A DNA stretch of 64,000 nucleotides from Candidatus Aenigmatarchaeota archaeon (GTDB lineage: Archaea > Aenigmatarchaeota > Aenigmatarchaeia > Aenigmatarchaeales > JACQIB01): contig JACQIB010000003.1 of NCBI GenBank assembly GCA_016198755.1, positions 6,767-70,766 of the forward strand, written 5' to 3'. The notes beneath the pieces are model-generated. The model was not told where the DNA came from. It saw nothing but the letters and a program-made list of their open reading frames with translations, and ran no database searches. The translations under genes were made by a program, and so were the position numbers. Numbering within the stretch: the stretch's first letter is position 1; each line of letters begins with the position of its first letter. This document shows, one piece after another, positions 1 through 64,000 of this stretch.

Positions 1-347
1 AGAGTATAAAAGAAATACCAGAGGATGTAAGGAAGGTTTTCATAACAGCTCTTGAGATTCCTCCGGAGTGGCACATAAAAATGCAGGCAGCTTTCCAAAA
101 ATATTGTGATTCAGGCATTTCCAAAACAGTTAACCTTCCAAATGAAGCAACGCCAGCAGATATAAAAAAGATATACTTTTTAGCTTGGAGAATGAAATGC
201 AAAACAATCTGTATTTACAGGTATGGTTCCAAGTCTCAGCAGGTATTGTATATAGGAGAGGTGAAAACACGCAAACCAATGAAAAAAGCTGTTATAGTAG
301 AATCCGAATACTCTCCGGATTGCCCAAGTGGAACATGCCCCACCTAA
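1..347 (+). CDS. Ribonucleotide reductase, class II-like, C-terminal fragment (5' end outside window)
   Basis: Frame 3 is open from the window edge (SIKEIPEDVRKVFITALEIPPEWHIKMQAAFQKYCDSGISKTVNLP...AWRMKCKTICIYRYGS). This matches the conserved RNR C-terminal region, and a terminal Cys pair CPSGTC is present. Confidence 0.7.
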   Translation, partial: SIKEIPEDVRKVFITALEIPPEWHIKMQAAFQKYCDSGISKTVNLPNEATPADIKKIYFLAWRMKCKTICIYRYGSKSQQVLYIGEVKTRKPMKKAVIVESEYSPDCPSGTCPT

Positions 348-374
348 ACTGTTTAAATAGTGTAAGAGAACATT

Positions 375-1310
375 TTGTTTATGGTCACAAAACCATATGA
401 TTGTATTATTATAGGAAGTGGTCCTGCAGGTTTAACAGCAGCAATTTACTCTGTGCGTGCAGGGCGCAGTACACTTGTTGTTAGCGGTCCGCTGCCAGGC
501 GGGCAGCTTATGCTTACAGATCTTGTAGAGGATTATCCTGGCTTTCCAGAACCTGTTAAGGGATCTGAGCTTATGGATAGAATGAGAAAACAAGCTGAAA
601 ATCTGGGTGTAAAGTTTATTTCAGGTTCAGCCACTGAAGTTGAATTTAAAGAAAAGCCATTTGTTGTTTTTGTAGATGGGAATCCAGTTAAAGGAAAAAC
701 AGTTATAATAGCTTCCGGTGCCTCAGCAAAAACTCTAGGAATTCCTTCAGAATGGAAGTTTATGGGAAAGGGCGTTTCCACATGCGCAGTATGCGATGCG
801 TTTTTCTATAAAGGAAAAGATATTGTTGTAGTTGGCGGAGGGGATAGTGCAATGAGGGAAGCTCTTTTTTGTTCAAAGATCTGCAAGACAGTTACTGTTA
901 TACACCGCAGGGACAAGCTGAAAGCCCAAAAAGTTTTGCAGGACAGAGCCTTCGCAACAAAAAATATTAAATGGGTGTGGAATACTGAGGTAAAAGATTT
1001 TATTGGAAAAGACAAATTGGATGCAATAAAACTATTGAACAACAAAACCAAGAAGGAAACAACAATGAAAATAGACGGAGTTTTCATAGCGATAGGTCAC
1101 AGGCCCAATACAGATATTTACAAGGGCCAGCTTGAACTTGATGAGAAAGGATACATAGCTGTAAAGGATAGAACAAAAACTTCTGTCCACGGTGTTTTCG
1201 CATCTGGTGATGTGCATGACTATATGTATATGCAGGCTGTAACAGCAGCAGGTGCAGGATGTATGGCTGCGCTTGATGCGAACGAGTTTTTGCAGGGCGA
1301 TGAAAAATGA
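375..1310 (+). CDS. trxB: Thioredoxin reductase
   Basis: FAD motif GSGPAGLTAA, redox-active CAVC, NADPH motif GGGDSAMREA, C-terminal GDV motif. Stop overlaps the next start (ATGA). Confidence 0.9.
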   Translation: MFMVTKPYDCIIIGSGPAGLTAAIYSVRAGRSTLVVSGPLPGGQLMLTDLVEDYPGFPEPVKGSELMDRMRKQAENLGVKFISGSATEVEFKEKPFVVFVDGNPVKGKTVIIASGASAKTLGIPSEWKFMGKGVSTCAVCDAFFYKGKDIVVVGGGDSAMREALFCSKICKTVTVIHRRDKLKAQKVLQDRAFATKNIKWVWNTEVKDFIGKDKLDAIKLLNNKTKKETTMKIDGVFIAIGHRPNTDIYKGQLELDEKGYIAVKDRTKTSVHGVFASGDVHDYMYMQAVTAAGAGCMAALDANEFLQGDEK

Positions 1311-1777
1311 ACAGAGATACGATGAGGAAGATAATGTTGGGTATTATTTTGTTCTCCTTTTTAGGCAGTACATTTACTTTGGCAATATTGTATGCTATTC
1401 CAGGTTCTCCTCCGGGAAAAACAACAACCACCAATCCCTATGTTTTTGAGAACCCTCTGGATCAGGCAAAAGAAAATGAAATACTCTCGGGAGATAATGT
1501 CATAGTTAATTTTTTCTACACATCTCCCTGTCCAGTATGCGATGAGGCTGAAAAGACTCTGGCAAATCTTTACTCTGTTTCCAGAGGGAAAATTTACGTT
1601 GTAAGAATAAACACCGAAATCAATACTCTTTACTCAAGCAGTGTTGGCGTGAAATCTGTTCCAGCCCTTTACGTAAAAGGCACAACAACAGAGCTTTTAA
1701 ACGGAAGTCCCCTACCAACAGAACTCAAAACAAAGGTTTGTTCAAAATATAAGGTTCAACCAGCTTTCTGTTCTTAG
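1307..1777 (+). CDS. Membrane-anchored thioredoxin-fold protein (CPVC active site)
   Basis: N-terminal hydrophobic anchor followed by FFYTSPCPVCDEAEK (CxxC). Translationally coupled to trxB. Confidence 0.6.
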   Translation: MNRDTMRKIMLGIILFSFLGSTFTLAILYAIPGSPPGKTTTTNPYVFENPLDQAKENEILSGDNVIVNFFYTSPCPVCDEAEKTLANLYSVSRGKIYVVRINTEINTLYSSSVGVKSVPALYVKGTTTELLNGSPLPTELKTKVCSKYKVQPAFCS

Positions 1778-1832
1778 GAAATGGCCAAACAATACAGAAG
1801 CCTTTTTATATAGGCTTAGGCTTAAATGAAAC

Positions 1833-4800
1833 ATGAAAGGGGTTCTTGTTTTCACCATTTTAGTTATTTCCCTATTCTCAGTTTCAGCATTTGCTCTTTC
1901 ACCTATTCCTCTACAGGTTTCAACTTCTCTGGACAAAAGCTCTCTTGGTGTTGGTGAAAAACTTATTGTAAGCTCAAAAGTCTCCTATGATGGAACCATG
2001 CTCACAAATGCAACAGTGTCAATGTGGGTGGAACAGGCAGGCTCAAAGGTGGCTATATTGTCTCCGGCAGTTTCCGGTGGCGTATACACAGCCGGTTATG
2101 TTCCAGATAAAGCAGGCTCCTTTAAGGTTAATGTAAACGCTACATATGGGGAATTTTATGCCACAAGTTCTACAGATTTTTCTGTCCAATCAGTACAGAC
2201 AACTGTTACAACTTCAACTACTATTCCGCCCAAAGCCATTTCAGATACAGTGAAAAACCTGAATACCAGATACTTTCCTGCAGATTATTTTGAGCCAAGG
2301 ATAACAATAACAGATGAGAATGGAAAAGTTGTAACAGATGCTTCTGTTGCAGGCAGTATTTCCCAGAATGGCGTGAACATACAAACTCTCTATTTCTTTT
2401 ATTCAAATCTCTGCGATTGTTACAAGTCTTCAGCTTATTTGAAAGAGAGCATGATTGGAGGTTATTCGTTGGACTTTACAGCCACCAAATCAGGCTATCC
2501 CTCCCTGAAAAAAAGCTATCCGTTTACAATAGATAAACCAACACTTCTCGTAACTGTCAAGTCTGAAAAAGAGACATATTACGGGGAGGAAAATGCAGTG
2601 TTTTACATAACAGCCACAGACAAATCCGGAACATCAGTTGACGCTTCTTTTTCCGGAGAATTAAGAGACGAGAAGGGCTTTCTTATAAATCAGGTATATC
2701 CATTCAGAGACGGAAATCAGTATAAATACAGCTATTATATTGGAAGGGATCAAGTAGGGAAGACGCTTACACTTAAAATAACAGGTACATGGAAAGAACA
2801 AAAAACAGATTCTTCAGTTTCCATAGCAATACAAAAAAGAACGCTTTCTGTGGACGTTTCACTTTCCAGTGAAAATCTGAAAGCCGGAGACTATTTGCGC
2901 GGGAAAATAAAGGTAACAGACCAGTTTGGAACTGCTGTAAAGGATGCTTTCGTGGATGCTAATCTGTTCGATCCGCAGGGAAAGAGCATTTCCTATTTCA
3001 CATCAAGTTTCAAAGATGGTGTATACGAGCTTGATCAAAGAAGAGTTGAAGATTGGTTTTCAAGCGGAACATATATTTTAAAGATAAAAATCGACAAAAC
3101 TGGAGATACAAGCTTTATAGAAAAGAAAATAACTATACAGAAAGACAAGCTGGGTCTTATAATTGAGTTCGATAAACCCAACTACAGGCCGGGTGACAGG
3201 GTTTTTGTTAAGTTTCTTGTTACTTCCCCAACAGGAGAGGTTCTGAGTGATGCATTTGTATCAGGTGAACTTTTCCCACTGACAACCGAAACAAGAAAGC
3301 TTCCGGAATTCCCACCACAACCACAAGTCTGCAGGAATTACATAAATCCACAAGGTCCGATATTTTACAAAGGTCAGTTTATACAAAAATACTATGTTGG
3401 AGAAACCTTCCTAAATGACTTTTGTCCAGAAGGAAAATATGCGCTTAGAATTAAAGTAGAAAGGCAGGGATACGAGCCAATAACAGAAGAGAGGGAGATA
3501 GAAGTAACACTCACAAACATGCTTATGGAAACCGGCACTAAGGTTACAGCAGAAGTTGATGCAAGAGTGGATATGTATGCTGAATTAAAGGATGAGCGCG
3601 GAAACTTCATCAAGGACGCGCAGATATTTGGCTATATTCACCCGGAAGCTGGAGGCGGATGCATAAAGAATTTTGATATGTTCTGGGACTTTAAAACAAA
3701 CAGGTTTAGTTCAAACCAATATCTAAATAGGTACGAGTGCCCTGAGGGCAATTATATCGTAGAGATAAATGCAAAGCACAGGAACTTCCGCCCAGTAAAC
3801 ACAACACAAGTTATTTTAGTAAAATACAATAAGAATTTTGAATATAGGGATATAAGACCCATAGCAATCCCAGTGCCTATAGGACCCAATGGACCTCCAC
3901 CTGAGCAGTGCCAAGTGGTTTCCTGTGGTCCAAATTGTTTTGAAAAGTTTTGCGGTCCGCCAGCATGCACAAAAACTCAGGATGTTGCATGCGTTTCCAA
4001 TTGTAAATCCCTTAACATAGAACAGGTAGGCATACAGACAGTACAGACCTGTTTGCAGCAGTGTGAGAAGGAGCAGTGCAATTATCCTCAGTCATCCTCA
4101 CAGGATGACATAAGGCAAAAGCTTGACCAGATACAAAAGGATGTGAGGGATACAAAGCAGCAGGTCAATGTTGTTGAAGGATTGTTAAGGTCTATAATAG
4201 ATTTCATAAACTCTCTATTTGGAACCAAGACAGCAGAAATAAGGCCGATTACAACACTCCCACCATCAACTTTTATTCAGACTCCAACAACCCCAATAGT
4301 AACATCAGTCCCACAGGTACCATTAACAAAACCTCTGCTTATAGACACATCTAATGCACCTCTAAAAGGCGGTTCAAAAGCAAAGGTTTCACTTATAATT
4401 TTCTCTGATTTTCAGGATCCATTCTATGGGCGCTTTATTAGAACAACTCTTCCTGATATAGAGAAAGAATATGTTTCAACAGGCAGAGTAAATATTTACT
4501 TCAAGCATTTCCCTCTGAGTTTCCACCCGGATGCACAGAAAGCTTCTGAAGCTGCAGCATGTGCACAGGATCAGGGCAAATTCTGGGAATATCATGATTC
4601 TCTCATAAACAATCAGGCAGCTCTAGATTCAGACAGCCTAAAGAAATATGCGCTTAGTCTTGGTCTTGATTCTGTAAAGTTTGACAGCTGCCTAGATTCT
4701 AGACTTAAGTTCTCTGTTGTCAACAAAGATATGCAGGAAGCAGAGAAGATTGGTGTTTCAGGCAGTCCAACCTTCTTTACGAAGAACAAAATGCTCGTGG

Positions 4801-4859
4801 GTGCTCAGCCATATCCAGACTTTAAAGCCCTATTAGACAGTGAATTGTCAATTGCCTAA
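1833..4859 (+). CDS. Large secreted protein: signal peptide, repeated MG/Ig-like domains, Cys-rich linker, C-terminal DsbA-like domain lacking CxxC
   Basis: Signal-like N-terminus. Repeats of the type DKPNYRPGDRVFVKFLVTSPTGEVL resemble macroglobulin MG domains. About 20 Cys lie in CQVVSCGPNCFEKFCGPPAC... The C-terminus matches the DsbA/Thioredoxin_4 pattern, but FSDFQCPxC reads FSDFQDPFYGRF. Confidence 0.7.
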   Translation: MKGVLVFTILVISLFSVSAFALSPIPLQVSTSLDKSSLGVGEKLIVSSKVSYDGTMLTNATVSMWVEQAGSKVAILSPAVSGGVYTAGYVPDKAGSFKVNVNATYGEFYATSSTDFSVQSVQTTVTTSTTIPPKAISDTVKNLNTRYFPADYFEPRITITDENGKVVTDASVAGSISQNGVNIQTLYFFYSNLCDCYKSSAYLKESMIGGYSLDFTATKSGYPSLKKSYPFTIDKPTLLVTVKSEKETYYGEENAVFYITATDKSGTSVDASFSGELRDEKGFLINQVYPFRDGNQYKYSYYIGRDQVGKTLTLKITGTWKEQKTDSSVSIAIQKRTLSVDVSLSSENLKAGDYLRGKIKVTDQFGTAVKDAFVDANLFDPQGKSISYFTSSFKDGVYELDQRRVEDWFSSGTYILKIKIDKTGDTSFIEKKITIQKDKLGLIIEFDKPNYRPGDRVFVKFLVTSPTGEVLSDAFVSGELFPLTTETRKLPEFPPQPQVCRNYINPQGPIFYKGQFIQKYYVGETFLNDFCPEGKYALRIKVERQGYEPITEEREIEVTLTNMLMETGTKVTAEVDARVDMYAELKDERGNFIKDAQIFGYIHPEAGGGCIKNFDMFWDFKTNRFSSNQYLNRYECPEGNYIVEINAKHRNFRPVNTTQVILVKYNKNFEYRDIRPIAIPVPIGPNGPPPEQCQVVSCGPNCFEKFCGPPACTKTQDVACVSNCKSLNIEQVGIQTVQTCLQQCEKEQCNYPQSSSQDDIRQKLDQIQKDVRDTKQQVNVVEGLLRSIIDFINSLFGTKTAEIRPITTLPPSTFIQTPTTPIVTSVPQVPLTKPLLIDTSNAPLKGGSKAKVSLIIFSDFQDPFYGRFIRTTLPDIEKEYVSTGRVNIYFKHFPLSFHPDAQKASEAAACAQDQGKFWEYHDSLINNQAALDSDSLKKYALSLGLDSVKFDSCLDSRLKFSVVNKDMQEAEKIGVSGSPTFFTKNKMLVGAQPYPDFKALLDSELSIA

Positions 4860-4990
4860 TCATTCATCTCCTTTTTCATTTTCCTTATATTCTGCAGCAA
4901 TTGTTCTCTGTCTATACCAAGCTTTCCAGCAGCTTCATCCAATATAGCTTCTTTCTTCCTTAAAACTTCTACTTTCTTTTTTTCCATCAT
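4856..4990 (-). CDS. Possible small coiled-coil protein (44 aa), not in the ORF track
   Basis: MMEKKKVEVLRKKEAILDEAAGKLGIDREQLLQNIRKMKKEMND. Its ATG overlaps the TGA of the upstream HAD gene (ATGA coupling). Confidence 0.25.
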   Translation of the reverse strand: MMEKKKVEVLRKKEAILDEAAGKLGIDREQLLQNIRKMKKEMND

Positions 4991-5643
4991 ACCAACCTCA
5001 GTCTTGTTATATTGTTTAGCAGCATAAATGGCTTTAGTTTTTTTCCCTGCTTCTTGTGCAGTGCCCCAGTAAGAACAATAACTGTCTTTATTCCAGTCCT
5101 CTTACCCATTATGTAATCATTCATTGCATCCCCAGCATACAAAACCTCCCTCTTTCTAAACCCAAAACGCTTCAAAACTTTTTTCAACATCTCAGGTGCT
5201 GGTTTTCCTCTTCTAACTTTATCATCCCCTATAACGTAGTCAAAATATTTGTATATACCCATGAACTTAAGCCAGTTATTTACAACTTTTGTGTCATTCC
5301 CAGAAGCTACAGCCAATTTTATTCCATTTAGTTTGAGTTTTGCCAAAAACTTATCTAATCCCTTTATTTTCCTGAAATTTTTAGGATAGTTTTTATCTAA
5401 AATTATCTTATAGAAATTTTCCAAAACCTCCTTTTTCCTACCATCTGCTCCGCACAGTTCATCTACTATCTCCACATATCCGCGCCCCATCTCTTTCAAT
5501 ACATCCAGTTTTGTTGGGGCTTTGTATCCTGCGCTAAGCATGGCCTTTCTCCAGGAAACAGCATGTATATGTGAAGACCTTGTAAGTGTTCCGTCAAAAT
5601 CTGTTACAAGAAGTTTTATTCCATTAATTCCTTTCTTACCCAC
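4987..5643 (-). CDS. HAD-superfamily hydrolase (phosphatase / beta-phosphoglucomutase-like)
   Basis: Motif I LLVTDFDGTL, motif IV GDAMNDY, Lys motif RGKPAPE. Confidence 0.8.
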   Translation of the reverse strand: MGKKGINGIKLLVTDFDGTLTRSSHIHAVSWRKAMLSAGYKAPTKLDVLKEMGRGYVEIVDELCGADGRKKEVLENFYKIILDKNYPKNFRKIKGLDKFLAKLKLNGIKLAVASGNDTKVVNNWLKFMGIYKYFDYVIGDDKVRRGKPAPEMLKKVLKRFGFRKREVLYAGDAMNDYIMGKRTGIKTVIVLTGALHKKQGKKLKPFMLLNNITRLRLV

Positions 5644-8330
5644 TCCAACACCTCTCCAATCTTTTCTTTATTTTGTCCAATACCCTGCGCAAGCTCCTGT
5701 CTCCCCCCTCCCCTACCTCCAAGTTTCTCGCATGCAGTTTTCAAAACCTTCCCAACATCTACCCCAGTTTCAATAGCCTTTTTCCCAGCAGATGCAAATA
5801 CAGAAATCCTTTCTCCGGAAATTATAAGGAATATAACAGTATCATCTCCGCTAAGTTCCTTTGAAATTTTTTGTGCATCAGCCCCCTCCAAAGCTTTAAT
5901 CAAAAACTTCAGTCCTTTTACTTCCTCAAACTTGAGCTGCGCAGCAGTTTCCTTTGCAGCAGCTTCTATTTTCCGTTCCTTTAGTTTCAAATGATTTTTC
6001 CAATCTACAAACAGCTTTTCTACAGCTTTTGGTATTTTTCCCTCAGGCACATCCAAAATATCAGAAAGCTCTTTAATTTCCCTTCCCACTCCCTCCAGAT
6101 GTTTTATTGCAGCAGGCCCAGCTTTGTAAACAAGTCTTACAGTCCCGTCAGCAGGCCTCTCAGCCTTTGTAATCAAAATAGGGAACAAATCTTTCGTATT
6201 GTTTCCGTGTGTCCCCCCACAAGCTTCGACACTAAAATCTCCTATCTGCACAATCCTTAACTTATCAGAAGGCACAGCAGCACCCTGATAAATTTTAAAT
6301 CCAAATTTTTTCTCAGCTTTAGTGCGATCCCACACTCTTTTATCAACATTTAAGCCCCTTTCAGCTACTTTATTAGCTAGGGTTTCAATCTTTTCAACAT
6401 CTTCCTTGCTAAGTGGTTGATAGTGATCAATATCTAAATGTGCTCTTTCAGTGTCTTTCTTTGAACCCTCCTGCCAAACCCAAGGACCCAGAACTTTCCG
6501 TGCTGCTGCATTGATTACATGTGTTGCATCATGGTGCAGAGTAATCTGCCATCTGCGTTCCCAGTCAATTTTCCCTTTAATTATCTCCCCTACCTTGAAG
6601 TTTGGATTTTCAACAGCATGTACAATAACACCGTTGATCTTTTCCGAATCAAAAACTCTCTTCCCGTTTAGAGTTCCAAAATCCGGTTCCTGACCGCCGC
6701 CACGCGGATAGAAAAGGGTTTTATCCAGTACTACAAATTTCCCCCCAATAATCTTCAACACTCTGGCCGAAAATTCCCGTTTTTCCATGTCTTCATAATA
6801 AAGCAGCTCTGTTTCAGGAAGACCTGATATATCTATATCAGATACTTTCTTTTCTCCCTTTTCTACAGTATGCAGGTCAGCTACATTTGCCCAAAATCCA
6901 GCAGGAAGTTCTATCTTGAGGCCCTTTTCTGCTGCAACTTGTGCAATCAATTCGGGTGTTATGCCCTGGCTATCATACAATTCAGCAAGCTTATCTTCCG
7001 TTAGTTTTTCATGCCTGCCAAGAAGATTATCTATAGCCCGTTTCGTTCGCTCCGTTGCATTCTTGTAACGTTTCTCTTCCACACCTATTATTTCATGTAT
7101 TGCTGGCAGAGCTTCACGCAATTCCGGAAACATAGGCTTAAGAAATTCTGCCATCTTTTCAGTCGACCAATAAAGATCAAATGGAATGTTATATTTTTCA
7201 ATAAAAGATAATGCTCTTCTCAAAATAACGCGCAGGTTATAGCCACCCCCGATATTTGATGGCAAACCACCATCAGCTATAGCAAGAGCCAAAGTTTTTG
7301 AATGGTCAGCAATAGAATAGAGGGCAGTCATAGGATCTATTTTTTGTACAAGCTCAGACTTGTCAATTCCTAAAATATGGGCAATATCTTCGCGCGTTGC
7401 TTCTAAGTCAGGACATTCATCAAAGTTCAACCTTCCCGCAAGCTTAGAGTATCTAAGGAAAAGCTCCTTGTCGTATTTTATACCAGCTTTAGCTTTCATT
7501 TTATCTATAACTTCCCCATAAACAGCATCGTAAATTGTTGGAGTACCTGCGCTGGCCCATACAAATCTTTCCAAGCCGGCTCCCATATCTATAACTTTTT
7601 GTTGCATAACAGTGTAGTTATCTGGAGAACCGGCAAATTCTGTGAAGACACAATTTCCAAGCTCAACACCAGCTATATGGTATTCTAGACTAGATCCAAA
7701 TGCACCATGGCCCAGCCACGCATCTTCCAGGAAATTTATTGCCTCAGGTTTTATTTTGAAAACTTCTGTAAGCATCCTATAGTCAAGTCCTATAGCATGG
7801 TCTTTCCAGTAACCTTGTTTTCCATCCCACAAGGCGCTTTGCTGTACCATACAGAATGATGTGTCAGCCCTGCCTGTGACGCCAATATTAGGAATGTTAT
7901 TAAACCTAAGGCATGGTTGCAACATGATAGAAGGATTAGCTGGAAATTCAAACGTCAATTTATTTCCGCTCATTCTGTAAAAATTTACAATACCCGCTAT
8001 ATTGAAGTATAGAGGATACCATCTGCAGAGTACAGGATATCTTTCCAGAGGCACATGTTCCTCCTTCACAAAGAACTTTCTTATAGCATCCCATGCACTG
8101 AAGTAGCTATATTTTTTAGGTATGAAGGGTTTTCCAAGAAATTCATATGGCCTGCAGGATGAGTCATTACATTTATCCTGATCTACAACAGCCCAGAACC
8201 ATTTTCCGCAGTTTTTGCAGTTCTGCCTTTTGAAGCCATTCTCTCTGAGTATAGGTAAATCCCAGTATTTTTTCCAGTCTTTCTGGAAGTTGGCTAAAAG
8301 CTCTTTCTTCCCTGTGGGCATAAGAAACAC
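5616..8330 (-). CDS. alaS: Alanyl-tRNA synthetase (archaeal type)
   Basis: 904 aa. Class II core, editing-domain HxxxH (HHDATH) and CGGTH, C-terminal DHHA1-like GGGRGG. The likely true start is the ATG at 8321 (MPTGKK), with a TATA-like element about 27 nt upstream. Confidence 0.95.
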   Translation of the reverse strand: MFLMPTGKKELLANFQKDWKKYWDLPILRENGFKRQNCKNCGKWFWAVVDQDKCNDSSCRPYEFLGKPFIPKKYSYFSAWDAIRKFFVKEEHVPLERYPVLCRWYPLYFNIAGIVNFYRMSGNKLTFEFPANPSIMLQPCLRFNNIPNIGVTGRADTSFCMVQQSALWDGKQGYWKDHAIGLDYRMLTEVFKIKPEAINFLEDAWLGHGAFGSSLEYHIAGVELGNCVFTEFAGSPDNYTVMQQKVIDMGAGLERFVWASAGTPTIYDAVYGEVIDKMKAKAGIKYDKELFLRYSKLAGRLNFDECPDLEATREDIAHILGIDKSELVQKIDPMTALYSIADHSKTLALAIADGGLPSNIGGGYNLRVILRRALSFIEKYNIPFDLYWSTEKMAEFLKPMFPELREALPAIHEIIGVEEKRYKNATERTKRAIDNLLGRHEKLTEDKLAELYDSQGITPELIAQVAAEKGLKIELPAGFWANVADLHTVEKGEKKVSDIDISGLPETELLYYEDMEKREFSARVLKIIGGKFVVLDKTLFYPRGGGQEPDFGTLNGKRVFDSEKINGVIVHAVENPNFKVGEIIKGKIDWERRWQITLHHDATHVINAAARKVLGPWVWQEGSKKDTERAHLDIDHYQPLSKEDVEKIETLANKVAERGLNVDKRVWDRTKAEKKFGFKIYQGAAVPSDKLRIVQIGDFSVEACGGTHGNNTKDLFPILITKAERPADGTVRLVYKAGPAAIKHLEGVGREIKELSDILDVPEGKIPKAVEKLFVDWKNHLKLKERKIEAAAKETAAQLKFEEVKGLKFLIKALEGADAQKISKELSGDDTVIFLIISGERISVFASAGKKAIETGVDVGKVLKTACEKLGGRGGGRQELAQGIGQNKEKIGEVLEWVRKELME

Positions 8331-8394
8331 TGATTTTCTATACTAAAATAGCTAACTGAGTAAGCAGTTTGGTTTCATAGCTAAAAACTAAAGC

Positions 8395-8697
8395 TCAACC
8401 GAACAAAGCTCCGAGTCCCTCCGCGGCTTGCTCTGCTTTTGCCTGCTGATCTTCCTCTTTCTTCTCTTCCTTCTTTGCCTCTCCCGCTCCTGCAGCTGGT
8501 GCTGAAGCAACAGCAACTGGCATTGCAGCCTTTGATATAGCTTCTTCTATGTTAACGCCCTCTAGGCTCACAACCAAAGCCTTTACAAGAGCAGGGTCTG
8601 AATTACCGCCTGCAGCCTGTAGTACCTTTGTTACATTTGCCTCGCTTATCTGCTGCTTTGCATCATGGAGCAAAAGTGCACTGTATATTAATTGCAT
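8395..8697 (-). CDS. rpl12: Ribosomal stalk protein P1 (L12e)
   Basis: [12 protein letters not shown]-terminus, Ala/Glu/Lys-rich hinge, C-terminal tail [16 protein letters not shown] Shine-Dalgarno upstream. Confidence 0.9.
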
Positions 8698-8711
8698 TTT
8701 TTCACCTCCTT

Positions 8712-9566
8712 TTATTTTTTAACTAAATTTTGTAAAGCTTTAGCCTGCCTTCCAGCCTTTGTTAAAACATCCTCTATAATCCCCTTATCCAAAATCCCAG
8801 CTTCCACTCCAACAGCTTTTGCTTCTCTGTAGGATTTCGAAATCATAAGTTCTATTGTTTGCTTTGTTGGGAAGCCTGTGTTTACAGAGAGGTTAATACC
8901 ATGCAGTGTCCCCATCTGTAAATCAGCCAGAACTTTATTCTCATCTATAGTCAAACTATCTTTACCATACACAATAGAATCCTCAAGCATGAAAGGCACA
9001 TTCATACCCACTTCCATTGGCTGGATTTTTAACATAGACAAAGCACCAGCCAAATCCGCGGAAATAACACCCCCCTTCTTTACAACAACCACATCCTTTG
9101 CAACAGCAATTTTTCCACCTTCAACTTTCGCAGGGATTTTAACTTTTGATAAAGCTGAAATAGCAGGTCCTGGAGGAATGTCTGTTGGCCCTGCCCGTAC
9201 AGTTATATCATCTATTGCAATATCCCCGGGTTTTGCACTGGCCTTTGACTTGCTTTTTTGTATAAGCTTGAATATTCTGAATGGATTTTCAGTGGAAAAT
9301 ATAAGCGCAGGCTGTATTCCCAGTTTCTCTTTCAAAACAATCTTTTCAGGAACAATATCAAAAGCACGTTCAACAATGCTGCGTTTTGCAACCTTTATTT
9401 CTGCTTTCCCTCTCAGGCTAACCCTCATTTTTTGCAGTGCATTTGCAGGGAGTTTATACAGGTCAGCTATGCCTATAACAGGATATTTTTTCAGCATTTC
9501 AGCTAAATCTTTCACACCTTTTATTTTTGATTCCGGAGGCTTTGCTCTCCCTTTCTTATCAACCAT
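8712..9566 (-). CDS. rpl10: Ribosomal stalk protein P0 (uL10), short form without acidic C-terminal tail
   Basis: uL10 N-terminal domain and position in the L1-P0-P1 cluster. Ends ...[11 protein letters not shown] with no acidic/LFG tail. Confidence 0.9.
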
Positions 9567-10209
9567 TTTGTCCCACCTTTATTGGTTCTCCCATTGTCAG
9601 CTTCAGATAAACTGTCCTTATCTGTTCCTTTCCTTTTGGAGCAGCTCCCTCAACAGCTTTTATAACAGCTTCCACATTCTCAGCTATATCCCCATCTGCC
9701 ATTTTTTCAGATCCAACAATACAGTTTAAAACAGGAGATTCCTTTACAGCAAGTCTTATTGTTCCTCTAAGGCGTTTAACAAAACCCGCAAGATCAGGAA
9801 GATTTGGCGGTATTGGTTTTGGCATCTTATTTCTGACAGCAAGCACAGGACCGAATGCCCTACCGACAGTTGGCATTAAAGGAGCTTCAGAAAGGAAAGC
9901 AAAACACTGCTTAGCAAGTGAACGTGCAGATTTTTTATCCCTAGAGTATCCTTCAATTTCATCCTTTTTAATAATAACAATATTTTCTATATTTTTTGCA
10001 GCAGGTATAAGTGCATCCAGAAACGCGCCAATTTTCAGCTCTTTTCCAATGCCTTTAGGGAGAGCAATTTCTACCTTTATCTTATTTTCAGGCTTTTTCA
10101 TGTCCATTCCTTTCAAAGCTATAGACAAGTCAAAAGACTGGGAAAAGTTTCTCTTTCCTCCTTTCTCTCTAGCTTCCTTTACAGCTTTCAATATGGCTTC
10201 TGACGTCAT
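9559..10209 (-). CDS. rpl1: Ribosomal protein uL1
   Basis: 216 aa, L1 family pattern (KRNFSQSFDLSIALKG...), cluster context. Confidence 0.9.
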   Translation of the reverse strand: MTSEAILKAVKEAREKGGKRNFSQSFDLSIALKGMDMKKPENKIKVEIALPKGIGKELKIGAFLDALIPAAKNIENIVIIKKDEIEGYSRDKKSARSLAKQCFAFLSEAPLMPTVGRAFGPVLAVRNKMPKPIPPNLPDLAGFVKRLRGTIRLAVKESPVLNCIVGSEKMADGDIAENVEAVIKAVEGAAPKGKEQIRTVYLKLTMGEPIKVGQNG

Positions 10210-10295
10210 TTTTAAAACCTTCGCACGATTGCTCCTGCCTAGGCAGTGCTGCTATATCAATCCTAAAGAAAGTATTTAAACCTTTCCAAAGCTCC

Positions 10296-10799
10296 CTATT
10301 GCTGTACCTGTGGATGTACTTCCACATATTCTTCAGTTTCCTCTACTGCAGGTTCAGGTTCAGCAGCCCCTTCCAAAGCCCTCAGTCTGTCATCAAAAGC
10401 AGCAATAGCAGCAGAAAACCCCTTTTTCATGTCACTCAGTCTATTTTCAATATCTATGGCCTTTTCAGCAACCCTATCCAAATGATCTTTTACCTCAGCT
10501 CTTACAGAATCTTTATGTTTTTCTAAACTCTCTTCAATTCCACCCAATGTAACATTTTGAGTTTCCTTTGTCTTTATGAAAGATACCATATCCAGTACAT
10601 GTGTCTCTATTGTAGACAGCTTTTTTTCAAAAGCCCCAAAAACTTCATGATTTCCGTGCTTTCCAACTGAGTATTTTATTGCTACAAGATCAATTATCAC
10701 AACTCCTGACAGAAGAACAATGACATTATAGCCTGCAGCCTGCACAGCAATCAGAATTAAGGCTAGTATAGATAATACCCACGAAAGCTTTGAGACCAT
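10296..10799 (-). CDS. Hypothetical membrane protein with coiled-coil and acidic tail
   Basis: Two N-terminal hydrophobic helices, then a heptad-like region and an acidic C-terminus. Inserted between L11 and L1. Confidence 0.5.
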   Translation of the reverse strand: MVSKLSWVLSILALILIAVQAAGYNVIVLLSGVVIIDLVAIKYSVGKHGNHEVFGAFEKKLSTIETHVLDMVSFIKTKETQNVTLGGIEESLEKHKDSVRAEVKDHLDRVAEKAIDIENRLSDMKKGFSAAIAAFDDRLRALEGAAEPEPAVEETEEYVEVHPQVQQ

Positions 10800-10824
10800 A
10801 GCAAATTTAGTCCAATAAAAGGAT

Positions 10825-11328
10825 TTAAGCCTGTAATTTTGAGTCTAATTTACCCTCTTCTATCTCTTTCATTACTTCCTTCGGGTTCTTTTCATCTACC
10901 TGTGCCCCAAAGCTTACGCAGCTTCCAACAACCTGTTTTACACCAGCTTTCAGGCTTTTGCTCTTAAGGCTGCCTTCTTTTGACTTGGCGATTTTAACAA
11001 CAGTATCAAATGAAACAGACCCAACAGGTGGTTCCTTCCAAGCTGTTTTTGCCAGCTTTTCAACCTTTAACTCTTTTTTTATCAGCTGTGAAACAGAGGG
11101 TGTTCCAACAGTAAGTTCAAACTCTTTTGTACCTGTATCCACAGAAACTTCCACTGGCACCTGTATACCTGCAAACTCTTTTGTTTTATCATTTATAGCA
11201 GAAACAATCTGCTGTATGTTCACTTTTAGCGGTGCAAGTGTTGGACCCAAAGGAGGTCCAGCAGAGGCTTTCCCTCCCTCAACCAATAATTTAAGATTTA
11301 CTTTCCCCACTTTTACCACCTTTTTCAA
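10825..11328 (-). CDS. rpl11: Ribosomal protein uL11
   Basis: GGKASAGPPLGPTLAPLKVNI motif, cluster context. Confidence 0.9.
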   Translation of the reverse strand: MKKVVKVGKVNLKLLVEGGKASAGPPLGPTLAPLKVNIQQIVSAINDKTKEFAGIQVPVEVSVDTGTKEFELTVGTPSVSQLIKKELKVEKLAKTAWKEPPVGSVSFDTVVKIAKSKEGSLKSKSLKAGVKQVVGSCVSFGAQVDEKNPKEVMKEIEEGKLDSKLQA

Positions 11329-11758
11329 AGCTTTCTATAAGTCTTACAGAATCCAAAGGAACGCTTATAGGTATTGGAATTGCAGCTTCCAGCATTTCTA
11401 TTGTTACTTCTTCTTTCGATTCATCCACCCTAGTAACCCTTCCTCTCTCATTCTTAAATGGACCACCCATGACCTCTACAATATCCCCTTTATTGATTTT
11501 TATCTCAGTTCTTTTAGTTTCCAAAAATCTCTTAATATCAGCAAGTGCAACCTCTTTTCTTATTATTCCCCTTATATGCGGTATACCGGCAGCAGTCTTT
11601 TCTATACTTTCAATATTCCCTTCTACAAACAGGTATCCCTTTAATTCCTCAGGATGGAAAACTGCCCTAACATCAGTTCCCATATTCCTTGCTCTGTTAG
11701 ACAAAGTCTCAATAACAGCATTTTCCCTCCCAACTGTTGTTCTTAATGTAACAATCAT
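11291..11758 (-). CDS. spt5: Transcription elongation factor Spt5 (NusG)
   Basis: NGN domain followed by KOW motif GDIVEVMGGPFKNERGRVTRVD. Located between secE and L11. Confidence 0.85.
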   Translation of the reverse strand: MIVTLRTTVGRENAVIETLSNRARNMGTDVRAVFHPEELKGYLFVEGNIESIEKTAAGIPHIRGIIRKEVALADIKRFLETKRTEIKINKGDIVEVMGGPFKNERGRVTRVDESKEEVTIEMLEAAIPIPISVPLDSVRLIESFEKGGKSGESKS

Positions 11759-11959
11759 TTAAACACCCAAAACTTTTGATATTCCAAACTGGAAAAGCAG
11801 GAAAAGTGCAAATCCCATAAATCCAATAATCGCAATCCCTATCGTTGTGACCCTTGCAGAAGTAACAAATTCTTCCTTATCTGGTTTTGTTGCCACTTCC
11901 ATAACCCTTCTGTACTCTAACAATTTCTCCTTTATTCGGGTAAAAAATCCTATTATCAT
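11759..11959 (-). CDS. secE: Preprotein translocase SecE / Sec61 gamma
   Basis: 66 aa with a single C-terminal TM helix and the KPDKEEF motif. Conserved position upstream of spt5. Confidence 0.7.
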   Translation of the reverse strand: MIIGFFTRIKEKLLEYRRVMEVATKPDKEEFVTSARVTTIGIAIIGFMGFALFLLFQFGISKVLGV

Positions 11960-12020
11960 TTTTCTCCCTCAGAACCATTTCCTATGGTATAGAAGAGTAT
12001 TTAAGCCTTTTCTCTCCCCT

Positions 12021-13103
12021 TTAAACGAAATCTATTCCAAGTATCTTTTCAATCTCTTTTTCCTGCTTTTTACTGAAAGGTTTTACAGCAGAGTAAATGT
12101 TCGGAGCCTTTACCCCCGTAACAACGATCATGGCTCTTACCATATCCCCCATTTCCTTGTTTATCTGTGCACCCCAAATGATTTTTGAATCCTGAGAAAG
12201 CTTGCTGCTTACACCCTCAACAATCTGCTGGCATTCTTTCACTGATACATCTGTCCCGCCGACAATATTCACAAGTGCTCCACTGGCACCATCGATATCC
12301 ACATCCAAGAGAGGGTTGTTCAGAGCCTTTTGAACTGCTTCCAGAGCTCTGCTGTCTGTATCACTCTCACCCAATCCAATCATAGCCATTCCGCCGCCAG
12401 TCATTACAGCCTTTACATCAGCAAAATCCAGATTTACCAATCCCGGTTTTGTAACAAGCTCTGTTATACCCTTTACAGCATTAGCCAAAATCTCATCTGA
12501 AACCTTGAATGCCTGTGAAAGTGAAACATCCGGAACCACTTCCAGCAATTTGTCATTTGGCACAACAATTATTGTATCCACATTCTGTTCCAGCTTTTCG
12601 AGGCCATATCTTGCATTATCCATCCTGTGCCTTCCTTCCATTGTAAACGGAAGTGTAACAATTCCAACAACAAGAGCCCCAATCTTTTTTCCAATTTCAG
12701 CAACAACCGGTGCAGCTCCTGTACCAGTCCCGCCTCCCAGTCCACATGTAATAAAAATCATGTCCGAGCCCTGCAAAGCCTCCTTTATATCTTCCCTATT
12801 TTCCTTTGCAGCCTCCTCTCCAACATTAGGGTCAGCTCCTGCTCCCAATCCTCTTGTTAGTTCCTTTCCAATCAAAACTTTCTGGTCGGCATCTGTGTAA
12901 AGCAAATCCTGTGCATCAGTATTTACAGCAACAATCTCAGCTCCCATTATACCAACAGAACTTATCCTTGAAACCGTGTTGTTTCCAGCCCCTCCAACAC
13001 CAACAACCTTTATTATAGCCTGTTTCATCTCAAGCATTTTTCTTATATCATCATCCTTTTCAGATGTTCTGGATGACTTTTCACCCGAAGATTTTGTTGC
13101 CAT
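12021..13103 (-). CDS. ftsZ: Cell division GTPase FtsZ
   Basis: Tubulin signature GGGTGTGAAPVVA, NTDAQ motif, T7 loop region. Confidence 0.95.
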   Translation of the reverse strand: MATKSSGEKSSRTSEKDDDIRKMLEMKQAIIKVVGVGGAGNNTVSRISSVGIMGAEIVAVNTDAQDLLYTDADQKVLIGKELTRGLGAGADPNVGEEAAKENREDIKEALQGSDMIFITCGLGGGTGTGAAPVVAEIGKKIGALVVGIVTLPFTMEGRHRMDNARYGLEKLEQNVDTIIVVPNDKLLEVVPDVSLSQAFKVSDEILANAVKGITELVTKPGLVNLDFADVKAVMTGGGMAMIGLGESDTDSRALEAVQKALNNPLLDVDIDGASGALVNIVGGTDVSVKECQQIVEGVSSKLSQDSKIIWGAQINKEMGDMVRAMIVVTGVKAPNIYSAVKPFSKKQEKEIEKILGIDFV

Positions 13104-13124
13104 GATGAGAAAACAGTCTAATAA

Positions 13125-13140
13125 CCATATAAGCTTTTCT
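13125..13140 (-). promoter_or_regulatory. BRE/TATA-like element upstream of ftsZ
   Basis: Reads AGAAAAGCTTATATGG on the minus strand, centred about 26 nt upstream of the ftsZ ATG. Matches the recurring AAAGCTT-TA(T/A)-rich motif. Implies a leaderless or very short leader. Confidence 0.45.
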
Positions 13141-13158
13141 AGAGTTTTATAAGAGAAC

Positions 13159-13800
13159 TTATAATGCAGGTTCCTGCTCTTTCACGGTTTCAGTGGGCTT
13201 GAAAATTTCCGAGAATTTCACGGTTTCAAAGCCTAAAAGCTTGTTCAAATCCTTTGATATCCTGTTTTTTATTGCAGGGTGTATCAGCGGTGGGGCTGTA
13301 ATATCAACTTCCTTCCCTTTCTCTGCAACAGAAATCTTCTCTCCCTCTATTTTTGTATAGTATCCTACAAGAGCCTTAACCTTATTCTCAATTCCTTCAA
13401 TCTTTGACTTTATTTCCACATCATAAATAAGTATTTTTCCAGCTAATGGATGGTTAAAATCAACCTTAACCCGCCCGCTTGAAACAGACAGAACCCTTCC
13501 GCGAAGATTGTCTGCTTCAACAAACATGCCAGGATAAGGGTTTGTATTATGCTTCTTGAACTCGTTTTCCGGTATAAGCTTAATTAAATCTTCTCTTCTT
13601 GATCCAAACCCATCCTCAGGCTTTATTTCAATAGTTTTCTTTTCCCCAACATTCATACTTTGTAAAGAAGTATCCAAACCAGTAATAACAAACCCGCTTC
13701 CTATAACTATTGATATCTCTTCATTCTTGTCAAAAACCTCCCCACCTTCCTTTAGCTTCCCAGTGTAAGCTATTTTTACGAAATCTCCCTTCTCCATCAA
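13159..13800 (-). CDS. FKBP-type peptidyl-prolyl isomerase (SlyD-like, archaeal long form)
   Basis: GDFVKIAYTGKL..GGEVFD, insert-in-flap region, VDFNHPLAGK. Confidence 0.85.
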   Translation of the reverse strand: MMEKGDFVKIAYTGKLKEGGEVFDKNEEISIVIGSGFVITGLDTSLQSMNVGEKKTIEIKPEDGFGSRREDLIKLIPENEFKKHNTNPYPGMFVEADNLRGRVLSVSSGRVKVDFNHPLAGKILIYDVEIKSKIEGIENKVKALVGYYTKIEGEKISVAEKGKEVDITAPPLIHPAIKNRISKDLNKLLGFETVKFSEIFKPTETVKEQEPAL

Positions 13801-13845
13801 ATCACTTTTTCTATAGGACTGTATACACTTATAAATCTGCCTTCC

Positions 13846-13860
13846 AAAGCGAATTTAAGC
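13846..13860 (+). promoter_or_regulatory. BRE/TATA-like element upstream of the 13882 regulator gene
   Basis: AAAGCGAATTTAAGC, centred about 27 nt upstream of the ATG at 13882. Confidence 0.35.
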
Positions 13861-13881
13861 TAGTATGTAGAATAAAGAATA

Positions 13882-14640
13882 ATGGCAAACCCTCTACAGG
13901 AAGAGCTGCTTTCTATGCTGTCTTCTACAGGAATGTTCCATGATATGGAATCAAAAGTACTGCGTGGTCTGCTTTCTCTTCGTTCCAATGGAAAAAAGAA
14001 GGTCTCTGCAGCTGAAATAGCTTCAGCAGCTTCAATTTCAGTTACAAATACATACAAATATCTTTATTCCCTTGAAATGAAAGGTGTTGTAGAGACAAAC
14101 AAGGAAAAGAACAAGCTCTTCTGGCTCTCTTCCTCTTCAAATCCATTTCCAAGGCTTTTCAGCTTTGTTGGCCAAGACTACCTGAAAAAGAAAGATGCTT
14201 TTAAAAAGCTGGAAAATATTTACGACAGGCTCGTTCCAATAGACAGGAATATCTGGCTTGGAGAGAAAATACATTCAGAGTATAACGGAAACTTCCGTGA
14301 ACGTGCAGCTTTCCTGTTGGATATAGCAAAGGAGGAAGTTCTTATAACCACTTCCCGCGCTTTAAAGGATTTTGTAATTCTGGATGCTGTAGGAAGAGCT
14401 CTGAAACGCGGAATATCAGTTAAAATAATATCTTCAGAATCAGAGCCGGAAACAACTGAAAAGCTCAAGACTCTGGGTGCAGACATAAGGTTTGGAAACT
14501 TTTCACAATCCCTTATTGTTGTGGATAACAGGCACGGAATTACATTAGACAATTCTGAAGGTGGCTTATGGTTCCTTAACTATAGCACAGATTATAAGAG
14601 GAAGTTTACCTCATACTGGAATGGATCAGAGGCGCTATAA
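13882..14640 (+). CDS. Winged-helix transcriptional regulator, TrmB-like with C-terminal PLD-like domain
   Basis: N-terminal wHTH-like segment (SAAEIASAASISVTNTYKYLYSLEMKGVV). The C-terminal region resembles the TrmB effector/PLD-like fold. Assignment made by pattern only. Confidence 0.5.
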   Translation: MANPLQEELLSMLSSTGMFHDMESKVLRGLLSLRSNGKKKVSAAEIASAASISVTNTYKYLYSLEMKGVVETNKEKNKLFWLSSSSNPFPRLFSFVGQDYLKKKDAFKKLENIYDRLVPIDRNIWLGEKIHSEYNGNFRERAAFLLDIAKEEVLITTSRALKDFVILDAVGRALKRGISVKIISSESEPETTEKLKTLGADIRFGNFSQSLIVVDNRHGITLDNSEGGLWFLNYSTDYKRKFTSYWNGSEAL

Positions 14641-15401
14641 TGATAGAGAAGAATATAGAGTTTCTTAACTCAAAAACAGAAAAGCTATCCGGAATACTTA
14701 CTTTACCTGATGGGGAGCCAAAAGCAAAAGCCCTGTTAGCACATGGCATGTATTATTATAAGAGTGAAGATGGTGTTTTTGATCATTTGGCCGAAAAACT
14801 TGCAAAAGCAGGGATAGCTTCCTTACGCTTTGACTTTACAGCCCACGGGGATAGTCAAGGAAACTTTATAGACTTCACGTTGGAGCAGGAACTATCTGAC
14901 TTTTCAAAAGCATATTCTTATCTAAACTCAGCCTTCCCACAAACCAAGAAAACAATACTCATAGGAACAAGCTTTGGCTGCGTTCCAGTGGTTCTTTCCA
15001 AGCTGCCAGCAGATGCCGTTGTTTTACTAAACCCTTCTGTCTCCGGTGTCACTAGAAGAAATACTTACGACAGGCTCGTTGAGAACTGGGAAGCCCTTTT
15101 GGAAAAACAGGGCTACATTAAACATTGGAAAAAGGGTTACAAAATCTCAAAGACATTTATGAAAGAAACACTAGAAATAAATCTTGTAGAGCATGCAGGA
15201 AAATTAAAAGGCCCCCTTCTTTTCGTGCACGGAGACAAGGATGATTTGGCTCCAATAAAGGAATCAAAAGAACTGTTTGCTGCAGCAAGCGAACCCAAAA
15301 AATTCGTTACCCTGCACGGCGTAGCCCATGGTTTTCATACTAAAAAATCAGAAGCACAGATGATTCGCACAGTTATGGAGTGGCTTGGAAAAACCTTATG
15401 A
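14640..15401 (+). CDS. Alpha/beta hydrolase
   Basis: Nucleophile elbow GTSFGC, late Asp (HGDKDDLAP) and His (HGVAHGF). Confidence 0.75.
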   Translation: MIEKNIEFLNSKTEKLSGILTLPDGEPKAKALLAHGMYYYKSEDGVFDHLAEKLAKAGIASLRFDFTAHGDSQGNFIDFTLEQELSDFSKAYSYLNSAFPQTKKTILIGTSFGCVPVVLSKLPADAVVLLNPSVSGVTRRNTYDRLVENWEALLEKQGYIKHWKKGYKISKTFMKETLEINLVEHAGKLKGPLLFVHGDKDDLAPIKESKELFAAASEPKKFVTLHGVAHGFHTKKSEAQMIRTVMEWLGKTL

Positions 15402-18101
15402 GATTAAAATTCCCGGCTTCCCAGGTTCAGCATTCCCAGCTTTTTGTTCTTTGCTTTTTTCAGCCTGTTCAATTGTTATTTTTGCAGAAAACTGTTTTTC
15501 AAAAAAGTTTTTAGCTCCATTTAAGTATTCAAACTCTTTTTTTGATCCAAAAACAAGATCTTGCTGCGGTCTTTTTTTCTGTAACTTCTGGAAGTAACCT
15601 GCTGCAGCATTCCCCTGTTTTCTTATACTATCTATTTTCATTATTTCAGAAAGCTGCTTTCCGTTTCTATACATTCCATAAACAGAATATTTCCATTCAT
15701 GTGAAACTATAATTTTTATCTCTTTCGGCTTCCCTATACCAGAAACTCTCTTTATCTCCTCTATATCCCTTGCAGTTTCCCTTACAATTTCTTCCCCGTC
15801 CTCAGCTTCCTGTTCCATATCTTTATCTGAAAATTCTGCCCATTCTTGCTCAGAAACCAATCCCTTTTCACCCAAAATCCTCCATGCCTCCTCAGCAGAG
15901 AAAGGCATAAACAATGAAAGAGCTTTTATCCAAGTCCCAAGCAGGATTTTGTTAATACCTGTTCCACCCCTCTTTTTGAACCAGCTTATATCTGAAATAA
16001 CTGAGAAAAATATAATATCAGCAGCCTTCTTTATTTCCCTTGCTTCCAAAGCTTTTCCAGCCTCAACAACAGCTCTTGTAATCCTGCTTTCTATCCACTT
16101 ATCTATACCAGACTTTCCAGCCTTCCCTTTCAATTCCCCAACAAGCCTAAGCCAGTTTGATACATGCTTTGCATAGATATCACACTCTTCATTCTTCCAG
16201 TCAAAATCATCCCATTGGTTTGTTCCATGTGCCACATACAGCCTTATTGTATCAGCACCCCACTTCTTAATTGCCTGATCCCAGAAAATCACATTCCCTA
16301 AGTGTTTACTCATCTTCTTCCCATAAGCAATCAAATGCCAGTTTACTGAAATGCCGCGTGGCCAATATTTTTCAGGGAAAATTGCAGTATGATGGAAAAT
16401 AAAGAACGGAAAATGAACCTGTTTATGTTCCTTTCCGGCAGCATTCAAATCCAGCGGATACCAGTATTCAAACTCTTTTCTTATAGTTTTCCACACAGCT
16501 TTGTCTGGTTTACCCTTCCCAAGGAAAACAAAATCAAAAAACTCATCTGTGAGGTCTTTAAGGCTTATCTTTTGCTCATTGAAAAACTTTGAAACAATAT
16601 AGAAAGCCATGTAAATAGTGGAATCAGACAGAGCCTCCACAATCCAGCCCTTTTCAAACGGAAATTCTGTTCCCAATCCCCTGCGCCTAACACATGGCCT
16701 CGCATCAAGCCAGTCTACTATAGCAGGCAGCTCAGCTTTATACTCTTTCGGATAAACATCCATTGTTTCTATACACTTCTTTGCTTTCTCTTTCCATTTT
16801 TCATTCCCATAATCAATAAACCACTGCCCTTTCACAGCCTTAACAACAATCTCAGCCCCGCACCTGCAGTGTATAGGTTTTACACTGAACTCGTATATTG
16901 CATCTGCTTTTCCCTTCTCTTTCAGCCACTCCACAATCCTTGCCTTTGCTTTAGGAACGGCCAATCCACCCAGTACAGGTACTGATTGCATAATTTTTCC
17001 CCTAGACCATTCTAGTTTGTAAACCTCTTTCACAAGTTCCTCTATTTTCTGGTCATCTGTACTAGTTATTTTATTTTGCTTTATCAGCTCACCAGCAGCA
17101 TCAGCTTCCAGCCCTTCCGTTTCAACAACCTGTATAGGTTTTATCTCAGGTTTAGCTTTGTTTAGGTTTATCCAGTCAAAAGGATCATGTGCAGGCACGG
17201 ACATGACAATTCCAGTTGCCTGTACAGAATCCACAAATCCACCAGCCAAAACCTCTAATTCTTTCCCATTAAATGGACTTTTAACCTTCTTTCCCAGCAG
17301 TTCCTTCCCATAAACACTTCCAATTATCTCCACTTTCTTATCCAGCAGTCTCAGCTTTTCAACAGCTCCCTCAGAGACAATCCAAACCTCCCCCCCAACT
17401 TTTGCTTTAACATACTTCCCTTCAGGAGAGATCCAGAGGTTTGTTGCCCCAGGCAGTGTTTCAGGCCTGAGAGTTGCAGCAGGGAAAACAATGTTCCCCT
17501 CTCCAATAAACTTTATAATCACAAAGTCCTTTATCTGCGCTCCCTTCCACTCTGAAATATCAGCCTCTGCAGGATCTAAACTAACAGGATTCTGATCATT
17601 TGGACACCAAGCCAGCCTATAGTCTCTCTGCACCAAGTACCCAGCTTCTTTCAGTTTCCTCATCTGCCACTGAACAAACCTGTTATACTGTGGTTGTATC
17701 GTTGAAACAACTTCCCTTGTGTCTAAAGAAAGTCCCAAATCCCTGAAAGCTTCAATCATTTTCCCTTCCAAGTACCTATCCACATCTATTGCAGTCTTAA
17801 ACTTTTTAACCTCTTCTTGCGGAATCCCATACTTTTTCGCTTCCTCCAAATCTTTTTTGCATTTATCCAGAATTTTCTGGCAGTCTATACCAGTAGCATG
17901 GAATCCAAGCGGGAAAAGTACATTAAATCCTTTCATCCTCTTGTATCTGGCTACAATGTCCGGCAAAGTATAGGAACGTGCATGCCCAACATGAAGTGTT
18001 CCGGAAACAGTTGGGTATGCAAAAAGCATATACCACTTCTTCCCCTTTCCAGCTTTCGGCTCAAAAACACCTTCTTTTGCCCACTCCTTCTTCCAGTCCA
18101 T
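15396..18101 (-). CDS. leuS: Leucyl-tRNA synthetase
   Basis: HIGH variant HVGHARSY, KMSKHLGN, CP1 editing insertion, 901 aa. Confidence 0.95.
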   Translation of the reverse strand: MDWKKEWAKEGVFEPKAGKGKKWYMLFAYPTVSGTLHVGHARSYTLPDIVARYKRMKGFNVLFPLGFHATGIDCQKILDKCKKDLEEAKKYGIPQEEVKKFKTAIDVDRYLEGKMIEAFRDLGLSLDTREVVSTIQPQYNRFVQWQMRKLKEAGYLVQRDYRLAWCPNDQNPVSLDPAEADISEWKGAQIKDFVIIKFIGEGNIVFPAATLRPETLPGATNLWISPEGKYVKAKVGGEVWIVSEGAVEKLRLLDKKVEIIGSVYGKELLGKKVKSPFNGKELEVLAGGFVDSVQATGIVMSVPAHDPFDWINLNKAKPEIKPIQVVETEGLEADAAGELIKQNKITSTDDQKIEELVKEVYKLEWSRGKIMQSVPVLGGLAVPKAKARIVEWLKEKGKADAIYEFSVKPIHCRCGAEIVVKAVKGQWFIDYGNEKWKEKAKKCIETMDVYPKEYKAELPAIVDWLDARPCVRRRGLGTEFPFEKGWIVEALSDSTIYMAFYIVSKFFNEQKISLKDLTDEFFDFVFLGKGKPDKAVWKTIRKEFEYWYPLDLNAAGKEHKQVHFPFFIFHHTAIFPEKYWPRGISVNWHLIAYGKKMSKHLGNVIFWDQAIKKWGADTIRLYVAHGTNQWDDFDWKNEECDIYAKHVSNWLRLVGELKGKAGKSGIDKWIESRITRAVVEAGKALEAREIKKAADIIFFSVISDISWFKKRGGTGINKILLGTWIKALSLFMPFSAEEAWRILGEKGLVSEQEWAEFSDKDMEQEAEDGEEIVRETARDIEEIKRVSGIGKPKEIKIIVSHEWKYSVYGMYRNGKQLSEIMKIDSIRKQGNAAAGYFQKLQKKRPQQDLVFGSKKEFEYLNGAKNFFEKQFSAKITIEQAEKSKEQKAGNAEPGKPGILIS

Positions 18102-18167
18102 GAGAGTTAGTTTAGCCGATTTCTATTTAAATTGCTCCCTCTAAAGCTTAACTGCCCTCTCTAATGA

Positions 18168-18292
18168 GCCCCCCTAGTTTTTGGGGAAAGCTCAGCATGG
18201 ATGGAGCGCCTGACTTCTAACGAGCGTTAGAAGATCTGACAACAGATGAAGAAATCAGGAGGTCGCGGGTTCAAATCCCGTGGGGGGCACCA
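18168..18292 (+). tRNA. tRNA-Arg(TCT), two intervening sequences, CCA encoded
   Basis: Acceptor GCCCCCC/GGGGGGC, D arm GCTC-AGCATGGATG-GAGC, anticodon stem CCTGA/TCAGG, anticodon TCT at 18216-18218, T arm GCGGG-TTCAAAT-CCCGT. A 34-nt intron (18220-18253) sits at 37/38 with bulge-helix-bulge helix CTTC:GAAG. An extra 13 nt (18177-18189) lies between position 9 and the D stem, flanked by CCCC/GGGG pairing. Confidence 0.8.
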
Positions 18293-18295
18293 AAT

Positions 18296-18309
18296 CAGCT
18301 TTTTATTCC
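18296..18309 (+). promoter_or_regulatory. BRE/TATA-like element upstream of minD; its T-run may also terminate the tRNA-Arg transcript
   Basis: CAGCTTTTTATTCC, centred about 27 nt upstream of the ATG at 18330. The five-T run lies directly 3' of the tRNA. Confidence 0.4.
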
Positions 18310-18329
18310 TGTAGAACCTAGAAATACGC

Positions 18330-19094
18330 ATGACAACCGTTGTTTCTATAGTAAGCGGAAAGGGTGGTGTGGGTAAAACCACCACTACTTTAAACCTTGC
18401 TGCAGCTCTTGCAGAGAGGGATCATTATGTTACTGTTGTTGACGGAAATCTAACAACCCCAAACATAAGCCTTCACTTGGGAATTCCGTTGTTTCCAACA
18501 ACTTTACATGATGTTCTGCAGGGAAAAATAGACATAACAAAAGCAGTCTATATACACGAGTCTGGAGTAAGGGTTGTTCCAGCCTCCCTTTCAGTTGAAA
18601 ACCTAAAGGGAATAAAGGCTTCAGATTTGCAGAGAGCACTTGATCCTTTGGTGGAGAGAAAGGGCTGGATTCTGCTGGATGGTGCAGCTGGTTTGGGAAA
18701 GGAAGCTAGGACAGTTATGAGGGTTTCTGATACTTCCATAATTGTAACAAATCCTGAAATTCCTGCTGTTACAGATGCCCTAAAAGCAATAAAAGTTGCA
18801 AATCAGATTGGAACTCCTGTTGCAGGTGTTATAATAAACAGATGGACAGGAAAAAAACATCAAATGACTCTAAATAATATTTTTGAGATGCTTGAAAAGC
18901 CAATTCTGGGTGTTGTACCTGAGGACCAGAAAATACAAGAGTGTATTTCCCAGAAAAAGATGTTCTTCCATACACATCCGCAGAGTAGGACAGCTTACAG
19001 GTACAGGTATATTGTTTCAAATATTTTAGGCCAGCCATATCCAAGGCCAACAGGCTTAACAGGAGCCTTCAAGAGAACTTTCCTAAACTACTAG
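18330..19094 (+). CDS. minD: MinD/ParA-family ATPase
   Basis: Deviant Walker A GKGGVGKTTTTLNLAAALA, 254 aa. Confidence 0.85.
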   Translation: MTTVVSIVSGKGGVGKTTTTLNLAAALAERDHYVTVVDGNLTTPNISLHLGIPLFPTTLHDVLQGKIDITKAVYIHESGVRVVPASLSVENLKGIKASDLQRALDPLVERKGWILLDGAAGLGKEARTVMRVSDTSIIVTNPEIPAVTDALKAIKVANQIGTPVAGVIINRWTGKKHQMTLNNIFEMLEKPILGVVPEDQKIQECISQKKMFFHTHPQSRTAYRYRYIVSNILGQPYPRPTGLTGAFKRTFLNY

Positions 19095-19954
19095 GATAGC
19101 GTAATTAACAAAACTCCAATAATCATTATAATAGAACCTATTAATCTCTCCTTAATGTTTTTTTCTCCAAAAACCATATAGCCTGCTATTACACCAAATA
19201 CTATGATCAATCTTTTTATTGAAATAACATAAGCTACAAGCGTTGTGTTAATAGCCAGCATAAATGTTATGCTCATTAAAGCGGCGCTCAAGCCTATTGG
19301 CAAAAGCCATTTTAAATTGGTTCTAATACCTTTCACTCCGCCAGTTGATTTATGTAACATTATAGGCAGCATAACTGCGGCTATAGCCATATTATTTGCT
19401 ATCAGCCAAAATATTGGAGAGGAATTTTGCAGGCCAATTTTGTCCAGATTTGCTGCAATACTCCAGATAAAAGCCACTATAAGCATCAACCTTGGTCCAG
19501 ATCCCCGTAACAGTGCTTTGAAAGGCTCAAAGAAGCCCTTGTGCAGTTCTCTTATGTTCAGTACATAAGAGCCGAGAAAACCAAGCAAAACCCCAATTAT
19601 ACCCAAAGTGTTTGGCAGTTCATTGATCAATATCGGGGAAGTTATTAACATGAATGCAGGTGTAAAGGAAGCCATAGGAACTGTGACAGAAATATCAGAA
19701 GTCGAGAGTGCTTTTGAATAGAGTATATAGGATGCAGCATAGAGTACGGCTGCTATAATCAATGTAGGAAAAAATAAGGTCCCGATTTTCGGAATTTCTA
19801 TAAAGAAAAGCAACGGCAGCAGGAATGGCAAAGTAAAAAATATACCTGAAAAAGAAGCTGTATACACATCCACCTTTTCTAAACTCTTCTTGCTTGTTAT
19901 ATCCCTAAGGTTTGTAAATAAAGCAGTTAACAGAGACAGTATCAACCAAAACAT
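19091..19954 (-). CDS. EamA/DMT-family transporter
   Basis: About 10 TM helices in two 5-TM halves, 287 aa. Confidence 0.7.
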   Translation of the reverse strand: MFWLILSLLTALFTNLRDITSKKSLEKVDVYTASFSGIFFTLPFLLPLLFFIEIPKIGTLFFPTLIIAAVLYAASYILYSKALSTSDISVTVPMASFTPAFMLITSPILINELPNTLGIIGVLLGFLGSYVLNIRELHKGFFEPFKALLRGSGPRLMLIVAFIWSIAANLDKIGLQNSSPIFWLIANNMAIAAVMLPIMLHKSTGGVKGIRTNLKWLLPIGLSAALMSITFMLAINTTLVAYVISIKRLIIVFGVIAGYMVFGEKNIKERLIGSIIMIIGVLLITLS

Positions 19955-21567
19955 TATATCACATTCAGGTCCAGCTCAAAGGCGATGGCAGGCTTTTCCA
20001 GCCCGAAGTTTTGCAGAAGAGAGGGATGTATCTCGCCGAAAATACCAATAGATTTCCCTTCGGAAAAAACTTCTGCTGCACGGGAATCTATAAAACTCTT
20101 ATGTTCTACAGGTCTTATCTCAATTTTCTTTCCCATAAGCTTGCAGAAGGCTTCCAAGAAAGATTTTATTTCAGTCAGGTTTGCTGTATCATGTGTAACA
20201 ACTGCTGCAATTTTTCTCACGTTTTTATACCCAGTTTCTTCCCCTCCTTTCAAAACACAATCACCAATTTCAAATATCTTCTGCGGGTAGTCCCTGTGTT
20301 TGTTAGGCTCCAAAATCTTTAGCATACCAGGCAAAAGCCATGCACGTGCTGTTTCAAACTCAGAGGAAATAGGATTCTCAATTTTTATTCCCTCACCCTT
20401 TAGTTCCATGCGCTGGAACTGGTTTTTATTTGAAGTAAGCACAAAAGTCAGAATTTCCTGAAATCCCAGTCCAGCCATAACTTCCCTTGCTTTCCTGTTC
20501 ATTTTTGTTTTTTCAAGTATTTTTCCAACAGTTCCAATCCTTGGTATAAACGGCTGTATATTGTTATACCCATAACCTATAGCCACGTCCTCAGCAATAT
20601 CTATCCAGTGCAGTATATCCCCGCGGTATGCCGGAATTGAAACTTCTATAACACCCCCTTTCAGCGCTTTTGCTCCATATCTCATCCTTTCAAGAATAGA
20701 AACAACTTCTTTCTCTTTCAATCCTAACCCAAGGGTTTTGTCTATATCCCCCACAGAAACTTTGATTGTTTCAGTGGAAAAGTTTGGATATTGTTTCCCC
20801 CCAACAGTTACACTCTTTATTTTACCTCCCCTTTCAGCTATTGCAGAAACAACAAGATTCAGGACAAGACTGACAGCTTTCAAGTCAGTTCCAGTAACAT
20901 CCACAAAAATGTTTTTTGTCCCAGCTCCAATCTTTACTCTTTCTGACATTACAATAGGAGGCATTGAAATAACTTTTCCCGCAGAATCCATAAGTATTGG
21001 ATATTTTTTAAATCCTTCCAGCAGCTTCCCATAAGCCTTTCCCTGAGCAGTTTTCTCCAGAATATCCTTCAGTGTAATATCTTTTGTTAAACCTAAGGGA
21101 GTGAACTTAAACTCCTCTGTTTTTTCAGTATAGTTTACAGGAAACTTTATCTTATCCAGATCGTTTATACCCAAAGCAACTTTCATTCTTTTCCTTCCAA
21201 CACCCTCATGCAGTTTTTCCTGCATCTGCACAATACTTTTTATTAGCTGGTCTGTTAGTTTTACACCTTCAATAACAGCACCCAGTATATAGGGGCGTGC
21301 AGAAACTTTCCCAACCTTCAGTTCATATTTACTCTTTTCAACCTTATACTCTGCTAATCCTGTTTCCTTTCCAATAAACCCAAGAACAGCTCTTGCAACA
21401 CCCTCAGTTGAAAGTAAATCAGGTCTGTCTCCTGTTATCTCCAGTTTCCACTTCCCAACCTTTTCATCCACAGAGGCCTTTACCATCTGCAAGACAGCTT
21501 CTAATTCCCCTTCAGGTATCTTGCAAAGTCCAGCCAAATCTTTCTGGTCAACTTCTATTACAGGCAT
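19954..21567 (-). CDS. pheT: Phenylalanyl-tRNA synthetase beta subunit
   Basis: Archaeal B3/4 and B5 domain pattern, 537 aa, immediately downstream of pheS. Confidence 0.9.
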   Translation of the reverse strand: MPVIEVDQKDLAGLCKIPEGELEAVLQMVKASVDEKVGKWKLEITGDRPDLLSTEGVARAVLGFIGKETGLAEYKVEKSKYELKVGKVSARPYILGAVIEGVKLTDQLIKSIVQMQEKLHEGVGRKRMKVALGINDLDKIKFPVNYTEKTEEFKFTPLGLTKDITLKDILEKTAQGKAYGKLLEGFKKYPILMDSAGKVISMPPIVMSERVKIGAGTKNIFVDVTGTDLKAVSLVLNLVVSAIAERGGKIKSVTVGGKQYPNFSTETIKVSVGDIDKTLGLGLKEKEVVSILERMRYGAKALKGGVIEVSIPAYRGDILHWIDIAEDVAIGYGYNNIQPFIPRIGTVGKILEKTKMNRKAREVMAGLGFQEILTFVLTSNKNQFQRMELKGEGIKIENPISSEFETARAWLLPGMLKILEPNKHRDYPQKIFEIGDCVLKGGEETGYKNVRKIAAVVTHDTANLTEIKSFLEAFCKLMGKKIEIRPVEHKSFIDSRAAEVFSEGKSIGIFGEIHPSLLQNFGLEKPAIAFELDLNVI

Positions 21568-22812
21568 TTAAACCACCTTTTGCTGGCGAAGCCAGCCTAA
21601 ATCTTCTGCAAATAGCATTCTAATATCCTCCAATCCCATTTTTAACATAACAAGCCTTGTCAGTCCAATTCCCCATGCTATGACAGGGTTCTTAATTTCC
21701 AAAGCAGCCAAGAGTTCAGGCCTGAACATTCCAGCTCCTGCAGCTTCTACCCACTTTCCCAATTTCGGAAACCATATAGCCATATCCACAGAAGGCTCTG
21801 TAAAGGGATAATAGCTTGGTATAAATTTTACCTTTTCTGAACCAGTGAAAACAACAGCAAATTCTTTCAATATCCCAAGCAATTCTCTTAAGTTAAGCTT
21901 CTCTCCCATTACAATACCATCGCACTGGTCAAACTCAATTAGATGGGTTTTATCCAGCACATCTGGCCTGAAAACCCTGTCTATACAAAACATTTTCTGC
22001 GGCGGGGTTTTATTCTGGTTCAAAAACCTGCCAGAAACAGCTGTTGTGTGCGAGCGCAGCATTAGTTTGGTTGCTCTTTCAGCTGACCATGAATACTGCC
22101 AGCCCTTGCTTCCAGTAATCCAGCCGTTCTCATGAACTTTTTTCACTCTTTCAACCAATCCCTTATCCAACAATTTTCCCCTTCCAGAAACAACAAAGCT
22201 ATCATGTATCTCACGTGCAGGATGGTTCTGGGCTTGGAAAAGAGTATCAAAGTTCCAGAACTCCTCTTCCACAAAAGGTCCAGCAGCTTCCTGGAACCCC
22301 ATCCCAACCAGTATATCCTTTGCCTCTTCTATAGCTTCAATATAGGGCTGCATTTTGCCTGCAAAAACAGCTGGTGCAGGAGTTTTCACATCATATTTCC
22401 TGAACTTTGCCCCTTTCCATGCCCCGGAAATTATCATTTCAGGCGTTAATTGTGCAATCTCTCCCTCTATTGTAACAGCTTTCCTTTTCTCAGTTACAAG
22501 TCCCCTGTCTTCCAGCTGTTTAAGCAAGTTTCCAGAGATATCCCTGCCAACCGAAATCAGTCCCAATGCCTCCTCCAACTCTGTCCTGTTTCCAGCTGCT
22601 CCTCTCCCCTCCTTTGTAAGCTCTAACATGCCTGAAGAAACCTTAATCCAGCCCAGCTTTTTCGCCCAGTTAAAACCAATAGCAGAATCTTCAACTCCCT
22701 TCAGCTCAACAATTTTTACATTTCCATTAAGCAGAAGCTGCAAAAGCCTTCGCTCCGGCAACCCCACCTTTACATATTTTTTCCCTTCTTCTGTTAGCTC
22801 CATACAAATCAC
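21568..22812 (-). CDS. pheS: Phenylalanyl-tRNA synthetase alpha subunit
   Basis: Class II motifs (LRSHTTAVS, FRPD, GAGMFRPE). The likely start is the ATG at 22803, 25 nt downstream of the centre of a TATA-like box. Confidence 0.9.
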   Translation of the reverse strand: MICMELTEEGKKYVKVGLPERRLLQLLLNGNVKIVELKGVEDSAIGFNWAKKLGWIKVSSGMLELTKEGRGAAGNRTELEEALGLISVGRDISGNLLKQLEDRGLVTEKRKAVTIEGEIAQLTPEMIISGAWKGAKFRKYDVKTPAPAVFAGKMQPYIEAIEEAKDILVGMGFQEAAGPFVEEEFWNFDTLFQAQNHPAREIHDSFVVSGRGKLLDKGLVERVKKVHENGWITGSKGWQYSWSAERATKLMLRSHTTAVSGRFLNQNKTPPQKMFCIDRVFRPDVLDKTHLIEFDQCDGIVMGEKLNLRELLGILKEFAVVFTGSEKVKFIPSYYPFTEPSVDMAIWFPKLGKWVEAAGAGMFRPELLAALEIKNPVIAWGIGLTRLVMLKMGLEDIRMLFAEDLGWLRQQKVV

Positions 22813-22820
22813 TGGTTTTT

Positions 22821-22855
22821 ACCAAAATATAAGCATTTTAATTCCTTTAAAACCA
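22821..22855. promoter_or_regulatory. Divergent promoter region (pheS leftward, glycosyltransferase rightward)
   Basis: The minus strand reads AAATGCTTATATTTTGG about 25 nt upstream of the pheS ATG at 22803. The plus strand reads TTCCTTTAAAACC about 26 nt upstream of the ATG at 22875. Confidence 0.4.
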
Positions 22856-22874
22856 AGACTGCAGCAGGATCTGC

Positions 22875-23987
22875 ATGGTCATGGAGTATATAGCAGCACT
22901 GGTTCTTCTAGAGGCCATTATATCTTTCAAGCTCCTCTGGAACTTTCCAAAACTCCCTCCAGCAGGTAAAATACAATACTATCCCATGGTTTCTATAATA
23001 GTTCCTGTCAGGAACGAGATAGACAACATAAAACTGTGCATGGAATCTATACTGAATCTGGACTATCCAAACAAAGAGATAATAGCTGTGGATGGAAGCT
23101 CAACAGACGGTACATACGAATACCTCAAAACCCTGAAAGGCATAAAACTTATACATGAAGAGAGCCTCCCTTCGGGCTGGGTTGGAAAGAATTATGCCTG
23201 TTTTCTGGGTTACAAAGCCTCAAAGGGAGAGTTTCTCCTTTTTACTGATGGTGATACAACCCACCATAAAGACCTGCTAAAAAACAGCATAAGCTATTCT
23301 ATGGAACAGAAAGTTGGTTTATTGACACTTGGACCAAAACTTTTTTACAGAGTCTTCTCTGAAAAAATTATACTTCCCTTTATAGTTGGTGTAATAACTA
23401 CACTTTCAGGCGGCAAAAAAGTAAATGATGACAATTCAGGCAGTTGGATGGCTGACGGTCAGTATATGCTCTTTGACAGGAACGCTTATGAGAAAATTGG
23501 TGGACATGAAAAGGTGAAAGGCAACATGATAGAGGATGTTTCCCTTGCAGGATTGATTAAAACCTCTGGCTTAAGGCTAAGGGTTTTAACAGCTCAGAAC
23601 TATTTTGAGACAAGAATGCACCAGAACTTTTCAGAGCTATTAGAAAGCTGGACTAAAAACTTCTATGCTTTCACAAACCACAGGCCTGCCAAAGCAGCTT
23701 TAATTCTCCTTTATGTTTCAGTATTCTACCTGTTGCCAGCAGCAGTCTTTATCCTCTCCTTCGGTTCTTCCATATGGGCAGGAGTTGCCTATATAATAAG
23801 TCTCGGGAAGATGGCAGCAATCTATAAGGGACTAAGATCCAAGGCAAGATACTCCCCCCTTTATCCAATAGCAGCTTTAGTTTACTTTTTTGCAGGCCTT
23901 ACTTCAACCCTGCGCGGTATCTTTGGCTTAGGTGCTCATTGGAAGGGGAGGGTTTATTCCAGCGAAAAAGTACAGTTCAGTCCCTGA
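22875..23987 (+). CDS. Family 2 glycosyltransferase with C-terminal TM helices
   Basis: VSIIVPVRNE, DGSSTDGT, FTDGDT (DxD-like), C-terminal hydrophobic segments. Confidence 0.8.
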   Translation: MVMEYIAALVLLEAIISFKLLWNFPKLPPAGKIQYYPMVSIIVPVRNEIDNIKLCMESILNLDYPNKEIIAVDGSSTDGTYEYLKTLKGIKLIHEESLPSGWVGKNYACFLGYKASKGEFLLFTDGDTTHHKDLLKNSISYSMEQKVGLLTLGPKLFYRVFSEKIILPFIVGVITTLSGGKKVNDDNSGSWMADGQYMLFDRNAYEKIGGHEKVKGNMIEDVSLAGLIKTSGLRLRVLTAQNYFETRMHQNFSELLESWTKNFYAFTNHRPAKAALILLYVSVFYLLPAAVFILSFGSSIWAGVAYIISLGKMAAIYKGLRSKARYSPLYPIAALVYFFAGLTSTLRGIFGLGAHWKGRVYSSEKVQFSP

Positions 23988-25077
23988 GCATAAACTTATC
24001 CAGAACCTTTTTAGCTTGTTCCCTCTTCCTTTGATGTTCTTTTAAGAAAGTGTTTAATTTGTCTATCAAAATCTGCTTCAATTCCCCAGTAAGCATCTTC
24101 CCAGATTTATAGTCATCGTATATTTTCTTCAGCTTTTTATCATCCTCCTCAAAGAAAGTCAGATACTGATAAGCAATATCTATATCAGGGTTTCCTCCAA
24201 GTTTTCTATGATCTTCAACAGATATTTTGCCTCCGGAAAATGCATGTTTCATGATTTTTTCTTTTATTTCTACAGGAGTATCTGTTGTGTAAATGGCACT
24301 AGTTGGGTCAGAAGCAGACATTTTTCCACCTTCTTTCAGTCCAGGAAGGAATTTGCACAAAAGTGCAGCAGGCTTTGGAAGTCCACTTTTTTCTGCAATA
24401 TCCCTTGCAAGCCGTATAAAAACATCCTGATCAATTGCCACCGGAACCAAAACTGGCAGCTTCATTTTTTCTGATGGATAAAGTATGTGAGCTGCCTGCA
24501 TTGCAGGATAGAATGTTATGCCTATATTGTGTTCATCAGTAAACCCAAAAGCAGACTTAACAGTGCTGTGCGTAAGCTTTTTCGCACATTTCATAGCAAG
24601 ATTATAGACATCCTGATTCATGTTTTTCATATCCACTACTATTTTGGTTTTCTCAGGGTCAAATCCTATAGCAATAACATCCAGCAAATTCTCATCAACA
24701 AATTTTTCAACAGAATCAAAATCCAAGTTTTCTTTGTAAAGGAATTTTTCATCATCTGAAAACGGTATAAAAACAAAGCAGCCAAATATATCCTGCAGCT
24801 CCTTTACAAATTTCATTAGCACAAGATGCCCCAAGTGCATCTTTTCAGAAACACCCCTGCCAGAAACAATAGCAAACTTTTTCTCCCTAAGTATTTTGTC
24901 AAAATCTCTATGTGCGTAAATATAGCCACGCCTCATTAAAAGCGGCATATTTTTGAAGTGCTTCCGTATATTTTCATCTATCAAACTTACTCCGAAATCT
25001 TCCACAAGCTTTTCATAGTCAACCTTTCCCTCAACTTCATACGGTGTTACAACAAACTCTTTTGCCATATCTATCAC
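23977..25077 (-). CDS. trpS: Tryptophanyl-tRNA synthetase (archaeal/eukaryotic type)
   Basis: SGRGVSEKMHLGHLV (HIGH region) and KMSASDP. Confidence 0.85.
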   Translation of the reverse strand: MIDMAKEFVVTPYEVEGKVDYEKLVEDFGVSLIDENIRKHFKNMPLLMRRGYIYAHRDFDKILREKKFAIVSGRGVSEKMHLGHLVLMKFVKELQDIFGCFVFIPFSDDEKFLYKENLDFDSVEKFVDENLLDVIAIGFDPEKTKIVVDMKNMNQDVYNLAMKCAKKLTHSTVKSAFGFTDEHNIGITFYPAMQAAHILYPSEKMKLPVLVPVAIDQDVFIRLARDIAEKSGLPKPAALLCKFLPGLKEGGKMSASDPTSAIYTTDTPVEIKEKIMKHAFSGGKISVEDHRKLGGNPDIDIAYQYLTFFEEDDKKLKKIYDDYKSGKMLTGELKQILIDKLNTFLKEHQRKREQAKKVLDKFMLRD

Positions 25078-25102
25078 TTTGTTCAGCTGGTTTTTAAGCC
25101 TT

Positions 25103-25957
25103 TCAACTCCTGCGTACCTCCTTTCTCATACGTTCTATAGCTTCAAATTTTGAAGCCTTTTCCAGATGCTCTATACTCATTCTTCCAAACTCCTTTGCAC
25201 GTTCCATATCTTTATCGACCCTATACACTGAAGATATTGACAGTTGCATAGCTCTACCTAAATTAAACAGGGCAGAAGCATGGTCTTCAGTTATTCCTAT
25301 TATTGGTCCAACTTCATTCACAGCAAACGATTCCATGGTCGCATATCCTTCTCTAGCTCCTGGCAGATTGTAAGAATCTCTCGAAACTCCAGCAAAAGCA
25401 GCTAAAGAAATTATAGGACAACCTCTAACCCTACTTTTAGGGTCAGGATATTTTATATTACGTTCTCTCAAGAAAACGTCTTCCGGCGTGAAGTCGTAAC
25501 AACCAAAGGCACTGTAATGTGGAGAGAGAGCGTTAGTGTCAAGTCCGTCAACAAGTTTAACATCTCTATCGTCTACAAATCCCCGTCTTTTCAAAACACC
25601 CTCATACTTAGATTTTATGTTTGACTTCACTTCATTTAACATCCTTCTAGATTCATCATCAAGTTTCAATGTAACTATACACAAGTCCCTGAATGCCAGA
25701 ATAAGATCCTTATATAATTCAACAGGGGTTTCATGTTTTAAAGCCGTATCATAGAAACTATCACCAAGATCCTCCATTACTACTGCCGCAAATTCTCCCT
25801 TATTGCACTCTTCTATTATTAATGGCAACACATAGCCTATACCATCCTCCCTGATAGCAGTGTAACCTCGTATGTTATCTTCTATTTCCCTTCTTCCCTT
25901 TCCACCTGCAGCAATCTTTACAACTACATTTAAAGGTGGTTTTGGTGGTATGTACAA
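25103..25957 (-). CDS. Hypothetical protein, possible protein-kinase-like (APH/ChoK) fold with atypical catalytic motif
   Basis: VVKIA (Lys), VMEDLG hinge-like segment, YDFTPEDVFL in place of HxDxxxxN. TTG start; N-terminus uncertain. Confidence 0.35.
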   Translation of the reverse strand: MYIPPKPPLNVVVKIAAGGKGRREIEDNIRGYTAIREDGIGYVLPLIIEECNKGEFAAVVMEDLGDSFYDTALKHETPVELYKDLILAFRDLCIVTLKLDDESRRMLNEVKSNIKSKYEGVLKRRGFVDDRDVKLVDGLDTNALSPHYSAFGCYDFTPEDVFLRERNIKYPDPKSRVRGCPIISLAAFAGVSRDSYNLPGAREGYATMESFAVNEVGPIIGITEDHASALFNLGRAMQLSISSVYRVDKDMERAKEFGRMSIEHLEKASKFEAIERMRKEVRRS

Positions 25958-26101
25958 AGGAAATTCACAATGCGGTCCCTTTACACCCCTGTATACCAGA
26001 GCCCCAGAATTGCCGCTAGAAAACCGTTGGGTTAAGTTTATTCCACGTTCCTTTGCAAATCTATCTACATAAATATCTACTTGCCCAAAGACCTTCCCCT
26101 C

Positions 26102-26338
26102 TCATTTTTCCAACACCCCCAACAGAAACTTGCCAAATGGAGTAATGTATAATGGGCTGTTTCTAACAATTACCCCCTTCTTCTCCAATCCCCGTAGAGT
26201 GTACTTTGCAGTGCTCTCAGGCATTTCCTTCTTTAGCAGGCGCGCTGCAGCTGAGATTGTTAGTCCATCAATATCTTTTAGCTTGTGCAGAACTTGCTTT
26301 TCCCTATGCGACAGAGATAGCTCTAGAAAGACGTTCAA
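26102..26338 (-). CDS. Small winged-helix DNA-binding protein
   Basis: 78 aa. LSHREKQVLHKLKDIDGLTISAAARLL... resembles an HTH segment. TTG start. Confidence 0.5.
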   Translation of the reverse strand: MNVFLELSLSHREKQVLHKLKDIDGLTISAAARLLKKEMPESTAKYTLRGLEKKGVIVRNSPLYITPFGKFLLGVLEK

Positions 26339-26440
26339 CCCCTTGTGCCCAAAGTAAATCCCTCATCTCTGTCACCTCTATTTAATAGTTACTCATGGGT
26401 GATATATAAAGCAGGTGGGCAGGATTTCTGACTAGGAAAG

Positions 26441-26453
26441 AAAGCTTTTATTC
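26441..26453 (+). promoter_or_regulatory. BRE/TATA-like element upstream of glyS
   Basis: AAAGCTTTTATTC, centred about 27 nt upstream of the ATG at 26475. Confidence 0.45.
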
Positions 26454-26459
26454 GCTCGC

Positions 26460-27950
26460 GTGCAAAACAAACCCATGGTTGCAGAGGAAGTAGAGAGTAT
26501 AGCAAAGCGCAGAGGGTTCTTTTGGCCAGCTGCAGAAATTTACAAGCCAATAGCAGGTTTCTGGAACTGGGGGCCGTTGGGAACAAGGCTTAAGGGTAAC
26601 TTTCTTGCTGAGTGGAAAAATATTTTTGTTAGGGGGGAGAATGCATACGAAATAGAGACAACAGATATTTTACCGGAAATAGTTTGGCAGGCCTCAGGCC
26701 ACTCTGAAGGGTTTAATGACAAACAAACAATGTGCAAGAAGTGCAAGAGCAGGTTTAGGGCAGATCATTTTATTGAGGAGTTCTTAAAGGGAAAAGAAAA
26801 GCTTGAAGGAAAGAGCTGTGAGGAGCTGACAGCTATAATAGAGAAAGAAAAGCTGCGCTGTCCCAAATGCAAAGGTACTCTGTCGGAGGTTTTTGTTTTC
26901 AACCTTATGTTTTCTGTTGGTGTGGGACCGACTGGAGAGCAGAAAGCCTATCTGAAGCCAGAAACCACCCAAAGTTCTGTTTTAGACTTTCCAAATGTTT
27001 ACAGGACAATGAGGGGTAAGCTTCCACTGAAGATAGCACAAGTAGGTAGGAGCTTTAGGAATGAGATTTCTCCACGCAACATAATGCTCCGAATGAGGGA
27101 GTTTGATATGGCTGAGCTTCAGGTTTTCTTTAATTCAGAGCAAAAGGAGTTTGCAGGATTTGAGAACATTAGTAAGGAAAACATAAGGATTCTCCCGGCA
27201 GAGCTTAGAAAGGGAAAGGAAGGAAAAGAAGTTGAAGTTAGTATAGAAGGGGCTTTGAAAAAGGGCTGGGTGCCAAATGAGATTACAGCTTACTATTTGG
27301 CAAAGGTCTTCACGTTCTACTTGTCTCTGGGCTTTGAAAGGAAAAACCTGCGCTTTAAAGAGCTTCTGCCAGAGGAAAGAGCCCACTATGCAAAAGTGCA
27401 CTGGGACTTTGAAGTTTATACAGAGGATTTTGGATGGGTTGAGTGTGTGAATAATGCTTGGCGCACAGATTATGACCTTAGCAGGCATCAGCAGTTCTCA
27501 AAGCAAAAGCTGACAGTTTTCGAGGACAACAAACATGTTTTGCCTAACATGTATGAGCCAAGCTTTGGAATTAACAGGACACTTTTCCTGTTGTTGGTTT
27601 CTACCTATAGGAAAGATGAAAAGAGGGTTTGGTTTGCCTTTCCACCTGCGTTAGCTCCATATTCTGTTGCTGTTTTCCCGCTTGTAAAGAAAGATGGAGT
27701 TGATAAGAAAGCTCAGGAGGTTTTTGACCTGCTTAGTAAAGAGGGACTGGAAGTTCTTTATGATGAATCAGACTCTATAGGTAGAAGGTATGCAAGGGTA
27801 GATGAGATAGGCATACCATTTGCTGTAACAGTAGACTATCAGACACTTGAGGACAAAGCTGTGACAGTGAGGTTCAGGGACAGCACGAAGCAGGAGAGGG
27901 TTCCAATAGAAGGCTTGGGCAAGTTTATTAAGTCTGCCGCAAAATTCTGA
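26460..27950 (+). CDS. glyS: Glycyl-tRNA synthetase (alpha2 archaeal/eukaryotic type)
   Basis: RRGFFWP..EIY N-terminus, FRNEISPR motif 2, C-terminal anticodon-binding domain. The probable true start is the ATG at 26475 (MVAEEVE). Confidence 0.9.
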   Translation: MQNKPMVAEEVESIAKRRGFFWPAAEIYKPIAGFWNWGPLGTRLKGNFLAEWKNIFVRGENAYEIETTDILPEIVWQASGHSEGFNDKQTMCKKCKSRFRADHFIEEFLKGKEKLEGKSCEELTAIIEKEKLRCPKCKGTLSEVFVFNLMFSVGVGPTGEQKAYLKPETTQSSVLDFPNVYRTMRGKLPLKIAQVGRSFRNEISPRNIMLRMREFDMAELQVFFNSEQKEFAGFENISKENIRILPAELRKGKEGKEVEVSIEGALKKGWVPNEITAYYLAKVFTFYLSLGFERKNLRFKELLPEERAHYAKVHWDFEVYTEDFGWVECVNNAWRTDYDLSRHQQFSKQKLTVFEDNKHVLPNMYEPSFGINRTLFLLLVSTYRKDEKRVWFAFPPALAPYSVAVFPLVKKDGVDKKAQEVFDLLSKEGLEVLYDESDSIGRRYARVDEIGIPFAVTVDYQTLEDKAVTVRFRDSTKQERVPIEGLGKFIKSAAKF

Positions 27951-27954
27951 TGGT

Positions 27955-29004
27955 ATGAAATACATTTTCATTCTTGGACAGAATGCAGAGCTGAGCAAGG
28001 CTGAGATAAAGGCGCTTGTGCATGATTTTGTAATTATAGATGAGGGGAAAGATTTTCTTTTGGGCGAGACTGCAATGCACTTTGAAATGGGCAGGTTAGG
28101 GGGTACAATAAAGATAGCGGAGCTGTTGGATACGGAATTTGTTCCGGATGGTATGTTTAGTGTTTCAGCTTATCTTCCAAAAAACTCAAAAAAAACGCAG
28201 AAAGAATTTGCTAAAAGTATGAAAGAAAAAGCCAAGGCAGAAGGCAAAAAGAGCAGGTACTTTGAGAGCAGAAAGTCATTTACAACAGCTGTTGAGATTT
28301 TGAAGAAAAATTTGATAGGACGTGAGATTATTTTGGTTCAGGGAAAGAGCCTATACAAAGGGAAAACTATATGGGTCTATGATCCATTTTCCTTCAAACT
28401 GAGGGATACAGGCAGGCCAATGCAGAGACCAGCTCAGTCAATGCCAATTTCACTCGCTAAAATAATGGTAAATCTTTCCGGAGCTGAAGCTAATGATACT
28501 GTGCTAGACCCGTTTTGTGGGTATGGAACAATAGTGCAGGAGGTTGTTGCAGCAGGGTTTAATGCAGTTGGTTCTGATATTGACGGGAAAGCAATAACTG
28601 CTGCAACTGAAAACTTAAGGTGGTTTTCTGAGAAGTTCACTCCTGTTGGTACATGGAAGCTGGATATTTCTGATAGCAGGGAACTTTCTGAGCACTTCCA
28701 GCCAGATAGTATATCAGCAATTATAACAGAGCCTTTCCTAGGGCCACCCTTAACTGGAAAAGAAACAGAAGAACATCTCAGGTCTGTTTTCTCAGATCTA
28801 TCCTCCCTATATACAGGGTTTTTTTCAGAAGCAAACAAAATACTCAGGCTAGGGGGAAAGATTGTTATAACACTCCCATTTTTCAAAGGTATCAATACTG
28901 TTGCAGCTCCAGTTACACAGAAAAACATGAAGCTGTTAGAGAGCTTTACAATAGACGGGAAAACAAGGTTAACTAGGATTTTAAGGGTTTATCAAAAGGT
29001 GTGA
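27955..29004 (+). CDS. Class I SAM-dependent RNA methyltransferase (UPF0020/Trm11-like)
   Basis: SAM motif DPFCGYGTIVQE; catalytic-loop analogue ITEPFLG. Confidence 0.65.
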   Translation: MKYIFILGQNAELSKAEIKALVHDFVIIDEGKDFLLGETAMHFEMGRLGGTIKIAELLDTEFVPDGMFSVSAYLPKNSKKTQKEFAKSMKEKAKAEGKKSRYFESRKSFTTAVEILKKNLIGREIILVQGKSLYKGKTIWVYDPFSFKLRDTGRPMQRPAQSMPISLAKIMVNLSGAEANDTVLDPFCGYGTIVQEVVAAGFNAVGSDIDGKAITAATENLRWFSEKFTPVGTWKLDISDSRELSEHFQPDSISAIITEPFLGPPLTGKETEEHLRSVFSDLSSLYTGFFSEANKILRLGGKIVITLPFFKGINTVAAPVTQKNMKLLESFTIDGKTRLTRILRVYQKV

Positions 29005-29630
29005 GTATGGGACTGGAAGAGTATTGGTCTGTGAGGATAATAGCAATAACAGCTGTTGTTTTTGTTTTACAGATGGTTTTCCCATGGATAACAAACAATT
29101 TTGCACTAAACTCTGCAGAAGCCCTTGGAAAGCCATGGGAATTTGTAACTCATATGTTTCTGCATGGTGGATTTGAGCATATATTTTACAATATGTTTGC
29201 TCTTGGATTGTTTGGTATTATACTGGAAAAACTTATAGGAGGGAAAAGGTTTATGTTTATTTACTTTGTGGGTGGTGTTATAGCTGGTATAGCAGCTTTC
29301 CTGTTTTACCCTTCAGCTATAGGTGCTTCGGGAGCTGTATTTGCTATAATGGGAACATTGGCTGTGCTAAGGCCCAAGTTAACTGTATTTGTTTTCGGTA
29401 TACCAATGCCAATGATAGTGGCTTCGGCAGTATGGATAGCAATAGATATTTTCGGCGTATTTTTTCCAGCAGGCACAGCAAACACAGCACATTTAGCAGG
29501 TCTGTTCTTTGGATTTATTATAGGATTTTTACTAAGAAAGCAGTTTGGTGAACCTTTGTTCAGTGAGAAAGGAAAGCAGGCTTTTACAGACAGAGAATTT
29601 AATAGATGGGAAAACAGATGGATGCACTAA
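29001..29630 (+). CDS. Rhomboid-family intramembrane serine protease
   Basis: Six TM helices, catalytic GASGAVFAIMG and downstream AHLAG His. Confidence 0.85.
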   Translation: MSMGLEEYWSVRIIAITAVVFVLQMVFPWITNNFALNSAEALGKPWEFVTHMFLHGGFEHIFYNMFALGLFGIILEKLIGGKRFMFIYFVGGVIAGIAAFLFYPSAIGASGAVFAIMGTLAVLRPKLTVFVFGIPMPMIVASAVWIAIDIFGVFFPAGTANTAHLAGLFFGFIIGFLLRKQFGEPLFSEKGKQAFTDREFNRWENRWMH

Positions 29631-29758
29631 TGATAGGCAATTTTCAGTTTTCTCTTGCAGAATTTACATATCTTTTGTTTCAGCCCTTTCCAGTGCACAT
29701 TTGTAAGCCTTCCAACTTTTTTTATAGACTCTCCACATCTATCACAAATAGTCTGCAC
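29627..29758 (-). CDS. Possible 43-aa zinc-ribbon protein, not in the ORF track
   Basis: VQTICDRCGESIKKVGRLTNVHWKGLKQKICKFCKRKLKIAYH, with two CxxC pairs. Its GTG start overlaps the TAG of the upstream CBS gene by 1 nt. Confidence 0.35.
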   Translation of the reverse strand: MQTICDRCGESIKKVGRLTNVHWKGLKQKICKFCKRKLKIAYH

Positions 29759-30912
29759 TAAGCCCCGCCCCTATAATCTTTTATCTTTTTAAGGTTCTTG
29801 AATAACTTTGTTTTTATCATTCCACGTTCTTTGAAAACTTCCCTTTCCAAATTATCCAATCCCTCCCCAACAGCATCCCTTGCATCCCATGCCCAGGAGC
29901 GGGAAGTGAAAAGATCCCTTCCTGTTCTCAGTCTTATACGCACAGAATATTTTGTTTTAAGACCCTTGCTTTTGTACTTTTTGAAATGCACAAAAAAGAA
30001 CTGCACCTCCTCAACAGAAGCTATTTTTTTCAGAACATCTCTTATCATCCTGTCCACAGTTTCCAGTGTAAACTCATCCTCTTCATCAAGACCAATAACC
30101 TGATAATAAATCCCCTCTTTTCTGAAACCTGACACAAAATATTCCAGAAGGTCTTTTAGTGTAACAATTCCAATTGGTTTCTTCCCATCTGTAATCACAA
30201 CACCTGAATTTTTATATTTAGTCATTAAGCCGACAACATCAGAAAGTTTTGCGTTTTCTTTTGCAACAACAGGGTTCTTGTTTAGTGCAATACTCACAGG
30301 AAGGTTAGCGACTCTGTCCATTTCAGCAGCCATAGAGAACCAGCCCATTTTTTCCTTTGGTTGTTTTAAAGATTGTATAAGATCAAAAACAGTAACTATT
30401 CCTGCCAAATCTCCCTTCTCGTCCACTACCGGGATTCGTGAAACATTATGCTGGCGCATAATAACCCTGACACTTCCTATGTCCGTATCCAGTGTAACTG
30501 TTTCTGGTTTGGACATTACAAGCTTTGCAACCCCATCCTTAAACATTCTTGTATCGGCTGCAGCTCTAACAACATCGGTTATAGAAAGCAATCCAATAAC
30601 ATTACCCTTTTCCATAACAGGTAAAGCCCTAAGCCCAGTTTGTAAAAGCAGTGTAGCCGCTTCATCTAAGCTTTTACCCCCCTCCAGAGAAGCAGGTTTT
30701 GGACCAACAATAGAAGCTAGTTTTTGCCTGCTTGGGTCTGTTATACCTTTTGATGCAAGAGACTCAAAATTTACCATACCCCTGAATTTTTTACCATCAA
30801 GCAGCGGAACTTCATGAACATGTTCCATTTCCATCATAGAAATAAACTTTGTAACAGGGTCTGAAGGCTTAAGATACAAAAAATCCCTGCTCATTATATC
30901 GCTTACTAACAT
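29758..30912 (-). CDS. Four-CBS-domain protein with C-terminal HPF/RaiA (S30AE)-like domain
   Basis: Four CBS repeats occupy residues 1-260. Residues about 268-365 (YYQVIGLDEEDEF...KYSVRIRLRTGRDLFTSRSWAWDARDAVGEGLDNLEREVFK) follow the beta-alpha-beta-beta-beta-alpha HPF pattern. Confidence 0.65.
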   Translation of the reverse strand: MLVSDIMSRDFLYLKPSDPVTKFISMMEMEHVHEVPLLDGKKFRGMVNFESLASKGITDPSRQKLASIVGPKPASLEGGKSLDEAATLLLQTGLRALPVMEKGNVIGLLSITDVVRAAADTRMFKDGVAKLVMSKPETVTLDTDIGSVRVIMRQHNVSRIPVVDEKGDLAGIVTVFDLIQSLKQPKEKMGWFSMAAEMDRVANLPVSIALNKNPVVAKENAKLSDVVGLMTKYKNSGVVITDGKKPIGIVTLKDLLEYFVSGFRKEGIYYQVIGLDEEDEFTLETVDRMIRDVLKKIASVEEVQFFFVHFKKYKSKGLKTKYSVRIRLRTGRDLFTSRSWAWDARDAVGEGLDNLEREVFKERGMIKTKLFKNLKKIKDYRGGA

Positions 30913-30981
30913 GGAATCACTCTCAAATTTCCCAGTGCCTGTATAAATAGTTGCTTTTGAAGCTTAAATAATAAAATTTTA

Positions 30982-31518
30982 TCATGGCTTGAAGAACTTT
31001 ACCGCATAATATCCAACAGAATCTTTGTAAACAACAGCCCAGAGCATGTTTGCGCGGATATTATGGGCTAATCTGACAGCTCTGCTGAGTTCAGGGAAAG
31101 AGAAAACATAGTTTTCCGGAACAGCAAACACAATCCATTTTGTGTGTTCCCCAGCACTTTTAGGCCCCCTTTTCAGTGGTTTCACACCTTTGTTGTAAAC
31201 CCTGAAGTCACATCCAAACTTAAACCCTGTTCTGGTTGGTAGTTCTTTGTTTCTCAAATCTTTGTAAACAGCATAGCGGAAGCTGAAGCGCGGATCTTTT
31301 TGGTTGCAATACTGGAACATTTCCTCCTTTCCAACCTCTTTTCCTGTCTTATCCACCATAGTTACCTTTCCAATATCCAGTAAATATGCAGCTTCTATTA
31401 ACGCAAGTTCAAGCCTGTCTTCCCTGGGCTTTCCCAGATAAAGCTCTTCAAACAGCTCATTTCCCTTTTCCCTGTCCCATACAACAGCTCTATTTTCTGC
31501 TAAAACAACTTCTATCAT
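30982..31518 (-). CDS. endA: tRNA-splicing endonuclease subunit (EndA paralog 2; Tyr and His present)
   Basis: YKDLRNKELPTRTGFKFGCDFRVYNKG, GEHTKWIVF, RLAHNIRANMLWAVV, aligned by eye to M. jannaschii EndA. Confidence 0.85.
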   Translation of the reverse strand: MIEVVLAENRAVVWDREKGNELFEELYLGKPREDRLELALIEAAYLLDIGKVTMVDKTGKEVGKEEMFQYCNQKDPRFSFRYAVYKDLRNKELPTRTGFKFGCDFRVYNKGVKPLKRGPKSAGEHTKWIVFAVPENYVFSFPELSRAVRLAHNIRANMLWAVVYKDSVGYYAVKFFKP

Positions 31519-31519
31519 T

Positions 31520-32041
31520 TTATCCCACCTTCGGAGATTCTATTATGTAGTAAGTACAGTCAGAGTCATTATCCACAACAGCCCAGAGTGCAACAGATTT
31601 TATATTTTGTGCAAGTTTTATTGCTTTCCCAAGCTGCTCTAAAGCACATGGATAATCTTCTGCTGAAGTAAAAACAATCCATTTCACTGTTTCAGCTTTC
31701 CCAGGTTTTGCACCACGTTCATAAACCCTGAAATCACATCCCTTAAATCCTGTTCTCACTGCTAATCCACGTTCCCTCAGGTCTTTGTATACTGAATAAC
31801 GGGCCATGAAATGCTCGTCCCTTTCAGAACAATAATTCAGAATTTCTTTCAAAGAAAGTTTTTGCTCTCCTATAACTACCTCTAGCTTTCCCCTCTCCAA
31901 AAGAGCTGCTGCTTCTATCTGGTCCAGTTCAAATCCACTTCCAAGCGGATTACCATACCAGCCTGTTTCGTATAGCTCCTTTGCTTCGGGGCCTTCAACA
32001 ACAACTTTGTCATTTTCCAGCTTTCCCGTCAGCATATTCAA
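31520..32041 (-). CDS. endA: tRNA-splicing endonuclease subunit (EndA paralog 1; catalytic His position substituted)
   Basis: YKDLRERGLAVRTGFKGCDFRVYERG, KAETVKWIVF, KLAQNIKSVALWAVV. Separated from the downstream paralog by 1 nt. Confidence 0.8.
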   Translation of the reverse strand: MNMLTGKLENDKVVVEGPEAKELYETGWYGNPLGSGFELDQIEAAALLERGKLEVVIGEQKLSLKEILNYCSERDEHFMARYSVYKDLRERGLAVRTGFKGCDFRVYERGAKPGKAETVKWIVFTSAEDYPCALEQLGKAIKLAQNIKSVALWAVVDNDSDCTYYIIESPKVG

Positions 32042-32121
32042 CAGAATCCTTTCTTCCCAATTCTTTTTAAACCTTCCCTTTCCGAAGCGTGTTTAAATCC
32101 TTTACATTCCAAACTCTGCAT

Positions 32122-32394
32122 ATGAAGATATTTGTTTTATTTACAGCCTTTTCCATTGCTCTGATCTTTACCTTGCCAACAGCTTTTGCTCTCAATTTTG
32201 AAAATAATGGGAAAATTATTCATAAAGAAATACTAAAAGCAAAGCTTTCCAAGTCTGTAAAACCAATTAAAACAATAGCCGAGCCAAAAATAATGGCAAA
32301 AAAGCTTCCGTATTTCTGTTCAGATGATTTTATAGCAGGATACCCAAAAGCTGAACTGTTAAGGAAACACTGTTCTATCTTGGCAAAGAAATAA
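32122..32394 (+). CDS. Small secreted hypothetical protein
   Basis: Signal peptide MKIFVLFTAFSIALIFTLPTAFA. A TATA-like GTGTTTAAATCC is centred about 27 nt upstream of the ATG at 32122. The ORF track starts it at 32089. Confidence 0.4.
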   Translation: MKIFVLFTAFSIALIFTLPTAFALNFENNGKIIHKEILKAKLSKSVKPIKTIAEPKIMAKKLPYFCSDDFIAGYPKAELLRKHCSILAKK

Positions 32395-32926
32395 CTTTGG
32401 AAGCTTTCACTTCACAGTCCCTGCACATTATTTTCTGCTTTTTATCCACGTCCCCAGCAGAAGGAGACGGGCTCATTACGCAGGTAGGTCTAAAGCAATG
32501 TTCCAATCCCAATTGATGGCCTAAAGTATGTACAGCTTCTTTTGTAACCCTTTCTCCAAGAAGGTAAAGGTTTATTCCCTGTCCATAGAATTCTGTTCTC
32601 AATCTTGCCATGGAAATAATGGAAACAGAATAAACAGGATCTTCAACAGCAAATGCAAAGTTCATTTTGTCTGCATACAAGTCCGCATCTGTTATAAAAA
32701 GTGCAGGCAAATCTCTGTCTATATACTGTGCAACTTGGTTCTTGCAAAGCAAATCAATCATTTTATCTGCATCATGCTGCCTTCTCAGAGCATTATAAGA
32801 TTCCTTAGGAACAACAAGATTTTCCATAACTCTGGTTTTAATTCCCAGTGTATTTTCTATTCCCCCGGAAACTTCTTTCAAAAGCTTTTCTGAAACAGTC
32901 CCTACAGGTATTATCCTAACAAGCAT
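32375..32926 (-). CDS. amzA: Archaemetzincin-like metalloprotease with HTLGH in place of HExxH
   Basis: EAVHTLGHQLGLEHC...CVM...CRDC matches the archaemetzincin zinc/Cys pattern. The ORF-track N-terminal extension to 33010 runs over tRNA-Phe. The start at 32926 (MLVRIIPVG) has a TATA-like box upstream. Confidence 0.75.
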   Translation of the reverse strand: MLVRIIPVGTVSEKLLKEVSGGIENTLGIKTRVMENLVVPKESYNALRRQHDADKMIDLLCKNQVAQYIDRDLPALFITDADLYADKMNFAFAVEDPVYSVSIISMARLRTEFYGQGINLYLLGERVTKEAVHTLGHQLGLEHCFRPTCVMSPSPSAGDVDKKQKIMCRDCEVKASKVISLPR

Positions 32927-32961
32927 GGATAAAATTAGTTTCGCAAGCTTAAAAGTTAGAG

Positions 32962-33090
32962 TGGTGGGGCAGGCGTGATTTGAACACGCGACATTCCGCA
33001 CTGCACACAATAGGTATGCAGTTCCACGGTCTTCAGCCGTTTAAGCCTCTTTAATTAAGAGTGTGCTCTCCCGAGCTGAGCTACTGCCCC
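32962..33090 (-). tRNA. tRNA-Phe(GAA), two non-canonical introns, CCA encoded
   Basis: Acceptor GGGGCAG/CTGCCCC, D arm GCTC-AGCTCGGGA-GAGC, T arm GCGTG-TTCAAAT-CACGC. Anticodon loop CTGAAGA (GAA at 33034-33032) in stem CACGG/CCGTG, which forms only after removing a 22-nt intron (33041-33062, position 27/28, BHB helix GAGC:GCTT). A 30-nt intron (32994-33023, position 44/45, BHB helix CCGT:GCGG) restores a 5-nt variable loop. Lengths sum exactly: 77+22+30=129. Confidence 0.75.
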
Positions 33091-33122
33091 TCACACAGAA
33101 ATAAAGAATACGATTATTTAAA

Positions 33123-33701
33123 TCAATGGCTGCGGAGCCAGTTGTCTATCATTATAACAGCATAGTGGAAAACAGGATCTGGACTGAGATTGTCTGTGTG
33201 CAGAATAATATCGAATGGCTTCAGGTCTCTGCCGAAGGCAATACCGTATATTTTCTTGTAAATTGCATAGTTCTTTTCGTCCCTTGCTTTCAGCTTTTTA
33301 ACAGCCGAAGCTATGCTTGTTTTATCCCTCTTTACCATTCTTTGGGCTCTAACTAAATCAGAAGCAGTAACCCACAGCTTTATTGCCTTTCCATGGAAAA
33401 GCCATGGCATTGTCCAGCTGCTCATAACACAATTACCTTTTTTTGCAAGGGAAATAATGTACTTATCAAAAGCTTTGTCTATGCTTGAATCATGCTTCCT
33501 TATTTCAGCAAACTTTAATCCTTCTGTGGTTTCCCACCAGTCCTTTCCTCCAGGCTTAAATCCGTAGCGCCGAGAGAACTCTTTAAGCAAATCTCCTGTA
33601 TTGTAGTGCTTTATTTTATAATGTTTTGAAAGCTGCTCAGCAAGAGTTGTTTTTCCGGAAACAGGAGGTCCGCAGACAATTATAGTAGGTATTTTTCCCA
33701 T
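33123..33701 (-). CDS. cmk: Cytidylate kinase-like P-loop kinase (archaeal type)
   Basis: P-loop GPPVSGKTTLAEQL, 192 aa, archaeal CMP/AMP kinase-like layout. Confidence 0.65.
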   Translation of the reverse strand: MGKIPTIIVCGPPVSGKTTLAEQLSKHYKIKHYNTGDLLKEFSRRYGFKPGGKDWWETTEGLKFAEIRKHDSSIDKAFDKYIISLAKKGNCVMSSWTMPWLFHGKAIKLWVTASDLVRAQRMVKRDKTSIASAVKKLKARDEKNYAIYKKIYGIAFGRDLKPFDIILHTDNLSPDPVFHYAVIMIDNWLRSH

Positions 33702-33737
33702 TCTAGGATTAAGTGCATAAGCAGAATATAAGGTTTT

Positions 33738-34577
33738 CTATTCAACAAAACCTTCAGCTTCAAGCCATCCTGTAACACCTTTGTAAAATTTTGTCCATGC
33801 ATCGCTGCGCATGAAAGCATCCCTAAAACTTTCTCTCTTCCTCCTTTCCACATTAGCTGAATTGTCAACCACAACAGTTGCAACCCTTTCCAGTTCCACT
33901 CTAAAGTCTTCAATCCCATAGAACCTCCCATACCTTGCAATATCCTCAGAGTCTCTTTTTACTGTAATTAGCGTTGCTTCTTCAGGAGTAATGTTAGGCA
34001 ATCTTTTACTTTTCCTTTCCCTGTTTTCTGGCCTGTTATCATCCATAGAAATCCTCTGTCCAATTATACCAACATCAGGAACCTTTACCAATGTTCTTAA
34101 TCCCCATCTACCTGCAACAAGCGGAGCTAATCTGCCATCAAATATTCCTCCCACAGTAATTGCAGTCTGTAAGGTTTTTGTATCTATTTCTTTATCTATC
34201 ATCTCACCCATTTCAGTGTTTTCTTTACAATATTCTAAAAATTTCATTAAATCAGTGAAGTGATACCTTTCAGCAGCTTCTCGCATAAACTGCCCTGCAG
34301 TTGTTACTGGCAGAACCAGTCCATAATCTGTTTTTAAACAATATTGCAGAGTTCCAACAAATCCACCCTTTCCACAGCCTGAAGTACCCCCAATTGTTAT
34401 AACAGGGTTTTCTGGAACATAGAGTCCAGCATCTCTACCCTGAGCCAGTCTGTCTCTGTACCTTTTTTCTTCTAACCCAGTTACCCTTCTCCCAAAAAAT
34501 AATCTCTCATCAGTCTCCAAATTCCTGATAAATGTTCTTGGAAGCCCCAAATCAATGCCAGTACCCATAAAAACCAT
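33738..34577 (-). CDS. Cytidylate-kinase-like paralog with N-terminal extension and atypical P-loop
   Basis: GGTSGCGKGGFVGTL in the P-loop position; KRDSEDIARYGRFYGIEDF and VVVDNS resemble CMP kinase C-terminal motifs. Confidence 0.45.
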   Translation of the reverse strand: MVFMGTGIDLGLPRTFIRNLETDERLFFGRRVTGLEEKRYRDRLAQGRDAGLYVPENPVITIGGTSGCGKGGFVGTLQYCLKTDYGLVLPVTTAGQFMREAAERYHFTDLMKFLEYCKENTEMGEMIDKEIDTKTLQTAITVGGIFDGRLAPLVAGRWGLRTLVKVPDVGIIGQRISMDDNRPENRERKSKRLPNITPEEATLITVKRDSEDIARYGRFYGIEDFRVELERVATVVVDNSANVERRKRESFRDAFMRSDAWTKFYKGVTGWLEAEGFVE

Positions 34578-34614
34578 GTTTAATTGCGCAGCAAAATCTT
34601 AAATATCTGTTATT

Positions 34615-35727
34615 TTAGTCCAAAAAGTCCTTGGCTTTTAGCTTTTCCGGCAGGTATTTTTCAGACACAAAGGAAATCCCTCTGCTTACTAAAGCATCCA
34701 ACTCAACTTTGCCTTTCATCTGCTTCATAAGTTCAAATTGCTTCTGCCATTCTTTCTTGTCCTTGAACCATGCGTATTTTGAAATTTCATCTATCCTTTT
34801 CAGGTCCACATCCTTGAACCTTATAATATGTTTTTTAAGTGCGTATTTTTCAATGTCATCTGCTGTGAGCCCAAGGAAGCGGGCTGAAGGAACAGCCAGC
34901 CTTTCGGAAGCATGTGCAAGGGAAATAGAGCCGGTTTTTATAACAGAGTAAATATAGAACCCCCAAGGATCAAAGTCAGTAAGTATGTAAATCGGTAGCT
35001 TCTCTTCAGTGTTTAATCGTTGCAGCAGCCTTCTGATTCCTCGTGTTGCCTGACCCTGTGAGGAAATAATTATACAGTTAAGCTTGTCCCAGATTTCATC
35101 TTCATTCAGTCTCTCCCACATTGCAGCCTTTTCCATGTAAATAACAAATTTTGCATCTACTTTCTTGAATTCTAAATGTTCTACTCTGCTTGGTATGCTC
35201 CATCCTCCAGAACCCTGCTTTGACCAGTCTATTAAAATTTCCTTCCCTCCAATACCCTTGTCTTTTATTATTACATTTCCTGCAATGGAACCAAGTTTGT
35301 TTGCATTTATGTGCAGTTGTTCCCTGCTTATGTCTGTTATAAGTTCTAAGTCTTCCAGAGCTTTGTTAGATTCTACCTGATCGTCTACAATGTCTATGTT
35401 TGTACCAGCTATTGTTCTGCGGATAGCATAGAAAGCCTGCCTTAAACTCAGGCTTTTATCCACAGTCAAAAGTTCTTTAGCAAGGGCAGCAACTTCAGCT
35501 GTCTGTACGAATTTACGAACGTGAGCAACATTAAAGAAAAATCTTTTAGAGCTTTTTATACCGAGGGAAAGCATTCCTGTTTTTTGGCTGTAATTTACAT
35601 TTGAAAGTGTTCTGATAGGCACATCCATTGCAGGATTTTCCCCCTTCTCAGCCTGCTTTACAAGTCCTTTCCCAAAGTCTACAAGCTTTTTCTTTGATTC
35701 TGTATTTTTTTCAGCCATTTTCATCAC
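34615..35727 (-). CDS. top6A: DNA topoisomerase VI subunit A (Spo11-like)
   Basis: Toprim motif YILTDFDPWG, 5Y-CAP region, 370 aa, overlaps top6B by 4 nt. Confidence 0.9.
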   Translation of the reverse strand: MMKMAEKNTESKKKLVDFGKGLVKQAEKGENPAMDVPIRTLSNVNYSQKTGMLSLGIKSSKRFFFNVAHVRKFVQTAEVAALAKELLTVDKSLSLRQAFYAIRRTIAGTNIDIVDDQVESNKALEDLELITDISREQLHINANKLGSIAGNVIIKDKGIGGKEILIDWSKQGSGGWSIPSRVEHLEFKKVDAKFVIYMEKAAMWERLNEDEIWDKLNCIIISSQGQATRGIRRLLQRLNTEEKLPIYILTDFDPWGFYIYSVIKTGSISLAHASERLAVPSARFLGLTADDIEKYALKKHIIRFKDVDLKRIDEISKYAWFKDKKEWQKQFELMKQMKGKVELDALVSRGISFVSEKYLPEKLKAKDFLD

Positions 35728-37589
35728 TCTGTTTCTTTTTCAGCCTCTTCTTTATTCTCTTCCGGAGCTTTAACTTCCTCCTCTGTATCAATAATAATGT
35801 TACCCTTCTTTAGCATTTTCTCAAGGCAAGATTTTATCTTTCCTTTATCTTCATCAGAAAGCTTTGCCAAAGCTTCAGCAGCTTCTGGTATATATTTTTC
35901 AAACAGGCTCTGGCGCTGTTGCTTTTCCTGCGCCCTCCTGCGACCAGAAAGGAAACGCTGCAGTTTGCGCGCAGCTTCCTGCAAGGCAAGCCTTATCTCT
36001 TTTACAATTTCCGGATATGGGTCTATTGCTTCCTTTGCTTCAGAAACATAAGGTATCCAGACAGAAGCCATGTGAACCGCTATAACAACAGGTCCAATTG
36101 GCATGGAACCCTGTGTATCAATAGCATAATGCCTCCAGTCTATTTTTTGTATTGCTTTTATTGTGGCGCATGAGCCAGCTTGATATAGCAAAGGAACCCT
36201 GTTAGCAAATCTTAATATTTTGGCAGGTTCATTTTTAGGAAGATCTCCCCCATAAGCAATTGCAACTTCAATCTGGAAGGGGCTTCCCCTGTAAACAGCA
36301 GTAGGTCTGCTCACAGTTTCTATGAACTCTGCATTGTACATTTTTTTCATTCCGGCAACGAACTTTTCCTCTGTTATTGGTGATAAACAGTCCAGTGGAG
36401 GTTTCATGAAATTAAATCCCTTTATAGTTCTCCAGAGTTTTTCTATTTTATCATGATCAAGCTCATGGGGATTTGAGGAGGGCTTTATTCCGGCAAGTTT
36501 GCAGACTTGTTCAGCGGTCTGCGGACCTACACGGCAAAAATCATTTGTAAGAAAACCGGAAGTTGTTCTGGATATAGTAAGCTTTGACATCCTCTCCAGC
36601 ATTCCCATCTCCACTCCATGTGGGTGTGGTTTCAGTGGCTTTGATTGTACAGGAAGCTCATTTACAACCCTGTCAATAACTATTGTGTTTCCTTCAGGGT
36701 CCGTATAGGTTATTTTTGCAAATGGGTTAACAACAACAGTCTGTTTCAAATATTCCTCCACAGAATGGAAGCGCTGCATATACTTTCCTTCTATTTCCAG
36801 TTCAACCCTTACACCATGTTCCTTTATACCTTCTTTCAATGCTTTTTCTTCCAGTATTATAGGCTCGTTTTTTGTTGTGTCTATTCTCAGTTCATAATAA
36901 TAGACAGGTTTTTTATCAGATATGCGGGACCATATGCGCGCAGGTTTTCCAGTTGTTAATTGGGCATACAAAAGAGCTGCCGAAATTCCAATCCCCTGCT
37001 GTCCTCTACCCTGTCTACCGCCAGCGAATTTACTCCCGTACAAGAGCTTCCCGAAAACTTTTGGTATATTTTCCTTTACAATTCCAGGACCATTATCCTC
37101 AACAAATACAATAAACCTGTCAGCAGGGATTTTGTTTATTTTTAATTCTGTTCTCCCCCTCAGAAATTCATAAACCTCTTCTTTTTCCTTTTTATGTATT
37201 TTGAACTTGTAGTTTGTTTCCCCAAGAGTAAACAAAAACACCCTTTCCCTGTCCCTTTCTTTTACTTCTGTTGGTTTTGTTTTTTCTTCCCCAACAATTA
37301 AAAGTGTATTTCCATTTTCAATTACAACCCTTCCAAATTCTGTTCCATCCTCAAGCAGAACCCTGAAAATTTCCCTAGGAAGCTTTACTCCAACCTTTAT
37401 TTCAGGCAAAATCCTTGCATCCTCTGCAGCATCTAAAGAGTTGTCTACAGCTTCTTTCACAACCATTAACAGGGCTTTAGCTGGATTATCAAACCCAAGC
37501 AAATGCCTGTTTTTCTCAAAAAACTCTGCAATAGATATATCGCGCATTTTCCCTGCAAGCTCTTCCGCTGTTTTTCCTTTCTCTGCCAA
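35724..37589 (-). CDS. top6B: DNA topoisomerase VI subunit B (GHKL ATPase)
   Basis: Bergerat fold motifs VKEAVDNSLDA, EDNGPGI, GRQGRGQQGIG; transducer domain; Lys/Glu-rich C-terminal tail. Confidence 0.9.
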   Translation of the reverse strand: MAEKGKTAEELAGKMRDISIAEFFEKNRHLLGFDNPAKALLMVVKEAVDNSLDAAEDARILPEIKVGVKLPREIFRVLLEDGTEFGRVVIENGNTLLIVGEEKTKPTEVKERDRERVFLFTLGETNYKFKIHKKEKEEVYEFLRGRTELKINKIPADRFIVFVEDNGPGIVKENIPKVFGKLLYGSKFAGGRQGRGQQGIGISAALLYAQLTTGKPARIWSRISDKKPVYYYELRIDTTKNEPIILEEKALKEGIKEHGVRVELEIEGKYMQRFHSVEEYLKQTVVVNPFAKITYTDPEGNTIVIDRVVNELPVQSKPLKPHPHGVEMGMLERMSKLTISRTTSGFLTNDFCRVGPQTAEQVCKLAGIKPSSNPHELDHDKIEKLWRTIKGFNFMKPPLDCLSPITEEKFVAGMKKMYNAEFIETVSRPTAVYRGSPFQIEVAIAYGGDLPKNEPAKILRFANRVPLLYQAGSCATIKAIQKIDWRHYAIDTQGSMPIGPVVIAVHMASVWIPYVSEAKEAIDPYPEIVKEIRLALQEAARKLQRFLSGRRRAQEKQQRQSLFEKYIPEAAEALAKLSDEDKGKIKSCLEKMLKKGNIIIDTEEEVKAPEENKEEAEKETE

Positions 37590-37636
37590 AAAATCACCAA
37601 AACTTCTTTCCCTTTATTTTCTGCCCAGCCCACTAC

Positions 37637-38122
37637 TTAAAGCTTTAGATGTTCTAGGAATCTATATACTGTAGAGTGCATAGAGCCCTGTATAATCATT
37701 TGCACAGCTTCTCTCGCATTTTTTATCTGTTCAAATGTTCCAATAAGTGATACAGTATCCCCATAAACAGAGAGAGAAACTCCTGTAAATTCCTCTATAA
37801 GTTCCCTTGTCCTACCAGCCCTTCCAATAATCCTCCCTTTAACAACTTCCCTCCTCCTCTCTGAAAGCTCTCCTAAATCCAGTATATCCAACTGTTGTTC
37901 AGGGTCCAAAAGGCGGAATGCTTTCTGAGGAGAAAATCCACGTCCAATAGCATGTATTATGTTTTTCACCTGAAAAAGCTCAAACCCTTCCCCATCCAAT
38001 ATAACAGCATTCCCATCAATCTTAACCTTTACTTTTATCTCAGCTTCAATTTTTTCTCTTATCTTTGTATTTACAACCCCTATCCTGTCCTTGGGAACCA
38101 AAATGGAACTAATCATTTTCAA
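37637..38122 (-). CDS. KH-domain RNA-binding protein (Dim2/Pno1-like)
   Basis: VPKDRIGVV and IIGRAGRTRELIE KH motifs. Conserved neighbour of RIO kinase. Confidence 0.75.
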   Translation of the reverse strand: MKMISSILVPKDRIGVVNTKIREKIEAEIKVKVKIDGNAVILDGEGFELFQVKNIIHAIGRGFSPQKAFRLLDPEQQLDILDLGELSERRREVVKGRIIGRAGRTRELIEEFTGVSLSVYGDTVSLIGTFEQIKNAREAVQMIIQGSMHSTVYRFLEHLKL

Positions 38123-38861
38123 TCACACTCATTGCCTCGGTTTCTTCACAGTCTACACCAAGCTTTCTAAAAAAGCTGCACACATTTTTAACATCTCTTT
38201 CTAAAAATTCATGGGCATCCGGATGGGATAACAAAACACCTTGAGACAGGTCTATAATATACGGTTTTCCCTCCCAGTAAAGCATATTGTATTCTGAAAG
38301 GTCCCCATGCACAATACCAGCCATATTCATCTTTTTCATTTGTTCCAGCACAGATTTGAACAGCTCTTTCCAGTCTAAATCAGAATGTATGCAGTCAGAT
38401 AGCCTTGGTGCAGGTGTTGGGTAAGAGCCAATAAACCTTTCAACAAGTACATTGTTCTGGAAAGCCAGTGGCTCAGGGCAGTTAACACCCTTTCCAAAAG
38501 CAAGCTTCAGGTTGCTAAATTCCTTCCTGCACCATGCAAAAATAACAGAGCGCCTGTCTCTCTTTATCTTTGAAAATCTCTTATCCCCGAAAATATAGGT
38601 TTCCATACGTTTGAATTTTGTTGCATTCACAGCATACACTTTTATGGCAACTGAACCATCAGATCCAACTCCAGCAAGAACAATACTCTCCTTTCCCTCT
38701 TTTGCAACACCTCCTATATCCTTTACAAACCCCTTTTTCATGAGTTTATTTATAGAAAGTATTGTACTCTCATCAAATATCCCAGACCAGGATTTCCTTG
38801 CTTCTGACAGGTCTATTCTTTTGTCAAATGCCTTTGCCATAGCCTGCTTTGTATGCTGCAC
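38109..38861 (-). CDS. rio1: RIO-type serine/threonine protein kinase
   Basis: GKESIVL, VAIKVY, HGDLSEYNMLY, IIDLSQGV. Confidence 0.85.
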   Translation of the reverse strand: MQHTKQAMAKAFDKRIDLSEARKSWSGIFDESTILSINKLMKKGFVKDIGGVAKEGKESIVLAGVGSDGSVAIKVYAVNATKFKRMETYIFGDKRFSKIKRDRRSVIFAWCRKEFSNLKLAFGKGVNCPEPLAFQNNVLVERFIGSYPTPAPRLSDCIHSDLDWKELFKSVLEQMKKMNMAGIVHGDLSEYNMLYWEGKPYIIDLSQGVLLSHPDAHEFLERDVKNVCSFFRKLGVDCEETEAMSVIEND

Positions 38862-38875
38862 TTTATAATGCTTTA

Positions 38876-39736
38876 TTATTTCTTTTTCTTGTTATCTTCC
38901 TTTTTTTCAGGTGTTTTTGCAGCTTTCTTTTTTATTACAAATCCAAGAACAAACCCTGCTATTGTAACTAAAACTCCAGCGAAAAATACAATCTGGAAGT
39001 TAAAAGTCATAAGTCCTATTACCTTATCCAAAAATGTCGAAACAACATTCCCGAGAGGACCCTCAATAGTTGGTACAAGAAGCTTTAGGCTCCCAACCAA
39101 AAAGAACGGAATTCCATCTATAATCAATGTTATGCCAAGAGCTTTCAGTCTTCCATCCCAGGTTTCAGCAGCACCAACCACTAACAACGCAAAAATTATT
39201 GAAAGTGCAACAGTAATTCCCATAGTGTTTTTGAAGAATGTGTTTGAAGAGCTTGAGAGGAAAAGCAGGCCGCCTCCTGTCTCACCCGAGCTAACACAAG
39301 TCATGAAATCACATCCATAATCCTTGTAGTAGGTTTTTTGGAACAATGCTCCAACAGCATTATCTAAAATAGTTTCTTCCGTACTGTTGCTAATCACAGA
39401 ACACTCAAGAGAAAGTTCCTGCCCATCCAACGGCAGCTTTATTGAACCTTCCGGATTTTTATCACACTGAAACTTAAGTGCTTTGTAAAAGATTGATATT
39501 TTGCTCTGGTCTGCAAGCTGCGGCAAAGAACCCTTCAAAGTTTCAGTTAATACAGGTTTTAGTGAAGTAAAGTCTGTTATTTGAGTTAGAACAGAAAGTA
39601 TAATAGTTGAAATTACAGCAGCAGACATTAACAGAATCCCAACAGCAACTCCAAATTTTCTAAGCAAAGACATGTTCAATATTGTCTCTTCCAGTATAAA
39701 AACTCTCGCCCAGTGTTTTACACCTTCTTTAGGCAA
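38876..39736 (-). CDS. Hypothetical membrane protein with Lys-rich C-terminal tail
   Basis: N-terminal TM, a Cys-containing extracytoplasmic region, 3-4 C-terminal TM helices, tail KKKAAKTPEKKEDNKKKK. Confidence 0.5.
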   Translation of the reverse strand: MPKEGVKHWARVFILEETILNMSLLRKFGVAVGILLMSAAVISTIILSVLTQITDFTSLKPVLTETLKGSLPQLADQSKISIFYKALKFQCDKNPEGSIKLPLDGQELSLECSVISNSTEETILDNAVGALFQKTYYKDYGCDFMTCVSSGETGGGLLFLSSSSNTFFKNTMGITVALSIIFALLVVGAAETWDGRLKALGITLIIDGIPFFLVGSLKLLVPTIEGPLGNVVSTFLDKVIGLMTFNFQIVFFAGVLVTIAGFVLGFVIKKKAAKTPEKKEDNKKKK

Positions 39737-39848
39737 ATACTGTCATTTTATAGCTTTATTGACAAAAATGAAATAAAATACGTCAAACGACGAATTAAAA
39801 GATAGGTTTATATGGAGGCCATACTATAATGGGAGAAGTGACTTTAAA

Positions 39849-40001
39849 ATGAAGTGCGATATTTGCTCTTCCTCGTTGAGCACACAAAACATAGGGTATG
39901 TCAAAGTTCTAAGTAAAAGGGAGAAAATATTTGAATGTAGGCGCTGCCACAGTAGAAAAAGGGCTAAGATGAAGAAGCCTACTAGCTTATGGGTCTTTTA
40001 A
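39849..40001 (+). CDS. Possible 50-aa zinc-ribbon protein, not in the ORF track
   Basis: MKCDICSSSL...FECRRCHSRKRAKMKKPTSLWVF, with CxxC twice. The inverted repeat ATGGGT...ACCCAT spans the stop codon. Confidence 0.3.
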   Translation: MKCDICSSSLSTQNIGYVKVLSKREKIFECRRCHSRKRAKMKKPTSLWVF

Positions 40002-40049
40002 TTTCGTTTAAACCCATAAAACAAGCTCCTTTAACTTAGTTAAGCTTAT

Positions 40050-40196
40050 TTAACCAGACCTTGATAACTTATGCTTCTTGATATACTGCCAGATCTTTTT
40101 TGTCATCTCTGAAGGGGAAGCTGGTCCCTTTCCTATTATTTTTGCCAAATTTTCATCTGGTACAATCCTGAATCCGCCAAAAGGCTTTTTTGCCAC
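40050..40196 (-). CDS. Truncated SWIB/MDM2-like mini-protein (48 aa), not in the ORF track
   Basis: GTG start 5 nt after AGGAGGTGA. VAKKPFGGFRIVPDENLAKIIGKGPASPSEMTKKIWQYIKKHKLSRSG matches the first half of bacterial SWIB domains (LAxIVGxGPxxRTExxKKxWxYIKKxxLQ). Confidence 0.4.
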   Translation of the reverse strand: MAKKPFGGFRIVPDENLAKIIGKGPASPSEMTKKIWQYIKKHKLSRSG

Positions 40197-40345
40197 TCTT
40201 TTCACCTCCTATCTATCTTTTCTCTCTATATTTATTGTTTATCCAGAATATAAAGCTAACAAGAATTTAATTAGGAGAACAAAATGATTTTAATATAATA
40301 GGCATGTTTTACAATCCTATTTTTAAAAAACTAGGCAGAAACAGC

Positions 40346-40639
40346 TTATCTTGTTTCAAGAACCCTTATAATATGCCATCCAAACTCAGTTTTAACAGGA
40401 TTGCTGGTTTCTCCCTTTTCCATAGTAAAGGCAGTATTCTCAAATGGTTTTACCATCATGCCCCTTCCAAACCATCCCAAATCTCCTCCCTTTCTCTTAG
40501 AAGGGCACAAAGAAACTTTCATTGCCAATTCCCCAAAGTTTGCACCTGTTTTCAACTGTTCTAAAACCTTTTTAGCTTCCTCTTCAGTTTTTACTAGTAT
40601 ATGCACTGCATGCACTTGGCTTACCATACAATCACTCAA
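40346..40639 (-). CDS. Parvulin-type peptidyl-prolyl isomerase (PpiC)
   Basis: HILVKTEEEA...CPSKRKGGDLGWFGRGMMVKPFE...FGWHII. Confidence 0.85.
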   Translation of the reverse strand: MSDCMVSQVHAVHILVKTEEEAKKVLEQLKTGANFGELAMKVSLCPSKRKGGDLGWFGRGMMVKPFENTAFTMEKGETSNPVKTEFGWHIIRVLETR

Positions 40640-40946
40640 TTCCCAGTTTTTTTAGATATCCCTTTTTCTTTAACCAGTTTGCCTGTGTTCTTGTATACTT
40701 CCATACCACATCTCCCCTCTCATCACTCTGTACTTTCCAGGGTTCCATAATAATTATGTCCTGAGGGTTTATCCATACTCTTTTTCCCATCCTCCCAGGT
40801 ATCCTGCATATCCTTGTCTTTCCATCATCACACTGTACTCTCAATTTCCCAGCTCCAAGCATCTCAAGAACCAGCCCTAAAATTTCCCCCTGAGCCGGTA
40901 TTCTTGTTCTTGAAATTTCTGCTAGTTCCTGTTCTGGGGTTATCAT
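40632..40946 (-). CDS. eif1a: Translation initiation factor aIF-1A
   Basis: S1/OB-fold pattern CRIPGRMGKRVWINPQDIIIMEPW. Confidence 0.9.
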   Translation of the reverse strand: MITPEQELAEISRTRIPAQGEILGLVLEMLGAGKLRVQCDDGKTRICRIPGRMGKRVWINPQDIIIMEPWKVQSDERGDVVWKYTRTQANWLKKKGYLKKLGIE

Positions 40947-40992
40947 GCGCTGTAAATAGTTTTCCAGCTATTTAAACTCCTTCTAAAACAAA

Positions 40993-41137
40993 TGGAGCCC
41001 CAGGCAGGATTTTCCACCCTTTTGGGGTTTGCAAAGACCTTTTAGGGAAAAGGGATTTGCTTTGAACCTGCGGCCTGCTGTTTACGAAATTCGGCAGCTT
41101 ATGCTTCAGCCACTCTACCGGTCTGAGCCACTGGGGC
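40993..41137 (-). tRNA. tRNA-Thr(CGT), two introns (30/31 and T-loop 59/60), CCA encoded, discriminator U
   Basis: Acceptor GCCCCAG/CTGGGGC, D arm GCTC-AGACCGGTA-GAGT. Removing a 17-nt intron (41090-41106; BHB helix TGGC:GCCG, bulges TGA/AAT) gives stem GCTGT/ACAGC and loop TTCGTAA (CGT at 41086-41084). T arm GCAGG-TTCAAA[51 nt, 41010-41060]T-CCTGC. 77+17+51=145. Confidence 0.75.
41010..41060 (-). repeat. T-loop intron family A, copy in tRNA-Thr
   Basis: GCAAATCCCTTTTCCCTAAAAGGTCTTTGCAAACCCCAAAAGGGTGGAAAA. 48 of 51 nt are identical to the copy in tRNA-Val(TAC). Confidence 0.85.
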
Positions 41138-41161
41138 AAGAATTGTTTTTATTCCAACCTT

Positions 41162-41698
41162 TTAAGCCTGAGCAAAGCGCACAGAAAACACGCTTCTGTT
41201 TACTGGTTTTCCGTCTATTTCTGTAACCTGCTCATAGCTTGTTTTCACTTCAGCTCCCTTCTTCCTTAAAAATCCAACAACAGTTTTAGTAGCAGCTTTG
41301 CTCCCAACTTTAAAATCTAGCCCACCCCTTACATCTTTCACAGTATAGAAAGAAAGCCTGTCTTTCTTTCCAATTCTATCTATTTCTTTTCCTGTGAACC
41401 TTGCAGTGGCAGGAGTAAAGTTTCCTCTCAACTGTATAACAGTCTCATAATAATGTGAAAGTCTTTTATTGCAGAAAATACAGACAAACTTTTTAGCTCC
41501 CGGAAGTCTCGTTTCAGAATACTTCCATTTCATCTTGTCTTTATAATAGCCGCAGCGTGTGCATTGTTCTATAACTTTTTCTTCTTTCTTTTTTTCCTCC
41601 GGCTCTTTAAAACAATCTTTACACAAGCCTTCCTTGAAAGGTTCTTTCCCGCAAACATAGCAAAACTGTCTTGACATAATCAAAAGATTTGCGTACAC
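41162..41698 (-). CDS. NMD3-family protein (ribosome biogenesis/export factor homolog)
   Basis: CxxC pairs (CYVCG, CKDC, CTRCG, CIFCN) followed by the ETVIQLRG pattern. The likely start is the ATG at 41677. Confidence 0.65.
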   Translation of the reverse strand: MYANLLIMSRQFCYVCGKEPFKEGLCKDCFKEPEEKKKEEKVIEQCTRCGYYKDKMKWKYSETRLPGAKKFVCIFCNKRLSHYYETVIQLRGNFTPATARFTGKEIDRIGKKDRLSFYTVKDVRGGLDFKVGSKAATKTVVGFLRKKGAEVKTSYEQVTEIDGKPVNRSVFSVRFAQA

Positions 41699-41730
41699 CT
41701 ATATAAACCATAAATAGAATATTAATTAGT

Positions 41731-43029
41731 ATGAAAAACCCAGTTTTCTTTTCCTTCATTCTAGTTTTGGCTATTCTGGTTGCAGGATGTACAGAACAGA
41801 CAACAGGAGAAACAACCACAACACTTAGAGGCACCACACTCCAGACTACAGTGTCTACATCAACTACTCTAGCGCCTTCAGCATACTGGGCTTTAGATGA
41901 ATTATCAGATGCTGCATGGACATATACACCAACAGCAGACAACGATTCAACTGCTCATTTGGACAGCTTTTCTGCTACAGCTGATGGAAAAACAGCTGCG
42001 GTAGCATGGCACACTGCAAACGGAGGCAGGGCAGGCCCAACAAAGCTGCTGCTCCTGAAAGACGGCAAAAAGACCTTGGAAAAGGATAATATAATATCTT
42101 ATGATCAGTCAGCTGTTTCTATATCTCCAGGAGGCTCTCTAATAGCATTATCTGATTCCAATTACATAACTTTTTATGACAGCTCTGGAAACAACATAAG
42201 CACTGTAAAATATTTTTTTGGTAGCAATGTCAGGGAATCACTGGAAGAACCACCCAGCATATCTTCAGATGAAAAGACGGCAACAATAAGTACACACGGC
42301 TCCAGCACAGATACATTGCAATATTTTACTAAGGGTTCTGGTGTTGTATGGAACAAGAAAGGTGACCTTGGTCCTGTTAGGATATCACCAGATGGGAAGC
42401 ATGTTATAGTTTTCAATAAACAGTATAATGTATTGAAGTATTATGACAGCTCAGGCAATGGGTTCTCCGCAGTAGAGCAGCGGCCTCTTCCATTTTACGA
42501 CGGTGGTGTTGCAGCCCTTCCGGTTTTTTCAAAGGATAGCTCGAAGATAGCAGCTTTCAATGGAAGACAACTTTACATGATAGATATTGTTTCAAAAACA
42601 CTTCTTTGGACAGCTGTGACAGAAGGGAATATTTCTTCTGTTTACATACTCCCGGATAATTCTGTTGCAGCTACTGACGGAAAATATGTATATAGTTTTG
42701 GAACAGATGGCGAACAGAAGTGGAAAGTTGACCCGAAGATAGAGGGTGGAATAAATAAAGTATATAAGGTGTTGTCTGACCCAACAGGCAAATATGTTGC
42801 ATTTACATCCATGAGCAAGGCTTCAGTTTTTGAGAATCATCTTATTTTCCTTGGGTTAGATGGAAAGTTTGTTAAGGGATACAAACTGATTAAAAAGGAT
42901 CCTTGGAGCGATAAATCTTCTACCTACAAAACCACAACACTCTCTCCAAGATTAGACGGTGTTTTTACCATAATTAACGACGGCGGAACAACACTCGAAG
43001 CTTACTTTTTCCCTTTTACAAAATCTTAA
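41731..43029 (+). CDS. Lipobox-bearing surface protein with beta-propeller-like repeats
   Basis: Signal plus LVAGC, Thr-rich linker, and repeated segments of about 40 aa with ...S.DG..... patterns. Confidence 0.5.
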   Translation: MKNPVFFSFILVLAILVAGCTEQTTGETTTTLRGTTLQTTVSTSTTLAPSAYWALDELSDAAWTYTPTADNDSTAHLDSFSATADGKTAAVAWHTANGGRAGPTKLLLLKDGKKTLEKDNIISYDQSAVSISPGGSLIALSDSNYITFYDSSGNNISTVKYFFGSNVRESLEEPPSISSDEKTATISTHGSSTDTLQYFTKGSGVVWNKKGDLGPVRISPDGKHVIVFNKQYNVLKYYDSSGNGFSAVEQRPLPFYDGGVAALPVFSKDSSKIAAFNGRQLYMIDIVSKTLLWTAVTEGNISSVYILPDNSVAATDGKYVYSFGTDGEQKWKVDPKIEGGINKVYKVLSDPTGKYVAFTSMSKASVFENHLIFLGLDGKFVKGYKLIKKDPWSDKSSTYKTTTLSPRLDGVFTIINDGGTTLEAYFFPFTKS

Positions 43030-43050
43030 TTGTAAATGTTTTGTCCAAGC

Positions 43051-43945
43051 CTATTTAACCCTTTCTTTTGAACCAAAATAACTGACCAGTAGAGCTGCGC
43101 CTATCATTATGCAGCCCCCAATAATCTCCTGCGGTAGCAACGTTTCCCCCAGAGCAATAATACCAATTGTTGTTGCTCCTATTGGAATCAGAGCTGTTGT
43201 TAATGTTGTAAACATATGTGCTGTTAAGTAGCGTGAAACTGTAACAGCTACAGCCCCCAGTCCAATAACAAGTACAAGTATCATGAAGGCAAAAGTACCT
43301 ATACTAATATGTATTTAATGGAGGTATGGCGAGCACCCCTAAAGCCAAAGCCGCAATTATTGTAGGTACAAGTATGAATACTGAATCAAGGAACATTATT
43401 TCTCTTGTTCCAAGTTTCTTTATGTATTTTCTGTTCACAATTGGCGTAAAGCTAAAAAGGAAAACACCCAAAATTATAAATAAATCCCCCCAACCCAATC
43501 CAGTTATACTTCCGCTCTTGAAAACTATTGCGCCTATAACAGCAAGCAAAGCAGCAACCCAGAGAATTTTTGAGGGAGTTTCTTTTAACAATCTTGAGGA
43601 GTAAAACCCCACAATAATCGGCATTGCAGAGATAAAAATTACAAAGGCTTTTACAGGCAGGTAAAGTATTGAAAAATCAAGCAAAAGATTGCCTACTGCA
43701 GCAGGTATAATAAGCATATAAAAATATTTTCTTTCCTTTTTCTCCAGAGCTAAAAAATTTTTAAGTTTGCCGCGCAGCAGAAAAATCAAAACAATAGAGC
43801 TTACAAGGAAAATGTATGTATCAATAGCCAAAGGATGCAGGGAACCAGTCAAAAACTTGAATGTTGGTACGTAAAATGACCTGAGGAGAATGAATATTGC
43901 AACCAACCAGAGTCCATAAGTAAACCCACTTCTGCCCGTTTTCAT
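43051..43945 (-). pseudogene. EamA/DMT transporter split by a frameshift (213-aa plus 77-aa pieces)
   Basis: The upstream piece ends ...PPLNTY-TAG. The downstream frame reads through the junction as SIGTFAFMILVLVIG, a continuous TM helix. The combined length of about 290 aa equals the intact paralog at 19091-19954. Confidence 0.5.
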
Positions 43946-43986
43946 AAAGTTAACAGATTCTCTGAGAATAAAAACCTGAGCAGTAA

Positions 43987-45639
43987 TTAGAACTCTTCGT
44001 GGTCGCCGCCATGGCCCATTCCTGGAGGCATTCCAGGTGGTCCGCCGCTCAGCCTGTTTGCTGTTATTATGTCATCTATCCTTAGTATCATTTCTGCTGC
44101 TTCAGAAGCAGAGCTTATTGCCTGTGTTTTTATTTTCAAAGGTTCTATTACACCTTCTTTCCACATATCAACTATTTTTCCTGTGAAAACATTCACTCCA
44201 GAAGTGTTCTGTCCCTTGTCATGTGCTGCTCTCAGTTCAACTAAAATATCTATTGGATCTAATCCAGCGTTCTCTGCTAAAGTTCTTGGTATAACTTCCA
44301 TTGCTTCTGAAAATGCTAAAATAGCAAGCTGCTCACGTCCAGAGTATTTCTGTGCAAAATCCCTTAAACCCTTTGCAACAGCCTCTTCAGGAGAACCCCC
44401 TCCAGCAACAACCTGCCCAACCTCTATAGATGAGGCAACTCCTCCTATAGCATCCTCAACTGCCCTGTAAACCTCTTCCACAACATGTTCTGTTCCACCC
44501 CTTACGAGCAGGGAAACAGCTTTCGGGTCTTTGCATTCTTTCACAAACAGCATCTGTTCTCCTGCCACCTTCTTCTCCTCAACTAACCCTGCAAATCCTA
44601 AATCATCCTTTCCCAAATCATCCAAACTTGTTACAATTCTGGCTCCAGTAGCCCTGACTAATTTTTCCATGTCAGATTTCTTTACTCTGCGTGCAGACAT
44701 AATTTTCTTCTTTGATAAGTAATGCTGTGCCACATCATCTATTCCCTTCTGGCAGAAAAGCACAGTGCACCCTGAATTTGCAATTTTCTCAACCATGTCT
44801 TTCAGCATCTTCTCTTCCTGTTCCAAAAACTTCTGCATCTGGTCAGGAGAAGTAATCTGTATCTGTGCATCAGTTTCAGTCTTTTCAATTTCCAAAGCTG
44901 TATCAACCAAGGCAACTTTTGCCCCCTTTACAGTTCTTGGCATCCCTGGGTGCACAATTTCCTTGTCAATTATAAGTCCGTTAACAAGTTCTGTATCCTC
45001 TATTGTCCCCCCCTGTTTCTTCTCAACTTTTATATTGTCTGTATCAATAGAAATTTTTCCATCCTGCCTGTCTATAACCATTTTTACTGCTTTCACAGCA
45101 AGTCCAGCCAAATGTTCTGAAGCACGTTCAGCAGATTTACCTGTCATTGCAGTTATTGCAATCTTTTTTAGGAGATCATCATCTTTTTCTGTTATTTTCT
45201 TTGAAACACTTTCAACCAGCTTTAAAGACTGTTCTTTTGCAAGTTTGTATCCTCTGGTTATAACAGTTGGGTGTATTTCTTGGTCTAAAAGCCCCTCAGC
45301 TCTCTTCAAAAGTTCACCTGCAAGTATCGCAGCTGTTGTTGTCCCATCCCCAACTTCCTCGTCCTGTGTCTTAGCAACCTCAACAACCATTTTTGCTGCT
45401 GGATGCTCTACCTGCATTTCCTCTAAAATTGTAACCCCATCATTTGTAATAACAATATCTCCCATGCTGTCTACTAGCATTTTGTCCATGCCCTTTGGCC
45501 CTAAAGTAGTTCTAACAGCGTCAGAAACAACCTTTGCAGCAGCAATATTCGTGTGCTGTGCATCCTTTCCCAGCGTTCTTAATGTTCCTTCTGGCAAAAC
45601 AAATATCTGCTGCCCCGCTCCACCCATTCCATTTGTCAT
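43987..45639 (-). CDS. ths: Thermosome subunit (group II chaperonin)
   Basis: [30 protein letters not shown]-terminal [14 protein letters not shown] tail. GAGGTGA Shine-Dalgarno upstream. Confidence 0.95.
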
Positions 45640-45797
45640 TCAAATCACCTCAAATATGTGTATTTAAGTATACCAGCTTTATGTGTATGTAGGTATATTT
45701 AAAGCTTATTGCTCTGCACATTTTTTGGCTGTTCCATGCTAACAGTTTTCCAGAAAAAAATGCAAACGGCGGTTACAATAAAAAATTTATGTCGAAC

Positions 45798-45813
45798 ATA
45801 AAGCTTATTAACC
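45798..45813 (+). promoter_or_regulatory. BRE/TATA-like element upstream of the 45834 gene
   Basis: ATAAAGCTTATTAACC, centred about 27 nt upstream of the ATG at 45834. Confidence 0.45.
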
Positions 45814-45833
45814 TGTTCTGCAGGGTTTAGAGC

Positions 45834-46292
45834 ATGGATATACCTGAAGACTATCTGAAACTTGAGAAAAAATACAAAGGACTGCCTGAATGGAAATGGC
45901 TTTCTACTAATTTTAGAGTAAAATTGGAAAATGGGGGATTAGTTGAACAGGTAAGGCACTCTGTTTCAGAAAAGCTGGACAATGTTTCCCACTCTCTTAT
46001 AGAGCCGATAATAGGGCCCGGGGAGAGTTATTGCTGCTGGTTTGAAAGGAAAATGATAACAGATACTGACAGGGACGAGCTTTTCAATATTTACAGGCAG
46101 CTGCAGGCTTTAATTTGGAGGTCAAACAAAATTTCCATAACAGAGAGCGAGAAGGATTTTGCTGAATGGCTTATCAGAGTAGAAAAAGAGTGGGAGGGAC
46201 TAAGGCCTGCGCTTGAAAAGTTTTGCATGAAGCTGGAGGAAGGCTGGTTAAAGTACAAGAAACCAATAGAGAGCACATCCTATCACGGTTAA
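45834..46292 (+). CDS. Hypothetical protein
   Basis: 152-aa ORF with a promoter-like element at the correct spacing. No motif recognised. Confidence 0.5.
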   Translation: MDIPEDYLKLEKKYKGLPEWKWLSTNFRVKLENGGLVEQVRHSVSEKLDNVSHSLIEPIIGPGESYCCWFERKMITDTDRDELFNIYRQLQALIWRSNKISITESEKDFAEWLIRVEKEWEGLRPALEKFCMKLEEGWLKYKKPIESTSYHG

Positions 46293-46316
46293 ATCCTTTT
46301 CCCATATAGAAAGCTT

Positions 46317-47012
46317 ATGAAAAGCAGAATACCTGCAGGCTTAAAGTATGCTGTTTTTGATTTAGATAATACTTTAGTTGAAGGAAGAGTTGCAAGCTAT
46401 ATTGGTAAAAGCTATTTTTTTAGAGAGTTATTTGGGCTCAGAATAGGTCATCTTTACAAAGGATGGAAAGGAATGAAAAGTGTTAAAGAAATTCTGAAAG
46501 AAGGCGGGGAAGATGCTGAAGCAAGGGGAATGGAAGCTTTTATGGGAGTTTTGGGGGAAACTAGAATTGCAACATGGGATAGTATATACGATTATGCAAA
46601 GAAGGCTGTAGAAAAACATGAATTGCCTGGGGCAAAGGAATTTGTAGGAAAATGTAAAAATAATGGACTTCAAACTTATATTGCCACTCTTGGGCTGCTT
46701 ATATCAGCGCAGGCAGCTAGGGATTATTTTGGCGCAGATGCTGCGCGCGGCAACTCGCTTATAGCTGAAAATGGAATAATTAGGGGAGTTAAGCTGACAA
46801 TGAAAACAGGTGAAGATAGGCTAAGAGAGGTAAGAACTATAGCAAATGTCAATGAGGCACTTGTTGTTGGAAACGATAGATTAGACTGGCCTTTGATGGA
46901 TGCTGCAGGTTTTTCTGTTGCAGCCCCGCTGGCAGATGAGGAAACTAAAAAAAGAGCTGACATTACTATTACAGATTTCAGGGAATTGGAGTTTGAGCCG
47001 CGCAAGGTTTGA
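46317..47012 (+). CDS. HAD-superfamily hydrolase (SerB/phosphoserine-phosphatase-like subfamily)
   Basis: Motif I AVFDLDNTLVEG; C-terminal VVGNDRLDWP (motif IV-like). Confidence 0.65.
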   Translation: MKSRIPAGLKYAVFDLDNTLVEGRVASYIGKSYFFRELFGLRIGHLYKGWKGMKSVKEILKEGGEDAEARGMEAFMGVLGETRIATWDSIYDYAKKAVEKHELPGAKEFVGKCKNNGLQTYIATLGLLISAQAARDYFGADAARGNSLIAENGIIRGVKLTMKTGEDRLREVRTIANVNEALVVGNDRLDWPLMDAAGFSVAAPLADEETKKRADITITDFRELEFEPRKV

Positions 47013-47023
47013 AAAAAAACAAG

Positions 47024-47230
47024 TGGTGGGCGGGAAGAGATTTGTTCAGCTTAGTCCTACCTGAGGGGGTAGGGCTGTAGGGGGAAACTTCCCCCTGAGC
47101 TTTGAACTCTCGGCCACCAGTTAACCTAAACTTTTCGGAACGCAGCCACGCTTTCACGCGAGTGCGCGATTATAAGACTGGCGCTCCAACCGGGCTTTGC
47201 CTTGGCTTTTGCCAAATGAGCTACCCGCCC
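47024..47230 (-). tRNA. tRNA-Ile(TAT), three introns (D-loop 14/15, anticodon 37/38, T-loop 58/59), CCA encoded
   Basis: Acceptor GGGCGGG/CCCGCCC. D arm GCTCA[21 nt, 47196-47216]GCCCGGTTG-GAGC. Anticodon stem CCAGT/ACTGG, loop CTTATA[48 nt, 47123-47170]A, with TAT at 47174-47172 and BHB helix CTTA:TAGG. T arm GAGAG-TTCAA[60 nt, 47042-47101]AT-CTCTT with BHB helix GTTC:GAAC. 78+21+48+60=207. Confidence 0.75.
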
Positions 47231-47267
47231 ACAAGTCTATTTATTCCTTGGAAGGGAATTTAAACTA

Positions 47268-48167
47268 ATGCTAAAGGGTAGTTTAGTAGAGGCTGTCGAG
47301 AATCTGCTGGAAAAGAATGATTATGTTACTTTCGGGTATTCTGGCTGTTTTGATTTGGCAGCTAGAAGGGAAAAAACACTTTTCCTGAAAGTTTTGCAGA
47401 ATGTGGATTCTTTTTCTGAAGCACAGTCAAATAGCCTGAAAATAATCTCAAATAACATAAATGCGACAGCCTTCCTTGTTGGACTGCATACGCGCAGGGA
47501 AAAGCTTGCAAAGGGTGTTGTATATGAGAGGTTTGATATACCAACTGTTTCAATGGAAACACTGAAAGAGATAATTGAGTTTGATGTTTTCCCAAAGTTC
47601 CAGAGGGATAGGGGAGGGTTTTATGTGGAGATAGATTCTGCTGCACTCAAGAAATTAAGAGTTCAGTCAGGCTTTACACAGAGAGAATTAGCAGAGGCTG
47701 TTGGAATAAGCAAGAAAGCAATTTACGAACATGAGAAAGAGCAATTAAGGATGGATTTGAGCATTGCTGAAAAGCTGGAAAAACTGCTTGAAGGGAAAAT
47801 AACAATGGAGTTTTCTCCCCAGAAATTTTCTGTTGGCAAATCAATACCCTCCTCAAAAATAGAAGGATCTGTGGCTTCAGCCCTCTCAAAGAAGGGATTT
47901 TCAGTTGATTTCGTTTCCTCTGCACCATTCGATATTTTTGCAAAAGAAAAGACCGTTATTGTTTCAGATGTGGAAAGGATTGGGGGAGGAAAGAGGACTC
48001 TTAATCTGGAAAGGTTCATAGCTGTAGTAAAAAAGCCCGCTTTTGTTGTTTCAGAGAAAAATACTGAAGAACACGCCGAAATACCTGTTATAGCAAGGAA
48101 AGAGCTGGGAAACATAAGCAAGGAAGAAATAATAAGAATTGCAAAAAGAGCAAAGGTACTGAAATGA
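47268..48167 (+). CDS. XRE-type HTH domain protein with flanking uncharacterised domains
   Basis: Central HTH_3 pattern LRVQSGFTQRELAEAVGISKKAIYEHEKEQ. Confidence 0.55.
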   Translation: MLKGSLVEAVENLLEKNDYVTFGYSGCFDLAARREKTLFLKVLQNVDSFSEAQSNSLKIISNNINATAFLVGLHTRREKLAKGVVYERFDIPTVSMETLKEIIEFDVFPKFQRDRGGFYVEIDSAALKKLRVQSGFTQRELAEAVGISKKAIYEHEKEQLRMDLSIAEKLEKLLEGKITMEFSPQKFSVGKSIPSSKIEGSVASALSKKGFSVDFVSSAPFDIFAKEKTVIVSDVERIGGGKRTLNLERFIAVVKKPAFVVSEKNTEEHAEIPVIARKELGNISKEEIIRIAKRAKVLK

Positions 48168-48610
48168 ATATAAACCTTGGAAACCAAGCTAATACTGGGG
48201 TGGGGATAATGAAAAGGGCTGTAAAAGGACAATTAAAGCAGTTTGAAGTTTTGTTGGAAAACAGGACAGGTGCAATGGCAGATTTGACTGAGGCTTTGGC
48301 AAGGAATGCTGTAAATATCAAAGCCATATCAACGCATGCCAATGGACCACAAGGAAAGGTCTTGCTTGTAACTGAGGATGATATGACAGCACGCGAAGCT
48401 CTGGAAAAATCAAAACATAGTTTTGTTGTTTCAGATATTCTCTCATTAGAATTATCAGACAGGCCAGGTGAGCTTGCAAAGATTTCAAGATTGCTTGCAA
48501 AAGCAGGTGTAAACATGGAATCTGTATATATTTTAGGAAACAGGGATGGTTCAACAGAAGTTGCCCTTAAAGTGAGTGATATAGCAGCTGCTAAAAAGGT
48601 ATTTTCATGA
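48164..48610 (+). CDS. ACT-domain protein
   Basis: Two ACT-like beta-alpha-beta-beta-alpha-beta units (LENRTGAMADLTEALARNAVNIKAIS; LSDRPGELAKISRLLAKAGVNMESV). 4-nt overlaps with both neighbours. Confidence 0.65.
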   Translation: MNINLGNQANTGVGIMKRAVKGQLKQFEVLLENRTGAMADLTEALARNAVNIKAISTHANGPQGKVLLVTEDDMTAREALEKSKHSFVVSDILSLELSDRPGELAKISRLLAKAGVNMESVYILGNRDGSTEVALKVSDIAAAKKVFS

Positions 48611-48984
48611 GGCACTTTGAGGTTACAATATCAAATAAAAAGGGTGCTCTATCAGAACTTTGCGAAACTTTAGCTGCAGGTAATGTAAATATACGGGCTA
48701 TAGCAGCTGAAGGTGAGGGAAAGAAGGGAAAGCTAAAGTTTGTTGTAGATAATGATTCTCTGGCAAAGCAGGCATTGAAACATGGTGGATACAAGTTTGT
48801 AGAGCATGAGATTCTGCCTATAAAAATGCTGGACAAGCCAGGTGAGCTTGCCCGCGTGGCAAAAGCCCTTTCCCATTTGGGTATAAACATAGAGTCTCTC
48901 TATATTTTAGGAAAAGAAAACGGTCAGACTGAAGTGGCATTTAAAGTATCTGATTTGCAAAAGGCTAAGAGTATTTTCGGCTAA
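48607..48984 (+). CDS. ACT-domain protein (paralog)
   Basis: ISNKKGALSELCETLAAGNVNIRAIAA and LDKPGELARVAKALSHLGINIESL. Confidence 0.65.
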   Translation: MRHFEVTISNKKGALSELCETLAAGNVNIRAIAAEGEGKKGKLKFVVDNDSLAKQALKHGGYKFVEHEILPIKMLDKPGELARVAKALSHLGINIESLYILGKENGQTEVAFKVSDLQKAKSIFG

Positions 48985-49022
48985 GTAGAAGACTTTTATT
49001 CTTTCTCTGCACAGATTTCTGC

Positions 49023-49182
49023 GGGCCGGTGGTCTAGTCCGGTATGACATCACCCTGACAGCAGTCAAACCATTATGTTTGTCTTGCGGAACGGTGGGAG
49101 TCGCAGGTTCAAAGGAGGAGAAACTACGTATCTCCCTCCACCCTCTCCCTTTGAGGGGCTGAAAATCCTGCCCGGCCCACCA
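49023..49182 (+). tRNA. tRNA-Val(GAC), two introns (37/38 and T-loop 59/60), CCA encoded
   Basis: Acceptor GGGCCGG/CCGGCCC. Anticodon stem TCACC/GGTGG, loop CTGACA[31 nt, 49061-49091]C, with GAC at 49057-49059. T arm GCAGG-TTCAAA[52 nt, 49114-49165]T-CCTGC with BHB helix TTCA:TGAA and bulges AAG/AAT. 77+31+52=160. Confidence 0.8.
49114..49165 (+). repeat. T-loop intron family B, copy in tRNA-Val(GAC)
   Basis: GGAGGAGAAACTACGTATCTCCCTCCACCCTCTCCCTTTGAGGGGCTGAAAA. 52 of 52 nt are identical to the copy in tRNA-Gly. Confidence 0.9.
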
Positions 49183-49217
49183 CCATATATTTATAGTATT
49201 TGTACAAACCATAGACC

Positions 49218-49847
49218 ATGGGAATAAGGTTTTTTTATATTATCTTGTTGTTGGTTGTTATAGCGGCTGGATGCACCAATCAGGGCGATTCCGAAAGAAA
49301 GGAGGCAGAGAAAGCGTACCAGAGCGCTGTGCTCAGCGGAGACCCGCAAAATTGCATGAAATTAAAATCATCTGATAGTCAATCTTGTATAACAAAAATA
49401 GCAGAAAACAAAAATGACATTTCAATCTGCGGAATGTTAGAATACAAATATAACTGTATAAGTAGCCTAGCAGTTAAAACAGGCGATGTTGTAGCTTGTT
49501 CACAGCTGGAGGCACAGAGCCAAATCAAGAACAACTGCTTTTTGGGTGCAGCTAACAGAATCTATGAAAAGTTGCATGGTAGAACAGCCTGTGCAGATTC
49601 CAAAGAAAACTTCCAAGAAACCAAAAAGCTTATAGGCTCGAAATATCCAGCAACTACATATGCAGAGAAAACCGTAGATAGATCAGAAGTTAGGGAGGCG
49701 AAAGGGTACATACTCATTTTCTGTTCTACTGGCTGGTCTGTAAGGGGTGAATATAGAGAAGTAATCGGGGACCTCTTTTTCAGTTCTGATGCAAAAGCTG
49801 CGATAAGCATATCAACTGGGGAGGTATTGGAAAACATACCAAGATAA
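49218..49847 (+). CDS. Lipobox-bearing hypothetical surface protein, Cys-rich
   Basis: Signal plus IAAGC; several spaced Cys residues. Confidence 0.5.
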   Translation: MGIRFFYIILLLVVIAAGCTNQGDSERKEAEKAYQSAVLSGDPQNCMKLKSSDSQSCITKIAENKNDISICGMLEYKYNCISSLAVKTGDVVACSQLEAQSQIKNNCFLGAANRIYEKLHGRTACADSKENFQETKKLIGSKYPATTYAEKTVDRSEVREAKGYILIFCSTGWSVRGEYREVIGDLFFSSDAKAAISISTGEVLENIPR

Positions 49848-49870
49848 CTTATTTTTAATCTGGTGTTCAA

Positions 49871-51118
49871 ATGGCAGATTGGATTGAAGTAAACACAGAC
49901 TTGCATTTTCATGGGAAGTTTGCAGGAGCTGTTTCTGAGAGGATGGTACCTGAAGTTATAGCTGAGCAGGCACCCCTGAAAGGTTTGCAATTGGTTTGTA
50001 CAGGAGATATTTTGCATGCAGGCTGGCAGAAGCTTGTGAAAGAACAGCTCTCCCAAGCAGAAGGCGGAATTATGGAGCACAAGAATGGTACAAAGTTTCT
50101 TTTGCAAACTGAGGTAGAAGATAACAATCGGGTACATCATATTGTTTTGTTTCCTGAGTGGAGTAAAGTTGAGGAAGTTAGGGAAAAGTTAAAGGGCAAA
50201 TGCAAGGATTTGGATTCTGATGGCAGGCAAAAGCTCTGGCTTTCAGGAGAGGAGATTGCTCAAATAGCTGTGGATGCTGGCTGTGAAGTTGGGTTTTCCC
50301 ATGCATTCACACCGTTTTTTGGGATTTATGCCCATTATAAATCATACAAGGATTGTTACAAGAGTTTAGCAGATAAAATACACTTTTGTGAGCTTGGTTT
50401 GTCAGCAGACACAAACATGGCTGATAGGATAGCAGAACTCCACAATCTAACTTTCACTAGCAATTCAGATGCTCATAGCCCTTGGCCCAATAAACTTGGG
50501 AGAGAGTTTAATAGATTGCAAATTAAGGAAATTAGCTTTGAAGAAGTTTCAAAAGCTCTTAGAAGAGAAAAAGATAGAAAGTGTATATTGAATGTAAAGT
50601 TTAATCCTGCTGAAGGCAAGTATAACCAAACGCGATGTATGGGCTGCCTTTTGTTTTTCAAAGTAAAGGATGCTGAAAGACTTGGCTGGCGCTGCCCCGA
50701 ATGCAAGAGGCCAATAAAGAAGGGTGTGGATCAGAGAATTGGGGAGCTGGCTGATATAGAAGAAGGAAAGCATCCGGACCACCGCCCAAAATGTTTGCAT
50801 ATAATTCCACTGACTGAAATAATAGCAATTGCAAACGGAATAAAGAATGCATGGTCACAGAAGGTTCAGGATATGTGGAAAATTTATGTGGATAGATTTG
50901 GAAACGAGATTAAAGCCTTAATAGACACACCAATAGAAGAGCTTGCTAAAATTGATTTGAAAACAGCAGAATTGGTTAAAGCTTTTCGCGAGGGAAAGTT
51001 CAGATATATACCGGGAGGGGCAGGGATTTATGGGATACCTGTTCCTCCAGGAAAACCATTAGAGATAAAATACTTTGAAAGCAAACAGGTTAGTTTAAAG
51101 AAGTTTAGCGTCCAGTGA
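49871..51118 (+). CDS. endoQ: Endonuclease Q (PHP-domain, zinc-finger DNA repair endonuclease)
   Basis: DLHFHGKF, GTGDILHAGW, EVEDNNRVHHIVLFP, SHAFTPFF, ELGLSADTNMAD, NSDAHSPWPNKLGREFN, CMGC...CPECK zinc ribbon, GGAGIYG. This layout matches archaeal EndoQ. Confidence 0.85.
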   Translation: MADWIEVNTDLHFHGKFAGAVSERMVPEVIAEQAPLKGLQLVCTGDILHAGWQKLVKEQLSQAEGGIMEHKNGTKFLLQTEVEDNNRVHHIVLFPEWSKVEEVREKLKGKCKDLDSDGRQKLWLSGEEIAQIAVDAGCEVGFSHAFTPFFGIYAHYKSYKDCYKSLADKIHFCELGLSADTNMADRIAELHNLTFTSNSDAHSPWPNKLGREFNRLQIKEISFEEVSKALRREKDRKCILNVKFNPAEGKYNQTRCMGCLLFFKVKDAERLGWRCPECKRPIKKGVDQRIGELADIEEGKHPDHRPKCLHIIPLTEIIAIANGIKNAWSQKVQDMWKIYVDRFGNEIKALIDTPIEELAKIDLKTAELVKAFREGKFRYIPGGAGIYGIPVPPGKPLEIKYFESKQVSLKKFSVQ

Positions 51119-52013
51119 CAGTAACAGACTTTACAATCTCGTCAAAATACCCGTATTTTGCTGTTATTGTTATTGGTGTAAGCTCTTTGCTCACAGGCAT
51201 CTTATCAGCAACAATATCGCATACAACTGTTGCACGTTTCTTTACAAGCTCAACTTCCTGGCTCCTGCAGTCTGATTGTATAGAAAGAGAAGAAACTGCA
51301 GATGGTATGCTTACATTCAGCAAAATCTTGTTTCTCTCACCTTCAGCAAGGGAAAGATCCGAAGAAGTTATTGAACCAGCTTTATAAACTCCCAATCCAT
51401 TCCCAACATCCTCTAAATCAATCTGCAAAGTAAAAGTGTCTCTTGCAAGTTCCACAACATACGGATCTGGTATTGATTTTATTGTTATCTTTACAGGTCC
51501 TCTCCCATAAGTGAACTTGCTTTTTTCACTGGTTTTTTCACCCAGAGGATATGCGTAAATCACACCGTTCACATCAGAAACATAGTCATAGTATATCCTT
51601 CCAGCTATATTATCAGGCCTTACCTGCCCCTTTGGTATCTGCGGTGCCTTCAGGCTCCACCTGAAAGATTGTGTATCGGCTGGTCTGTTTGTCGCAGGAT
51701 CAGAAGGTCTCAAATCCCTTGTGAAACTTTTATTCCTTTCCAAATCTGCTGGCCCCCAGTCTGTCGGAACAATAAGCCAAATCACACCAGAATCCTGCTT
51801 AACAACAGAATCTCCCTGATTTTCAATATTCATGGAAACAGAAACAGTTGAGTTGCTTCTTACAGTATCTGGCTGCAAAGCGAATTCAGTTATTTTTACT
51901 GTGTTGCCAGATGTGCCTGTTACAGGCGGTTGGCCTGTGCACCCTGCAACAGCTATTGCTGCTACAATAACAACCGCAAAAATTATTCTCTTGTCCATTT
52001 TCTCACATCTCAA
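51105..52013 (-). CDS. Lipobox surface protein, member of the repeated beta-rich module family
   Basis: Signal plus AVAGC. The likely start is the ATG at 51998, with a TATA-like box centred about 32 nt upstream. Ends with ...ITITAKYGYFDEIVKSVTVTGR, the module shared with neighbouring genes. Confidence 0.6.
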   Translation of the reverse strand: MRCEKMDKRIIFAVVIVAAIAVAGCTGQPPVTGTSGNTVKITEFALQPDTVRSNSTVSVSMNIENQGDSVVKQDSGVIWLIVPTDWGPADLERNKSFTRDLRPSDPATNRPADTQSFRWSLKAPQIPKGQVRPDNIAGRIYYDYVSDVNGVIYAYPLGEKTSEKSKFTYGRGPVKITIKSIPDPYVVELARDTFTLQIDLEDVGNGLGVYKAGSITSSDLSLAEGERNKILLNVSIPSAVSSLSIQSDCRSQEVELVKKRATVVCDIVADKMPVSKELTPITITAKYGYFDEIVKSVTVTGR

Positions 52014-52072
52014 TTAAGTAACCGCATATATAAATCCTTTCCCCAGAGCTTGAAAATATAACAGTGTTATAT

Positions 52073-52456
52073 CTAACCCAGCCCACCCCCAGGAAACAGA
52101 GGTCCAATACAGTTCATGCATGCATTTGCTATCAGAATTATAGTAAAAATAACAGCCAGAAAAATAAGCCAGTCCCTTCTCTTGAAGTAGGTTTCAGCAT
52201 ACCATATAACAAAAGCTGACCAAGCCACAAAATACCCTGCAAGAGGAACAATTGGATAGAAAACCATTTTAAACAGATCCAGTCCAATGTTCCATAATCC
52301 CCATTCAATCCCAGACCATGAAACAATAAGGAAAGCAAGTGCCCATCCAAACATCCATTCAGACCTTTTCTCTTTAGCCTCTTTCAACAGATACAGACAA
52401 ATTCCCATTGCAGCAAGGCTATAGGCAAGCCCAACAAAGAGCAGTTCACTGCCCAT
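52073..52456 (-). CDS. Small four-TM membrane protein
   Basis: 127 aa with four hydrophobic helices. Starts directly after the stop of the upstream gene (no gap). Confidence 0.55.
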   Translation of the reverse strand: MGSELLFVGLAYSLAAMGICLYLLKEAKEKRSEWMFGWALAFLIVSWSGIEWGLWNIGLDLFKMVFYPIVPLAGYFVAWSAFVIWYAETYFKRRDWLIFLAVIFTIILIANACMNCIGPLFPGGGLG

Positions 52457-53323
52457 TCAGCGCACCTGCTCAACCTTAACTTTTGTAGAACTGTCTATTC
52501 TGTACCTATAAGATCCGGAAAGCCTTAATGGTTCTGAAACAATTGGTGTTTTAGCAACAGTTGTAAACAGGCAGGTGGATTTTTTAGTAGCCCCCCTTGT
52601 TAATCCAATATCCACATTCAATCCCAATACCCCAGTCACTGGAGAATAGTCATCGCATCTTACAAGCTGCAAAGCATTCTTAGGATAGTCTATTAAAACA
52701 CTCCCTTCAGAAACTTTTCCCACAAGCCCCTTTCCATTGTTTTTATAGTCTATAAACATTGAGATGTTTCCCCCTTCCCTGAAAGGGAGAGATTTGGAAA
52801 ATGAAAAGTCAGCTAAAAACGGCCCAGCCCGTGTAAACTTTGTCTTCGGTATCTCTCCCAGAGAGTTTTCTTTATCCCTTCTCTCAAACTCCTCCTCCTG
52901 TAAAACTGTTACCGTTTGTACAGAAGAAAAGTTTCCAGTATACTCAGCTCTTATTTTCAGCTCACACTCCTGTTCAAAATCAATAGCTCCCAGCCTGTAC
53001 TTTGCTTTCATTATTTCTGTTCTATTTGCTTTTAACTTGGGAAAGAAAAACACCTGCTGTGTTGTGTTTACAAACAGGCAGGAATCATAAACATCTACCT
53101 TAGCATCCTGCAAATCAACTTTGGGCTTTAATAAAAGTGTTAAAGTAAAATCTTTATTTTCTCTTGCTGTTTCAATATGTTCAGCAGAAAGTGAAATCTC
53201 CTCCTTTTCTCCACCAGCAATCTCCCCTGTAAAGAACGCAAGCTGCCCCTCCTGACCAACGCAGCCAGCTATGAAAACAGCAGCTGCAACTACCCCAAAT
53301 AAAGCTATAATCCTTTTTTCCAT
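52457..53323 (-). CDS. Lipobox surface protein, repeated beta-rich module family
   Basis: Signal plus FIAGC. Modules end CELKIRAEYTGNFSSVQTVTV and LRLSGSYRYRIDSSTKVKV. Confidence 0.6.
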   Translation of the reverse strand: MEKRIIALFGVVAAAVFIAGCVGQEGQLAFFTGEIAGGEKEEISLSAEHIETARENKDFTLTLLLKPKVDLQDAKVDVYDSCLFVNTTQQVFFFPKLKANRTEIMKAKYRLGAIDFEQECELKIRAEYTGNFSSVQTVTVLQEEEFERRDKENSLGEIPKTKFTRAGPFLADFSFSKSLPFREGGNISMFIDYKNNGKGLVGKVSEGSVLIDYPKNALQLVRCDDYSPVTGVLGLNVDIGLTRGATKKSTCLFTTVAKTPIVSEPLRLSGSYRYRIDSSTKVKVEQVR

Positions 53324-53332
53324 TAAATCCCC

Positions 53333-54388
53333 TTAAACAGCAGGCTTTATGCTTACAGTAACAGTCCCGCGCATTTCGTAGTTGTATTCCATTTCCGCAC
53401 TCATAAAGAATTTTTTGCTTGTTCCCTCTTCCACAGTAGGCATTATAAACTTGCACTGAAGCTTTGGAGTTTTTTTAGCTGAAAACACAAGCTCTTCATT
53501 GTTTGTAAGTATCCAGTTATTCTGATCAATTCCAGTTCCTCTCTCCTTTGATGCTGAAAATTTATCACACGCTCCCTTATTTGGATCCCAGTCAAATTCT
53601 GCCGGAACCTTTAGCTTTAGCTGCCCAGGTTTTATACTTCCGTAAATTCCCTGTCCCTTGTTCTCAACCCATAAAAAGAAAACCATGTTCCTTTTGCTTT
53701 CCAGTGGCAGTGCGCCTGCTATGGGTGTTGCAGAATCTGCAAAGTAAATTTTCAAAGGCCCGCTGTCTATATTCTCTGTTGGTGAAAACTGCGGAGGTTT
53801 TCCAGCCCCTTCCAAAGTCCTTCTGTAAACAGGATCTATAACCTGTGTATCCATGCTTGTAACAGCTCTTGTAGTAAAGTTAAGCTTATAGTCTATAGCA
53901 CAGGATGCAGTTAACCCAGCAATTCTTTCCTTTGCTGGAGATGTTAAATCCAAATCCACAATCTCCTGCGCCCCAGGCCTCAAAACAGTTGAAAACTTAT
54001 TTCCATCCACAGTTTTTATAACAAACCCTGGGTAAACAGTCCCTACCTTTAAATCTGCAGCATTTCCCCCCCTTATTTTATCCAGTGTACAGACCCCAGT
54101 ATCCGTAATCCATACAGAAACAGCTCCAAGTTCTTTTGCTTTCTCAGGTTTTTCAGTGTTCGTTGCAGTAAACTGGACTCTAAACGGGGATTCTGTTATA
54201 ATTGGAGGAGAAGGATTAATAACTGGGGATGAAACAGCAATCAAATCGCTCCCGGCTTCCACAACTTTTACTTCTGTCTGGCCCTTTACTCCAGTATCCT
54301 GTACAGTGCAGCCAGCAGCAGCCAGCGCCAATATCAAAACAATTGCTAATGTTCCCTTCATTTTCATCAATCTCCATTCTGTTTGCAA
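53333..54388 (-). CDS. Lipobox surface protein, repeated beta-rich module family
   Basis: Signal plus AAAGC, with a likely start at 54361-54367. Modules end SCAIDYKLNFTTRAV and AEMEYNYEMRGTVTVSI. Confidence 0.6.
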   Translation of the reverse strand: MQTEWRLMKMKGTLAIVLILALAAAGCTVQDTGVKGQTEVKVVEAGSDLIAVSSPVINPSPPIITESPFRVQFTATNTEKPEKAKELGAVSVWITDTGVCTLDKIRGGNAADLKVGTVYPGFVIKTVDGNKFSTVLRPGAQEIVDLDLTSPAKERIAGLTASCAIDYKLNFTTRAVTSMDTQVIDPVYRRTLEGAGKPPQFSPTENIDSGPLKIYFADSATPIAGALPLESKRNMVFFLWVENKGQGIYGSIKPGQLKLKVPAEFDWDPNKGACDKFSASKERGTGIDQNNWILTNNEELVFSAKKTPKLQCKFIMPTVEEGTSKKFFMSAEMEYNYEMRGTVTVSIKPAV

Positions 54389-54399
54389 CTATAAAACCC

Positions 54400-56988
54400 T
54401 TACTGTGCAGGTGCCCTCTCAAGAGCCAGCTCAGCTCCTGTTATTGTGTTCTCAAACTGGTAGTCAAGATTTGCTGTTATAAGGTCTTTCTTTATGTTGG
54501 TTCCTTCCGGATACCTTATCTGGAGCACAACCTGCCCAATCTGTCCTGAATCCAAATCCTTCAAATTGTAGACTAGTTCTATATTTCCTGCTTTCAATGA
54601 ACTTGGTGAAGAAGCACTTTTCAATTCTGCTTTATCTGTTCTTACCTCAGTATAAGCAACTCCTTCAAATCCAAGTGTTGGAATAAATATATACAGTTTT
54701 CCATCTGTTATTTTTCCAGTTTTTTCCTTAAAATTGTTCCTTACATTTACAGTAACCAGCGTTTCCTCTCCATACCCAACAGGCTGTTGCGCAATGTTCA
54801 TATCTATTCCCACAGGCCCACCGCTGTACTTGCTGTCAGGCTTTAATTCTGCAGCAGTAAGTTTTTTATCCAGTATAAGTTGCTCCCTGTCAGATGGGCT
54901 AACAACTGTTATTGGCAGCGAAGCATTCGCAAAATAATCAAACCCATACGTTGCCTTTGCCCTTACAAGCCAGCCACCCATTTTATATCCAATTGCTCTA
55001 TACTCGAGCCCAAAATCATCCCTTAGAATAGTGCACTGCTCATTTGTTCCAGGGAAGTTTTTGTTTTCCAGCACATCTTTACAAGCTCCCTCACTGCCAA
55101 TAGGCTTTATTGTATCTGGTTTAACCTTTTTCTTTGTTTCTGTGCCAATTGTAACTGGCTCAGTATCACCCTTAAGGCAAACACAAGTATTCAGTTCCCT
55201 TCCAAGTGTTTTATCAGAACTCTCAAACCTAAAGTTCAAAATCCTTGTTTCCCCTTTCTGGAAAGGCAACTCCCATGTACACCCTCCATTTCCATCCTTC
55301 TTGAATAATTTTCCACCTCCACATGAGGTAAAGTTTCCAACAACCCCATCCAGCTTATTTTCAGCTCCAGCAGTTCCAGACTTTATACTTGTTTTTATCG
55401 GGTCTATAGCTATAATGTTCTCCAAATTAATTCCCACTCTTCTAATTGGAAAGTCCCCCTCATTCTTCAGCTGAAGACTTCCAACCAAAGGCTGCGTTGG
55501 ATCTATTGTAGTGGCAGCTTGTATAATGTTCATTTTCGCTGTCAATGCTTTATCAGACCCCTCTTTCTTCTGCGCCTTCCCGCATGGGTTCTGTTTTTTG
55601 TGCACTTCACATAGCACAGGATTTGCAGCGCAGTAAAACAGCTCATTTGTCTGGCAGCTTGTATCAGATATAATATCGCTAATAGGGTTCGCAACCACAC
55701 TCATTGCAGCATACACCTGCGGCCAATAGTCACCAAACACAGCATTTCCAACAGTTCCTGTTTGTGCAAAAGTGAAGGCAAGTATAGCGAAAACCATGAC
55801 TATAATTCCTATATATGGCCTTGCAGACCTGTCAGATATAGCCCCAACAATTATAGAAAATAGCATTACAATTCCTAGAGCAATCTGCACAGTTCCGGTA
55901 CCGCTCAATAAGGAAGATACGACAGGCAGCGCACCGAATGAAGCAAATCCAACAAACATTATAGATCCAGCTATTTTCCAGTTGTTGTGAACATCTTCAT
56001 CATTTAGAGCATCGTGTATAGATTTGCCTCCCACAAAGTTAATGGTGATTTTCAATGGTGCAATTACCTTACCATCTTTATCTCTTTCTATGTTCCTCGT
56101 TGGCATAACAACATAAAATGCTGTTGTAAGGAAGAACAAAGATAATGAAGGGTTCGCATCTTTAACAAAACCAAATATCACAAATAAGAGTACTATTACT
56201 ACAATAGATACGATACCCACATAACCATTTTTAGTAAGTGTAGTTATTGCCGATAAAGCAAATACTATAAGTATTGCTATTGGAATTAGTATCAAGTTGT
56301 TTCCCAAAGTGCCCCCCGAAAAAACAATCAATATTAAGATTGCCATTACAAAACCAAAGAACATCCTTGCCCAGGACTGTATTGCTTTGTAAGGCTCTGT
56401 AACTTCATAGCTCCCTGGAAGAGAGAAGTATGTAATAAAAAATACAACTATCGAAAGTATTGGGTGAATATAGTAAGTACCCCATCCTATAAACGAAGCA
56501 GCCAAAAGCTTCATGAATCCTCTCAGATAAAGGAAACCTAAATGTTCTGATCCAAGAGTCATTTTTGTAGTTACAAGTGTGTCAGGCGGTATCAGGGTGC
56601 CGCAATCATGACAGTGTTTTGCCATTTCTTCATTATCTGCATTGCAATAACTACAAATTTTTCCCCTTGGTTTTTGTTGTATAACATCATTTTCATCTGG
56701 GAGTAGAATAACAAACGCAAAAATTATTACACCTATGCCTATTAGAGCATATCCAAAAATAATAGCTACAACACCGCCTATAAGAAATATGACAAGTTCA
56801 AGTGCCCTTCTCTTCAATTTATCAGAAATCAGTTTTCCATGTTCTATTGCTTTTGGGCTTACATTACCATCTTCATATTGTTTTGTTCTCTCTCGCTGTA
56901 GAGTCAGGTCTGCTTTACATGCAGCATTAGGGCACACAGCAACTACGCCATTATTTGGTGTCCCACAAATAGTACAACTATGAGTCAT
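54400..56988 (-). CDS. Polytopic membrane protein with two N-terminal zinc ribbons and a large C-terminal extracytoplasmic region carrying the same beta-rich modules
   Basis: CTICG...CPNAAC and CSYCN...CHDCG. About 10-12 TM helices. A Cys-rich segment is followed by modules ending AKATYGFDYFANASLPITV and ANLDYQFENTITGAELAL. Confidence 0.65.
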   Translation of the reverse strand: MTHSCTICGTPNNGVVAVCPNAACKADLTLQRERTKQYEDGNVSPKAIEHGKLISDKLKRRALELVIFLIGGVVAIIFGYALIGIGVIIFAFVILLPDENDVIQQKPRGKICSYCNADNEEMAKHCHDCGTLIPPDTLVTTKMTLGSEHLGFLYLRGFMKLLAASFIGWGTYYIHPILSIVVFFITYFSLPGSYEVTEPYKAIQSWARMFFGFVMAILILIVFSGGTLGNNLILIPIAILIVFALSAITTLTKNGYVGIVSIVVIVLLFVIFGFVKDANPSLSLFFLTTAFYVVMPTRNIERDKDGKVIAPLKITINFVGGKSIHDALNDEDVHNNWKIAGSIMFVGFASFGALPVVSSLLSGTGTVQIALGIVMLFSIIVGAISDRSARPYIGIIVMVFAILAFTFAQTGTVGNAVFGDYWPQVYAAMSVVANPISDIISDTSCQTNELFYCAANPVLCEVHKKQNPCGKAQKKEGSDKALTAKMNIIQAATTIDPTQPLVGSLQLKNEGDFPIRRVGINLENIIAIDPIKTSIKSGTAGAENKLDGVVGNFTSCGGGKLFKKDGNGGCTWELPFQKGETRILNFRFESSDKTLGRELNTCVCLKGDTEPVTIGTETKKKVKPDTIKPIGSEGACKDVLENKNFPGTNEQCTILRDDFGLEYRAIGYKMGGWLVRAKATYGFDYFANASLPITVVSPSDREQLILDKKLTAAELKPDSKYSGGPVGIDMNIAQQPVGYGEETLVTVNVRNNFKEKTGKITDGKLYIFIPTLGFEGVAYTEVRTDKAELKSASSPSSLKAGNIELVYNLKDLDSGQIGQVVLQIRYPEGTNIKKDLITANLDYQFENTITGAELALERAPAQ

Positions 56989-57047
56989 CTTAAATCATCT
57001 ACAAAACTCTTAGGAGTGCAAGAACAAAAACCTTTGCTTTAGGGGAT

Positions 57048-57767
57048 TTATGCTATCTGGAGGAAGGCTATTTTGAAGAGGGAGTCTGAGGCTGGCAGGA
57101 GTTGGAGCTTGTTTTTCTTCTCTATTGGGATTTGCAGGAAAATGCTTCCTTCAGGTTCCCCTTCGAAAATTGTTTTCCCGTTTAGTATAACCTTCAGTTC
57201 CCCGAAGTTCTTTTCAAAAGCAATTTCAATGCTCTTTTTTCCGGTTTTCTTTGCCTCAAATTCTTTTATATAGGCCTTTCCTTTGAGCCCATGAACTTCA
57301 GCTGAAACAGAGTATTTGTTCTCTTCCCATGGGAGAAAAGCCCCGCCAGCTTTTATTTCAATTATATTGTTCTCCCCGATAAGCTTTGGATCCAGTTCAA
57401 AATCCATTCTGCTTGCATTTGGATACCCTCTATAAACTTCCAGCCCATTCAGGGAAATAATAACCTGTCCCTGTTTGTTTCCTGAAAGGGAAATAATCCT
57501 TAAAACAGCCCTGTCAAATTCCCCGCCAGCAAACCTCTTTTCAATTGTTCCACTCTTGAACAAACTACTGTTCACATCGCCTGAAACTGTTATAAGTTCT
57601 TTGTCCACAGCGCTCAATTCAAAATCATCCTCAAGCAAAACTCTATCATATAGGGGCTTTGCAACAAAAAAACCAGTACTCGGAAGAGTTAAAGACCAGG
57701 CTGCAAGAAGTATTACTAATCCTATTATTGCCACTAAAATAAACTGGGTAGTGAAAAAGCTTGCCAT
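57048..57767 (-). CDS. Single-TM anchored extracytoplasmic protein (first gene of the surface cluster)
   Basis: The start at 57767 (MASFFTTQFILVAIIGLVILLAAW) avoids overlap with pelota. The ORF track extends it to 57833. Confidence 0.55.
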   Translation of the reverse strand: MASFFTTQFILVAIIGLVILLAAWSLTLPSTGFFVAKPLYDRVLLEDDFELSAVDKELITVSGDVNSSLFKSGTIEKRFAGGEFDRAVLRIISLSGNKQGQVIISLNGLEVYRGYPNASRMDFELDPKLIGENNIIEIKAGGAFLPWEENKYSVSAEVHGLKGKAYIKEFEAKKTGKKSIEIAFEKNFGELKVILNGKTIFEGEPEGSIFLQIPIEKKNKLQLLPASDSLFKIAFLQIA

Positions 57768-57804
57768 AGGCAGGCTTTTATTAGTAAACTTTAAATATAC
57801 CTCT

Positions 57805-58809
57805 ATGAAGTCAGCATTTGACCTGAAAAACAACCTAGGAAAGATAACTCCACAGAGTATGGACGATCTCTATGTTTTGTTAGATATACTGATTCCTGGT
57901 TGTTTGGTTAAAGCCAAAACAGTAAGGGTTGCTGAGGTTAGAAGGGGGGAGGAAAAGGAGAGGGTTAGAAAGGAAATGGTTCTGCTGAAAATTAAAGTAG
58001 AGAAAATAGAGCTTGCACAGGATCTAAGATTAGGGGGAAAAATTGTTGAATCACCCCCAGAAGTAGAGCACAGCTACCATACAATAGAGGTTGAACCCTT
58101 TACCTATATAGAAGTTGAAAAAGAATGGAAAAAATGGGAAATTGACAAGATAAAGGCTGCAGCAAAGAAAACAGAGCCTGTTTTAGCTTTAATTCTGGAT
58201 GAGAGTGAGGCTGATTTGTTTTTAGTAAAGGACCGCACAGAGCATGTTTTGCACCTGAAAGGCCCAGGAACTGGAAAAAGCCTTGGGTTAAAGGGTGGTA
58301 AACAGGAATACTATAACGAGATTATTGGGATTTTGAAAAAGAGACCTGAAAGACATATCGTTCTGGCTGGTCCAGGGTTTGCAAAGGATGAGCTAAAGAA
58401 CATTCTAAGGGAAAAGGAAAAGGAGCTATTTTCTAAATTGACAGTGGAAAGGGTTTATGAGACAGAGGAAGCCGGGCTTTCTGAACTGTTGGATAAAGGG
58501 ATTTTACAGAGGCTTTTGAAAACCTCAAGAATAGAGGAAGAAACAGAAGCTGTAAAGCTGTTAATGGAACAGATAGCAAGGAAAGGGAAAGCTGTTTATG
58601 GTATTGCTGAGACTGAAAGGGCTTTGGAAGCTGGGGCTGTGGAAAAGCTGTTAATAGCTGACAAGAATGTTAGGAAATTTGAAAAACTGCTGGAAAAGGC
58701 TGAAAAAACAGGTGCTGAAGTAATGATTATTTCCTCTGCCCATCCAGCAGGGGAGAGGTTTGCTGGACTGGGTGGAATAGGGGGATTGTTAAGGTATAGG
58801 ATAGAGTGA
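57805..58809 (+). CDS. pelA: Pelota (Dom34) ribosome rescue factor
   Basis: MKSAFDLKNNLGKITPQSMDDLYVLLDIL... followed by eRF1-like domains 2 and 3. The ORF-track extension to 57475 is antisense to the neighbouring gene. A TATA-like TTTTATTAGTAAAC/TTTAAATATA lies just upstream. Confidence 0.9.
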   Translation: MKSAFDLKNNLGKITPQSMDDLYVLLDILIPGCLVKAKTVRVAEVRRGEEKERVRKEMVLLKIKVEKIELAQDLRLGGKIVESPPEVEHSYHTIEVEPFTYIEVEKEWKKWEIDKIKAAAKKTEPVLALILDESEADLFLVKDRTEHVLHLKGPGTGKSLGLKGGKQEYYNEIIGILKKRPERHIVLAGPGFAKDELKNILREKEKELFSKLTVERVYETEEAGLSELLDKGILQRLLKTSRIEEETEAVKLLMEQIARKGKAVYGIAETERALEAGAVEKLLIADKNVRKFEKLLEKAEKTGAEVMIISSAHPAGERFAGLGGIGGLLRYRIE

Positions 58810-58842
58810 GGTTTATATACTACTAAAAGGTAGTTATATATA

Positions 58843-60063
58843 ATGGTTCCGGATGATTTTAACATGCGCACAGCTATGGCTGCGGCAGAAAGGCTTAAAC
58901 AGACCTATAGAGGGAGGCTTGTTGTTAATCCAAGTACTGTTAGAAATGCTGTTGAAGGAGTCGGATCTACTAAAAGTTTATATGCAGCTCCCGAAATCAT
59001 TGAGGGAGATATAATACCTGCTGTTTATGGTGCTGTTATAGGAGACCCGGCAAATTCCGGTTTGATAGCAGAAATTTCACAATCTGTTGAGCGTGCACAC
59101 GATATAGCACAAAAAAGATCCAGAATAGCTGCAAAGGATTTTGGAGTTAAATCAAGGAGACCTGCAACACAAATAATGTATGAAAGTCCCGGAGGTAATG
59201 GAATGGCATACGATTTTTCCCTTGATAGGATTTTTGTTCCTGTTCCAATGGCTTTGGCTGAAGAGCCAAAAATAGTAGAGAGTTTCGTCGAGGAGGATAC
59301 CCACGCATATACAAAGGACAGGGCTCCCAGTCTTTTCGAGTCTCTTGGATTAAATCAAAGAACAAACCAACCCAAGGACATTGCTGTACTTTTTCCACTT
59401 TTTGTTATAGAGGGTATAGGACAACTGTATGCTCACGCCGATGATTATCCTGATAACAAAAGAGCTGTAAGGAAAGTGGGTGAGGGGAATGTTGATTTTA
59501 TTAGGCAGGCACAGTCAAGTCCGTATGTTGGCGGTTTTTTGGTTATGGATACAATGAAAAGGGCACATGGAAGGAGGAAAGCTGTTAATAGAGCTATAGA
59601 TATTGATTCACCGGAAGAGTTCTTGAGAGAGTATGGTCTGGCATGCAAAAGATTGAAGGAGCCTGCCATAAATCTTTGGGATGGGCTTGGCGAAACATTA
59701 TATCAGGAAACAGCGAGGAGAAAGGCAGAGCAGATTAGGCAGCTTTTGGAGGTTGGAGAAAAAAGTCGGATTGAGAGGTTTTTGGCAGTGAATGACTTGC
59801 TTGGTAAGATAAGACAAGGATTGAATAATCCAGGAGAATTGCCGCAAAGCGAGAGAAGGGAAGCTCTGGCAACTTTGAATGGCATTGGAAGTGTAGAAGG
59901 AGTATTATATCATGTTTTTGATGATGCTGTATTGCATAATGCAACTTTCTCACAAAAGTTGTGGAGCAGGGCATGTGGTTTTCTGTTAGATAAGTATGAA
60001 GGATTGAAAGAACAGACAAATCCATTACCCACCCCAAGGCAGCCTGTTCTAGTGCTGCAATAA
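58843..60063 (+). CDS. Hypothetical protein (406 aa)
   Basis: Long ORF with no recognised motif. By eye its codons look more GC-rich than flanking genes. Confidence 0.45.
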   Translation: MVPDDFNMRTAMAAAERLKQTYRGRLVVNPSTVRNAVEGVGSTKSLYAAPEIIEGDIIPAVYGAVIGDPANSGLIAEISQSVERAHDIAQKRSRIAAKDFGVKSRRPATQIMYESPGGNGMAYDFSLDRIFVPVPMALAEEPKIVESFVEEDTHAYTKDRAPSLFESLGLNQRTNQPKDIAVLFPLFVIEGIGQLYAHADDYPDNKRAVRKVGEGNVDFIRQAQSSPYVGGFLVMDTMKRAHGRRKAVNRAIDIDSPEEFLREYGLACKRLKEPAINLWDGLGETLYQETARRKAEQIRQLLEVGEKSRIERFLAVNDLLGKIRQGLNNPGELPQSERREALATLNGIGSVEGVLYHVFDDAVLHNATFSQKLWSRACGFLLDKYEGLKEQTNPLPTPRQPVLVLQ

Positions 60064-60531
60064 CCTTCTATTTTCTTCCAATACAACGACTATATCTCTC
60101 TCTTTCTCCCCAGAAACCTCAAATTCTTTAACAATATCAAATCCGGTTGGCTTTAGCTTTTCCAGCCTAGAGCTGAAAATAGAAATCACAGCCTTTCCTT
60201 CAGGTTTCAGAACCCTTTTCAGTTCTTTCCAGAACTCTAGTGAAAGCAAATGTATTGTATCCATGCAGAAAATCCAGTCTGCTCCCCCGCTTTTAAAGGG
60301 AAGGCTGTTCCCATCTCCAAGAATTCTGTTGCCTTCAAATTCCTTCAGATGTTTCAGAGAGCTGTCCAAAGCAATACAGTCTATATACCTCTCCAGAAAA
60401 CCAGGTCCAGAGCCTATATCCAGAACAGTTCCATGCACATCTCCCAGCTTAGAGAGCAGCTGCTCTATTTTTTTGCATTGTTCAGCTTCCATTGCTTTGC
60501 TGTATATTGCTTCTGTTAACATTCTTATCAC
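60049..60531 (-). CDS. Class I SAM-dependent methyltransferase (small)
   Basis: Motif I VLDIGSGPGFLE; post-I acidic residue; 160 aa. Confidence 0.7.
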   Translation of the reverse strand: MIRMLTEAIYSKAMEAEQCKKIEQLLSKLGDVHGTVLDIGSGPGFLERYIDCIALDSSLKHLKEFEGNRILGDGNSLPFKSGGADWIFCMDTIHLLSLEFWKELKRVLKPEGKAVISIFSSRLEKLKPTGFDIVKEFEVSGEKERDIVVVLEENRRLLQH

Positions 60532-60536
60532 GCAGT

Positions 60537-61001
60537 TTACTTAATTCCAAGCTGTTTATCTAAAGGCAGATTTGAAAAATATGTTCTGACATCGGATTTT
60601 ATGTCCACTAATTCAATTATTTCAATATCTTTTCTAACTATCAGGCTAAACCCTTTTTGAGACAAATATTTTGATTTAAATTCAGAGTAATTCGAGACAG
60701 TGAAATCAGCATCTCCCAATTCAGGTCTTGATTTATCTGGTTTTCGTATTTTCAGCAATTCAAGTTTGCCTGCTACTGTATTTATAGGCTCGATATGGAA
60801 AATTGGACCTGTAGGAGTCTCCTTAGAGATATTTCCAATTTTCTCCAAAGTTGATATAAGATTGTTGTATTGTTTATTGCTCTGACAAAAAATACATGCG
60901 TAATTAACCTGCGCTTTTTTCTCGTTCGTATATTTATTTTTCAGGTTGTTTGCTTTTTCCACAATTTCCTGAACAAAACTTTTTAATTCCTCTGTTTTCA
61001 T
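60537..61001 (-). CDS. Hypothetical protein (154 aa)
   Basis: ORF in a notably AT-rich stretch adjacent to tRNA-Ala. No motif recognised. Confidence 0.45.
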   Translation of the reverse strand: MKTEELKSFVQEIVEKANNLKNKYTNEKKAQVNYACIFCQSNKQYNNLISTLEKIGNISKETPTGPIFHIEPINTVAGKLELLKIRKPDKSRPELGDADFTVSNYSEFKSKYLSQKGFSLIVRKDIEIIELVDIKSDVRTYFSNLPLDKQLGIK

Positions 61002-61017
61002 TTGCTTACACCGAGAT

Positions 61018-61105
61018 TGGTGGACTCGGGGGGATTTGAACCCCCGATCTCATGCATGCCATGTGCAATTATTATGCACGCGTCATTCCGCTAGACCACG
61101 AGCCC
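61018..61105 (-). tRNA. tRNA-Ala(GGC), one 13-nt intron in the anticodon loop (33/34), CCA encoded
   Basis: Acceptor GGGCTCG/CGAGTCC with the G3:U70 Ala identity pair. Anticodon stem CGTGC/GCATG. Loop AT[13 nt, 61061-61073]GGCAT with BHB helix GTGC:GCAC, GGC at 61060-61058. T arm GGGGG-TTCAAAT-CCCCC. 75+13=88. Confidence 0.7.
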
Positions 61106-61727
61106 TATGGTGATTTTTAAGGAATCCTATAGCCTTTTTAGCTTTGTAAGGATTTAAAAACCCTATAGTCGAAGAGAATCTTGCTAGCTGTCCAAAACCA
61201 TATAATCTAAGATAGTATAACGGTTTTCCATTATTCATAGATTTTGTTACTCTCCCTTTCATACCAAGACTATTTACTACTGCTTCTAAAGAATGTATAA
61301 GATTGGTGCTCCTAGAATCCAAATTTATTGTTGGATAATTTCTATTTTTTCTAGAATGTACACTACCATCAGTATCAAAGACTCCTCTTGTAAATGCTAT
61401 TTCTAATTTTATCTTACCTATTATCTCATCAGGCATAGATACAGTGAATGTCTTTGGACTTTTGAGGCGCATCATCTCTAGAATTTTACAAAGTTCCTTT
61501 GAGCCAAAATACGCTCGGAAAGCTTTTATACCACTGGATTCTGGGATCAAACTAGGCGTCTTGTTAAATAATCTTTCGATTAATGGTACATAAACATCTC
61601 GTAAAAACTTGTAATCAGAAGTTTTGACTTCTATTGTTCTATCACCCACATATCCATCACCGGCAATTATGCCTAAAAAATATGCGAAATCTTCAGTAAT
61701 TTTCATAATAATAACTACTCGTTTCAA
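61083..61727 (-). CDS. Free-standing LAGLIDADG homing endonuclease (double-motif)
   Basis: Two LAGLIDADG motifs: YFLGIIAGDGYV and FTRGVFDTDGSV. The likely start is at 61706. The last 23 nt, including the TGA stop, lie inside the 5' part of tRNA-Ala. Confidence 0.85.
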   Translation of the reverse strand: MKRVVIIMKITEDFAYFLGIIAGDGYVGDRTIEVKTSDYKFLRDVYVPLIERLFNKTPSLIPESSGIKAFRAYFGSKELCKILEMMRLKSPKTFTVSMPDEIIGKIKLEIAFTRGVFDTDGSVHSRKNRNYPTINLDSRSTNLIHSLEAVVNSLGMKGRVTKSMNNGKPLYYLRLYGFGQLARFSSTIGFLNPYKAKKAIGFLKNHHRARGLAE

Positions 61728-61796
61728 TATTAATTTTTAACTCAATCTTTAATATAATGCCAATAAAACGCCCTAAGCATAGATAATAATTAAAAC

Positions 61797-61966
61797 TGGT
61801 GGGCCGGGCAGGATTTTCAGCCCTTTTGGGGTTTGCAAAGACCTTTTCGGGAAAAGGGATTTGCTTTGAACCTGCGACTCCCACCTTTCCGTCCGCTTCG
61901 TGTGCTGAACCCTCAACACTGTTGCGGATGTAAGGGTGATGTCATACCGGACTAGACCACCGGCCC
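61797..61966 (-). tRNA. tRNA-Val(TAC), two introns (37/38 and T-loop 59/60), CCA encoded
   Basis: Exons are identical to tRNA-Val(GAC) except positions 34 and 38. Loop CTTACA[42 nt, 61887-61928]A, with TAC at 61932-61930. T arm GCAGG-TTCAAA[51 nt, 61814-61864]T-CCTGC. 77+42+51=170. Confidence 0.8.
61814..61864 (-). repeat. T-loop intron family A, copy in tRNA-Val(TAC)
   Basis: GCAAATCCCTTTTCCCGAAAAGGTCTTTGCAAACCCCAAAAGGGCTGAAAA. Confidence 0.85.
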
Positions 61967-61968
61967 GT

Positions 61969-62379
61969 TTAGAGCTTTCCCTTCCAAGCATTTAAAATCA
62001 CATTCTTGTGCTTTCTGAGAAAAGCCTTCTCAGCAGGGTACGAGTTAATTTTAACAGCTTTCTCAAAAACAAACCATTTTGGCTTGTCAGAGTCATGTGG
62101 TTTAAGGATTTTGTTCTGGGTTCTGAAAAGATAGATATGTATAATTTTCATTTTAGTTTTAATTGAATTCATTCTTCTAACAACACCCAAAAACTTAACA
62201 AGCTCCAAACCCCTTAATCCTGTTTCTTCCCTAATTTCTCTCCTAGCCCCAGCAAGGAAAGTCTCTCCCTTCCTTTTTCCACCCTGCGGCAGCTGCCAAT
62301 CCCTTCCATCTGGACAAAAACAGAGAACAATTTTTCCCTCTCTGGAAACAACCCCACCGCAGGTTATCCTGTTTTTCAT
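61969..62379 (-). CDS. NUDIX hydrolase
   Basis: Nudix box GGKRKGETFLAGARREIREETGL. The real start is MKNRITCGGVV at 62379. The ORF-track extension to 62508 is a read-through of tRNA-Gly. Confidence 0.8.
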   Translation of the reverse strand: MKNRITCGGVVSREGKIVLCFCPDGRDWQLPQGGKRKGETFLAGARREIREETGLRGLELVKFLGVVRRMNSIKTKMKIIHIYLFRTQNKILKPHDSDKPKWFVFEKAVKINSYPAEKAFLRKHKNVILNAWKGKL

Positions 62380-62388
62380 AAAACCAAC

Positions 62389-62532
62389 TGGTGCGCCCGA
62401 CGGGATTTTCAGCCCCTCAAAGGGAGAGGGTGGAGGGAGATACGTAGTTTCTCCTCCTTTGAACCCGTGTCGTAAGCTTTTTCTGCGGAAATCGCATGGG
62501 AAGCTCAAATCCTACCACTAGACTACGGACGC
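62389..62532 (-). tRNA. tRNA-Gly(CCC), two introns (37/38 and T-loop 59/60), CCA encoded
   Basis: Acceptor GCGTCCG/CGGGCGC. Anticodon stem TGAGC/GCTTA, loop TTCCCA[18 nt, 62479-62496]A, with CCC at 62500-62498. T arm ACGGG-TTCAAA[52 nt, 62406-62457]T-CCCGT. 74+18+52=144. Confidence 0.8.
62406..62457 (-). repeat. T-loop intron family B, copy in tRNA-Gly(CCC)
   Basis: Its reverse complement is identical to 49114-49165. Confidence 0.9.
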
Positions 62533-62569
62533 AATAAAATAATGGCTATGTAAGGCTATAAAAGTATGA

Positions 62570-63316
62570 TTAAGCCACAGCAGTTATGCCTTGTGCAGAT
62601 CTGTCAAACCATTGCTGAAGAACCCTTTCCACTGATATCTGTTCCCCCTCAGAAACAGGTAAATTCAAATAACAAATTTGCGCATGTGAAAAACCATGCT
62701 CTGGCCATGTATGCCTAAAAACAAGTGATTCTGGCAAAACCGCTATTGCTGTTTCTCCATGCGGATCAAATTTAAAAGTTGAAATATCAGCATCTACCCT
62801 TCTTCCTCCAGTTTTAATTGGAAGCGTTTCTCTGATTGTCCTTCCCATATCAGAGCTGTGCGTTGGATGATCTTTATATTCCCTGTCCACCCTTGGAGTC
62901 CTGTCTGCATGATAATCATCAAGAACAACTTCCCATTCTCTGCCTGGTATCTTACATTGCTTGAATAATCTCCCATAGGAGCTTGGACTGAACGCTCCGG
63001 AAAAATACCGGGTTGCTTTCTCCGGATCAAACTCCCCGCAGCTTGATAAAGAAACAAATGCAACATTTTTTGAGGGTTTTGTGGCAACTGCCAAATGGCT
63101 TGTCATAAGGCCAACTGCTCCGAACAGTGTTTCTCCAGAGTTAAAAACTCGCGGAGGTATGCAGGTTTGCATTGAAAGTTCCTGTGGGGATTGTGCCAAC
63201 ATACCATATAGAAATCCTTGGTCTGAAAGCCTTCCTTTATCACAGCCAGAAAGAGTTAGGAAAAGATCTCTTATGTAAGCACTCACAAAATACACCTTAC
63301 CCAAAAATGCCGCCAA
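62570..63316 (-). CDS. Tandem-fused AdoMetDC-fold (pyruvoyl-dependent decarboxylase-like) protein
   Basis: The second half has AVLPESLVFRHTWPEHGFSHAQICY (compare SpeH [25 protein letters not shown]). The first half has a degenerate copy, GLMTSHLAVATKPSKNVAFVSLSSCGEFDPEKA. 248 aa, about twice the size of SpeH. Confidence 0.6.
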   Translation of the reverse strand: MAAFLGKVYFVSAYIRDLFLTLSGCDKGRLSDQGFLYGMLAQSPQELSMQTCIPPRVFNSGETLFGAVGLMTSHLAVATKPSKNVAFVSLSSCGEFDPEKATRYFSGAFSPSSYGRLFKQCKIPGREWEVVLDDYHADRTPRVDREYKDHPTHSSDMGRTIRETLPIKTGGRRVDADISTFKFDPHGETAIAVLPESLVFRHTWPEHGFSHAQICYLNLPVSEGEQISVERVLQQWFDRSAQGITAVA

Positions 63317-63593
63317 AGCCTTCCAGAGCCTTTTCTTCCCCTTCCAATATCTTCATTTTGGCAGCCTCCAAATCAGCAGATTTTGACTCCAATAAAAAGG
63401 GTTTTAGTAACTCTTTGCACTTTGAAACACCTTCTTCAGAGCCGCGCACAAAAATAACAGTTCCCTGTGTTTTCAGCCCTAAAGTAGAACTCTCTCTCAC
63501 AGTAATAGACTGCTTTGCTGCAAGGTCAAAGTCTTTTCTTAGTGTATCTTCAGCCTTAGCACCTTCCTTTACTAGACAAATGAACTCTGCCAT
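63297..63593 (-). CDS. Hypothetical 98-aa protein with ribosomal-stalk-like C-terminal tail
   Basis: Ends EGEEKALEGFGGIFG, compared with the P1 tail [13 protein letters not shown] in this window. A promoter-like element sits at the correct spacing. Overlaps the downstream gene by 20 nt. Confidence 0.55.
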   Translation of the reverse strand: MAEFICLVKEGAKAEDTLRKDFDLAAKQSITVRESSTLGLKTQGTVIFVRGSEEGVSKCKELLKPFLLESKSADLEAAKMKILEGEEKALEGFGGIFG

Positions 63594-63614
63594 TCTAAAA
63601 GGGTTGTGCGGAAA

Positions 63615-63630
63615 GGTTAAAAAGCTTTCC
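63615..63630 (-). promoter_or_regulatory. BRE/TATA-like element upstream of the 98-aa gene
   Basis: Reads GGAAAGCTTTTTAACC on the minus strand, centred about 27 nt upstream of the ATG at 63593. Confidence 0.45.
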
Positions 63631-63733
63631 TAACAATGGAAAGCAGGCTGGAAACTGTTTCCAAAGGAAATGGGGGATGGAAACAATCCAATAAATTAAT
63701 ATAGACTGGGAGCAATAGAAAGAGGGGATATGT

Positions 63734-64000
63734 TTGATAGAAAAAGATAAGGCAAATGAAAAGGTTGCAGCAGGCTGGCTGCGTGCATGGATGGCTTTTG
63801 AAGCTCTGGCTGTGAACAAAGAGGTTGTGGAGGCGAGTTTAAAAGAGCTTGTAGACAGGCTGGAAACAGATGAAAGAGTTAAAGTATATGGAAGAAAACA
63901 AGCTGAAACAAAGGAAGTTCTAAATCCAATGGAGGGAATAGAAAAAGCTTACAGTCAGGTTTGTGATGTTGATCTAATATCAAAAAATTTAGATAATCTT
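63734..64000 (+). CDS. Hypothetical protein, 3' end outside window
   Basis: Open frame from a stop at 63716 to the window edge. First candidate start is TTG at 63734, with AGAGGGG upstream and AATAAATTAATATAG about 35 nt upstream. Sequence ...KVAAGWLRAWMAFEALAVNKEVVEASLKELVDRLE... Confidence 0.4.
   Translation, partial: MIEKDKANEKVAAGWLRAWMAFEALAVNKEVVEASLKELVDRLETDERVKVYGRKQAETKEVLNPMEGIEKAYSQVCDVDLISKNLDNL

Follow-up and report, generated by a model that had tools for sequence, protein, structure and literature searches.

The window, a 64,000-nt stretch of contig JACQIB010000003.1 (assembly GCA_016198755.1), carries eight tRNA genes between positions 18168 and 62532. All eight are interrupted, by 16 introns in total, and their specificities are Arg-TCT, Phe-GAA, Thr-CGT, Ile-TAT, Val-GAC, Ala-GGC, Val-TAC and Gly-CCC. 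Excision of the 16 segments removes 555 nt and leaves 613 nt of exon, numbers that reproduce exactly those of a preliminary description made from the sequence by a model, which had also suspected a small-genome DPANN-like host. Protein matches place the host as a Candidatus Aenigmarchaeota MAG: one protein encoded in the window matches NCBI HY362_02270 at 100% identity, and for the thermosome the closest relatives come from Aenigmatarchaeota MAGs. CCA is encoded in all eight tRNA genes, and A/T-rich TATA-like elements lie 5' of each, mostly about 30-40 nt upstream. ARAGORN, Rfam and our own scan found no uninterrupted tRNA gene in the window, and no split tRNA genes were seen there. A relaxed acceptor and T-arm scan for further tRNA genes, including ones without encoded CCA, returned the same eight together with weak matches inside coding regions.

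tRNA-Arg(TCT) (18168..18292, + strand, 125 nt including CCA) has a 13-nt intron at 8/9 (18176-18188) that forms a bulge-helix-loop, and a 34-nt intron at 37/38 (18220-18253). The first of these had earlier been placed at 9/10; the bulge-helix-bulge (BHB) rule moves it to 8/9 with the same mature sequence, while the other sites in the earlier list stand. tRNA-Phe(GAA) (32962..33090, - strand, 129 nt) has introns of 22 nt at 27/28 (33041-33062) and 30 nt at 44/45 (32994-33023), both of the HBh' type. tRNA-Thr(CGT) (40993..41137, - strand, 145 nt) combines a 17-nt intron at 30/31 with a full hBHBh' structure (41090-41106) and a 51-nt intron at 59/60 (41010-41060) belonging to T-loop family A.

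tRNA-Ile(TAT) (47024..47230, - strand, 207 nt) has three introns, of 21 nt at 14/15 (47196-47216), 48 nt at 37/38 (47123-47170) and 60 nt at 58/59 (47042-47101), and a BHB-constrained dynamic-programming alignment returns the same three. tRNA-Val(GAC) (49023..49182, + strand, 160 nt) has a 31-nt intron at 37/38 (49061-49091) and a 52-nt intron of T-loop family B at 59/60 (49114-49165). tRNA-Ala(GGC) (61018..61105, - strand, 88 nt) has a single 13-nt intron at 33/34 (61061-61073), again a bulge-helix-loop, and its sequence contains G3:U70. tRNA-Val(TAC) (61797..61966, - strand, 170 nt) has a 42-nt intron at 37/38 (61887-61928), the weakest BHB of the set, and a 51-nt family A intron at 59/60 (61814-61864). 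tRNA-Gly(CCC) (62389..62532, - strand, 144 nt) has an 18-nt intron at 37/38 (62479-62496) and a 52-nt family B intron at 59/60 (62406-62457), identical to the copy in Val-GAC.

Once spliced, all eight sequences are assigned the expected type and anticodon by ARAGORN, in agreement with the types first read by eye. Folding after removal of the segments, which the preliminary description had proposed as a check, recovers the cloverleaf: the RNAalifold consensus of the eight spliced sequences is a cloverleaf in which 17 of 20 pairs covary. The unspliced genes are handled poorly by standard tools. With default settings ARAGORN finds one of the eight and mistypes it; with introns allowed it finds three and mistypes all of them (Arg as Phe, Phe as Ile, and Ala as Tyr, the unspliced Ala(GGC) being called Tyr(ata)). 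The Rfam tRNA model reports four at the gathering score, one of them partial, and five with relaxed filters. Ile-TAT is missed by ARAGORN and Rfam alike, and Thr-CGT and Val-GAC are recovered by our own scan only. The expectation that standard finders would miss or mistype several of the genes is thus borne out for ARAGORN and the Rfam tRNA model. With the tested tools overlooking or mistyping the majority of these genes, completeness and codon-usage figures for MAGs of this sort may be in error as a result.

Five of the 16 introns lie at the canonical 37/38 site and 11 elsewhere, the same count as first given; the non-canonical sites are 8/9, 14/15, 27/28, 30/31, 33/34, 44/45 and 58/59, with a further four introns at 59/60. 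The 4-bp central helix of the BHB is complete in 11 introns, has three of four pairs in four (Thr 59/60, Ile 14/15, Val-GAC 37/38 and Gly 37/38) and two of four only in Val-TAC 37/38. Among all other placements in the same genes, which served as the null, a complete helix occurs with P = 0.024 and at least three of four pairs in 16%. The binomial tail for the observed excess is 6e-15, or 1e-8 when the best of four registers is allowed. The intron ends in AA in 14 of 16 cases.

The geometry is less uniform than was first supposed. Most junctions had been drawn as BHB motifs with 3-nt bulges around a 4-bp helix; the BHB character holds far above chance, but the strict 3-4-3 form is present at only about half of the junctions. 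The others are relaxed (HBh', hBH, BHL), and Val-TAC 37/38 is weak. A simple inner helix is missing in several anticodon-loop and T-loop introns. Unconstrained minimum-free-energy (MFE) folds nonetheless show the helix and bulges for the four family A and B T-loop introns (Thr, both Val, and Gly), and also for both Phe introns, Ile 14/15 and Ala 33/34. The segments behave as archaeal BHB introns, strict or relaxed. Self-splicing group I or II introns were rejected, as segments of 13-60 nt are far too short and match no Rfam intron family. C/D-box sRNA genes within the introns, as in euryarchaeal tRNA-Trp, were also considered, and a C box occurs in none of the 16. In the T-loop introns, the CTGA close to the 3' end is the strand pairing with TTCA(G) of the T-loop.

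Relatives supply intron-less orthologues with precise boundaries for seven of the 16 introns (both Phe introns, Arg 8/9, both Val-GAC introns, and Ile 14/15 and 58/59), orthologues for comparison being at hand for these seven and not for the other nine. The spliced Phe prediction aligns without gaps across 27/28 and 44/45 to the intron-less genes of L085 and L086, and the junctions are identical. The Arg 8/9 intron is absent from the L086 orthologue, the 37/38 and 59/60 introns of Val-GAC are absent from the L005 Val(GAC) gene, and L005, L007, L011 and L076 lack the Ile 14/15 and 58/59 introns. Across the phylum, tRNA-Ile(UAU) at the syntenic site retains the same multi-intron layout. In the L084 strain, whose splicing endonuclease EndA is 95% identical, the Phe exons are identical and both introns occur at the same sites but have diverged; an inner-helix A:T pair of the second intron has become G:C there, which is at least one compensatory change that keeps the helix.

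The T-loop introns at 59/60 fall into two families. The family B copies of Val-GAC and Gly-CCC are identical at 52 of 52 positions, and the family A copies of Thr-CGT and Val-TAC at 43 of 44. A family B intron also occurs in a tRNA gene of the metagenome contig L105, read by eye as Arg(GCG). A metagenome pattern scan for T-loop introns gave mostly chance matches and is not a census of the families; among the matches listed there are at least six tRNA genes with a 59/60 intron, at least one of them with family B. Near-identical introns in unrelated tRNAs suggest intron transposition. A blastn search of the window with the 16 introns as queries found no copies other than those in tRNA genes. A LAGLIDADG ORF was considered as an intron-encoded gene and rejected; it sits between two complete tRNA genes, and no tRNA fragment was seen upstream of it.

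The window also encodes a candidate splicing endonuclease. The EndA alpha-like, catalytic subunit (30982..31518, - strand, 178 aa) keeps the Tyr and His, and the beta-like, structural subunit (31520..32041, - strand, 173 aa) is without the catalytic His and Lys, which are replaced by Thr and Ser. The genes are in tandem with beta immediately upstream of alpha, a pair conserved in L084-L087, and both products have the Pfam domains tRNA_int_endo_N and tRNA_int_endo. The best PDB match of the alpha subunit is the Nanoarchaeum equitans catalytic subunit, 3iey_A. The alpha subunit has a basic loop of the Nanoarchaeum type (KGVKPLKRGPK): ahead of the catalytic His, 7 K/R-rich residues are inserted that align with the NEQ-specific loop of NEQ205 (PMC3488258). 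The EndA alignment to M. jannaschii shows no large N-terminal insertion resembling the crenarchaeal CSL loop. At the position of the canonical Lys (M. jannaschii K156) the alpha subunit has Ala, as do 120 of its 120 nearest homologues, whereas 131 of 150 diverse EndA representatives have Lys; the canonical triad is therefore incomplete. Judging by the paired genes and by which catalytic residues each product keeps or lacks, the enzyme is most likely an (alpha-beta)2 heterotetramer. Neither RtcB ligase nor other processing genes were found among the approximately 40 window ORFs scanned with Pfam.

Introns of this kind are already known, and it is their density that stands out. The eight genes of this one window have 2.0 introns per gene, at or above the published record: the Thermoproteales mean is 0.84, and the highest value is that of Pyrobaculum calidifontis, with 71 introns in 46 genes, or 1.54 (PMC8450103). 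The density had been likened to that of Thermoproteales, and for this eight-gene sample the likeness is confirmed. Multi-intron tRNA genes are described for Pyrobaculum, Thermofilum and Caldivirga (Sugahara 2007/2008 and Fujishima 2010, as summarised in PMC4090602, PMC4033280 and PMC8450103). Thermoproteales and the window have in common BHB and relaxed-BHB introns at many non-canonical sites, up to several per gene, and a heteromeric endonuclease, in the window a predicted one. They also share near-identical introns in unrelated tRNA genes, interpreted in Thermoproteales as intron transposition (Fujishima 2010). The window differs in its lineage, a DPANN Aenigmarchaeota genome with about 40% GC where the others are hyperthermophilic crenarchaea, and in its EndA, which has a Nanoarchaeum-type loop and shows no large insertion at the place of the crenarchaeal CSL loop in the M. 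jannaschii alignment. Its relatives have up to five introns per gene, compared with a published maximum of three.

There are parallels within DPANN as well. N. equitans has split or intron-containing tRNAs and an (alpha-beta)2 EndA. That enzyme (NEQ205/NEQ261, PDB 3iey) and that of the window share separate alpha and beta genes and a K/R-rich loop immediately before the catalytic His (PMC3488258), but NEQ205 keeps the catalytic Lys (AHSTRKK) where the window alpha has Ala (AHNIRAN). In ARMAN-1/2 (Micrarchaeota), likewise ultrasmall DPANN archaea, tRNA introns are non-canonical and can be multiple, and the endonuclease has a broad specificity (PMC3239211, PMC3488258). The ARMAN epsilon-2 EndA is one fused three-unit polypeptide with an ASL loop, in contrast to the two genes of about 175 aa each in the window. 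The L3/NEQ-type loop goes with disrupted tRNA genes in DPANN according to PMC5829648 (2018), whose analysis did not include Aenigmarchaeota; alpha4-type enzymes are mentioned there for other DPANN lineages, whereas the window has an alpha/beta pair.

The eight loci are very probably functional tRNA genes, each with one to three archaeal BHB-type introns that would be spliced as proposed. It is conceivable that they are decaying pseudogenes, or genes with inserted junk that is never removed, and that functional copies lie elsewhere in the genome. The failure of standard tools on most of them would fit such a view, as would the poor BHB of Val-TAC 37/38. Yet excision yields a perfect cloverleaf in eight of eight cases, the junctions pair far more often than chance allows, and endonuclease genes are present. 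In the diverged strain the Phe exons are 100% conserved while the introns change, with the helix kept in at least one place by a paired change, and the syntenic multi-intron tRNA-Ile(UAU) persists across the phylum. Decay is accordingly very improbable. Metagenome assembly could also have produced the insertions, through chimeric joins or collapsed repeats, and repeats do trouble assemblers here: Logan contigs break within the repeated T-loop intron of Val-TAC. Independent Logan assemblies nevertheless carry tRNA-Ala with its intron as well as the 3' portion of Val-TAC, and both Phe introns are found at the same sites in the ENA assembly of a related strain. Nor would sixteen artefacts in every case give back a cloverleaf together with a BHB, and this explanation has next to no likelihood.

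A variant that accepts the introns as real has a modest chance of being correct. A minority of junctions may be placed or processed differently, for example Val-TAC and Val-GAC 37/38 and Arg at 8/9 as opposed to 9/10, or the introns may have an obligatory order of removal, the BHB of one forming only after another has left. The incomplete central helices (two of four pairs in one intron, three of four in four others) point this way. In the MFE fold of the Arg precursor the anticodon loop preferentially pairs with the intron in a different way, and for the T-loop introns up to four registers lead to the same mature sequence. Sequential BHB formation has been described by the tRNAscan-SE authors (PMC8450103). 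Since the intron-less orthologues fix the exon sequence, however, any alternative junction has to lead to an identical or almost identical mature sequence, and such a variant would refine the main explanation and not replace it.

Under the main explanation, BHB splicing of functional genes, each tRNA gene would be transcribed from its own A/T-rich promoter-like element into a precursor with one to three introns. Intron nucleotides -6 to -3, counted from the 3' end, would pair with the four exon nucleotides found 2-5 nt before the 5' splice site, and each splice site would thereby come to lie in a short bulge or loop, as a rule with ..|A at the 5' site and AA|N at the 3' site. In the 11 non-canonical introns the pairing would take up one strand of a cloverleaf stem (acceptor, D, anticodon or T), leaving a precursor that is not yet a cloverleaf. 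The window-encoded endonuclease, with its Nanoarchaeum-type loop and probable heterotetrameric form, may cut both sites; the literature expects the basic loop to aid broad substrate specificity (PMC3488258). An RtcB-type ligase would then join the exons and the cloverleaf would form. The introns appear to turn over fast, and some may spread between tRNA genes. What the sequences show directly are the gene structures, the BHB geometry, the precise occurrence or lack of introns in relatives and the endonuclease genes; from these we infer the cutting, the ligation, and the oligomeric state and specificity of the enzyme.

It is possible, if rather doubtful, that this lineage has the most intron-ridden tRNA system known. 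Such a system would have about two introns per gene genome-wide and up to five in sister lineages, an (alpha-beta)2 EndA that uses a loop Lys in place of the lost catalytic Lys, and T-loop introns that spread via the nearly universal GGTTCAAATCC. What is known of tRNA genes with several, non-canonical introns, and of how these co-evolve with the splicing endonuclease, comes mainly from Thermoproteales and a small number of DPANN genomes. To these the window adds a mesophile-like Aenigmarchaeota lineage (about 40% GC) whose sampled tRNA genes are all interrupted. One short region offers what appears to be a very recent intron transfer (the 52-nt intron, 100% identical in two unrelated tRNAs), introns seen to be gained and lost among close relatives, and a cognate endonuclease with an unusual active site. 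Together these may provide a tractable system for studying how BHB introns move.

tRNA-Arg(TCT) (18168-18292, + strand), tRNA-Phe(GAA) (32962-33090, -), tRNA-Thr(CGT) (40993-41137, -), tRNA-Ile(TAT) (47024-47230, -), tRNA-Val(GAC) (49023-49182, +), tRNA-Ala(GGC) (61018-61105, -), tRNA-Val(TAC) (61797-61966, -) and tRNA-Gly(CCC) (62389-62532, -) are the eight loci found in the window by scanning for a 7-bp acceptor stem followed by NCCA, with a T-arm that was allowed to be interrupted. A relaxed scan without the CCA requirement returned the same eight window loci and no other credible tRNA. The range 18168-62532 in the preliminary description is exact: it starts at the first nucleotide of tRNA-Arg(TCT) and finishes at the final nucleotide of tRNA-Gly(CCC). 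An A/T-rich TATA-like element lies 5' of each gene, mostly at a distance of ~30-40 nt. When 16 segments are taken out, eight sequences of 74-78 nt including CCA remain, which ARAGORN types as Arg(tct), Phe(gaa), Thr(cgt), Ile(tat), Val(gac), Ala(ggc), Val(tac) and Gly(ccc). This confirms the earlier observation of eight interrupted tRNA genes with 16 introns and the anticodons assigned to them, and the recomputed totals, 555 nt of intron and 613 nt of exon, are identical to those first reported. The claimed recovery of cloverleaves after segment removal was checked by folding: RNAalifold gives a standard cloverleaf for the eight spliced sequences, with compensatory changes at 17 of 20 pairs. 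The tRNA-Ala gene has the G3:U70 identity pair.

Standard gene finders had been predicted to miss or mistype several of these genes, and this is true of both ARAGORN and the Rfam tRNA model. ARAGORN by default reports a single tRNA in the window, called 'Tyr(ata)', at 61018-61105; with introns allowed it detects only three of the eight in unspliced form and assigns each of them the wrong type. At its gathering score the Rfam model finds four window tRNAs, and relaxing the filters raises this to five; every hit has large insertions that stay unaligned.

The insertions have the geometry of bulge-helix-bulge (BHB) introns. For an intron at x/x+1, exon positions x-5 to x-2 pair with intron positions -6 to -3, with the 5' splice site in one bulge (x-1 and x, then i1) and the 3' site in the other (i-2 and i-1, then x+1). 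The resulting 4-bp helix is complete in 11 of the 16 introns and has three pairs in four and two in one, the Val(TAC) 37/38 intron. In a null made of every other placement of same-length segments within the same genes, 4/4 pairing has a probability of 0.024 and at least 3/4 pairing 0.16, giving binomial tails of 6e-15 and 2e-11; if the best of four equivalent registers is allowed, the tail for 11 complete helices is 1e-8. Together with intron-less orthologues for 7 of the 16, these values bear out the BHB-type reading. An AA dinucleotide terminates 14 of the 16 introns; it occupies positions 1 and 2 of the 3' bulge and fits the adenine-capturing pocket of the splicing endonuclease EndA (PMC3488258).

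Full hBHBh' motifs are formed by Thr 30/31, by Gly 37/38 with one mismatch, and by Ile 58/59 if the T stem is shifted by a register. The HBh' form, in which the outer helix is absent, is seen at both Phe sites (27/28 and 44/45) and at Ile 14/15, and both 13-nt introns (Arg 8/9 and Ala 33/34) form a bulge-helix-loop. The four 59/60 introns and most of those at 37/38 are hBH: the natural stem serves as their outer helix, and the interior of the intron is branched. When the precursors are folded without constraints, the minimum free energy structures show the helix and bulges for the T-loop (59/60) introns of Thr, both Val and Gly, for both Phe introns, and for Ile 14/15 and Ala 33/34. The position count (five at 37/38, four at 59/60, and one each at 58/59, 8/9, 14/15, 27/28, 30/31, 33/34 and 44/45) agrees with the report that 11 of 16 are non-canonical. 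The individual sites also stand, except that the Arg intron, assigned to the 9/10 region, falls at 8/9 by the BHB rule; the mature RNA is the same either way. In the Arg 8/9 motif the outer helix takes in three nucleotides of the 5' leader, which suggests that splicing there would precede RNase P cleavage.

Comparison with orthologous tRNA genes in syntenic positions fixes the intron boundaries, and for 7 of the 16 introns an intron-less orthologue has exactly the predicted junction. The predicted spliced Phe sequence aligns without gaps, across 27/28 and 44/45, to the genes of two relatives that carry their own, different introns, near position 9 (L085) and in the anticodon loop (L086). The L086 Arg gene lacks the 8/9 intron and has a 37/38 intron recognisably homologous to that of the window, and Val(GAC) of another relative, L005, has neither window intron and carries one D-loop intron instead. 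The Phe gene of L084, a close strain with 95% EndA identity, carries both introns in the same places, and its exons are identical throughout (100%); the introns have diverged, and an A:T pair in the inner helix of intron 2 has become G:C. An assembly artefact is ruled out, since the intron-bearing sequences are also present in independent assemblies. Judging by its thermosome relatives, which are Aenigmatarchaeota MAGs (78-64% identity), the window belongs to Aenigmatarchaeota (DPANN), in line with the DPANN-like host first proposed.

tRNA-Ile(UAU) adjoins the thermosome gene and is interrupted in every relative examined, at differing sites. Its TAT anticodon is conserved in the window, L005, L006, L007, L011, L014 and L076. 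Most archaea decode AUA with an agmatidine-modified CAU tRNA, and only a few archaeal lineages (N. equitans, Korarchaeum) are known to use a UAU tRNA-Ile. The L005 gene (7287-7479, -) resolves into five BHB introns, at 8/9, in the D-loop and at 29/30, 37/38 and 45/46. The L014 gene (4335-4632, +) likewise resolves into five: the D-arm carries two, the 5' strand of the anticodon stem and the anticodon loop one each, and the fifth, 90 nt long, is at 59/60. With its introns removed, each of the two genes yields a valid Ile(tat) cloverleaf. The published maximum for an archaeal tRNA gene is three introns (PMC8450103, PMC4033280).

Some of the introns appear in more than one gene. The 52-nt T-loop introns of Val(GAC) and Gly(CCC) are 100% identical, and the 51-nt T-loop intron of Thr(CGT) matches that of Val(TAC) at 43 of 44 positions before a diverged tail. 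A metagenome contig (L105) has the Val(GAC)/Gly(CCC) intron in the T-loop of another tRNA gene, Arg(GCG) by eye. The same pattern in Thermoproteales, near-identical introns in different tRNAs, has been interpreted as intron transposition (Fujishima 2010, as cited in PMC4090602). The exons of the two Val genes differ only at position 34 and both their introns are unrelated in sequence, which would mean either that the introns were replaced or that the exons were homogenised very recently. Three Logan short-read assemblies of the same organism (L211:1-130, L212 and L213; SRR121134xx) all break within the T-loop intron of Val(TAC). Repeated introns and exons fragment assemblies, and this may conceal such tRNA genes in MAGs.

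A free-standing LAGLIDADG homing-endonuclease-like gene (61083-61706, -; 207 aa) lies between tRNA-Val(TAC) and tRNA-Ala(GGC), its final 23 nt overlapping the tRNA-Ala 5' end. Its product matches NCBI HY362_02270, from a 'Candidatus Aenigmarchaeota archaeon' MAG, at 100% identity. In three more distant Aenigmatarchaeota (L208-L210) the homologues (54-58% identity) are also directly upstream of tRNA-Ala(GGC), with a 14-23 nt overlap. The linkage is conserved, and the wider neighbourhood differs.

The window has unusually many genes for translation (5616-8330, 15396-18101, 19954-22812, 23977-25077 and 26460-27950), and their order is partly kept in relatives. Six encode aminoacyl-tRNA synthetases (AlaRS, a LeuRS-like class I enzyme, PheRS alpha, PheRS beta, a Trp/Tyr type and one of the class II G/H/P/S/T group). 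Others encode ribosomal protein L10, the EndA pair and a protein with eRF1-type domains, an identical product of which is tagged Pelota_N.

The EndA genes are in tandem ~0.9 kb from tRNA-Phe, a beta-like upstream gene (31520-32041, -) and an alpha-like downstream gene (30982-31518, -), each with N-terminal and catalytic EndA domains. The pair is kept in relatives along with its neighbours, an M54 peptidase upstream and a CBS protein downstream. The upstream product looks like a beta subunit, since the catalytic His and Lys are missing. The downstream product retains the catalytic Tyr and His, and its best match is NEQ205 (3iey_A, E=9e-29), the catalytic subunit of the Nanoarchaeum equitans (alpha-beta)2 enzyme. 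Directly before the catalytic His it has a 7-residue K/R-rich insertion (KGVKPLKRGPK), in alignment with the 'NEQ-specific loop'; the basic residues of that loop are expected to matter for broad substrate specificity (PMC3488258). The insertion is probably what PMC5829648 terms L3. The pair most likely forms a Nanoarchaeum-type (alpha-beta)2 enzyme, which fits the relaxed BHB motifs that need cleavage.

The catalytic EndA also has an atypical active site, with the canonical Lys (K156 of M. jannaschii, AHSVRKK) replaced by Ala (AHNIRAN). This is the one feature that does not fit the family definition. Ala is found at this position in all 120 of the 120 nearest homologues, and 131 of 150 diverse EndA representatives have Tyr-His-Arg-Lys. 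Among these 150, Ala or Ser occurs only with a 15-16-residue basic loop of the RGVKxxKxGPK type in the interval between the catalytic Tyr and His, and a further three have Thr together with a short loop of 9 residues. It is possible that a loop lysine took over the catalytic role.

BHB introns at non-canonical sites, several per gene and co-evolving with a broad-specificity EndA, are known from Thermoproteales, N. equitans and ARMAN (PMC4090602, PMC4033280, PMC3239211). Published densities are 0.21 introns per gene across archaea and 0.84 in Thermoproteales, with a maximum of 1.54 (71 introns in 46 genes) (PMC8450103). The eight genes of this one 64-kb window have 2.0 per gene, with more than one intron in seven of the eight, which upholds the suggested Thermoproteales-like density and is at or above the published record. 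In L208-L210 the tRNA genes are mostly uninterrupted, so the intron expansion is lineage-specific. No account of tRNA introns in Aenigmarchaeota was found in the literature searched. The kind of intron is already well described, and the window adds a further case at or above record density, in which the cognate endonuclease, with its unusual active site, is encoded in the same window as the interrupted tRNAs.

Follow-up and report, generated by a model that had tools for sequence, protein, structure and literature searches.

Does an archaeal gene that joins four CBS domains to a fold resembling that of the ribosome-hibernation factors HPF and RaiA encode a new kind of factor, or a member of a family that is already known? 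The question was raised by a stretch of 64,000 nucleotides from Candidatus Aenigmatarchaeota archaeon, analysed here as a whole and called the window, in which an earlier reading made from the sequence alone (the sequence-only reading) had proposed such a fusion and had remarked that CBS-containing archaeal hibernation factors had been reported. The gene turned out to be a typical and well-conserved representative of a family that has been discovered, solved and tested. The fusion has been published as HibA (PMC13324472) and as AHA (PMC13728122), so the earlier interpretation is supported but was already known. In this family an AMPK-gamma-like adenine-nucleotide sensor is joined to the universal HPF ribosome-silencing domain, and it is this combination that brought attention to the discovery of HibA/AHA in 2025-2026. 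The locus brings no new principle; what it adds are three modest points, concerning the retention of the gene in this lineage, a gap in its annotation and a zinc-ribbon protein as a candidate partner.

The published family

HibA of Pyrococcus abyssi and Thermococcus barophilus was described by Madru et al. (preprint bioRxiv October 2025, 10.1101/2025.10.11.676729; Nat Commun April 2026, PMC13324472; UniProt Q9UYR4, PDB 9SR9 series). Its C-terminal domain occupies the 30S mRNA/tRNA channel, and its CBS module takes three positions on the 50S subunit, in one of which the loop 190-207 fills the peptidyl-transferase centre (PTC); at the CBS3/4 interface the module binds AMP (12 uM) in preference to ADP, and ADP in preference to ATP (PMC13324472). 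The same family was independently described by Souza et al. (EMBO J October 2026, PMC13728122) as AHA, which is HVO_2384 of Haloferax volcanii (D4GWN2, PDB 12DM), with two AMP molecules at the CBS3/CBS4 junction and loop 3 entering the PTC. Work on HibA/AHA has imaged the proteins on 70S ribosomes by cryo-EM, shown that they bind AMP/ATP and inhibit translation, and described the phenotypes of knock-outs (PMC13324472, PMC13728122). HibA family members were found in 47% of 4026 archaeal genomes (PMC13324472), and the AHA paper counted 3160 homologues in 2723 species of 17 phyla (PMC13728122).

Identity of the gene

The gene is a minus-strand ORF that starts with ATG and encodes a protein of 384 aa (43 kDa, pI 9.4; Table 1). 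The sequence-only reading had called this ORF exactly, and it had also correctly placed residues 268-365 at nucleotides 29818-30111. The window, with a G+C content of about 40% throughout, comes from contig C1. The assembly has 890,842 bases (0.89 Mb) in six contigs and is 89% complete, and hibA is single-copy in this genome. A search of the genome contigs for related loci with the single protein found none, and the same kind of search with P0008 returned only its own contig and one spurious bacterial CBS match. A gene for aSBDS, the other factor observed on idle ribosomes of P. abyssi, is present in the genome as well.

Table 1. Positions in the window of hibA, the parts of its product and the adjoining elements
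Feature	Coordinates	Strand	Residues	Basis
hibA/AHA-family gene	29758..30912	-		ORF listing; full-length phmmer match to 9sr9_H
N-terminal CBS tetrad	30118..30912	-	1-265	Pfam PF00571, AF2, Foldseek
Approximate CBS limits			CBS1 1-55, CBS2 64-120, CBS3 127-183, CBS4 205-262	
Extended loop after CBS3, QPKEKMGWFSMAAEMDRVANL	30301..30363	-	~184-204	Alignment to P. abyssi HibA
C-terminal HPF-like domain	29827..30117	-		AF2 of isolated domain, Foldseek, profile search
Basic C-terminal tail	29761..29826	-	363-384	Composition; helix predicted, low confidence
43-aa basic zinc-ribbon ORF	29627..29758	-		ORF listing, profile search of order
TATA-like TTTATA	30942..30947	-		Read from sequence; ends 30 nt upstream of hibA ATG

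When the protein was compared with all PDB chains by phmmer, one match stood out, 9sr9_H (E 3.7e-34, query residues 3-363), a chain of 392 aa that was deposited as 'Dehydrogenase' but whose PDB code, 9SR9, is cited in the paper describing P. abyssi HibA (PMC13324472). The alignment to the second match, 9l96_a, a 406-aa 'CBS domain-containing protein', also reaches the C-terminal domain. Using residues 6-388 of P. abyssi HibA as rebuilt from alignments, BLASTP gave 27% identity over 368 aa with 10 gaps (E 4e-37), and identity to three alignment relatives with haloarchaeal or haloarchaeal-type names was 23-25%. The fusion of CBS domains with an HPF/RaiA-like fold proposed from the sequence is therefore collinear with a HibA protein characterised by cryo-EM, and the fold of its C-terminal domain matches HPF/RaiA. 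We consider it very probable that the gene encodes an orthologue of the archaeal ribosome-hibernation factor HibA/AHA; its binding of ribosomes and nucleotides and its physiological role in this uncultured DPANN archaeon would follow by analogy with the characterised proteins.

Domain architecture

Pfam recognised four PF00571 stretches in the 384-aa protein (E 1.6e-43), in keeping with the four CBS domains claimed earlier, and nothing beyond them. In the full-length AF2 model (pLDDT 84.7) the CBS part folds into four beta-alpha-beta-beta-alpha units, and the best Foldseek matches of this model were the CBS tetrads of SriA, MJ1225, AMPK gamma and Dri (E 1e-20 to 1e-15), with CBS tetrads only, and no HibA entry, among the best 50. 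As the Foldseek structure library reaches to 8 April 2026, the C-terminal domain was also modelled alone.

The secondary structure predicted for residues 270-383 is E-H-E-E-E-H, and the corresponding elements of the full-length AF2 model are E270-273, H280-298, E303-313, E321-330, E334-341 and H344-383. Modelled in isolation, the C-terminal 119 aa reached a pLDDT of 88.1, with the elements E5-8, H15-33, E38-49, E55-65, E69-76 and H79-97. The top 31 PDB matches of the isolated domain in Foldseek were all HPF, RaiA/YfiA/protein Y or chloroplast pY, many of them from ribosome complexes (best E 1.7e-5; TM 0.67-0.77 normalised to target; rmsd 2.7-3.6 A over about 100 columns), and dsRBD and ACT-like folds appeared only at ranks 32-50. 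The sequence-only reading had named such a fold comparison as a check on itself, and because structural likeness to HPF/RaiA was found, its interpretation stands.

Sequence profiles gave a divided answer. A profile built from 20 C-terminal domains (A2) and run against PDB chains matched the HibA chain 9sr9_H (E 7.3e-17) and 9l96_a (E 3.5e-14), and 14 of its 16 remaining matches were bacterial HPF/RaiA/protein Y chains (E 0.03-1.1), most of which are matched over the whole domain and in register. The Pfam model PF02482 (Ribosomal_S30AE, gathering score 23.7 bits), on the other hand, did not match the isolated 119-residue domain at E <= 10 and found nothing at the hibA locus when the whole 0.89-Mb genome was scanned; the same model matches 12 of 14 control genomes, including Hfx. 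volcanii and S. acidocaldarius. Its sole match in the genome (C5:112601-112690, E 0.04) contains an internal stop and is probably noise. The S30AE pattern that had been noticed in the sequence is thus upheld by the fold and by sub-threshold profile matches, but not by Pfam PF02482. The signature string quoted with that pattern is present, with residues 325-361 reading RIRLRTGRDLFTSRSWAWDARDAVGEGLDNLEREVFK, and it spans those columns of the C-terminal part that are best conserved in an alignment of 38 family sequences (R327 invariant; T330, A347 and E356 at least 90%). By its fold and by transitive homology via HibA, the domain belongs to the wider HPF superfamily (archaeal branch), and it lies outside the Pfam PF02482 family as currently modelled. 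Since the Pfam and NCBIfam models miss the HPF domain, HibA of Aenigmatarchaeota is annotated only as 'CBS domain-containing protein'.

The basic tail comprises 22 residues, with 8 K/R and 1 D/E (pI 10.7; pLDDT 57-69). By itself the HPF-like core lacks such a basic character (pI 5.95), so any binding to rRNA must use local patches together with the tail.

A different job for the protein has to be weighed against these results, namely that of a CBS-tetrad nucleotide sensor working away from the ribosome. It might then control transcription, as the CBS-only HhpR (family CM-3) does, or regulate an enzyme as one of its subunits, and its C-terminal domain would be a generic alpha/beta module that binds RNA or a ligand. 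Such a job would agree with the many functional contexts in which CBS tetrads are found (PMC13728122), with weak, partial NCBIfam matches to HhpR, IMPDH, PPase and other CBS proteins, and with the dsRBD and ACT-like folds lower in the Foldseek ranking. All of the NCBIfam matches are, however, far under their cut-offs (for HhpR, 39.9 against 520 bits), the closest solved full-length protein is HibA and not HhpR, Sri or AMPK gamma, and the 31 best matches to the fold of the C-terminal domain are without exception ribosome-bound HPF-type proteins. We regard a non-ribosomal sensor as very improbable and retain the assignment to HibA/AHA.

Probable nucleotide site, CBS3 loop and proposed action

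Several positions in CBS3 and CBS4 stand out in the 38-sequence alignment. The G-h-h-T-x-x-D (ribose/phosphate) motifs of CBS3 (G171, T174, D177) and CBS4 (G248, T251, D254) are invariant or nearly so, as is an SR(I/L)PVVD motif, and R153, S158 and R159 are invariant or at least 90% conserved. These conserved CBS3/CBS4 motifs appear compatible with the published nucleotide site.

Both phmmer and BLASTP gave an ungapped alignment of residues 186-203 to residues 190-207 of P. abyssi HibA, and as judged from this alignment the extended loop after CBS3 occupies the same place as the HibA 'PTC loop' and AHA 'loop 3'. AF2 modelled this loop with less confidence than any other stretch (pLDDT 57-71, residues 181-200), and its segment KEKMGWFSMAAEMDRVAN is strongly conserved among the Aenigmatarchaeota relatives in the 38-sequence alignment, as ERMxWxSMAAEMxRI. 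What KMGWFSMAAEMDR has in common with the P. abyssi and haloarchaeal loops is length, position and one conserved Glu; the sequence is otherwise unlike theirs, and insertion into the PTC is therefore not assured.

If the protein acts as the characterised family members do, its C-terminal domain would block the A and P sites, and the basic tail, provided that it is equivalent to theirs, may be directed at the mRNA exit channel. The CBS tetrad would dock on the 50S subunit, where the long CBS3 loop could enter the peptidyl-transferase centre. With the HPF-like domain blocking the A/P sites and the CBS tetrad docked on the 50S, a single protein would bridge both subunits, and idle 70S ribosomes would be kept intact and silent. 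Adenine nucleotides are probable ligands of the CBS3/CBS4 pair, whose counterpart in P. abyssi prefers AMP to ATP, and such binding would provide a possible link to the energy state of the cell. Even for the characterised HibA/AHA proteins, no on/off switching of binding by nucleotides has been demonstrated.

Surroundings of hibA

Upstream of hibA and on the same strand lie genes for an archaemetzincin and two tandem tRNA-splicing endonucleases (EndA), and downstream, in convergent orientation, lie genes for a rhomboid protease, a methyltransferase and a class II aminoacyl-tRNA synthetase (aaRS). The order archaemetzincin-EndA-EndA-hibA-zinc ribbon, with rhomboid and aaRS convergent, is kept in genome G010 and partly to largely in G005. 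None of these larger neighbours (archaemetzincin, the EndA pair, rhomboid, methyltransferase and aaRS) suggests a link to hibernation. The TTTATA sequence sits in the 69-nt spacer between hibA and the upstream EndA gene and is a candidate archaeal promoter element.

The two EndA paralogues are found at 30982-32041 of the window (minus strand), at 4874-5937 of L017 and at 9-1457 of L008. Elsewhere in the window (33738-34577, minus strand), an ORF of 279 aa beside a cytidylate-kinase-like gene had no Pfam match at E <= 0.001.

Distribution in the Aenigmatarchaeota

The sequence-only reading had suggested mapping the distribution of the fusion, and this was done within the order and the phylum. 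Of the 41 genomes of the order, which measure 0.5-1 Mb, 38 have hibA, among them all of the high-quality ones (15/15); the three genomes that lack it are 63-83% complete. In a phylum sample of 151 Aenigmatarchaeota genomes, the HPF-like domain was found in 110, and the full fusion, with ORFs of about 350-430 aa, in about 86-93 among the matches listed. That hibA is near-universal in a highly genome-reduced archaeal lineage argues that DPANN cells, which depend on a host, benefit from storing idle ribosomes.

A stand-alone HPF-like ORF of 103-151 aa occurs in 22 genomes, all from families f12, f15 and f16, where, among the matches listed, the CBS domains are encoded by separate CBS-only ORFs, mostly of about 265-290 aa, and no fusion is found. 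These three families are a natural 'split' state of HibA. Previous work placed stand-alone HPF-like proteins 'mostly in DPANN and Nitrososphaerales' and described HibA and stand-alone CBS modules as usually excluding one another within a genome, with domain loss or splitting (PMC13324472). Both the split families and the genome under study agree with the published exclusion (PMC13324472), the latter having no stand-alone CBS tetrad, its other CBS ORFs measuring 146-207 aa and 510 aa.

The genomes with the split state are G044, G046, G048, G049, G069, G078, G103, G104 and G106 in f12, G050, G066, G068, G088, G098 and G161 in f15, and G052, G061, G090, G109, G120, G123 and G163 in f16. In genus g25 of family f9, three hibA homologues are read through one or two in-frame TAG codons (G070:C6:27612-28721, G092:C5:47449-48576 and G144:C26:2171-3292), which could be due to recoding, pseudogenes or assembly error.

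A zinc-ribbon gene behind hibA

The ORF that follows hibA encodes a small basic protein, MQTICDRCGESIKKVGRLTNVHWKGLKQKICKFCKRKLKIAYH, with a CxxC-x22-CxxC arrangement, 12 K/R and a pI of 10.1, and its GTG start and the hibA stop codon have one base in common (TAGTG). In G010, G005 and G002 the equivalent ORF begins 0-8 nt after hibA or within its end, and in G002 this is so even though the other neighbours differ. Four Cys and a VGRL motif are invariant in the homologues. A profile built from four sequences detected the gene in 28 of the 41 genomes of the order (E <= 4.5e-15), and a comparison of coordinates placed 26 of these 28 copies directly downstream of hibA on the same strand. The copy in G027 lies at the start of another contig, and in G023 hibA and the zinc ribbon are separated by a 341-aa LAGLIDADG-type ORF (L027 1344-2369, G023:C4; PF14528, E 3e-17) that looks like a free-standing homing-endonuclease gene splitting the pair. 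The order-wide profile search did not find the zinc-ribbon gene in families f2, f4 and f8 or in G020, where the rhomboid gene directly follows hibA. Within the order, then, the linkage is strong but not obligatory.

Outside the order, the zinc-ribbon gene occurs in family f12, which is without the fusion protein, and there its neighbours are genes for AdoMet synthetase, a small membrane ORF and an RNA-type metallo-beta-lactamase. The idea that it tracks the HPF domain everywhere is ruled out, as the zinc-ribbon gene and the stand-alone HPF gene of f12 are about 88 kb apart or on different contigs. Searches of Pfam and PDB with the ORF gave no match, which leaves an identification as a known ribosomal protein or RNA polymerase subunit unsupported by either. 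In a large protein database the family is represented only by 'hypothetical protein' entries of Aenigmatarchaeota and by unnamed metagenome proteins. The words zinc, operon and synteny are absent from both HibA/AHA papers, neither of which refers to this ORF (PMC13324472, PMC13728122), and the zinc-ribbon gene behind hibA is the only fresh detail of the locus.

The micro-protein, being genetically coupled to hibA, is a concrete candidate for a new partner. We tentatively propose that the two genes form a translationally coupled operon and that the micro-protein may be an accessory hibernation factor acting on the ribosome with HibA, or a zinc- or redox-sensitive modulator of HibA binding; we think this rather unlikely as it stands, and it is offered as a lead. 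In gamma-proteobacteria, the small basic protein RMF cooperates with short HPF. If the proposal is true, an accessory zinc ribbon would be functionally analogous to RMF in that pairing.

The same gene pair enters into another explanation, in which the HibA homologue acts mainly as a constitutive ribosome-associated factor together with the zinc-ribbon protein and is not induced by stress. It could then be an anti-dissociation or storage factor for a host-free stage, or a translation throttle tied to nucleotides supplied by the host. Near-universal presence of hibA in 0.5-1 Mb genomes that have lost much of their regulation speaks for constitutive action, as do the tight two-gene unit with the basic zinc-ribbon ORF in this order and a TATA-like element of its own with no evident regulator nearby. 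Against it, the zinc-ribbon gene occurs in another family without adjoining hibA, and about ten genomes of the order, such as G020, keep hibA without the zinc-ribbon gene. Because the zinc ribbon is found apart from hibA and is missing from these genomes, it is no obligatory partner. We consider the constitutive explanation improbable, and keep to the reading of the gene product as a HibA/AHA-type hibernation factor in comparing it with other systems.

Comparison with known systems

The closest characterised protein is HibA of P. abyssi, with which the protein shares its architecture, its length (384 vs 392 aa) and a collinear alignment throughout. It differs in its low overall identity, in the sequence of the loop, in its DPANN host and in the zinc-ribbon ORF that stands behind the gene. 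With AHA of Hfx. volcanii it has in common the fusion of four CBS domains with HPF, and the G-h-h-T-x-x-D motifs of CBS3 and CBS4 are kept; the three aligned relatives with haloarchaeal or haloarchaeal-type names are only 23-25% identical, and AMP binding, seen in the AHA structure, is here predicted from these motifs.

Bacterial HPF/RaiA (YfiA, protein Y) and chloroplast pY resemble the protein in the fold of the C-terminal domain and in weak but consistent profile matches over the whole of it. They differ in sequence, with only 11-19% identity, and in the PF02482 model, which gives no match here. The domain is moreover fused to a CBS tetrad, whereas bacterial HPF is stand-alone or carries the long-HPF dimerisation domain.

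The hibernation factors SriA-D/ARC of Methanosarcina acetivorans (PDB 9ZNF/9ZNG/9ZNI) and Dri of Pyrobaculum calidifontis (9E6Q), made of CBS tetrads alone, share the CBS tetrad fold, and in Foldseek the tetrad described here is structurally closest to Sri/Dri, AMPK gamma and MJ1225. The sequence match to the Sri chain 9znf_4 is nevertheless much weaker than that to HibA (E 1e-12 vs 4e-34). Sri (about 260-340 aa) and Dri, which has two tetrads in 655 aa, are without an HPF domain, whereas the Aenigmatarchaeota protein combines an HPF-like domain with one tetrad only.

Follow-up and report, generated by a model that had tools for sequence, protein, structure and literature searches.

The two adjacent EndA genes described here probably encode an (alpha-beta)2 heterotetrameric tRNA-splicing endonuclease that was duplicated from an ancestor without the catalytic lysine and operates with a rewired active site; assembly as a heterotetramer, activity and the substitutes for the lysine are predicted features of this enzyme. 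Both proteins are EndA homologues whose catalytic centre departs from the definition of the family. The pair is otherwise an ordinary EndA set of a design already known, (alpha-beta)2, with one catalytic and one structural subunit. The unusual part is the loss of the lysine, which characterises a large DPANN lineage and extends beyond one locus.

Two EndA genes and an interrupted tRNA gene

The window, that is, the whole stretch of DNA that was analysed, comprises 64,000 nucleotides of a contig from a tiny DPANN archaeon of the Aenigmatarchaeota. Three of its genes are considered here.

30982..31518, minus strand: downstream EndA paralogue, the catalytic alpha subunit, 178 aa
31520..32041, minus strand: upstream EndA paralogue, the structural, beta-like subunit, 173 aa from TTG
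32962..33090, minus strand: tRNA-Phe(GAA) gene, a likely substrate, about 0.9 kb upstream of the EndA pair and on the same strand

A single base parts the two EndA genes (G-TAA-A-ATG). A sequence-only reading of this DNA had recognised two full-length EndA homologues 1 nt apart, and profile searches agree with it. The Pfam domain PF01974 (tRNA_int_endo, cut-off 27) matched the upstream and downstream proteins with 66.4 and 79.3 bits, PF02778 (tRNA_int_endo_N, cut-off 21) with 55.5 and 51.9 bits, and TIGR00324 endA (cut-off 59.6) with 92.3 and 94.7 bits, respectively. The two-unit NCBIfam model PRK09300.1-3 took each paralogue as one half, at about 141 bits apiece, the upstream protein aligning with its N-terminal half (positions 2-163 of 350) and the downstream protein with its C-terminal, catalytic half (182-347 of 350). 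The upstream gene probably starts at the ATG at 32035; the ORF begun there is 171 aa long and identical to cluster P0121. A plus-strand ORF of 54 aa that spans the gene junction (31386..31550) was taken as spurious.

Pfam search of the 890-kb, 89%-complete genome found no third or canonical EndA besides the pair, and a six-frame hmmsearch with a custom EndA profile and filters off returned only the two genes, the next match having E = 0.5; there is a slight possibility of a further EndA in the missing part. An ARMAN-2-type EndA gene was absent from the genome in both searches.

tRNA genes with non-canonical introns surround the pair, a setting that the sequence-only reading had described correctly. 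The tRNA-Phe(GAA) gene (Rfam tRNA match, 39.7 bits) by direct reading carries two non-canonical introns, 22 nt at 27/28 and 30 nt at 44/45, each of which has a 4-bp central helix with flanking 3-nt bulges in the minimum-free-energy fold (z = -4.7). Introns are present in 12 of the 18 tRNAs found by ARAGORN, and since the tRNA genes are so heavily interrupted, splicing is essential. From bulge-helix-bulge RNA, archaeal EndA produces 2',3'-cyclic phosphate and 5'-OH ends; the genome also encodes the ligase RtcB.

Neither protein carries the catalytic lysine

Residues were assigned from phmmer alignments to M. jannaschii EndA (1a79), for which the residue number is the chain position plus 8. The downstream protein contains the following elements.

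31195..31197, minus strand: Tyr108 codon TAC, corresponding to M. jannaschii Tyr115, invariant in alignment A1
31159..31176, minus strand: L3 loop LKRGPK, residues 115-120, a basic insertion in the Tyr-His interval
31144..31146, minus strand: His125 codon CAC, corresponding to M. jannaschii His125, with Thr126 next to it
31051..31053, minus strand: Ala156 codon GCA at the canonical catalytic Lys position, inside RLAHNIRAN (31048-31074)
31012..31029, minus strand: degenerate L10 loop YKDSVG, net charge about 0, variable among 21 downstream-type orthologues
30985..30996, minus strand: C-terminal FFKP, with an aromatic residue at the second bulge-binding position, placed from group consensus sequences by alignment only

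Those of the upstream protein are:

31679..31696, minus strand: AETVKW segment, His site lost, 6 residues shorter than in the downstream subunit
31592..31606, minus strand: NIKSV, with Ser at the canonical Lys site by alignment; orthologues have A, T or S there
31559..31573, minus strand: acidic L10 loop DNDSD, residues 157-161, identified in the L10 charge comparison

In the downstream protein Y108 and H125 are invariant among 58 aligned homologues, T126 is invariant in alignment A1, and the motif RLAHNIRAN stands against RVAHSVRKK of M. jannaschii, placing A156 at Lys156. The codon of A156 is two changes from any Lys codon. The upstream protein keeps Y107, reads KAETVKW without His and lacks the L3 loop. 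Profile and structure-database alignments place Ala (downstream) and Ser (upstream) at the lysine site, which bears out the earlier alignment by eye: no complete Tyr/His/Lys triad in either paralogue, Lys156 changed to Ala in a downstream copy that keeps Tyr and His, and Tyr without His upstream. The search for a full triad in one paralogue had a divided outcome. Tyr and His both sit in the downstream protein, and the two genes are therefore a catalytic and a structural member, as in an ordinary pair; the Lys is in neither.

The first bulge-recognition Arg is present and invariant as R149 of RLAH, and no variation is seen at Tyr108, His125, Arg149 or Lys100 in about 170 clusters that share 50-70% identity. 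At the second bulge position, compared by sequence alignment only, the downstream protein has Phe (FFKP), N. equitans Trp and the single-gene relatives Arg; this residue is described as Arg in alpha4 and alpha'2 enzymes and Trp in (alpha-beta)2 and epsilon2 enzymes (PMC3488258, PMC6379350). The AF2 model of the downstream protein (pLDDT 90.6, pTM 0.87) has M. jannaschii EndA 1a79_A as its top Foldseek match (TM 0.83, E 1.6e-16), and all of its top 17 PDB matches are archaeal EndAs. No CSL/ASL-type insertion was found at the N-terminal site, residues 6-109 being colinear with residues 6-108 of the loop-less M. jannaschii enzyme.

The triad is said to be conserved in all four EndA types (PMC6379350, PMC5829648) and to hold for Sen2 and Sen34, the catalytic subunits of eukaryotes, too (PMC6379350). 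The catalytic helix Lys is K156 in M. jannaschii, K287 in A. fulgidus and K282 in ARMAN-2, and Lys-to-Ala abolished cleavage in the ARMAN-2 and reportedly in the A. fulgidus EndA (PMC3488258, PMC12397907); this exchange serves as a dead-enzyme control. We found no description of a natural EndA without the lysine in the literature searched.

In 176 homologue clusters, drawn from independent assemblies, the motif AHNIRA[N/x]ML hardly varies, so that the substitution of the Lys is neither an error nor chance. Among the tabulated His-bearing Lys-less proteins of the L3 clade the Lys site is A, S or T in 188 of 188, and Arg155 is present in 186. Proteins with Y-H-[A/T/S] are the sole EndA in 36 Aenigmatarchaeota genomes that are 89-98% complete, and 36 of the 61 genomes searched in the phylum have a Lys-less single gene and no upstream-type partner. 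In another class, reached through G061, a Y-H-T enzyme without L3 is the sole EndA in 27 of 31 small (0.7-1.3 Mb) genomes; this L3-less group comprises 56 clusters. Another family of Aenigmatarchaeota has fused Lys-less two-unit proteins (L138, L139, L148), which represent a separate duplication.

Complementary losses in the two copies

The His site is occupied by another residue (N/S/K/A/E/T/V) or a gap in 49 of 49 upstream-type sequences and throughout the 24-row upstream clade of the tree. His and L3 are retained in the downstream copy only, and the acidic L10 loop in the upstream copy only. Upstream-type proteins (n=24), whose loop is near-invariant (VVDNDxDVTYY), have a mean net acidic charge of +3.0 in the L10 region, downstream-type proteins (n=21) one of 0.05 and single-gene relatives one of +2.9. 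In EndA the L10 loop enters a basic pocket and so leads to tetramer assembly (PMC3239211, PMC6379350). In P0317, which represents the catalytic subunit of the N. equitans type, L10 is likewise non-acidic. The split into a catalytic and a structural protein and their complementary losses support the heteromeric enzyme that the sequence-only reading had suggested, a heterotetramer being the predicted form.

Origin of the pair

The upstream orthologues group as a single clade (SH-aLRT 100), which lies within the Lys-less L3 clade and within two starred sets, one of 56 rows (96*) and one of 74 rows (95*). The tree shows a duplication inside Aenigmatarchaeota, with the Lys already lost beforehand. 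The 24 sequences of the upstream clade have intact frames. The same tandem layout was found in 17 of the 80 best related loci, in most of which the upstream-type gene lies directly upstream of the downstream gene or overlaps it; close relatives of the same order (G041, G046) have a single EndA gene. A single-gene, alpha4-type enzyme of the phylum probably underwent tandem duplication within one Aenigmatarchaeota order, and its functions were then split between the copies. Both carry a small residue at the Lys site because the ancestor was already without the helix-borne catalytic Lys. The locus is a fresh, independent transition from alpha4 to (alpha-beta)2 and, since single-gene relatives persist in the same order, a clean system for studying the division of functions between subunits.

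One origin shared by all Lys-less EndAs is not rejected in the AU test (p-AU 0.64); the tree constrained to it exceeds the free quick tree by 7.9 lnL units, and in the best trees the L3-less Y-H-T group adjoins the L3 clade. Given that one origin is unrejected and that this group lies beside the L3 clade, L3 possibly arose later than the loss of the Lys.

Candidate substitutes for the lysine

Positions 126 (Thr), 153 (Asn), 154 (Ile/Leu) and 103 co-vary with the loss of the Lys. Thr occupies position 126 in 94% of one Lys-less group and 68% of the other, where canonical EndAs have Ser or Ala; in the RNA complexes of the ARMAN-2 and A. fulgidus enzymes the residue after the His shares the contact to the scissile phosphate with the Lys (PMC12397907). 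The co-varying positions may reflect one event of shared ancestry and not compensation; the AU test leaves a single Lys-less origin unrejected. Arg155 was set aside as a general substitute, as its site is K/R/H/N/C in the L3-less group and as it is kept in the non-catalytic upstream paralogue.

The L3 loop, whose lysines were our starting candidates for a direct replacement, extends the Tyr-His spacing to 17, compared with 6-11 in canonical EndAs. In the specificity-loop scheme L1 is the CSL, L2 the ASL and L3 the N. equitans/ARMAN loop (PMC5829648); the homologues of L3 are loop K93-R97, specific to N. equitans, and I243-E248 of ARMAN-2, which are said to lie close to the triad (PMC3488258, PMC5829648).

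In the enzyme that we propose, Tyr108 of the downstream alpha subunit would act as general base and His125 as general acid, and Arg149 and the C-terminal aromatic residue would take the bulged base, with the basic L3 loop present. The upstream beta subunit would be non-catalytic, its acidic L10 loop joining two alpha-beta dimers. In place of the Lys, the transition state would be held by rewired residues around the scissile phosphate. Candidates for this set are the co-changing Thr126, beside the His, and Asn153 and Ile154, which precede site 156 by one turn; additional positive charge may come from Arg155 and the L3 lysines. Such a rewired site is the best reading of the absence of the Lys, and of the possibilities raised by the sequence-only reading it is the non-standard residue set that survives, as a trait of the whole lineage. 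The enzyme is most likely active, as judged from its conservation and its status as the sole copy.

Alternative explanations

The other possibility raised earlier was a composite active site, in which a Lys of the upstream subunit, such as K148 of NIKSV, would complement the downstream Tyr and His in trans. The coupling of the genes at 1-nt spacing, the lack of a full triad in either protein and the Lys at position -1 of the upstream protein in the window would fit such a site. At this position, however, 83% of canonical catalytic domains have Arg or Lys as well, and 47 of 49 upstream-type orthologues have Arg; the site is an ordinary one, and the supposed shifted Lys is no relocated catalytic residue. 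Moreover, most of the phylum uses a Lys-less enzyme without an upstream-type partner, the ancestor of the upstream protein was itself already Lys-less, and the structures of EndA with RNA covered by the literature consulted assign all three triad residues to one catalytic unit (PMC12397907), leaving catalysis in trans scarcely credible. That the two proteins form no joint enzyme, the downstream protein being a homotetramer and the upstream copy decaying or serving in a role like that of an RNA chaperone or regulator, would agree with the single gene of the same-order relatives. We consider it very unlikely: the acidic L10 of every single-gene relative is lost downstream and near-invariant upstream, the complementary L10 pattern recurs in P0317, and the upstream clade is conserved, with intact frames and in most of the tandem loci a place adjoining or overlapping the downstream gene.

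For many of their functions DPANN archaea rely on a host, and the Lys-less proteins could be dead or very weak RNA-binding scaffolds, the introns being cut by another nuclease or a host enzyme. The loss of cleavage in two characterised EndAs on Lys-to-Ala exchange (PMC3488258, PMC12397907) speaks for this, but the invariance of Tyr108, His125, Arg149 and Lys100, the retention of RtcB, the need for splicing and the 36 and 27 genomes without any other EndA-family gene make it highly improbable; where catalysis was truly lost, in the upstream paralogue, the His vanished over the same time frame. A takeover of the transition-state role by a Lys or Arg of L3 (K116, R117 or K120), which would have relocated the charge within the subunit and made the loss tolerable, deserves more attention. 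The loop lies between Tyr and His, and the structures from N. equitans and ARMAN-2 are described as having it near the triad (PMC3488258); in alignment A1 there is no variation at G118 or K120, and conservation of K116 is 90% or higher; L3 is present in every Lys-less protein of the Aenigmatarchaeota/Nanohaloarchaeota clade; the non-catalytic upstream paralogue dropped it along with the His; and enzymes with both L3 and the Lys exist (P0317, P0322, P0351). We nevertheless downgraded the L3 lysines as a direct replacement, because the large Y-H-T group does without L3 and the AU test allows one Lys-less origin, in which case L3 may postdate the loss. In addition, the ARMAN-2 L3 mutants K241A and K244A stay active (PMC3488258), and we found no gained basic column common to both Lys-less groups. 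The takeover is therefore doubtful.

A broader version of the rewired-site reading is a tentative one, possible though short of probable: all Lys-less EndAs would be one old DPANN-wide subfamily that cuts with Tyr and His plus neutral hydrogen-bond donors, namely the Thr after the His and the Asn one helix turn before the vacated site. The subfamily would take in Aenigmatarchaeota, proteins labelled Nanohaloarchaeota and Diapherotrites, and the class reached through G061, and the alpha4, (alpha-beta)2 and fused two-unit forms would each have re-arisen independently in it. If this is true, nature can dispense with the third member of the 'universal' triad. As whole DPANN lineages with heavily interrupted tRNA genes are Lys-less, either an active site of suitable make-up can do without the Lys or something else takes its place.

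Comparison with known EndAs

The (alpha-beta)2 EndA of Nanoarchaeum equitans (PDB 3IEY) is likewise encoded by two genes, for a catalytic alpha and a structural beta subunit, and is the best PDB sequence match of the downstream subunit (E 8.8e-29). Its alpha subunit has the same basic Tyr-His insertion (IPKKGKRSEREH against KPLKRGPKSAGEH) and a non-acidic L10 too, but retains the catalytic Lys (AHSTRKKML) that the downstream subunit is without, and its beta subunit is shorter (153-aa chain in 3iey_B). The duplication described here is independent of that in N. equitans, the upstream clade being nested in single-gene enzymes of Aenigmatarchaeota. The single-gene ancestors of the pair are of the M. 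jannaschii alpha4 type (1A79), with which the pair shares its length, the two-domain fold (TM 0.83) and gapless colinearity save for L3. The M. jannaschii enzyme differs in being a homotetramer with Tyr115/His125/Lys156, without L3 and with an acidic L10 in each subunit.

In the (alpha-beta)2 EndA of Methanopyrus kandleri (5X89, PMC5829648) both subunits are full-length and two-domain, as here, and among PDB entries the upstream subunit is matched best by the 'EndA-like protein' that forms the first half of the fusion construct. Unlike the window pair, the M. kandleri enzyme has a canonical Y295/H303/K334 triad and no specific loop; its specificity is constrained and its origin separate, related to TACK/Asgard (PMC5829648). 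The alpha'2 enzyme of A. fulgidus (2GJW) and those covered by PRK09300.1-3 have a structural and then a catalytic unit, matching the gene order here, but the alpha'2 type is a single fused polypeptide with Lys287, whereas the units in the window are separate genes. The ARMAN-2 epsilon2 EndA (4FZ2, 9W2K; PMC3488258, PMC12397907) also has an insertion at the L3 position (I243-E248); it differs in its three units, in the ASL loop with K161, and in its canonical K282, replacement of which by Ala inactivates the enzyme. Proteins of the ARMAN-2 type, about 400 aa long (YFPGASP...WIHSKH / AHSVKKTFI), occur in some Aenigmatarchaeota genomes.

A tandem pair of EndA genes on the minus strand

Two genes for tRNA-splicing endonuclease (EndA) lie head-to-tail in the window, one base apart (...G TAA A ATG...), with GGTGG just 5' of the downstream start codon and a tRNA gene nearby.

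Features of the EndA region
31520..32041, minus: upstream EndA ORF, 173 aa counted from TTG
30982..31518, minus: downstream EndA ORF, 178 aa
32962-33090, minus: tRNA-Phe(GAA) gene, ~0.9 kb upstream of the EndA pair, same strand

Gene callers start the upstream gene at an ATG two codons in, yielding 171 aa identical to protein cluster P0121. Both proteins matched both EndA Pfam domains well over cut-off as well as TIGR00324 (endA), and on the 350-position NCBIfam two-unit model PRK09300.1-3 the upstream protein covers positions 2-163 and the downstream protein 182-347. The AlphaFold2 model of the downstream protein was confident (pLDDT 90.6, pTM 0.87); its closest structures are archaeal EndAs, the first being M. 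jannaschii 1a79_A (TM 0.83). In the sequence alignment, the N-terminal part of the downstream protein lacks a CSL- or ASL-type insertion (specificity loops). A TTTAAAAA box precedes the upstream gene, its 3' end ~24 nt from the TTG at 32041 and 30 nt from the ATG at 32035. The 333-bp gap between the upstream gene and an archaemetzincin-like gene is occupied by a 101-aa ORF on the opposite strand (32089-32394, plus) with a signal-peptide-like N-terminus.

Neither paralogue has a complete canonical triad

Triad sites were assigned from phmmer alignments, with 1a79 chain position + 8 giving the published residue number: Tyr115 is the Y of FRLY, His125 the H of KEHS and Lys156 the first K of SVRKK. 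Aligned gap-free to 1a79 around these sites, the downstream protein has Y108, H125 and A156, its Lys-site motif reading RLAHNIRAN versus RVAHSVRKK in 1a79. The A156 codon is GCA (31051-31053), two substitutions away from the nearest Lys codon. The upstream protein has the Tyr, KAETVKW without the His, and Ser at the Lys site. The sequence-only reading was thus correct that neither paralogue has the full triad; the 'shifted Lys' it saw in the upstream protein is the ordinary position -1, which in upstream-type orthologues is Arg (47 of 49) and in canonical catalytic domains Arg/Lys (83%).

Absence of the Lys is widespread

Across 176 homologue clusters, AHNIRA[x]ML and KP[LI]K[RK]GPK..EHTKW are nearly invariant. 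In a survey of 61 Aenigmatarchaeota genomes (89-98% completeness), 36 had a single EndA-domain match, and all 36 matches read Y-H-[A/T] at the triad sites with L3, the basic insertion between Tyr and His. Among the 50%-clustering representatives scanned, 133 catalytic-type domains were Y-H-K with short Tyr-His spacing, and every Y-H-[A/S] domain had a spacing of 15-17. A second Lys-less group of 56 clusters, partly labelled Diapherotrites, is Y-H-T without L3 (YPRGKKPGEEHTQW ... [AS]GN[LI]xT). In the class of 31 genomes reached through one genome with this type (G061), 28 had an EndA match, exactly one in 26; the main match was Y-H-T in 27 and Y-H-I in one, with L3 absent in all. Around the L3-less Y-H-T genes of clusters P0303 and P0341 the neighbourhood is conserved (loci L149-L153): the gene directly upstream of EndA encodes 125-136 aa and matches no Pfam family, and further downstream, beyond a large opposite-strand gene, is a TrmB-family regulator gene.

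Tyr, His and Lys are stated, in review and primary literature, to be conserved across all four EndA types (PMC6379350, PMC5829648). Cleavage was abolished in ARMAN-2 EndA K282A (PMC3488258), and loss of cleavage is likewise reported for the Lys-to-Ala change in A. fulgidus EndA (PMC12397907). The L3 loop has been described (PMC3239211, PMC3488258, PMC5829648); for a natural Lys-less EndA we found no description in the searched literature. Judged from sequence, lacking the Lys characterises the lineage as a whole. The Lys-less catalytic centre is a variant of a known enzyme, common to large DPANN lineages and undescribed in the literature searched. The suggestion of a non-standard residue set in the window pair is supported.

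A rewired phosphate-binding site may accompany loss of the Lys

We initially favoured the explanation that lysines of L3 replace the catalytic Lys. This is weakened by the existence of the L3-less Y-H-T class, which trees place beside the L3 clade, and by the AU test, with which a single origin of all Lys-less EndAs is compatible (p 0.64; constrained tree +7.9 lnL). In addition, the ARMAN-2 L3 mutants K241A and K244A stay active (PMC3488258). At position 155 the L3 clade has Arg throughout and the L3-less group K/R/H/N/C, and a column-by-column comparison found no basic residue gained in common by both Lys-less groups. The same comparison identified four positions that switch along with the Lys.

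Residues at the positions that switch with the catalytic Lys
Position 126: canonical EndAs Ser/Ala; Lys-less EndAs Thr
Position 153: canonical EndAs Ser/Gly; Lys-less EndAs Asn
Position 154: canonical EndAs Val/Thr; Lys-less EndAs Ile/Leu
Position 103: canonical EndAs Ala; Lys-less EndAs Cys/Phe

Residues 153 and 154 are on the same helix as site 156, two to three residues ahead of it, residue 153 presumably about one helical turn before. Residue 126 directly follows the His, and its counterparts, S252 in ARMAN-2 and S258 in A. fulgidus, bind the scissile phosphate jointly with the Lys (PMC12397907). The best reading of these substitutions is that the phosphate-binding site would be rewired in Lys-less EndAs, although the co-variation may be the trace of a single historical event.

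The paralogues have shed complementary features

In upstream-type proteins the His is gone and the Tyr-His stretch is 6 residues shorter, leaving no L3 loop, and the acidic L10 assembly loop, VVDNDxDVTYY, is nearly invariant (mean net acidic charge +3.0, n=24). Downstream-type proteins retain Tyr, His and L3 and have a degenerate L10 of variable sequence (mean net charge ~0, n=21), like the non-acidic L10 of P0317, representative of the N. equitans-type catalytic subunit. Single-gene relatives retain all these features, with L10 at +2.9. To build the tetramer, the EndA L10 loop inserts into a basic pocket on its partner (PMC3239211, PMC6379350). By alignment, the downstream-type C-terminus, FFKP, places an aromatic residue at the second bulge-binding position, which is Arg in alpha4/alpha'2 and Trp in (alpha-beta)2/epsilon2 EndAs (PMC3488258).

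One member of the window pair is of the catalytic and the other of the structural type, and the pair adds a new and independent case to the known (alpha-beta)2 design. The complementary loss of His and L3 versus acidic L10 argues for the heteromeric enzyme proposed earlier; the accompanying idea of a composite active site is unsupported, as Tyr and His are both in the downstream protein.

The pair arose by tandem duplication of a Lys-less enzyme

Back-translation of two motifs (KFGCDFRV and LAHNIRAxM) gave 240 matching stretches across a species-representative genome collection, 227 of which encode a relative. At the best 80 loci, an upstream-type gene just precedes the downstream-type gene in 17; at the remaining 63 there is only one gene within 2 kb. 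Maximum-likelihood phylogeny of 149 units grouped the upstream-type sequences in one clade (SH-aLRT 100) that falls inside the Lys-less L3-bearing clade (starred sets: 56 rows, 96; 74 rows, 95) and adjoins single-gene enzymes whose Tyr-His spacing is the same 17 residues; downstream-type sequences from tandem loci form a separate clade (95). The placement of both clades indicates that, within one order, tandem duplication took place in a single-gene enzyme from which the Lys had already gone.

The same phylum contains fused two-unit Lys-less EndAs (loci L138, L139 and L148; open frames of 372-413 aa), the product of a separate duplication and fusion inside the phylum. Both of their units have Tyr and His, neither has the Lys, and only the second has a full L3. 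The phylum also has ~400-aa epsilon2-like EndAs with the canonical Lys (AHSVKKTFI), sometimes in addition to a Lys-less single-unit gene; the two occur together in six Aenigmatarchaeota genomes (G003, G012, G029, G031, G035 and G054; loci L124/L126/L128/L130/L132/L134 with L123/L125/L127/L129/L131/L133).

Likely activity and substrates

A genome-wide search found the two window genes as the only EndA-family ORFs of their genome, G000 (890 kb, 89% complete). Tyr108, His125, Arg149 and Lys100 are invariant in aligned homologues, the His being replaced in the non-catalytic upstream paralogue. Lys100, the lysine of GFKFG, aligns with K228 of ARMAN-2, which contacts a phosphate (PMC12397907). We infer that the window EndA is active.

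RtcB is also encoded in G000. Its profile match, outside the window (contig C5, 42797-45628, plus), is split into positions 1-50 and 48-426, ~1.4 kb apart, in a single 1010-aa open frame, and looks like an RtcB tRNA ligase with an intein-type insertion.

G000 yielded 19 Rfam tRNA matches and 18 ARAGORN calls, 12 of the latter with introns. This low number fits many heavily interrupted tRNA genes, and many are probably too interrupted for detection. Two tRNA matches of the window scan (61800-61966, 167 nt; 62392-62532, 141 nt) were missed by the genome scan. ARAGORN also called, on the minus strand of C5, a candidate tRNA-Trp with a 2196-nt intron (146378-148666), which might contain an ORF or result from a false join, and a candidate tRNA-Glu with a 250-nt intron (162498-162841).

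Two non-canonical introns interrupt the tRNA-Phe(GAA) gene, one of 22 nt at 27/28 and one of 30 nt at 44/45, and the anticodon stem and variable loop of this tRNA form only once both are removed. In the MFE fold of the precursor (z = -4.7), a 4-bp central helix forms at each intron, with 3-nt bulges where cleavage is predicted, and the outer helices are weak or absent. The central helix at the first intron is built with the 3' strand of the D stem. An ORF at 32375..33010 overlaps the tRNA-Phe gene, so its real start must be further downstream.
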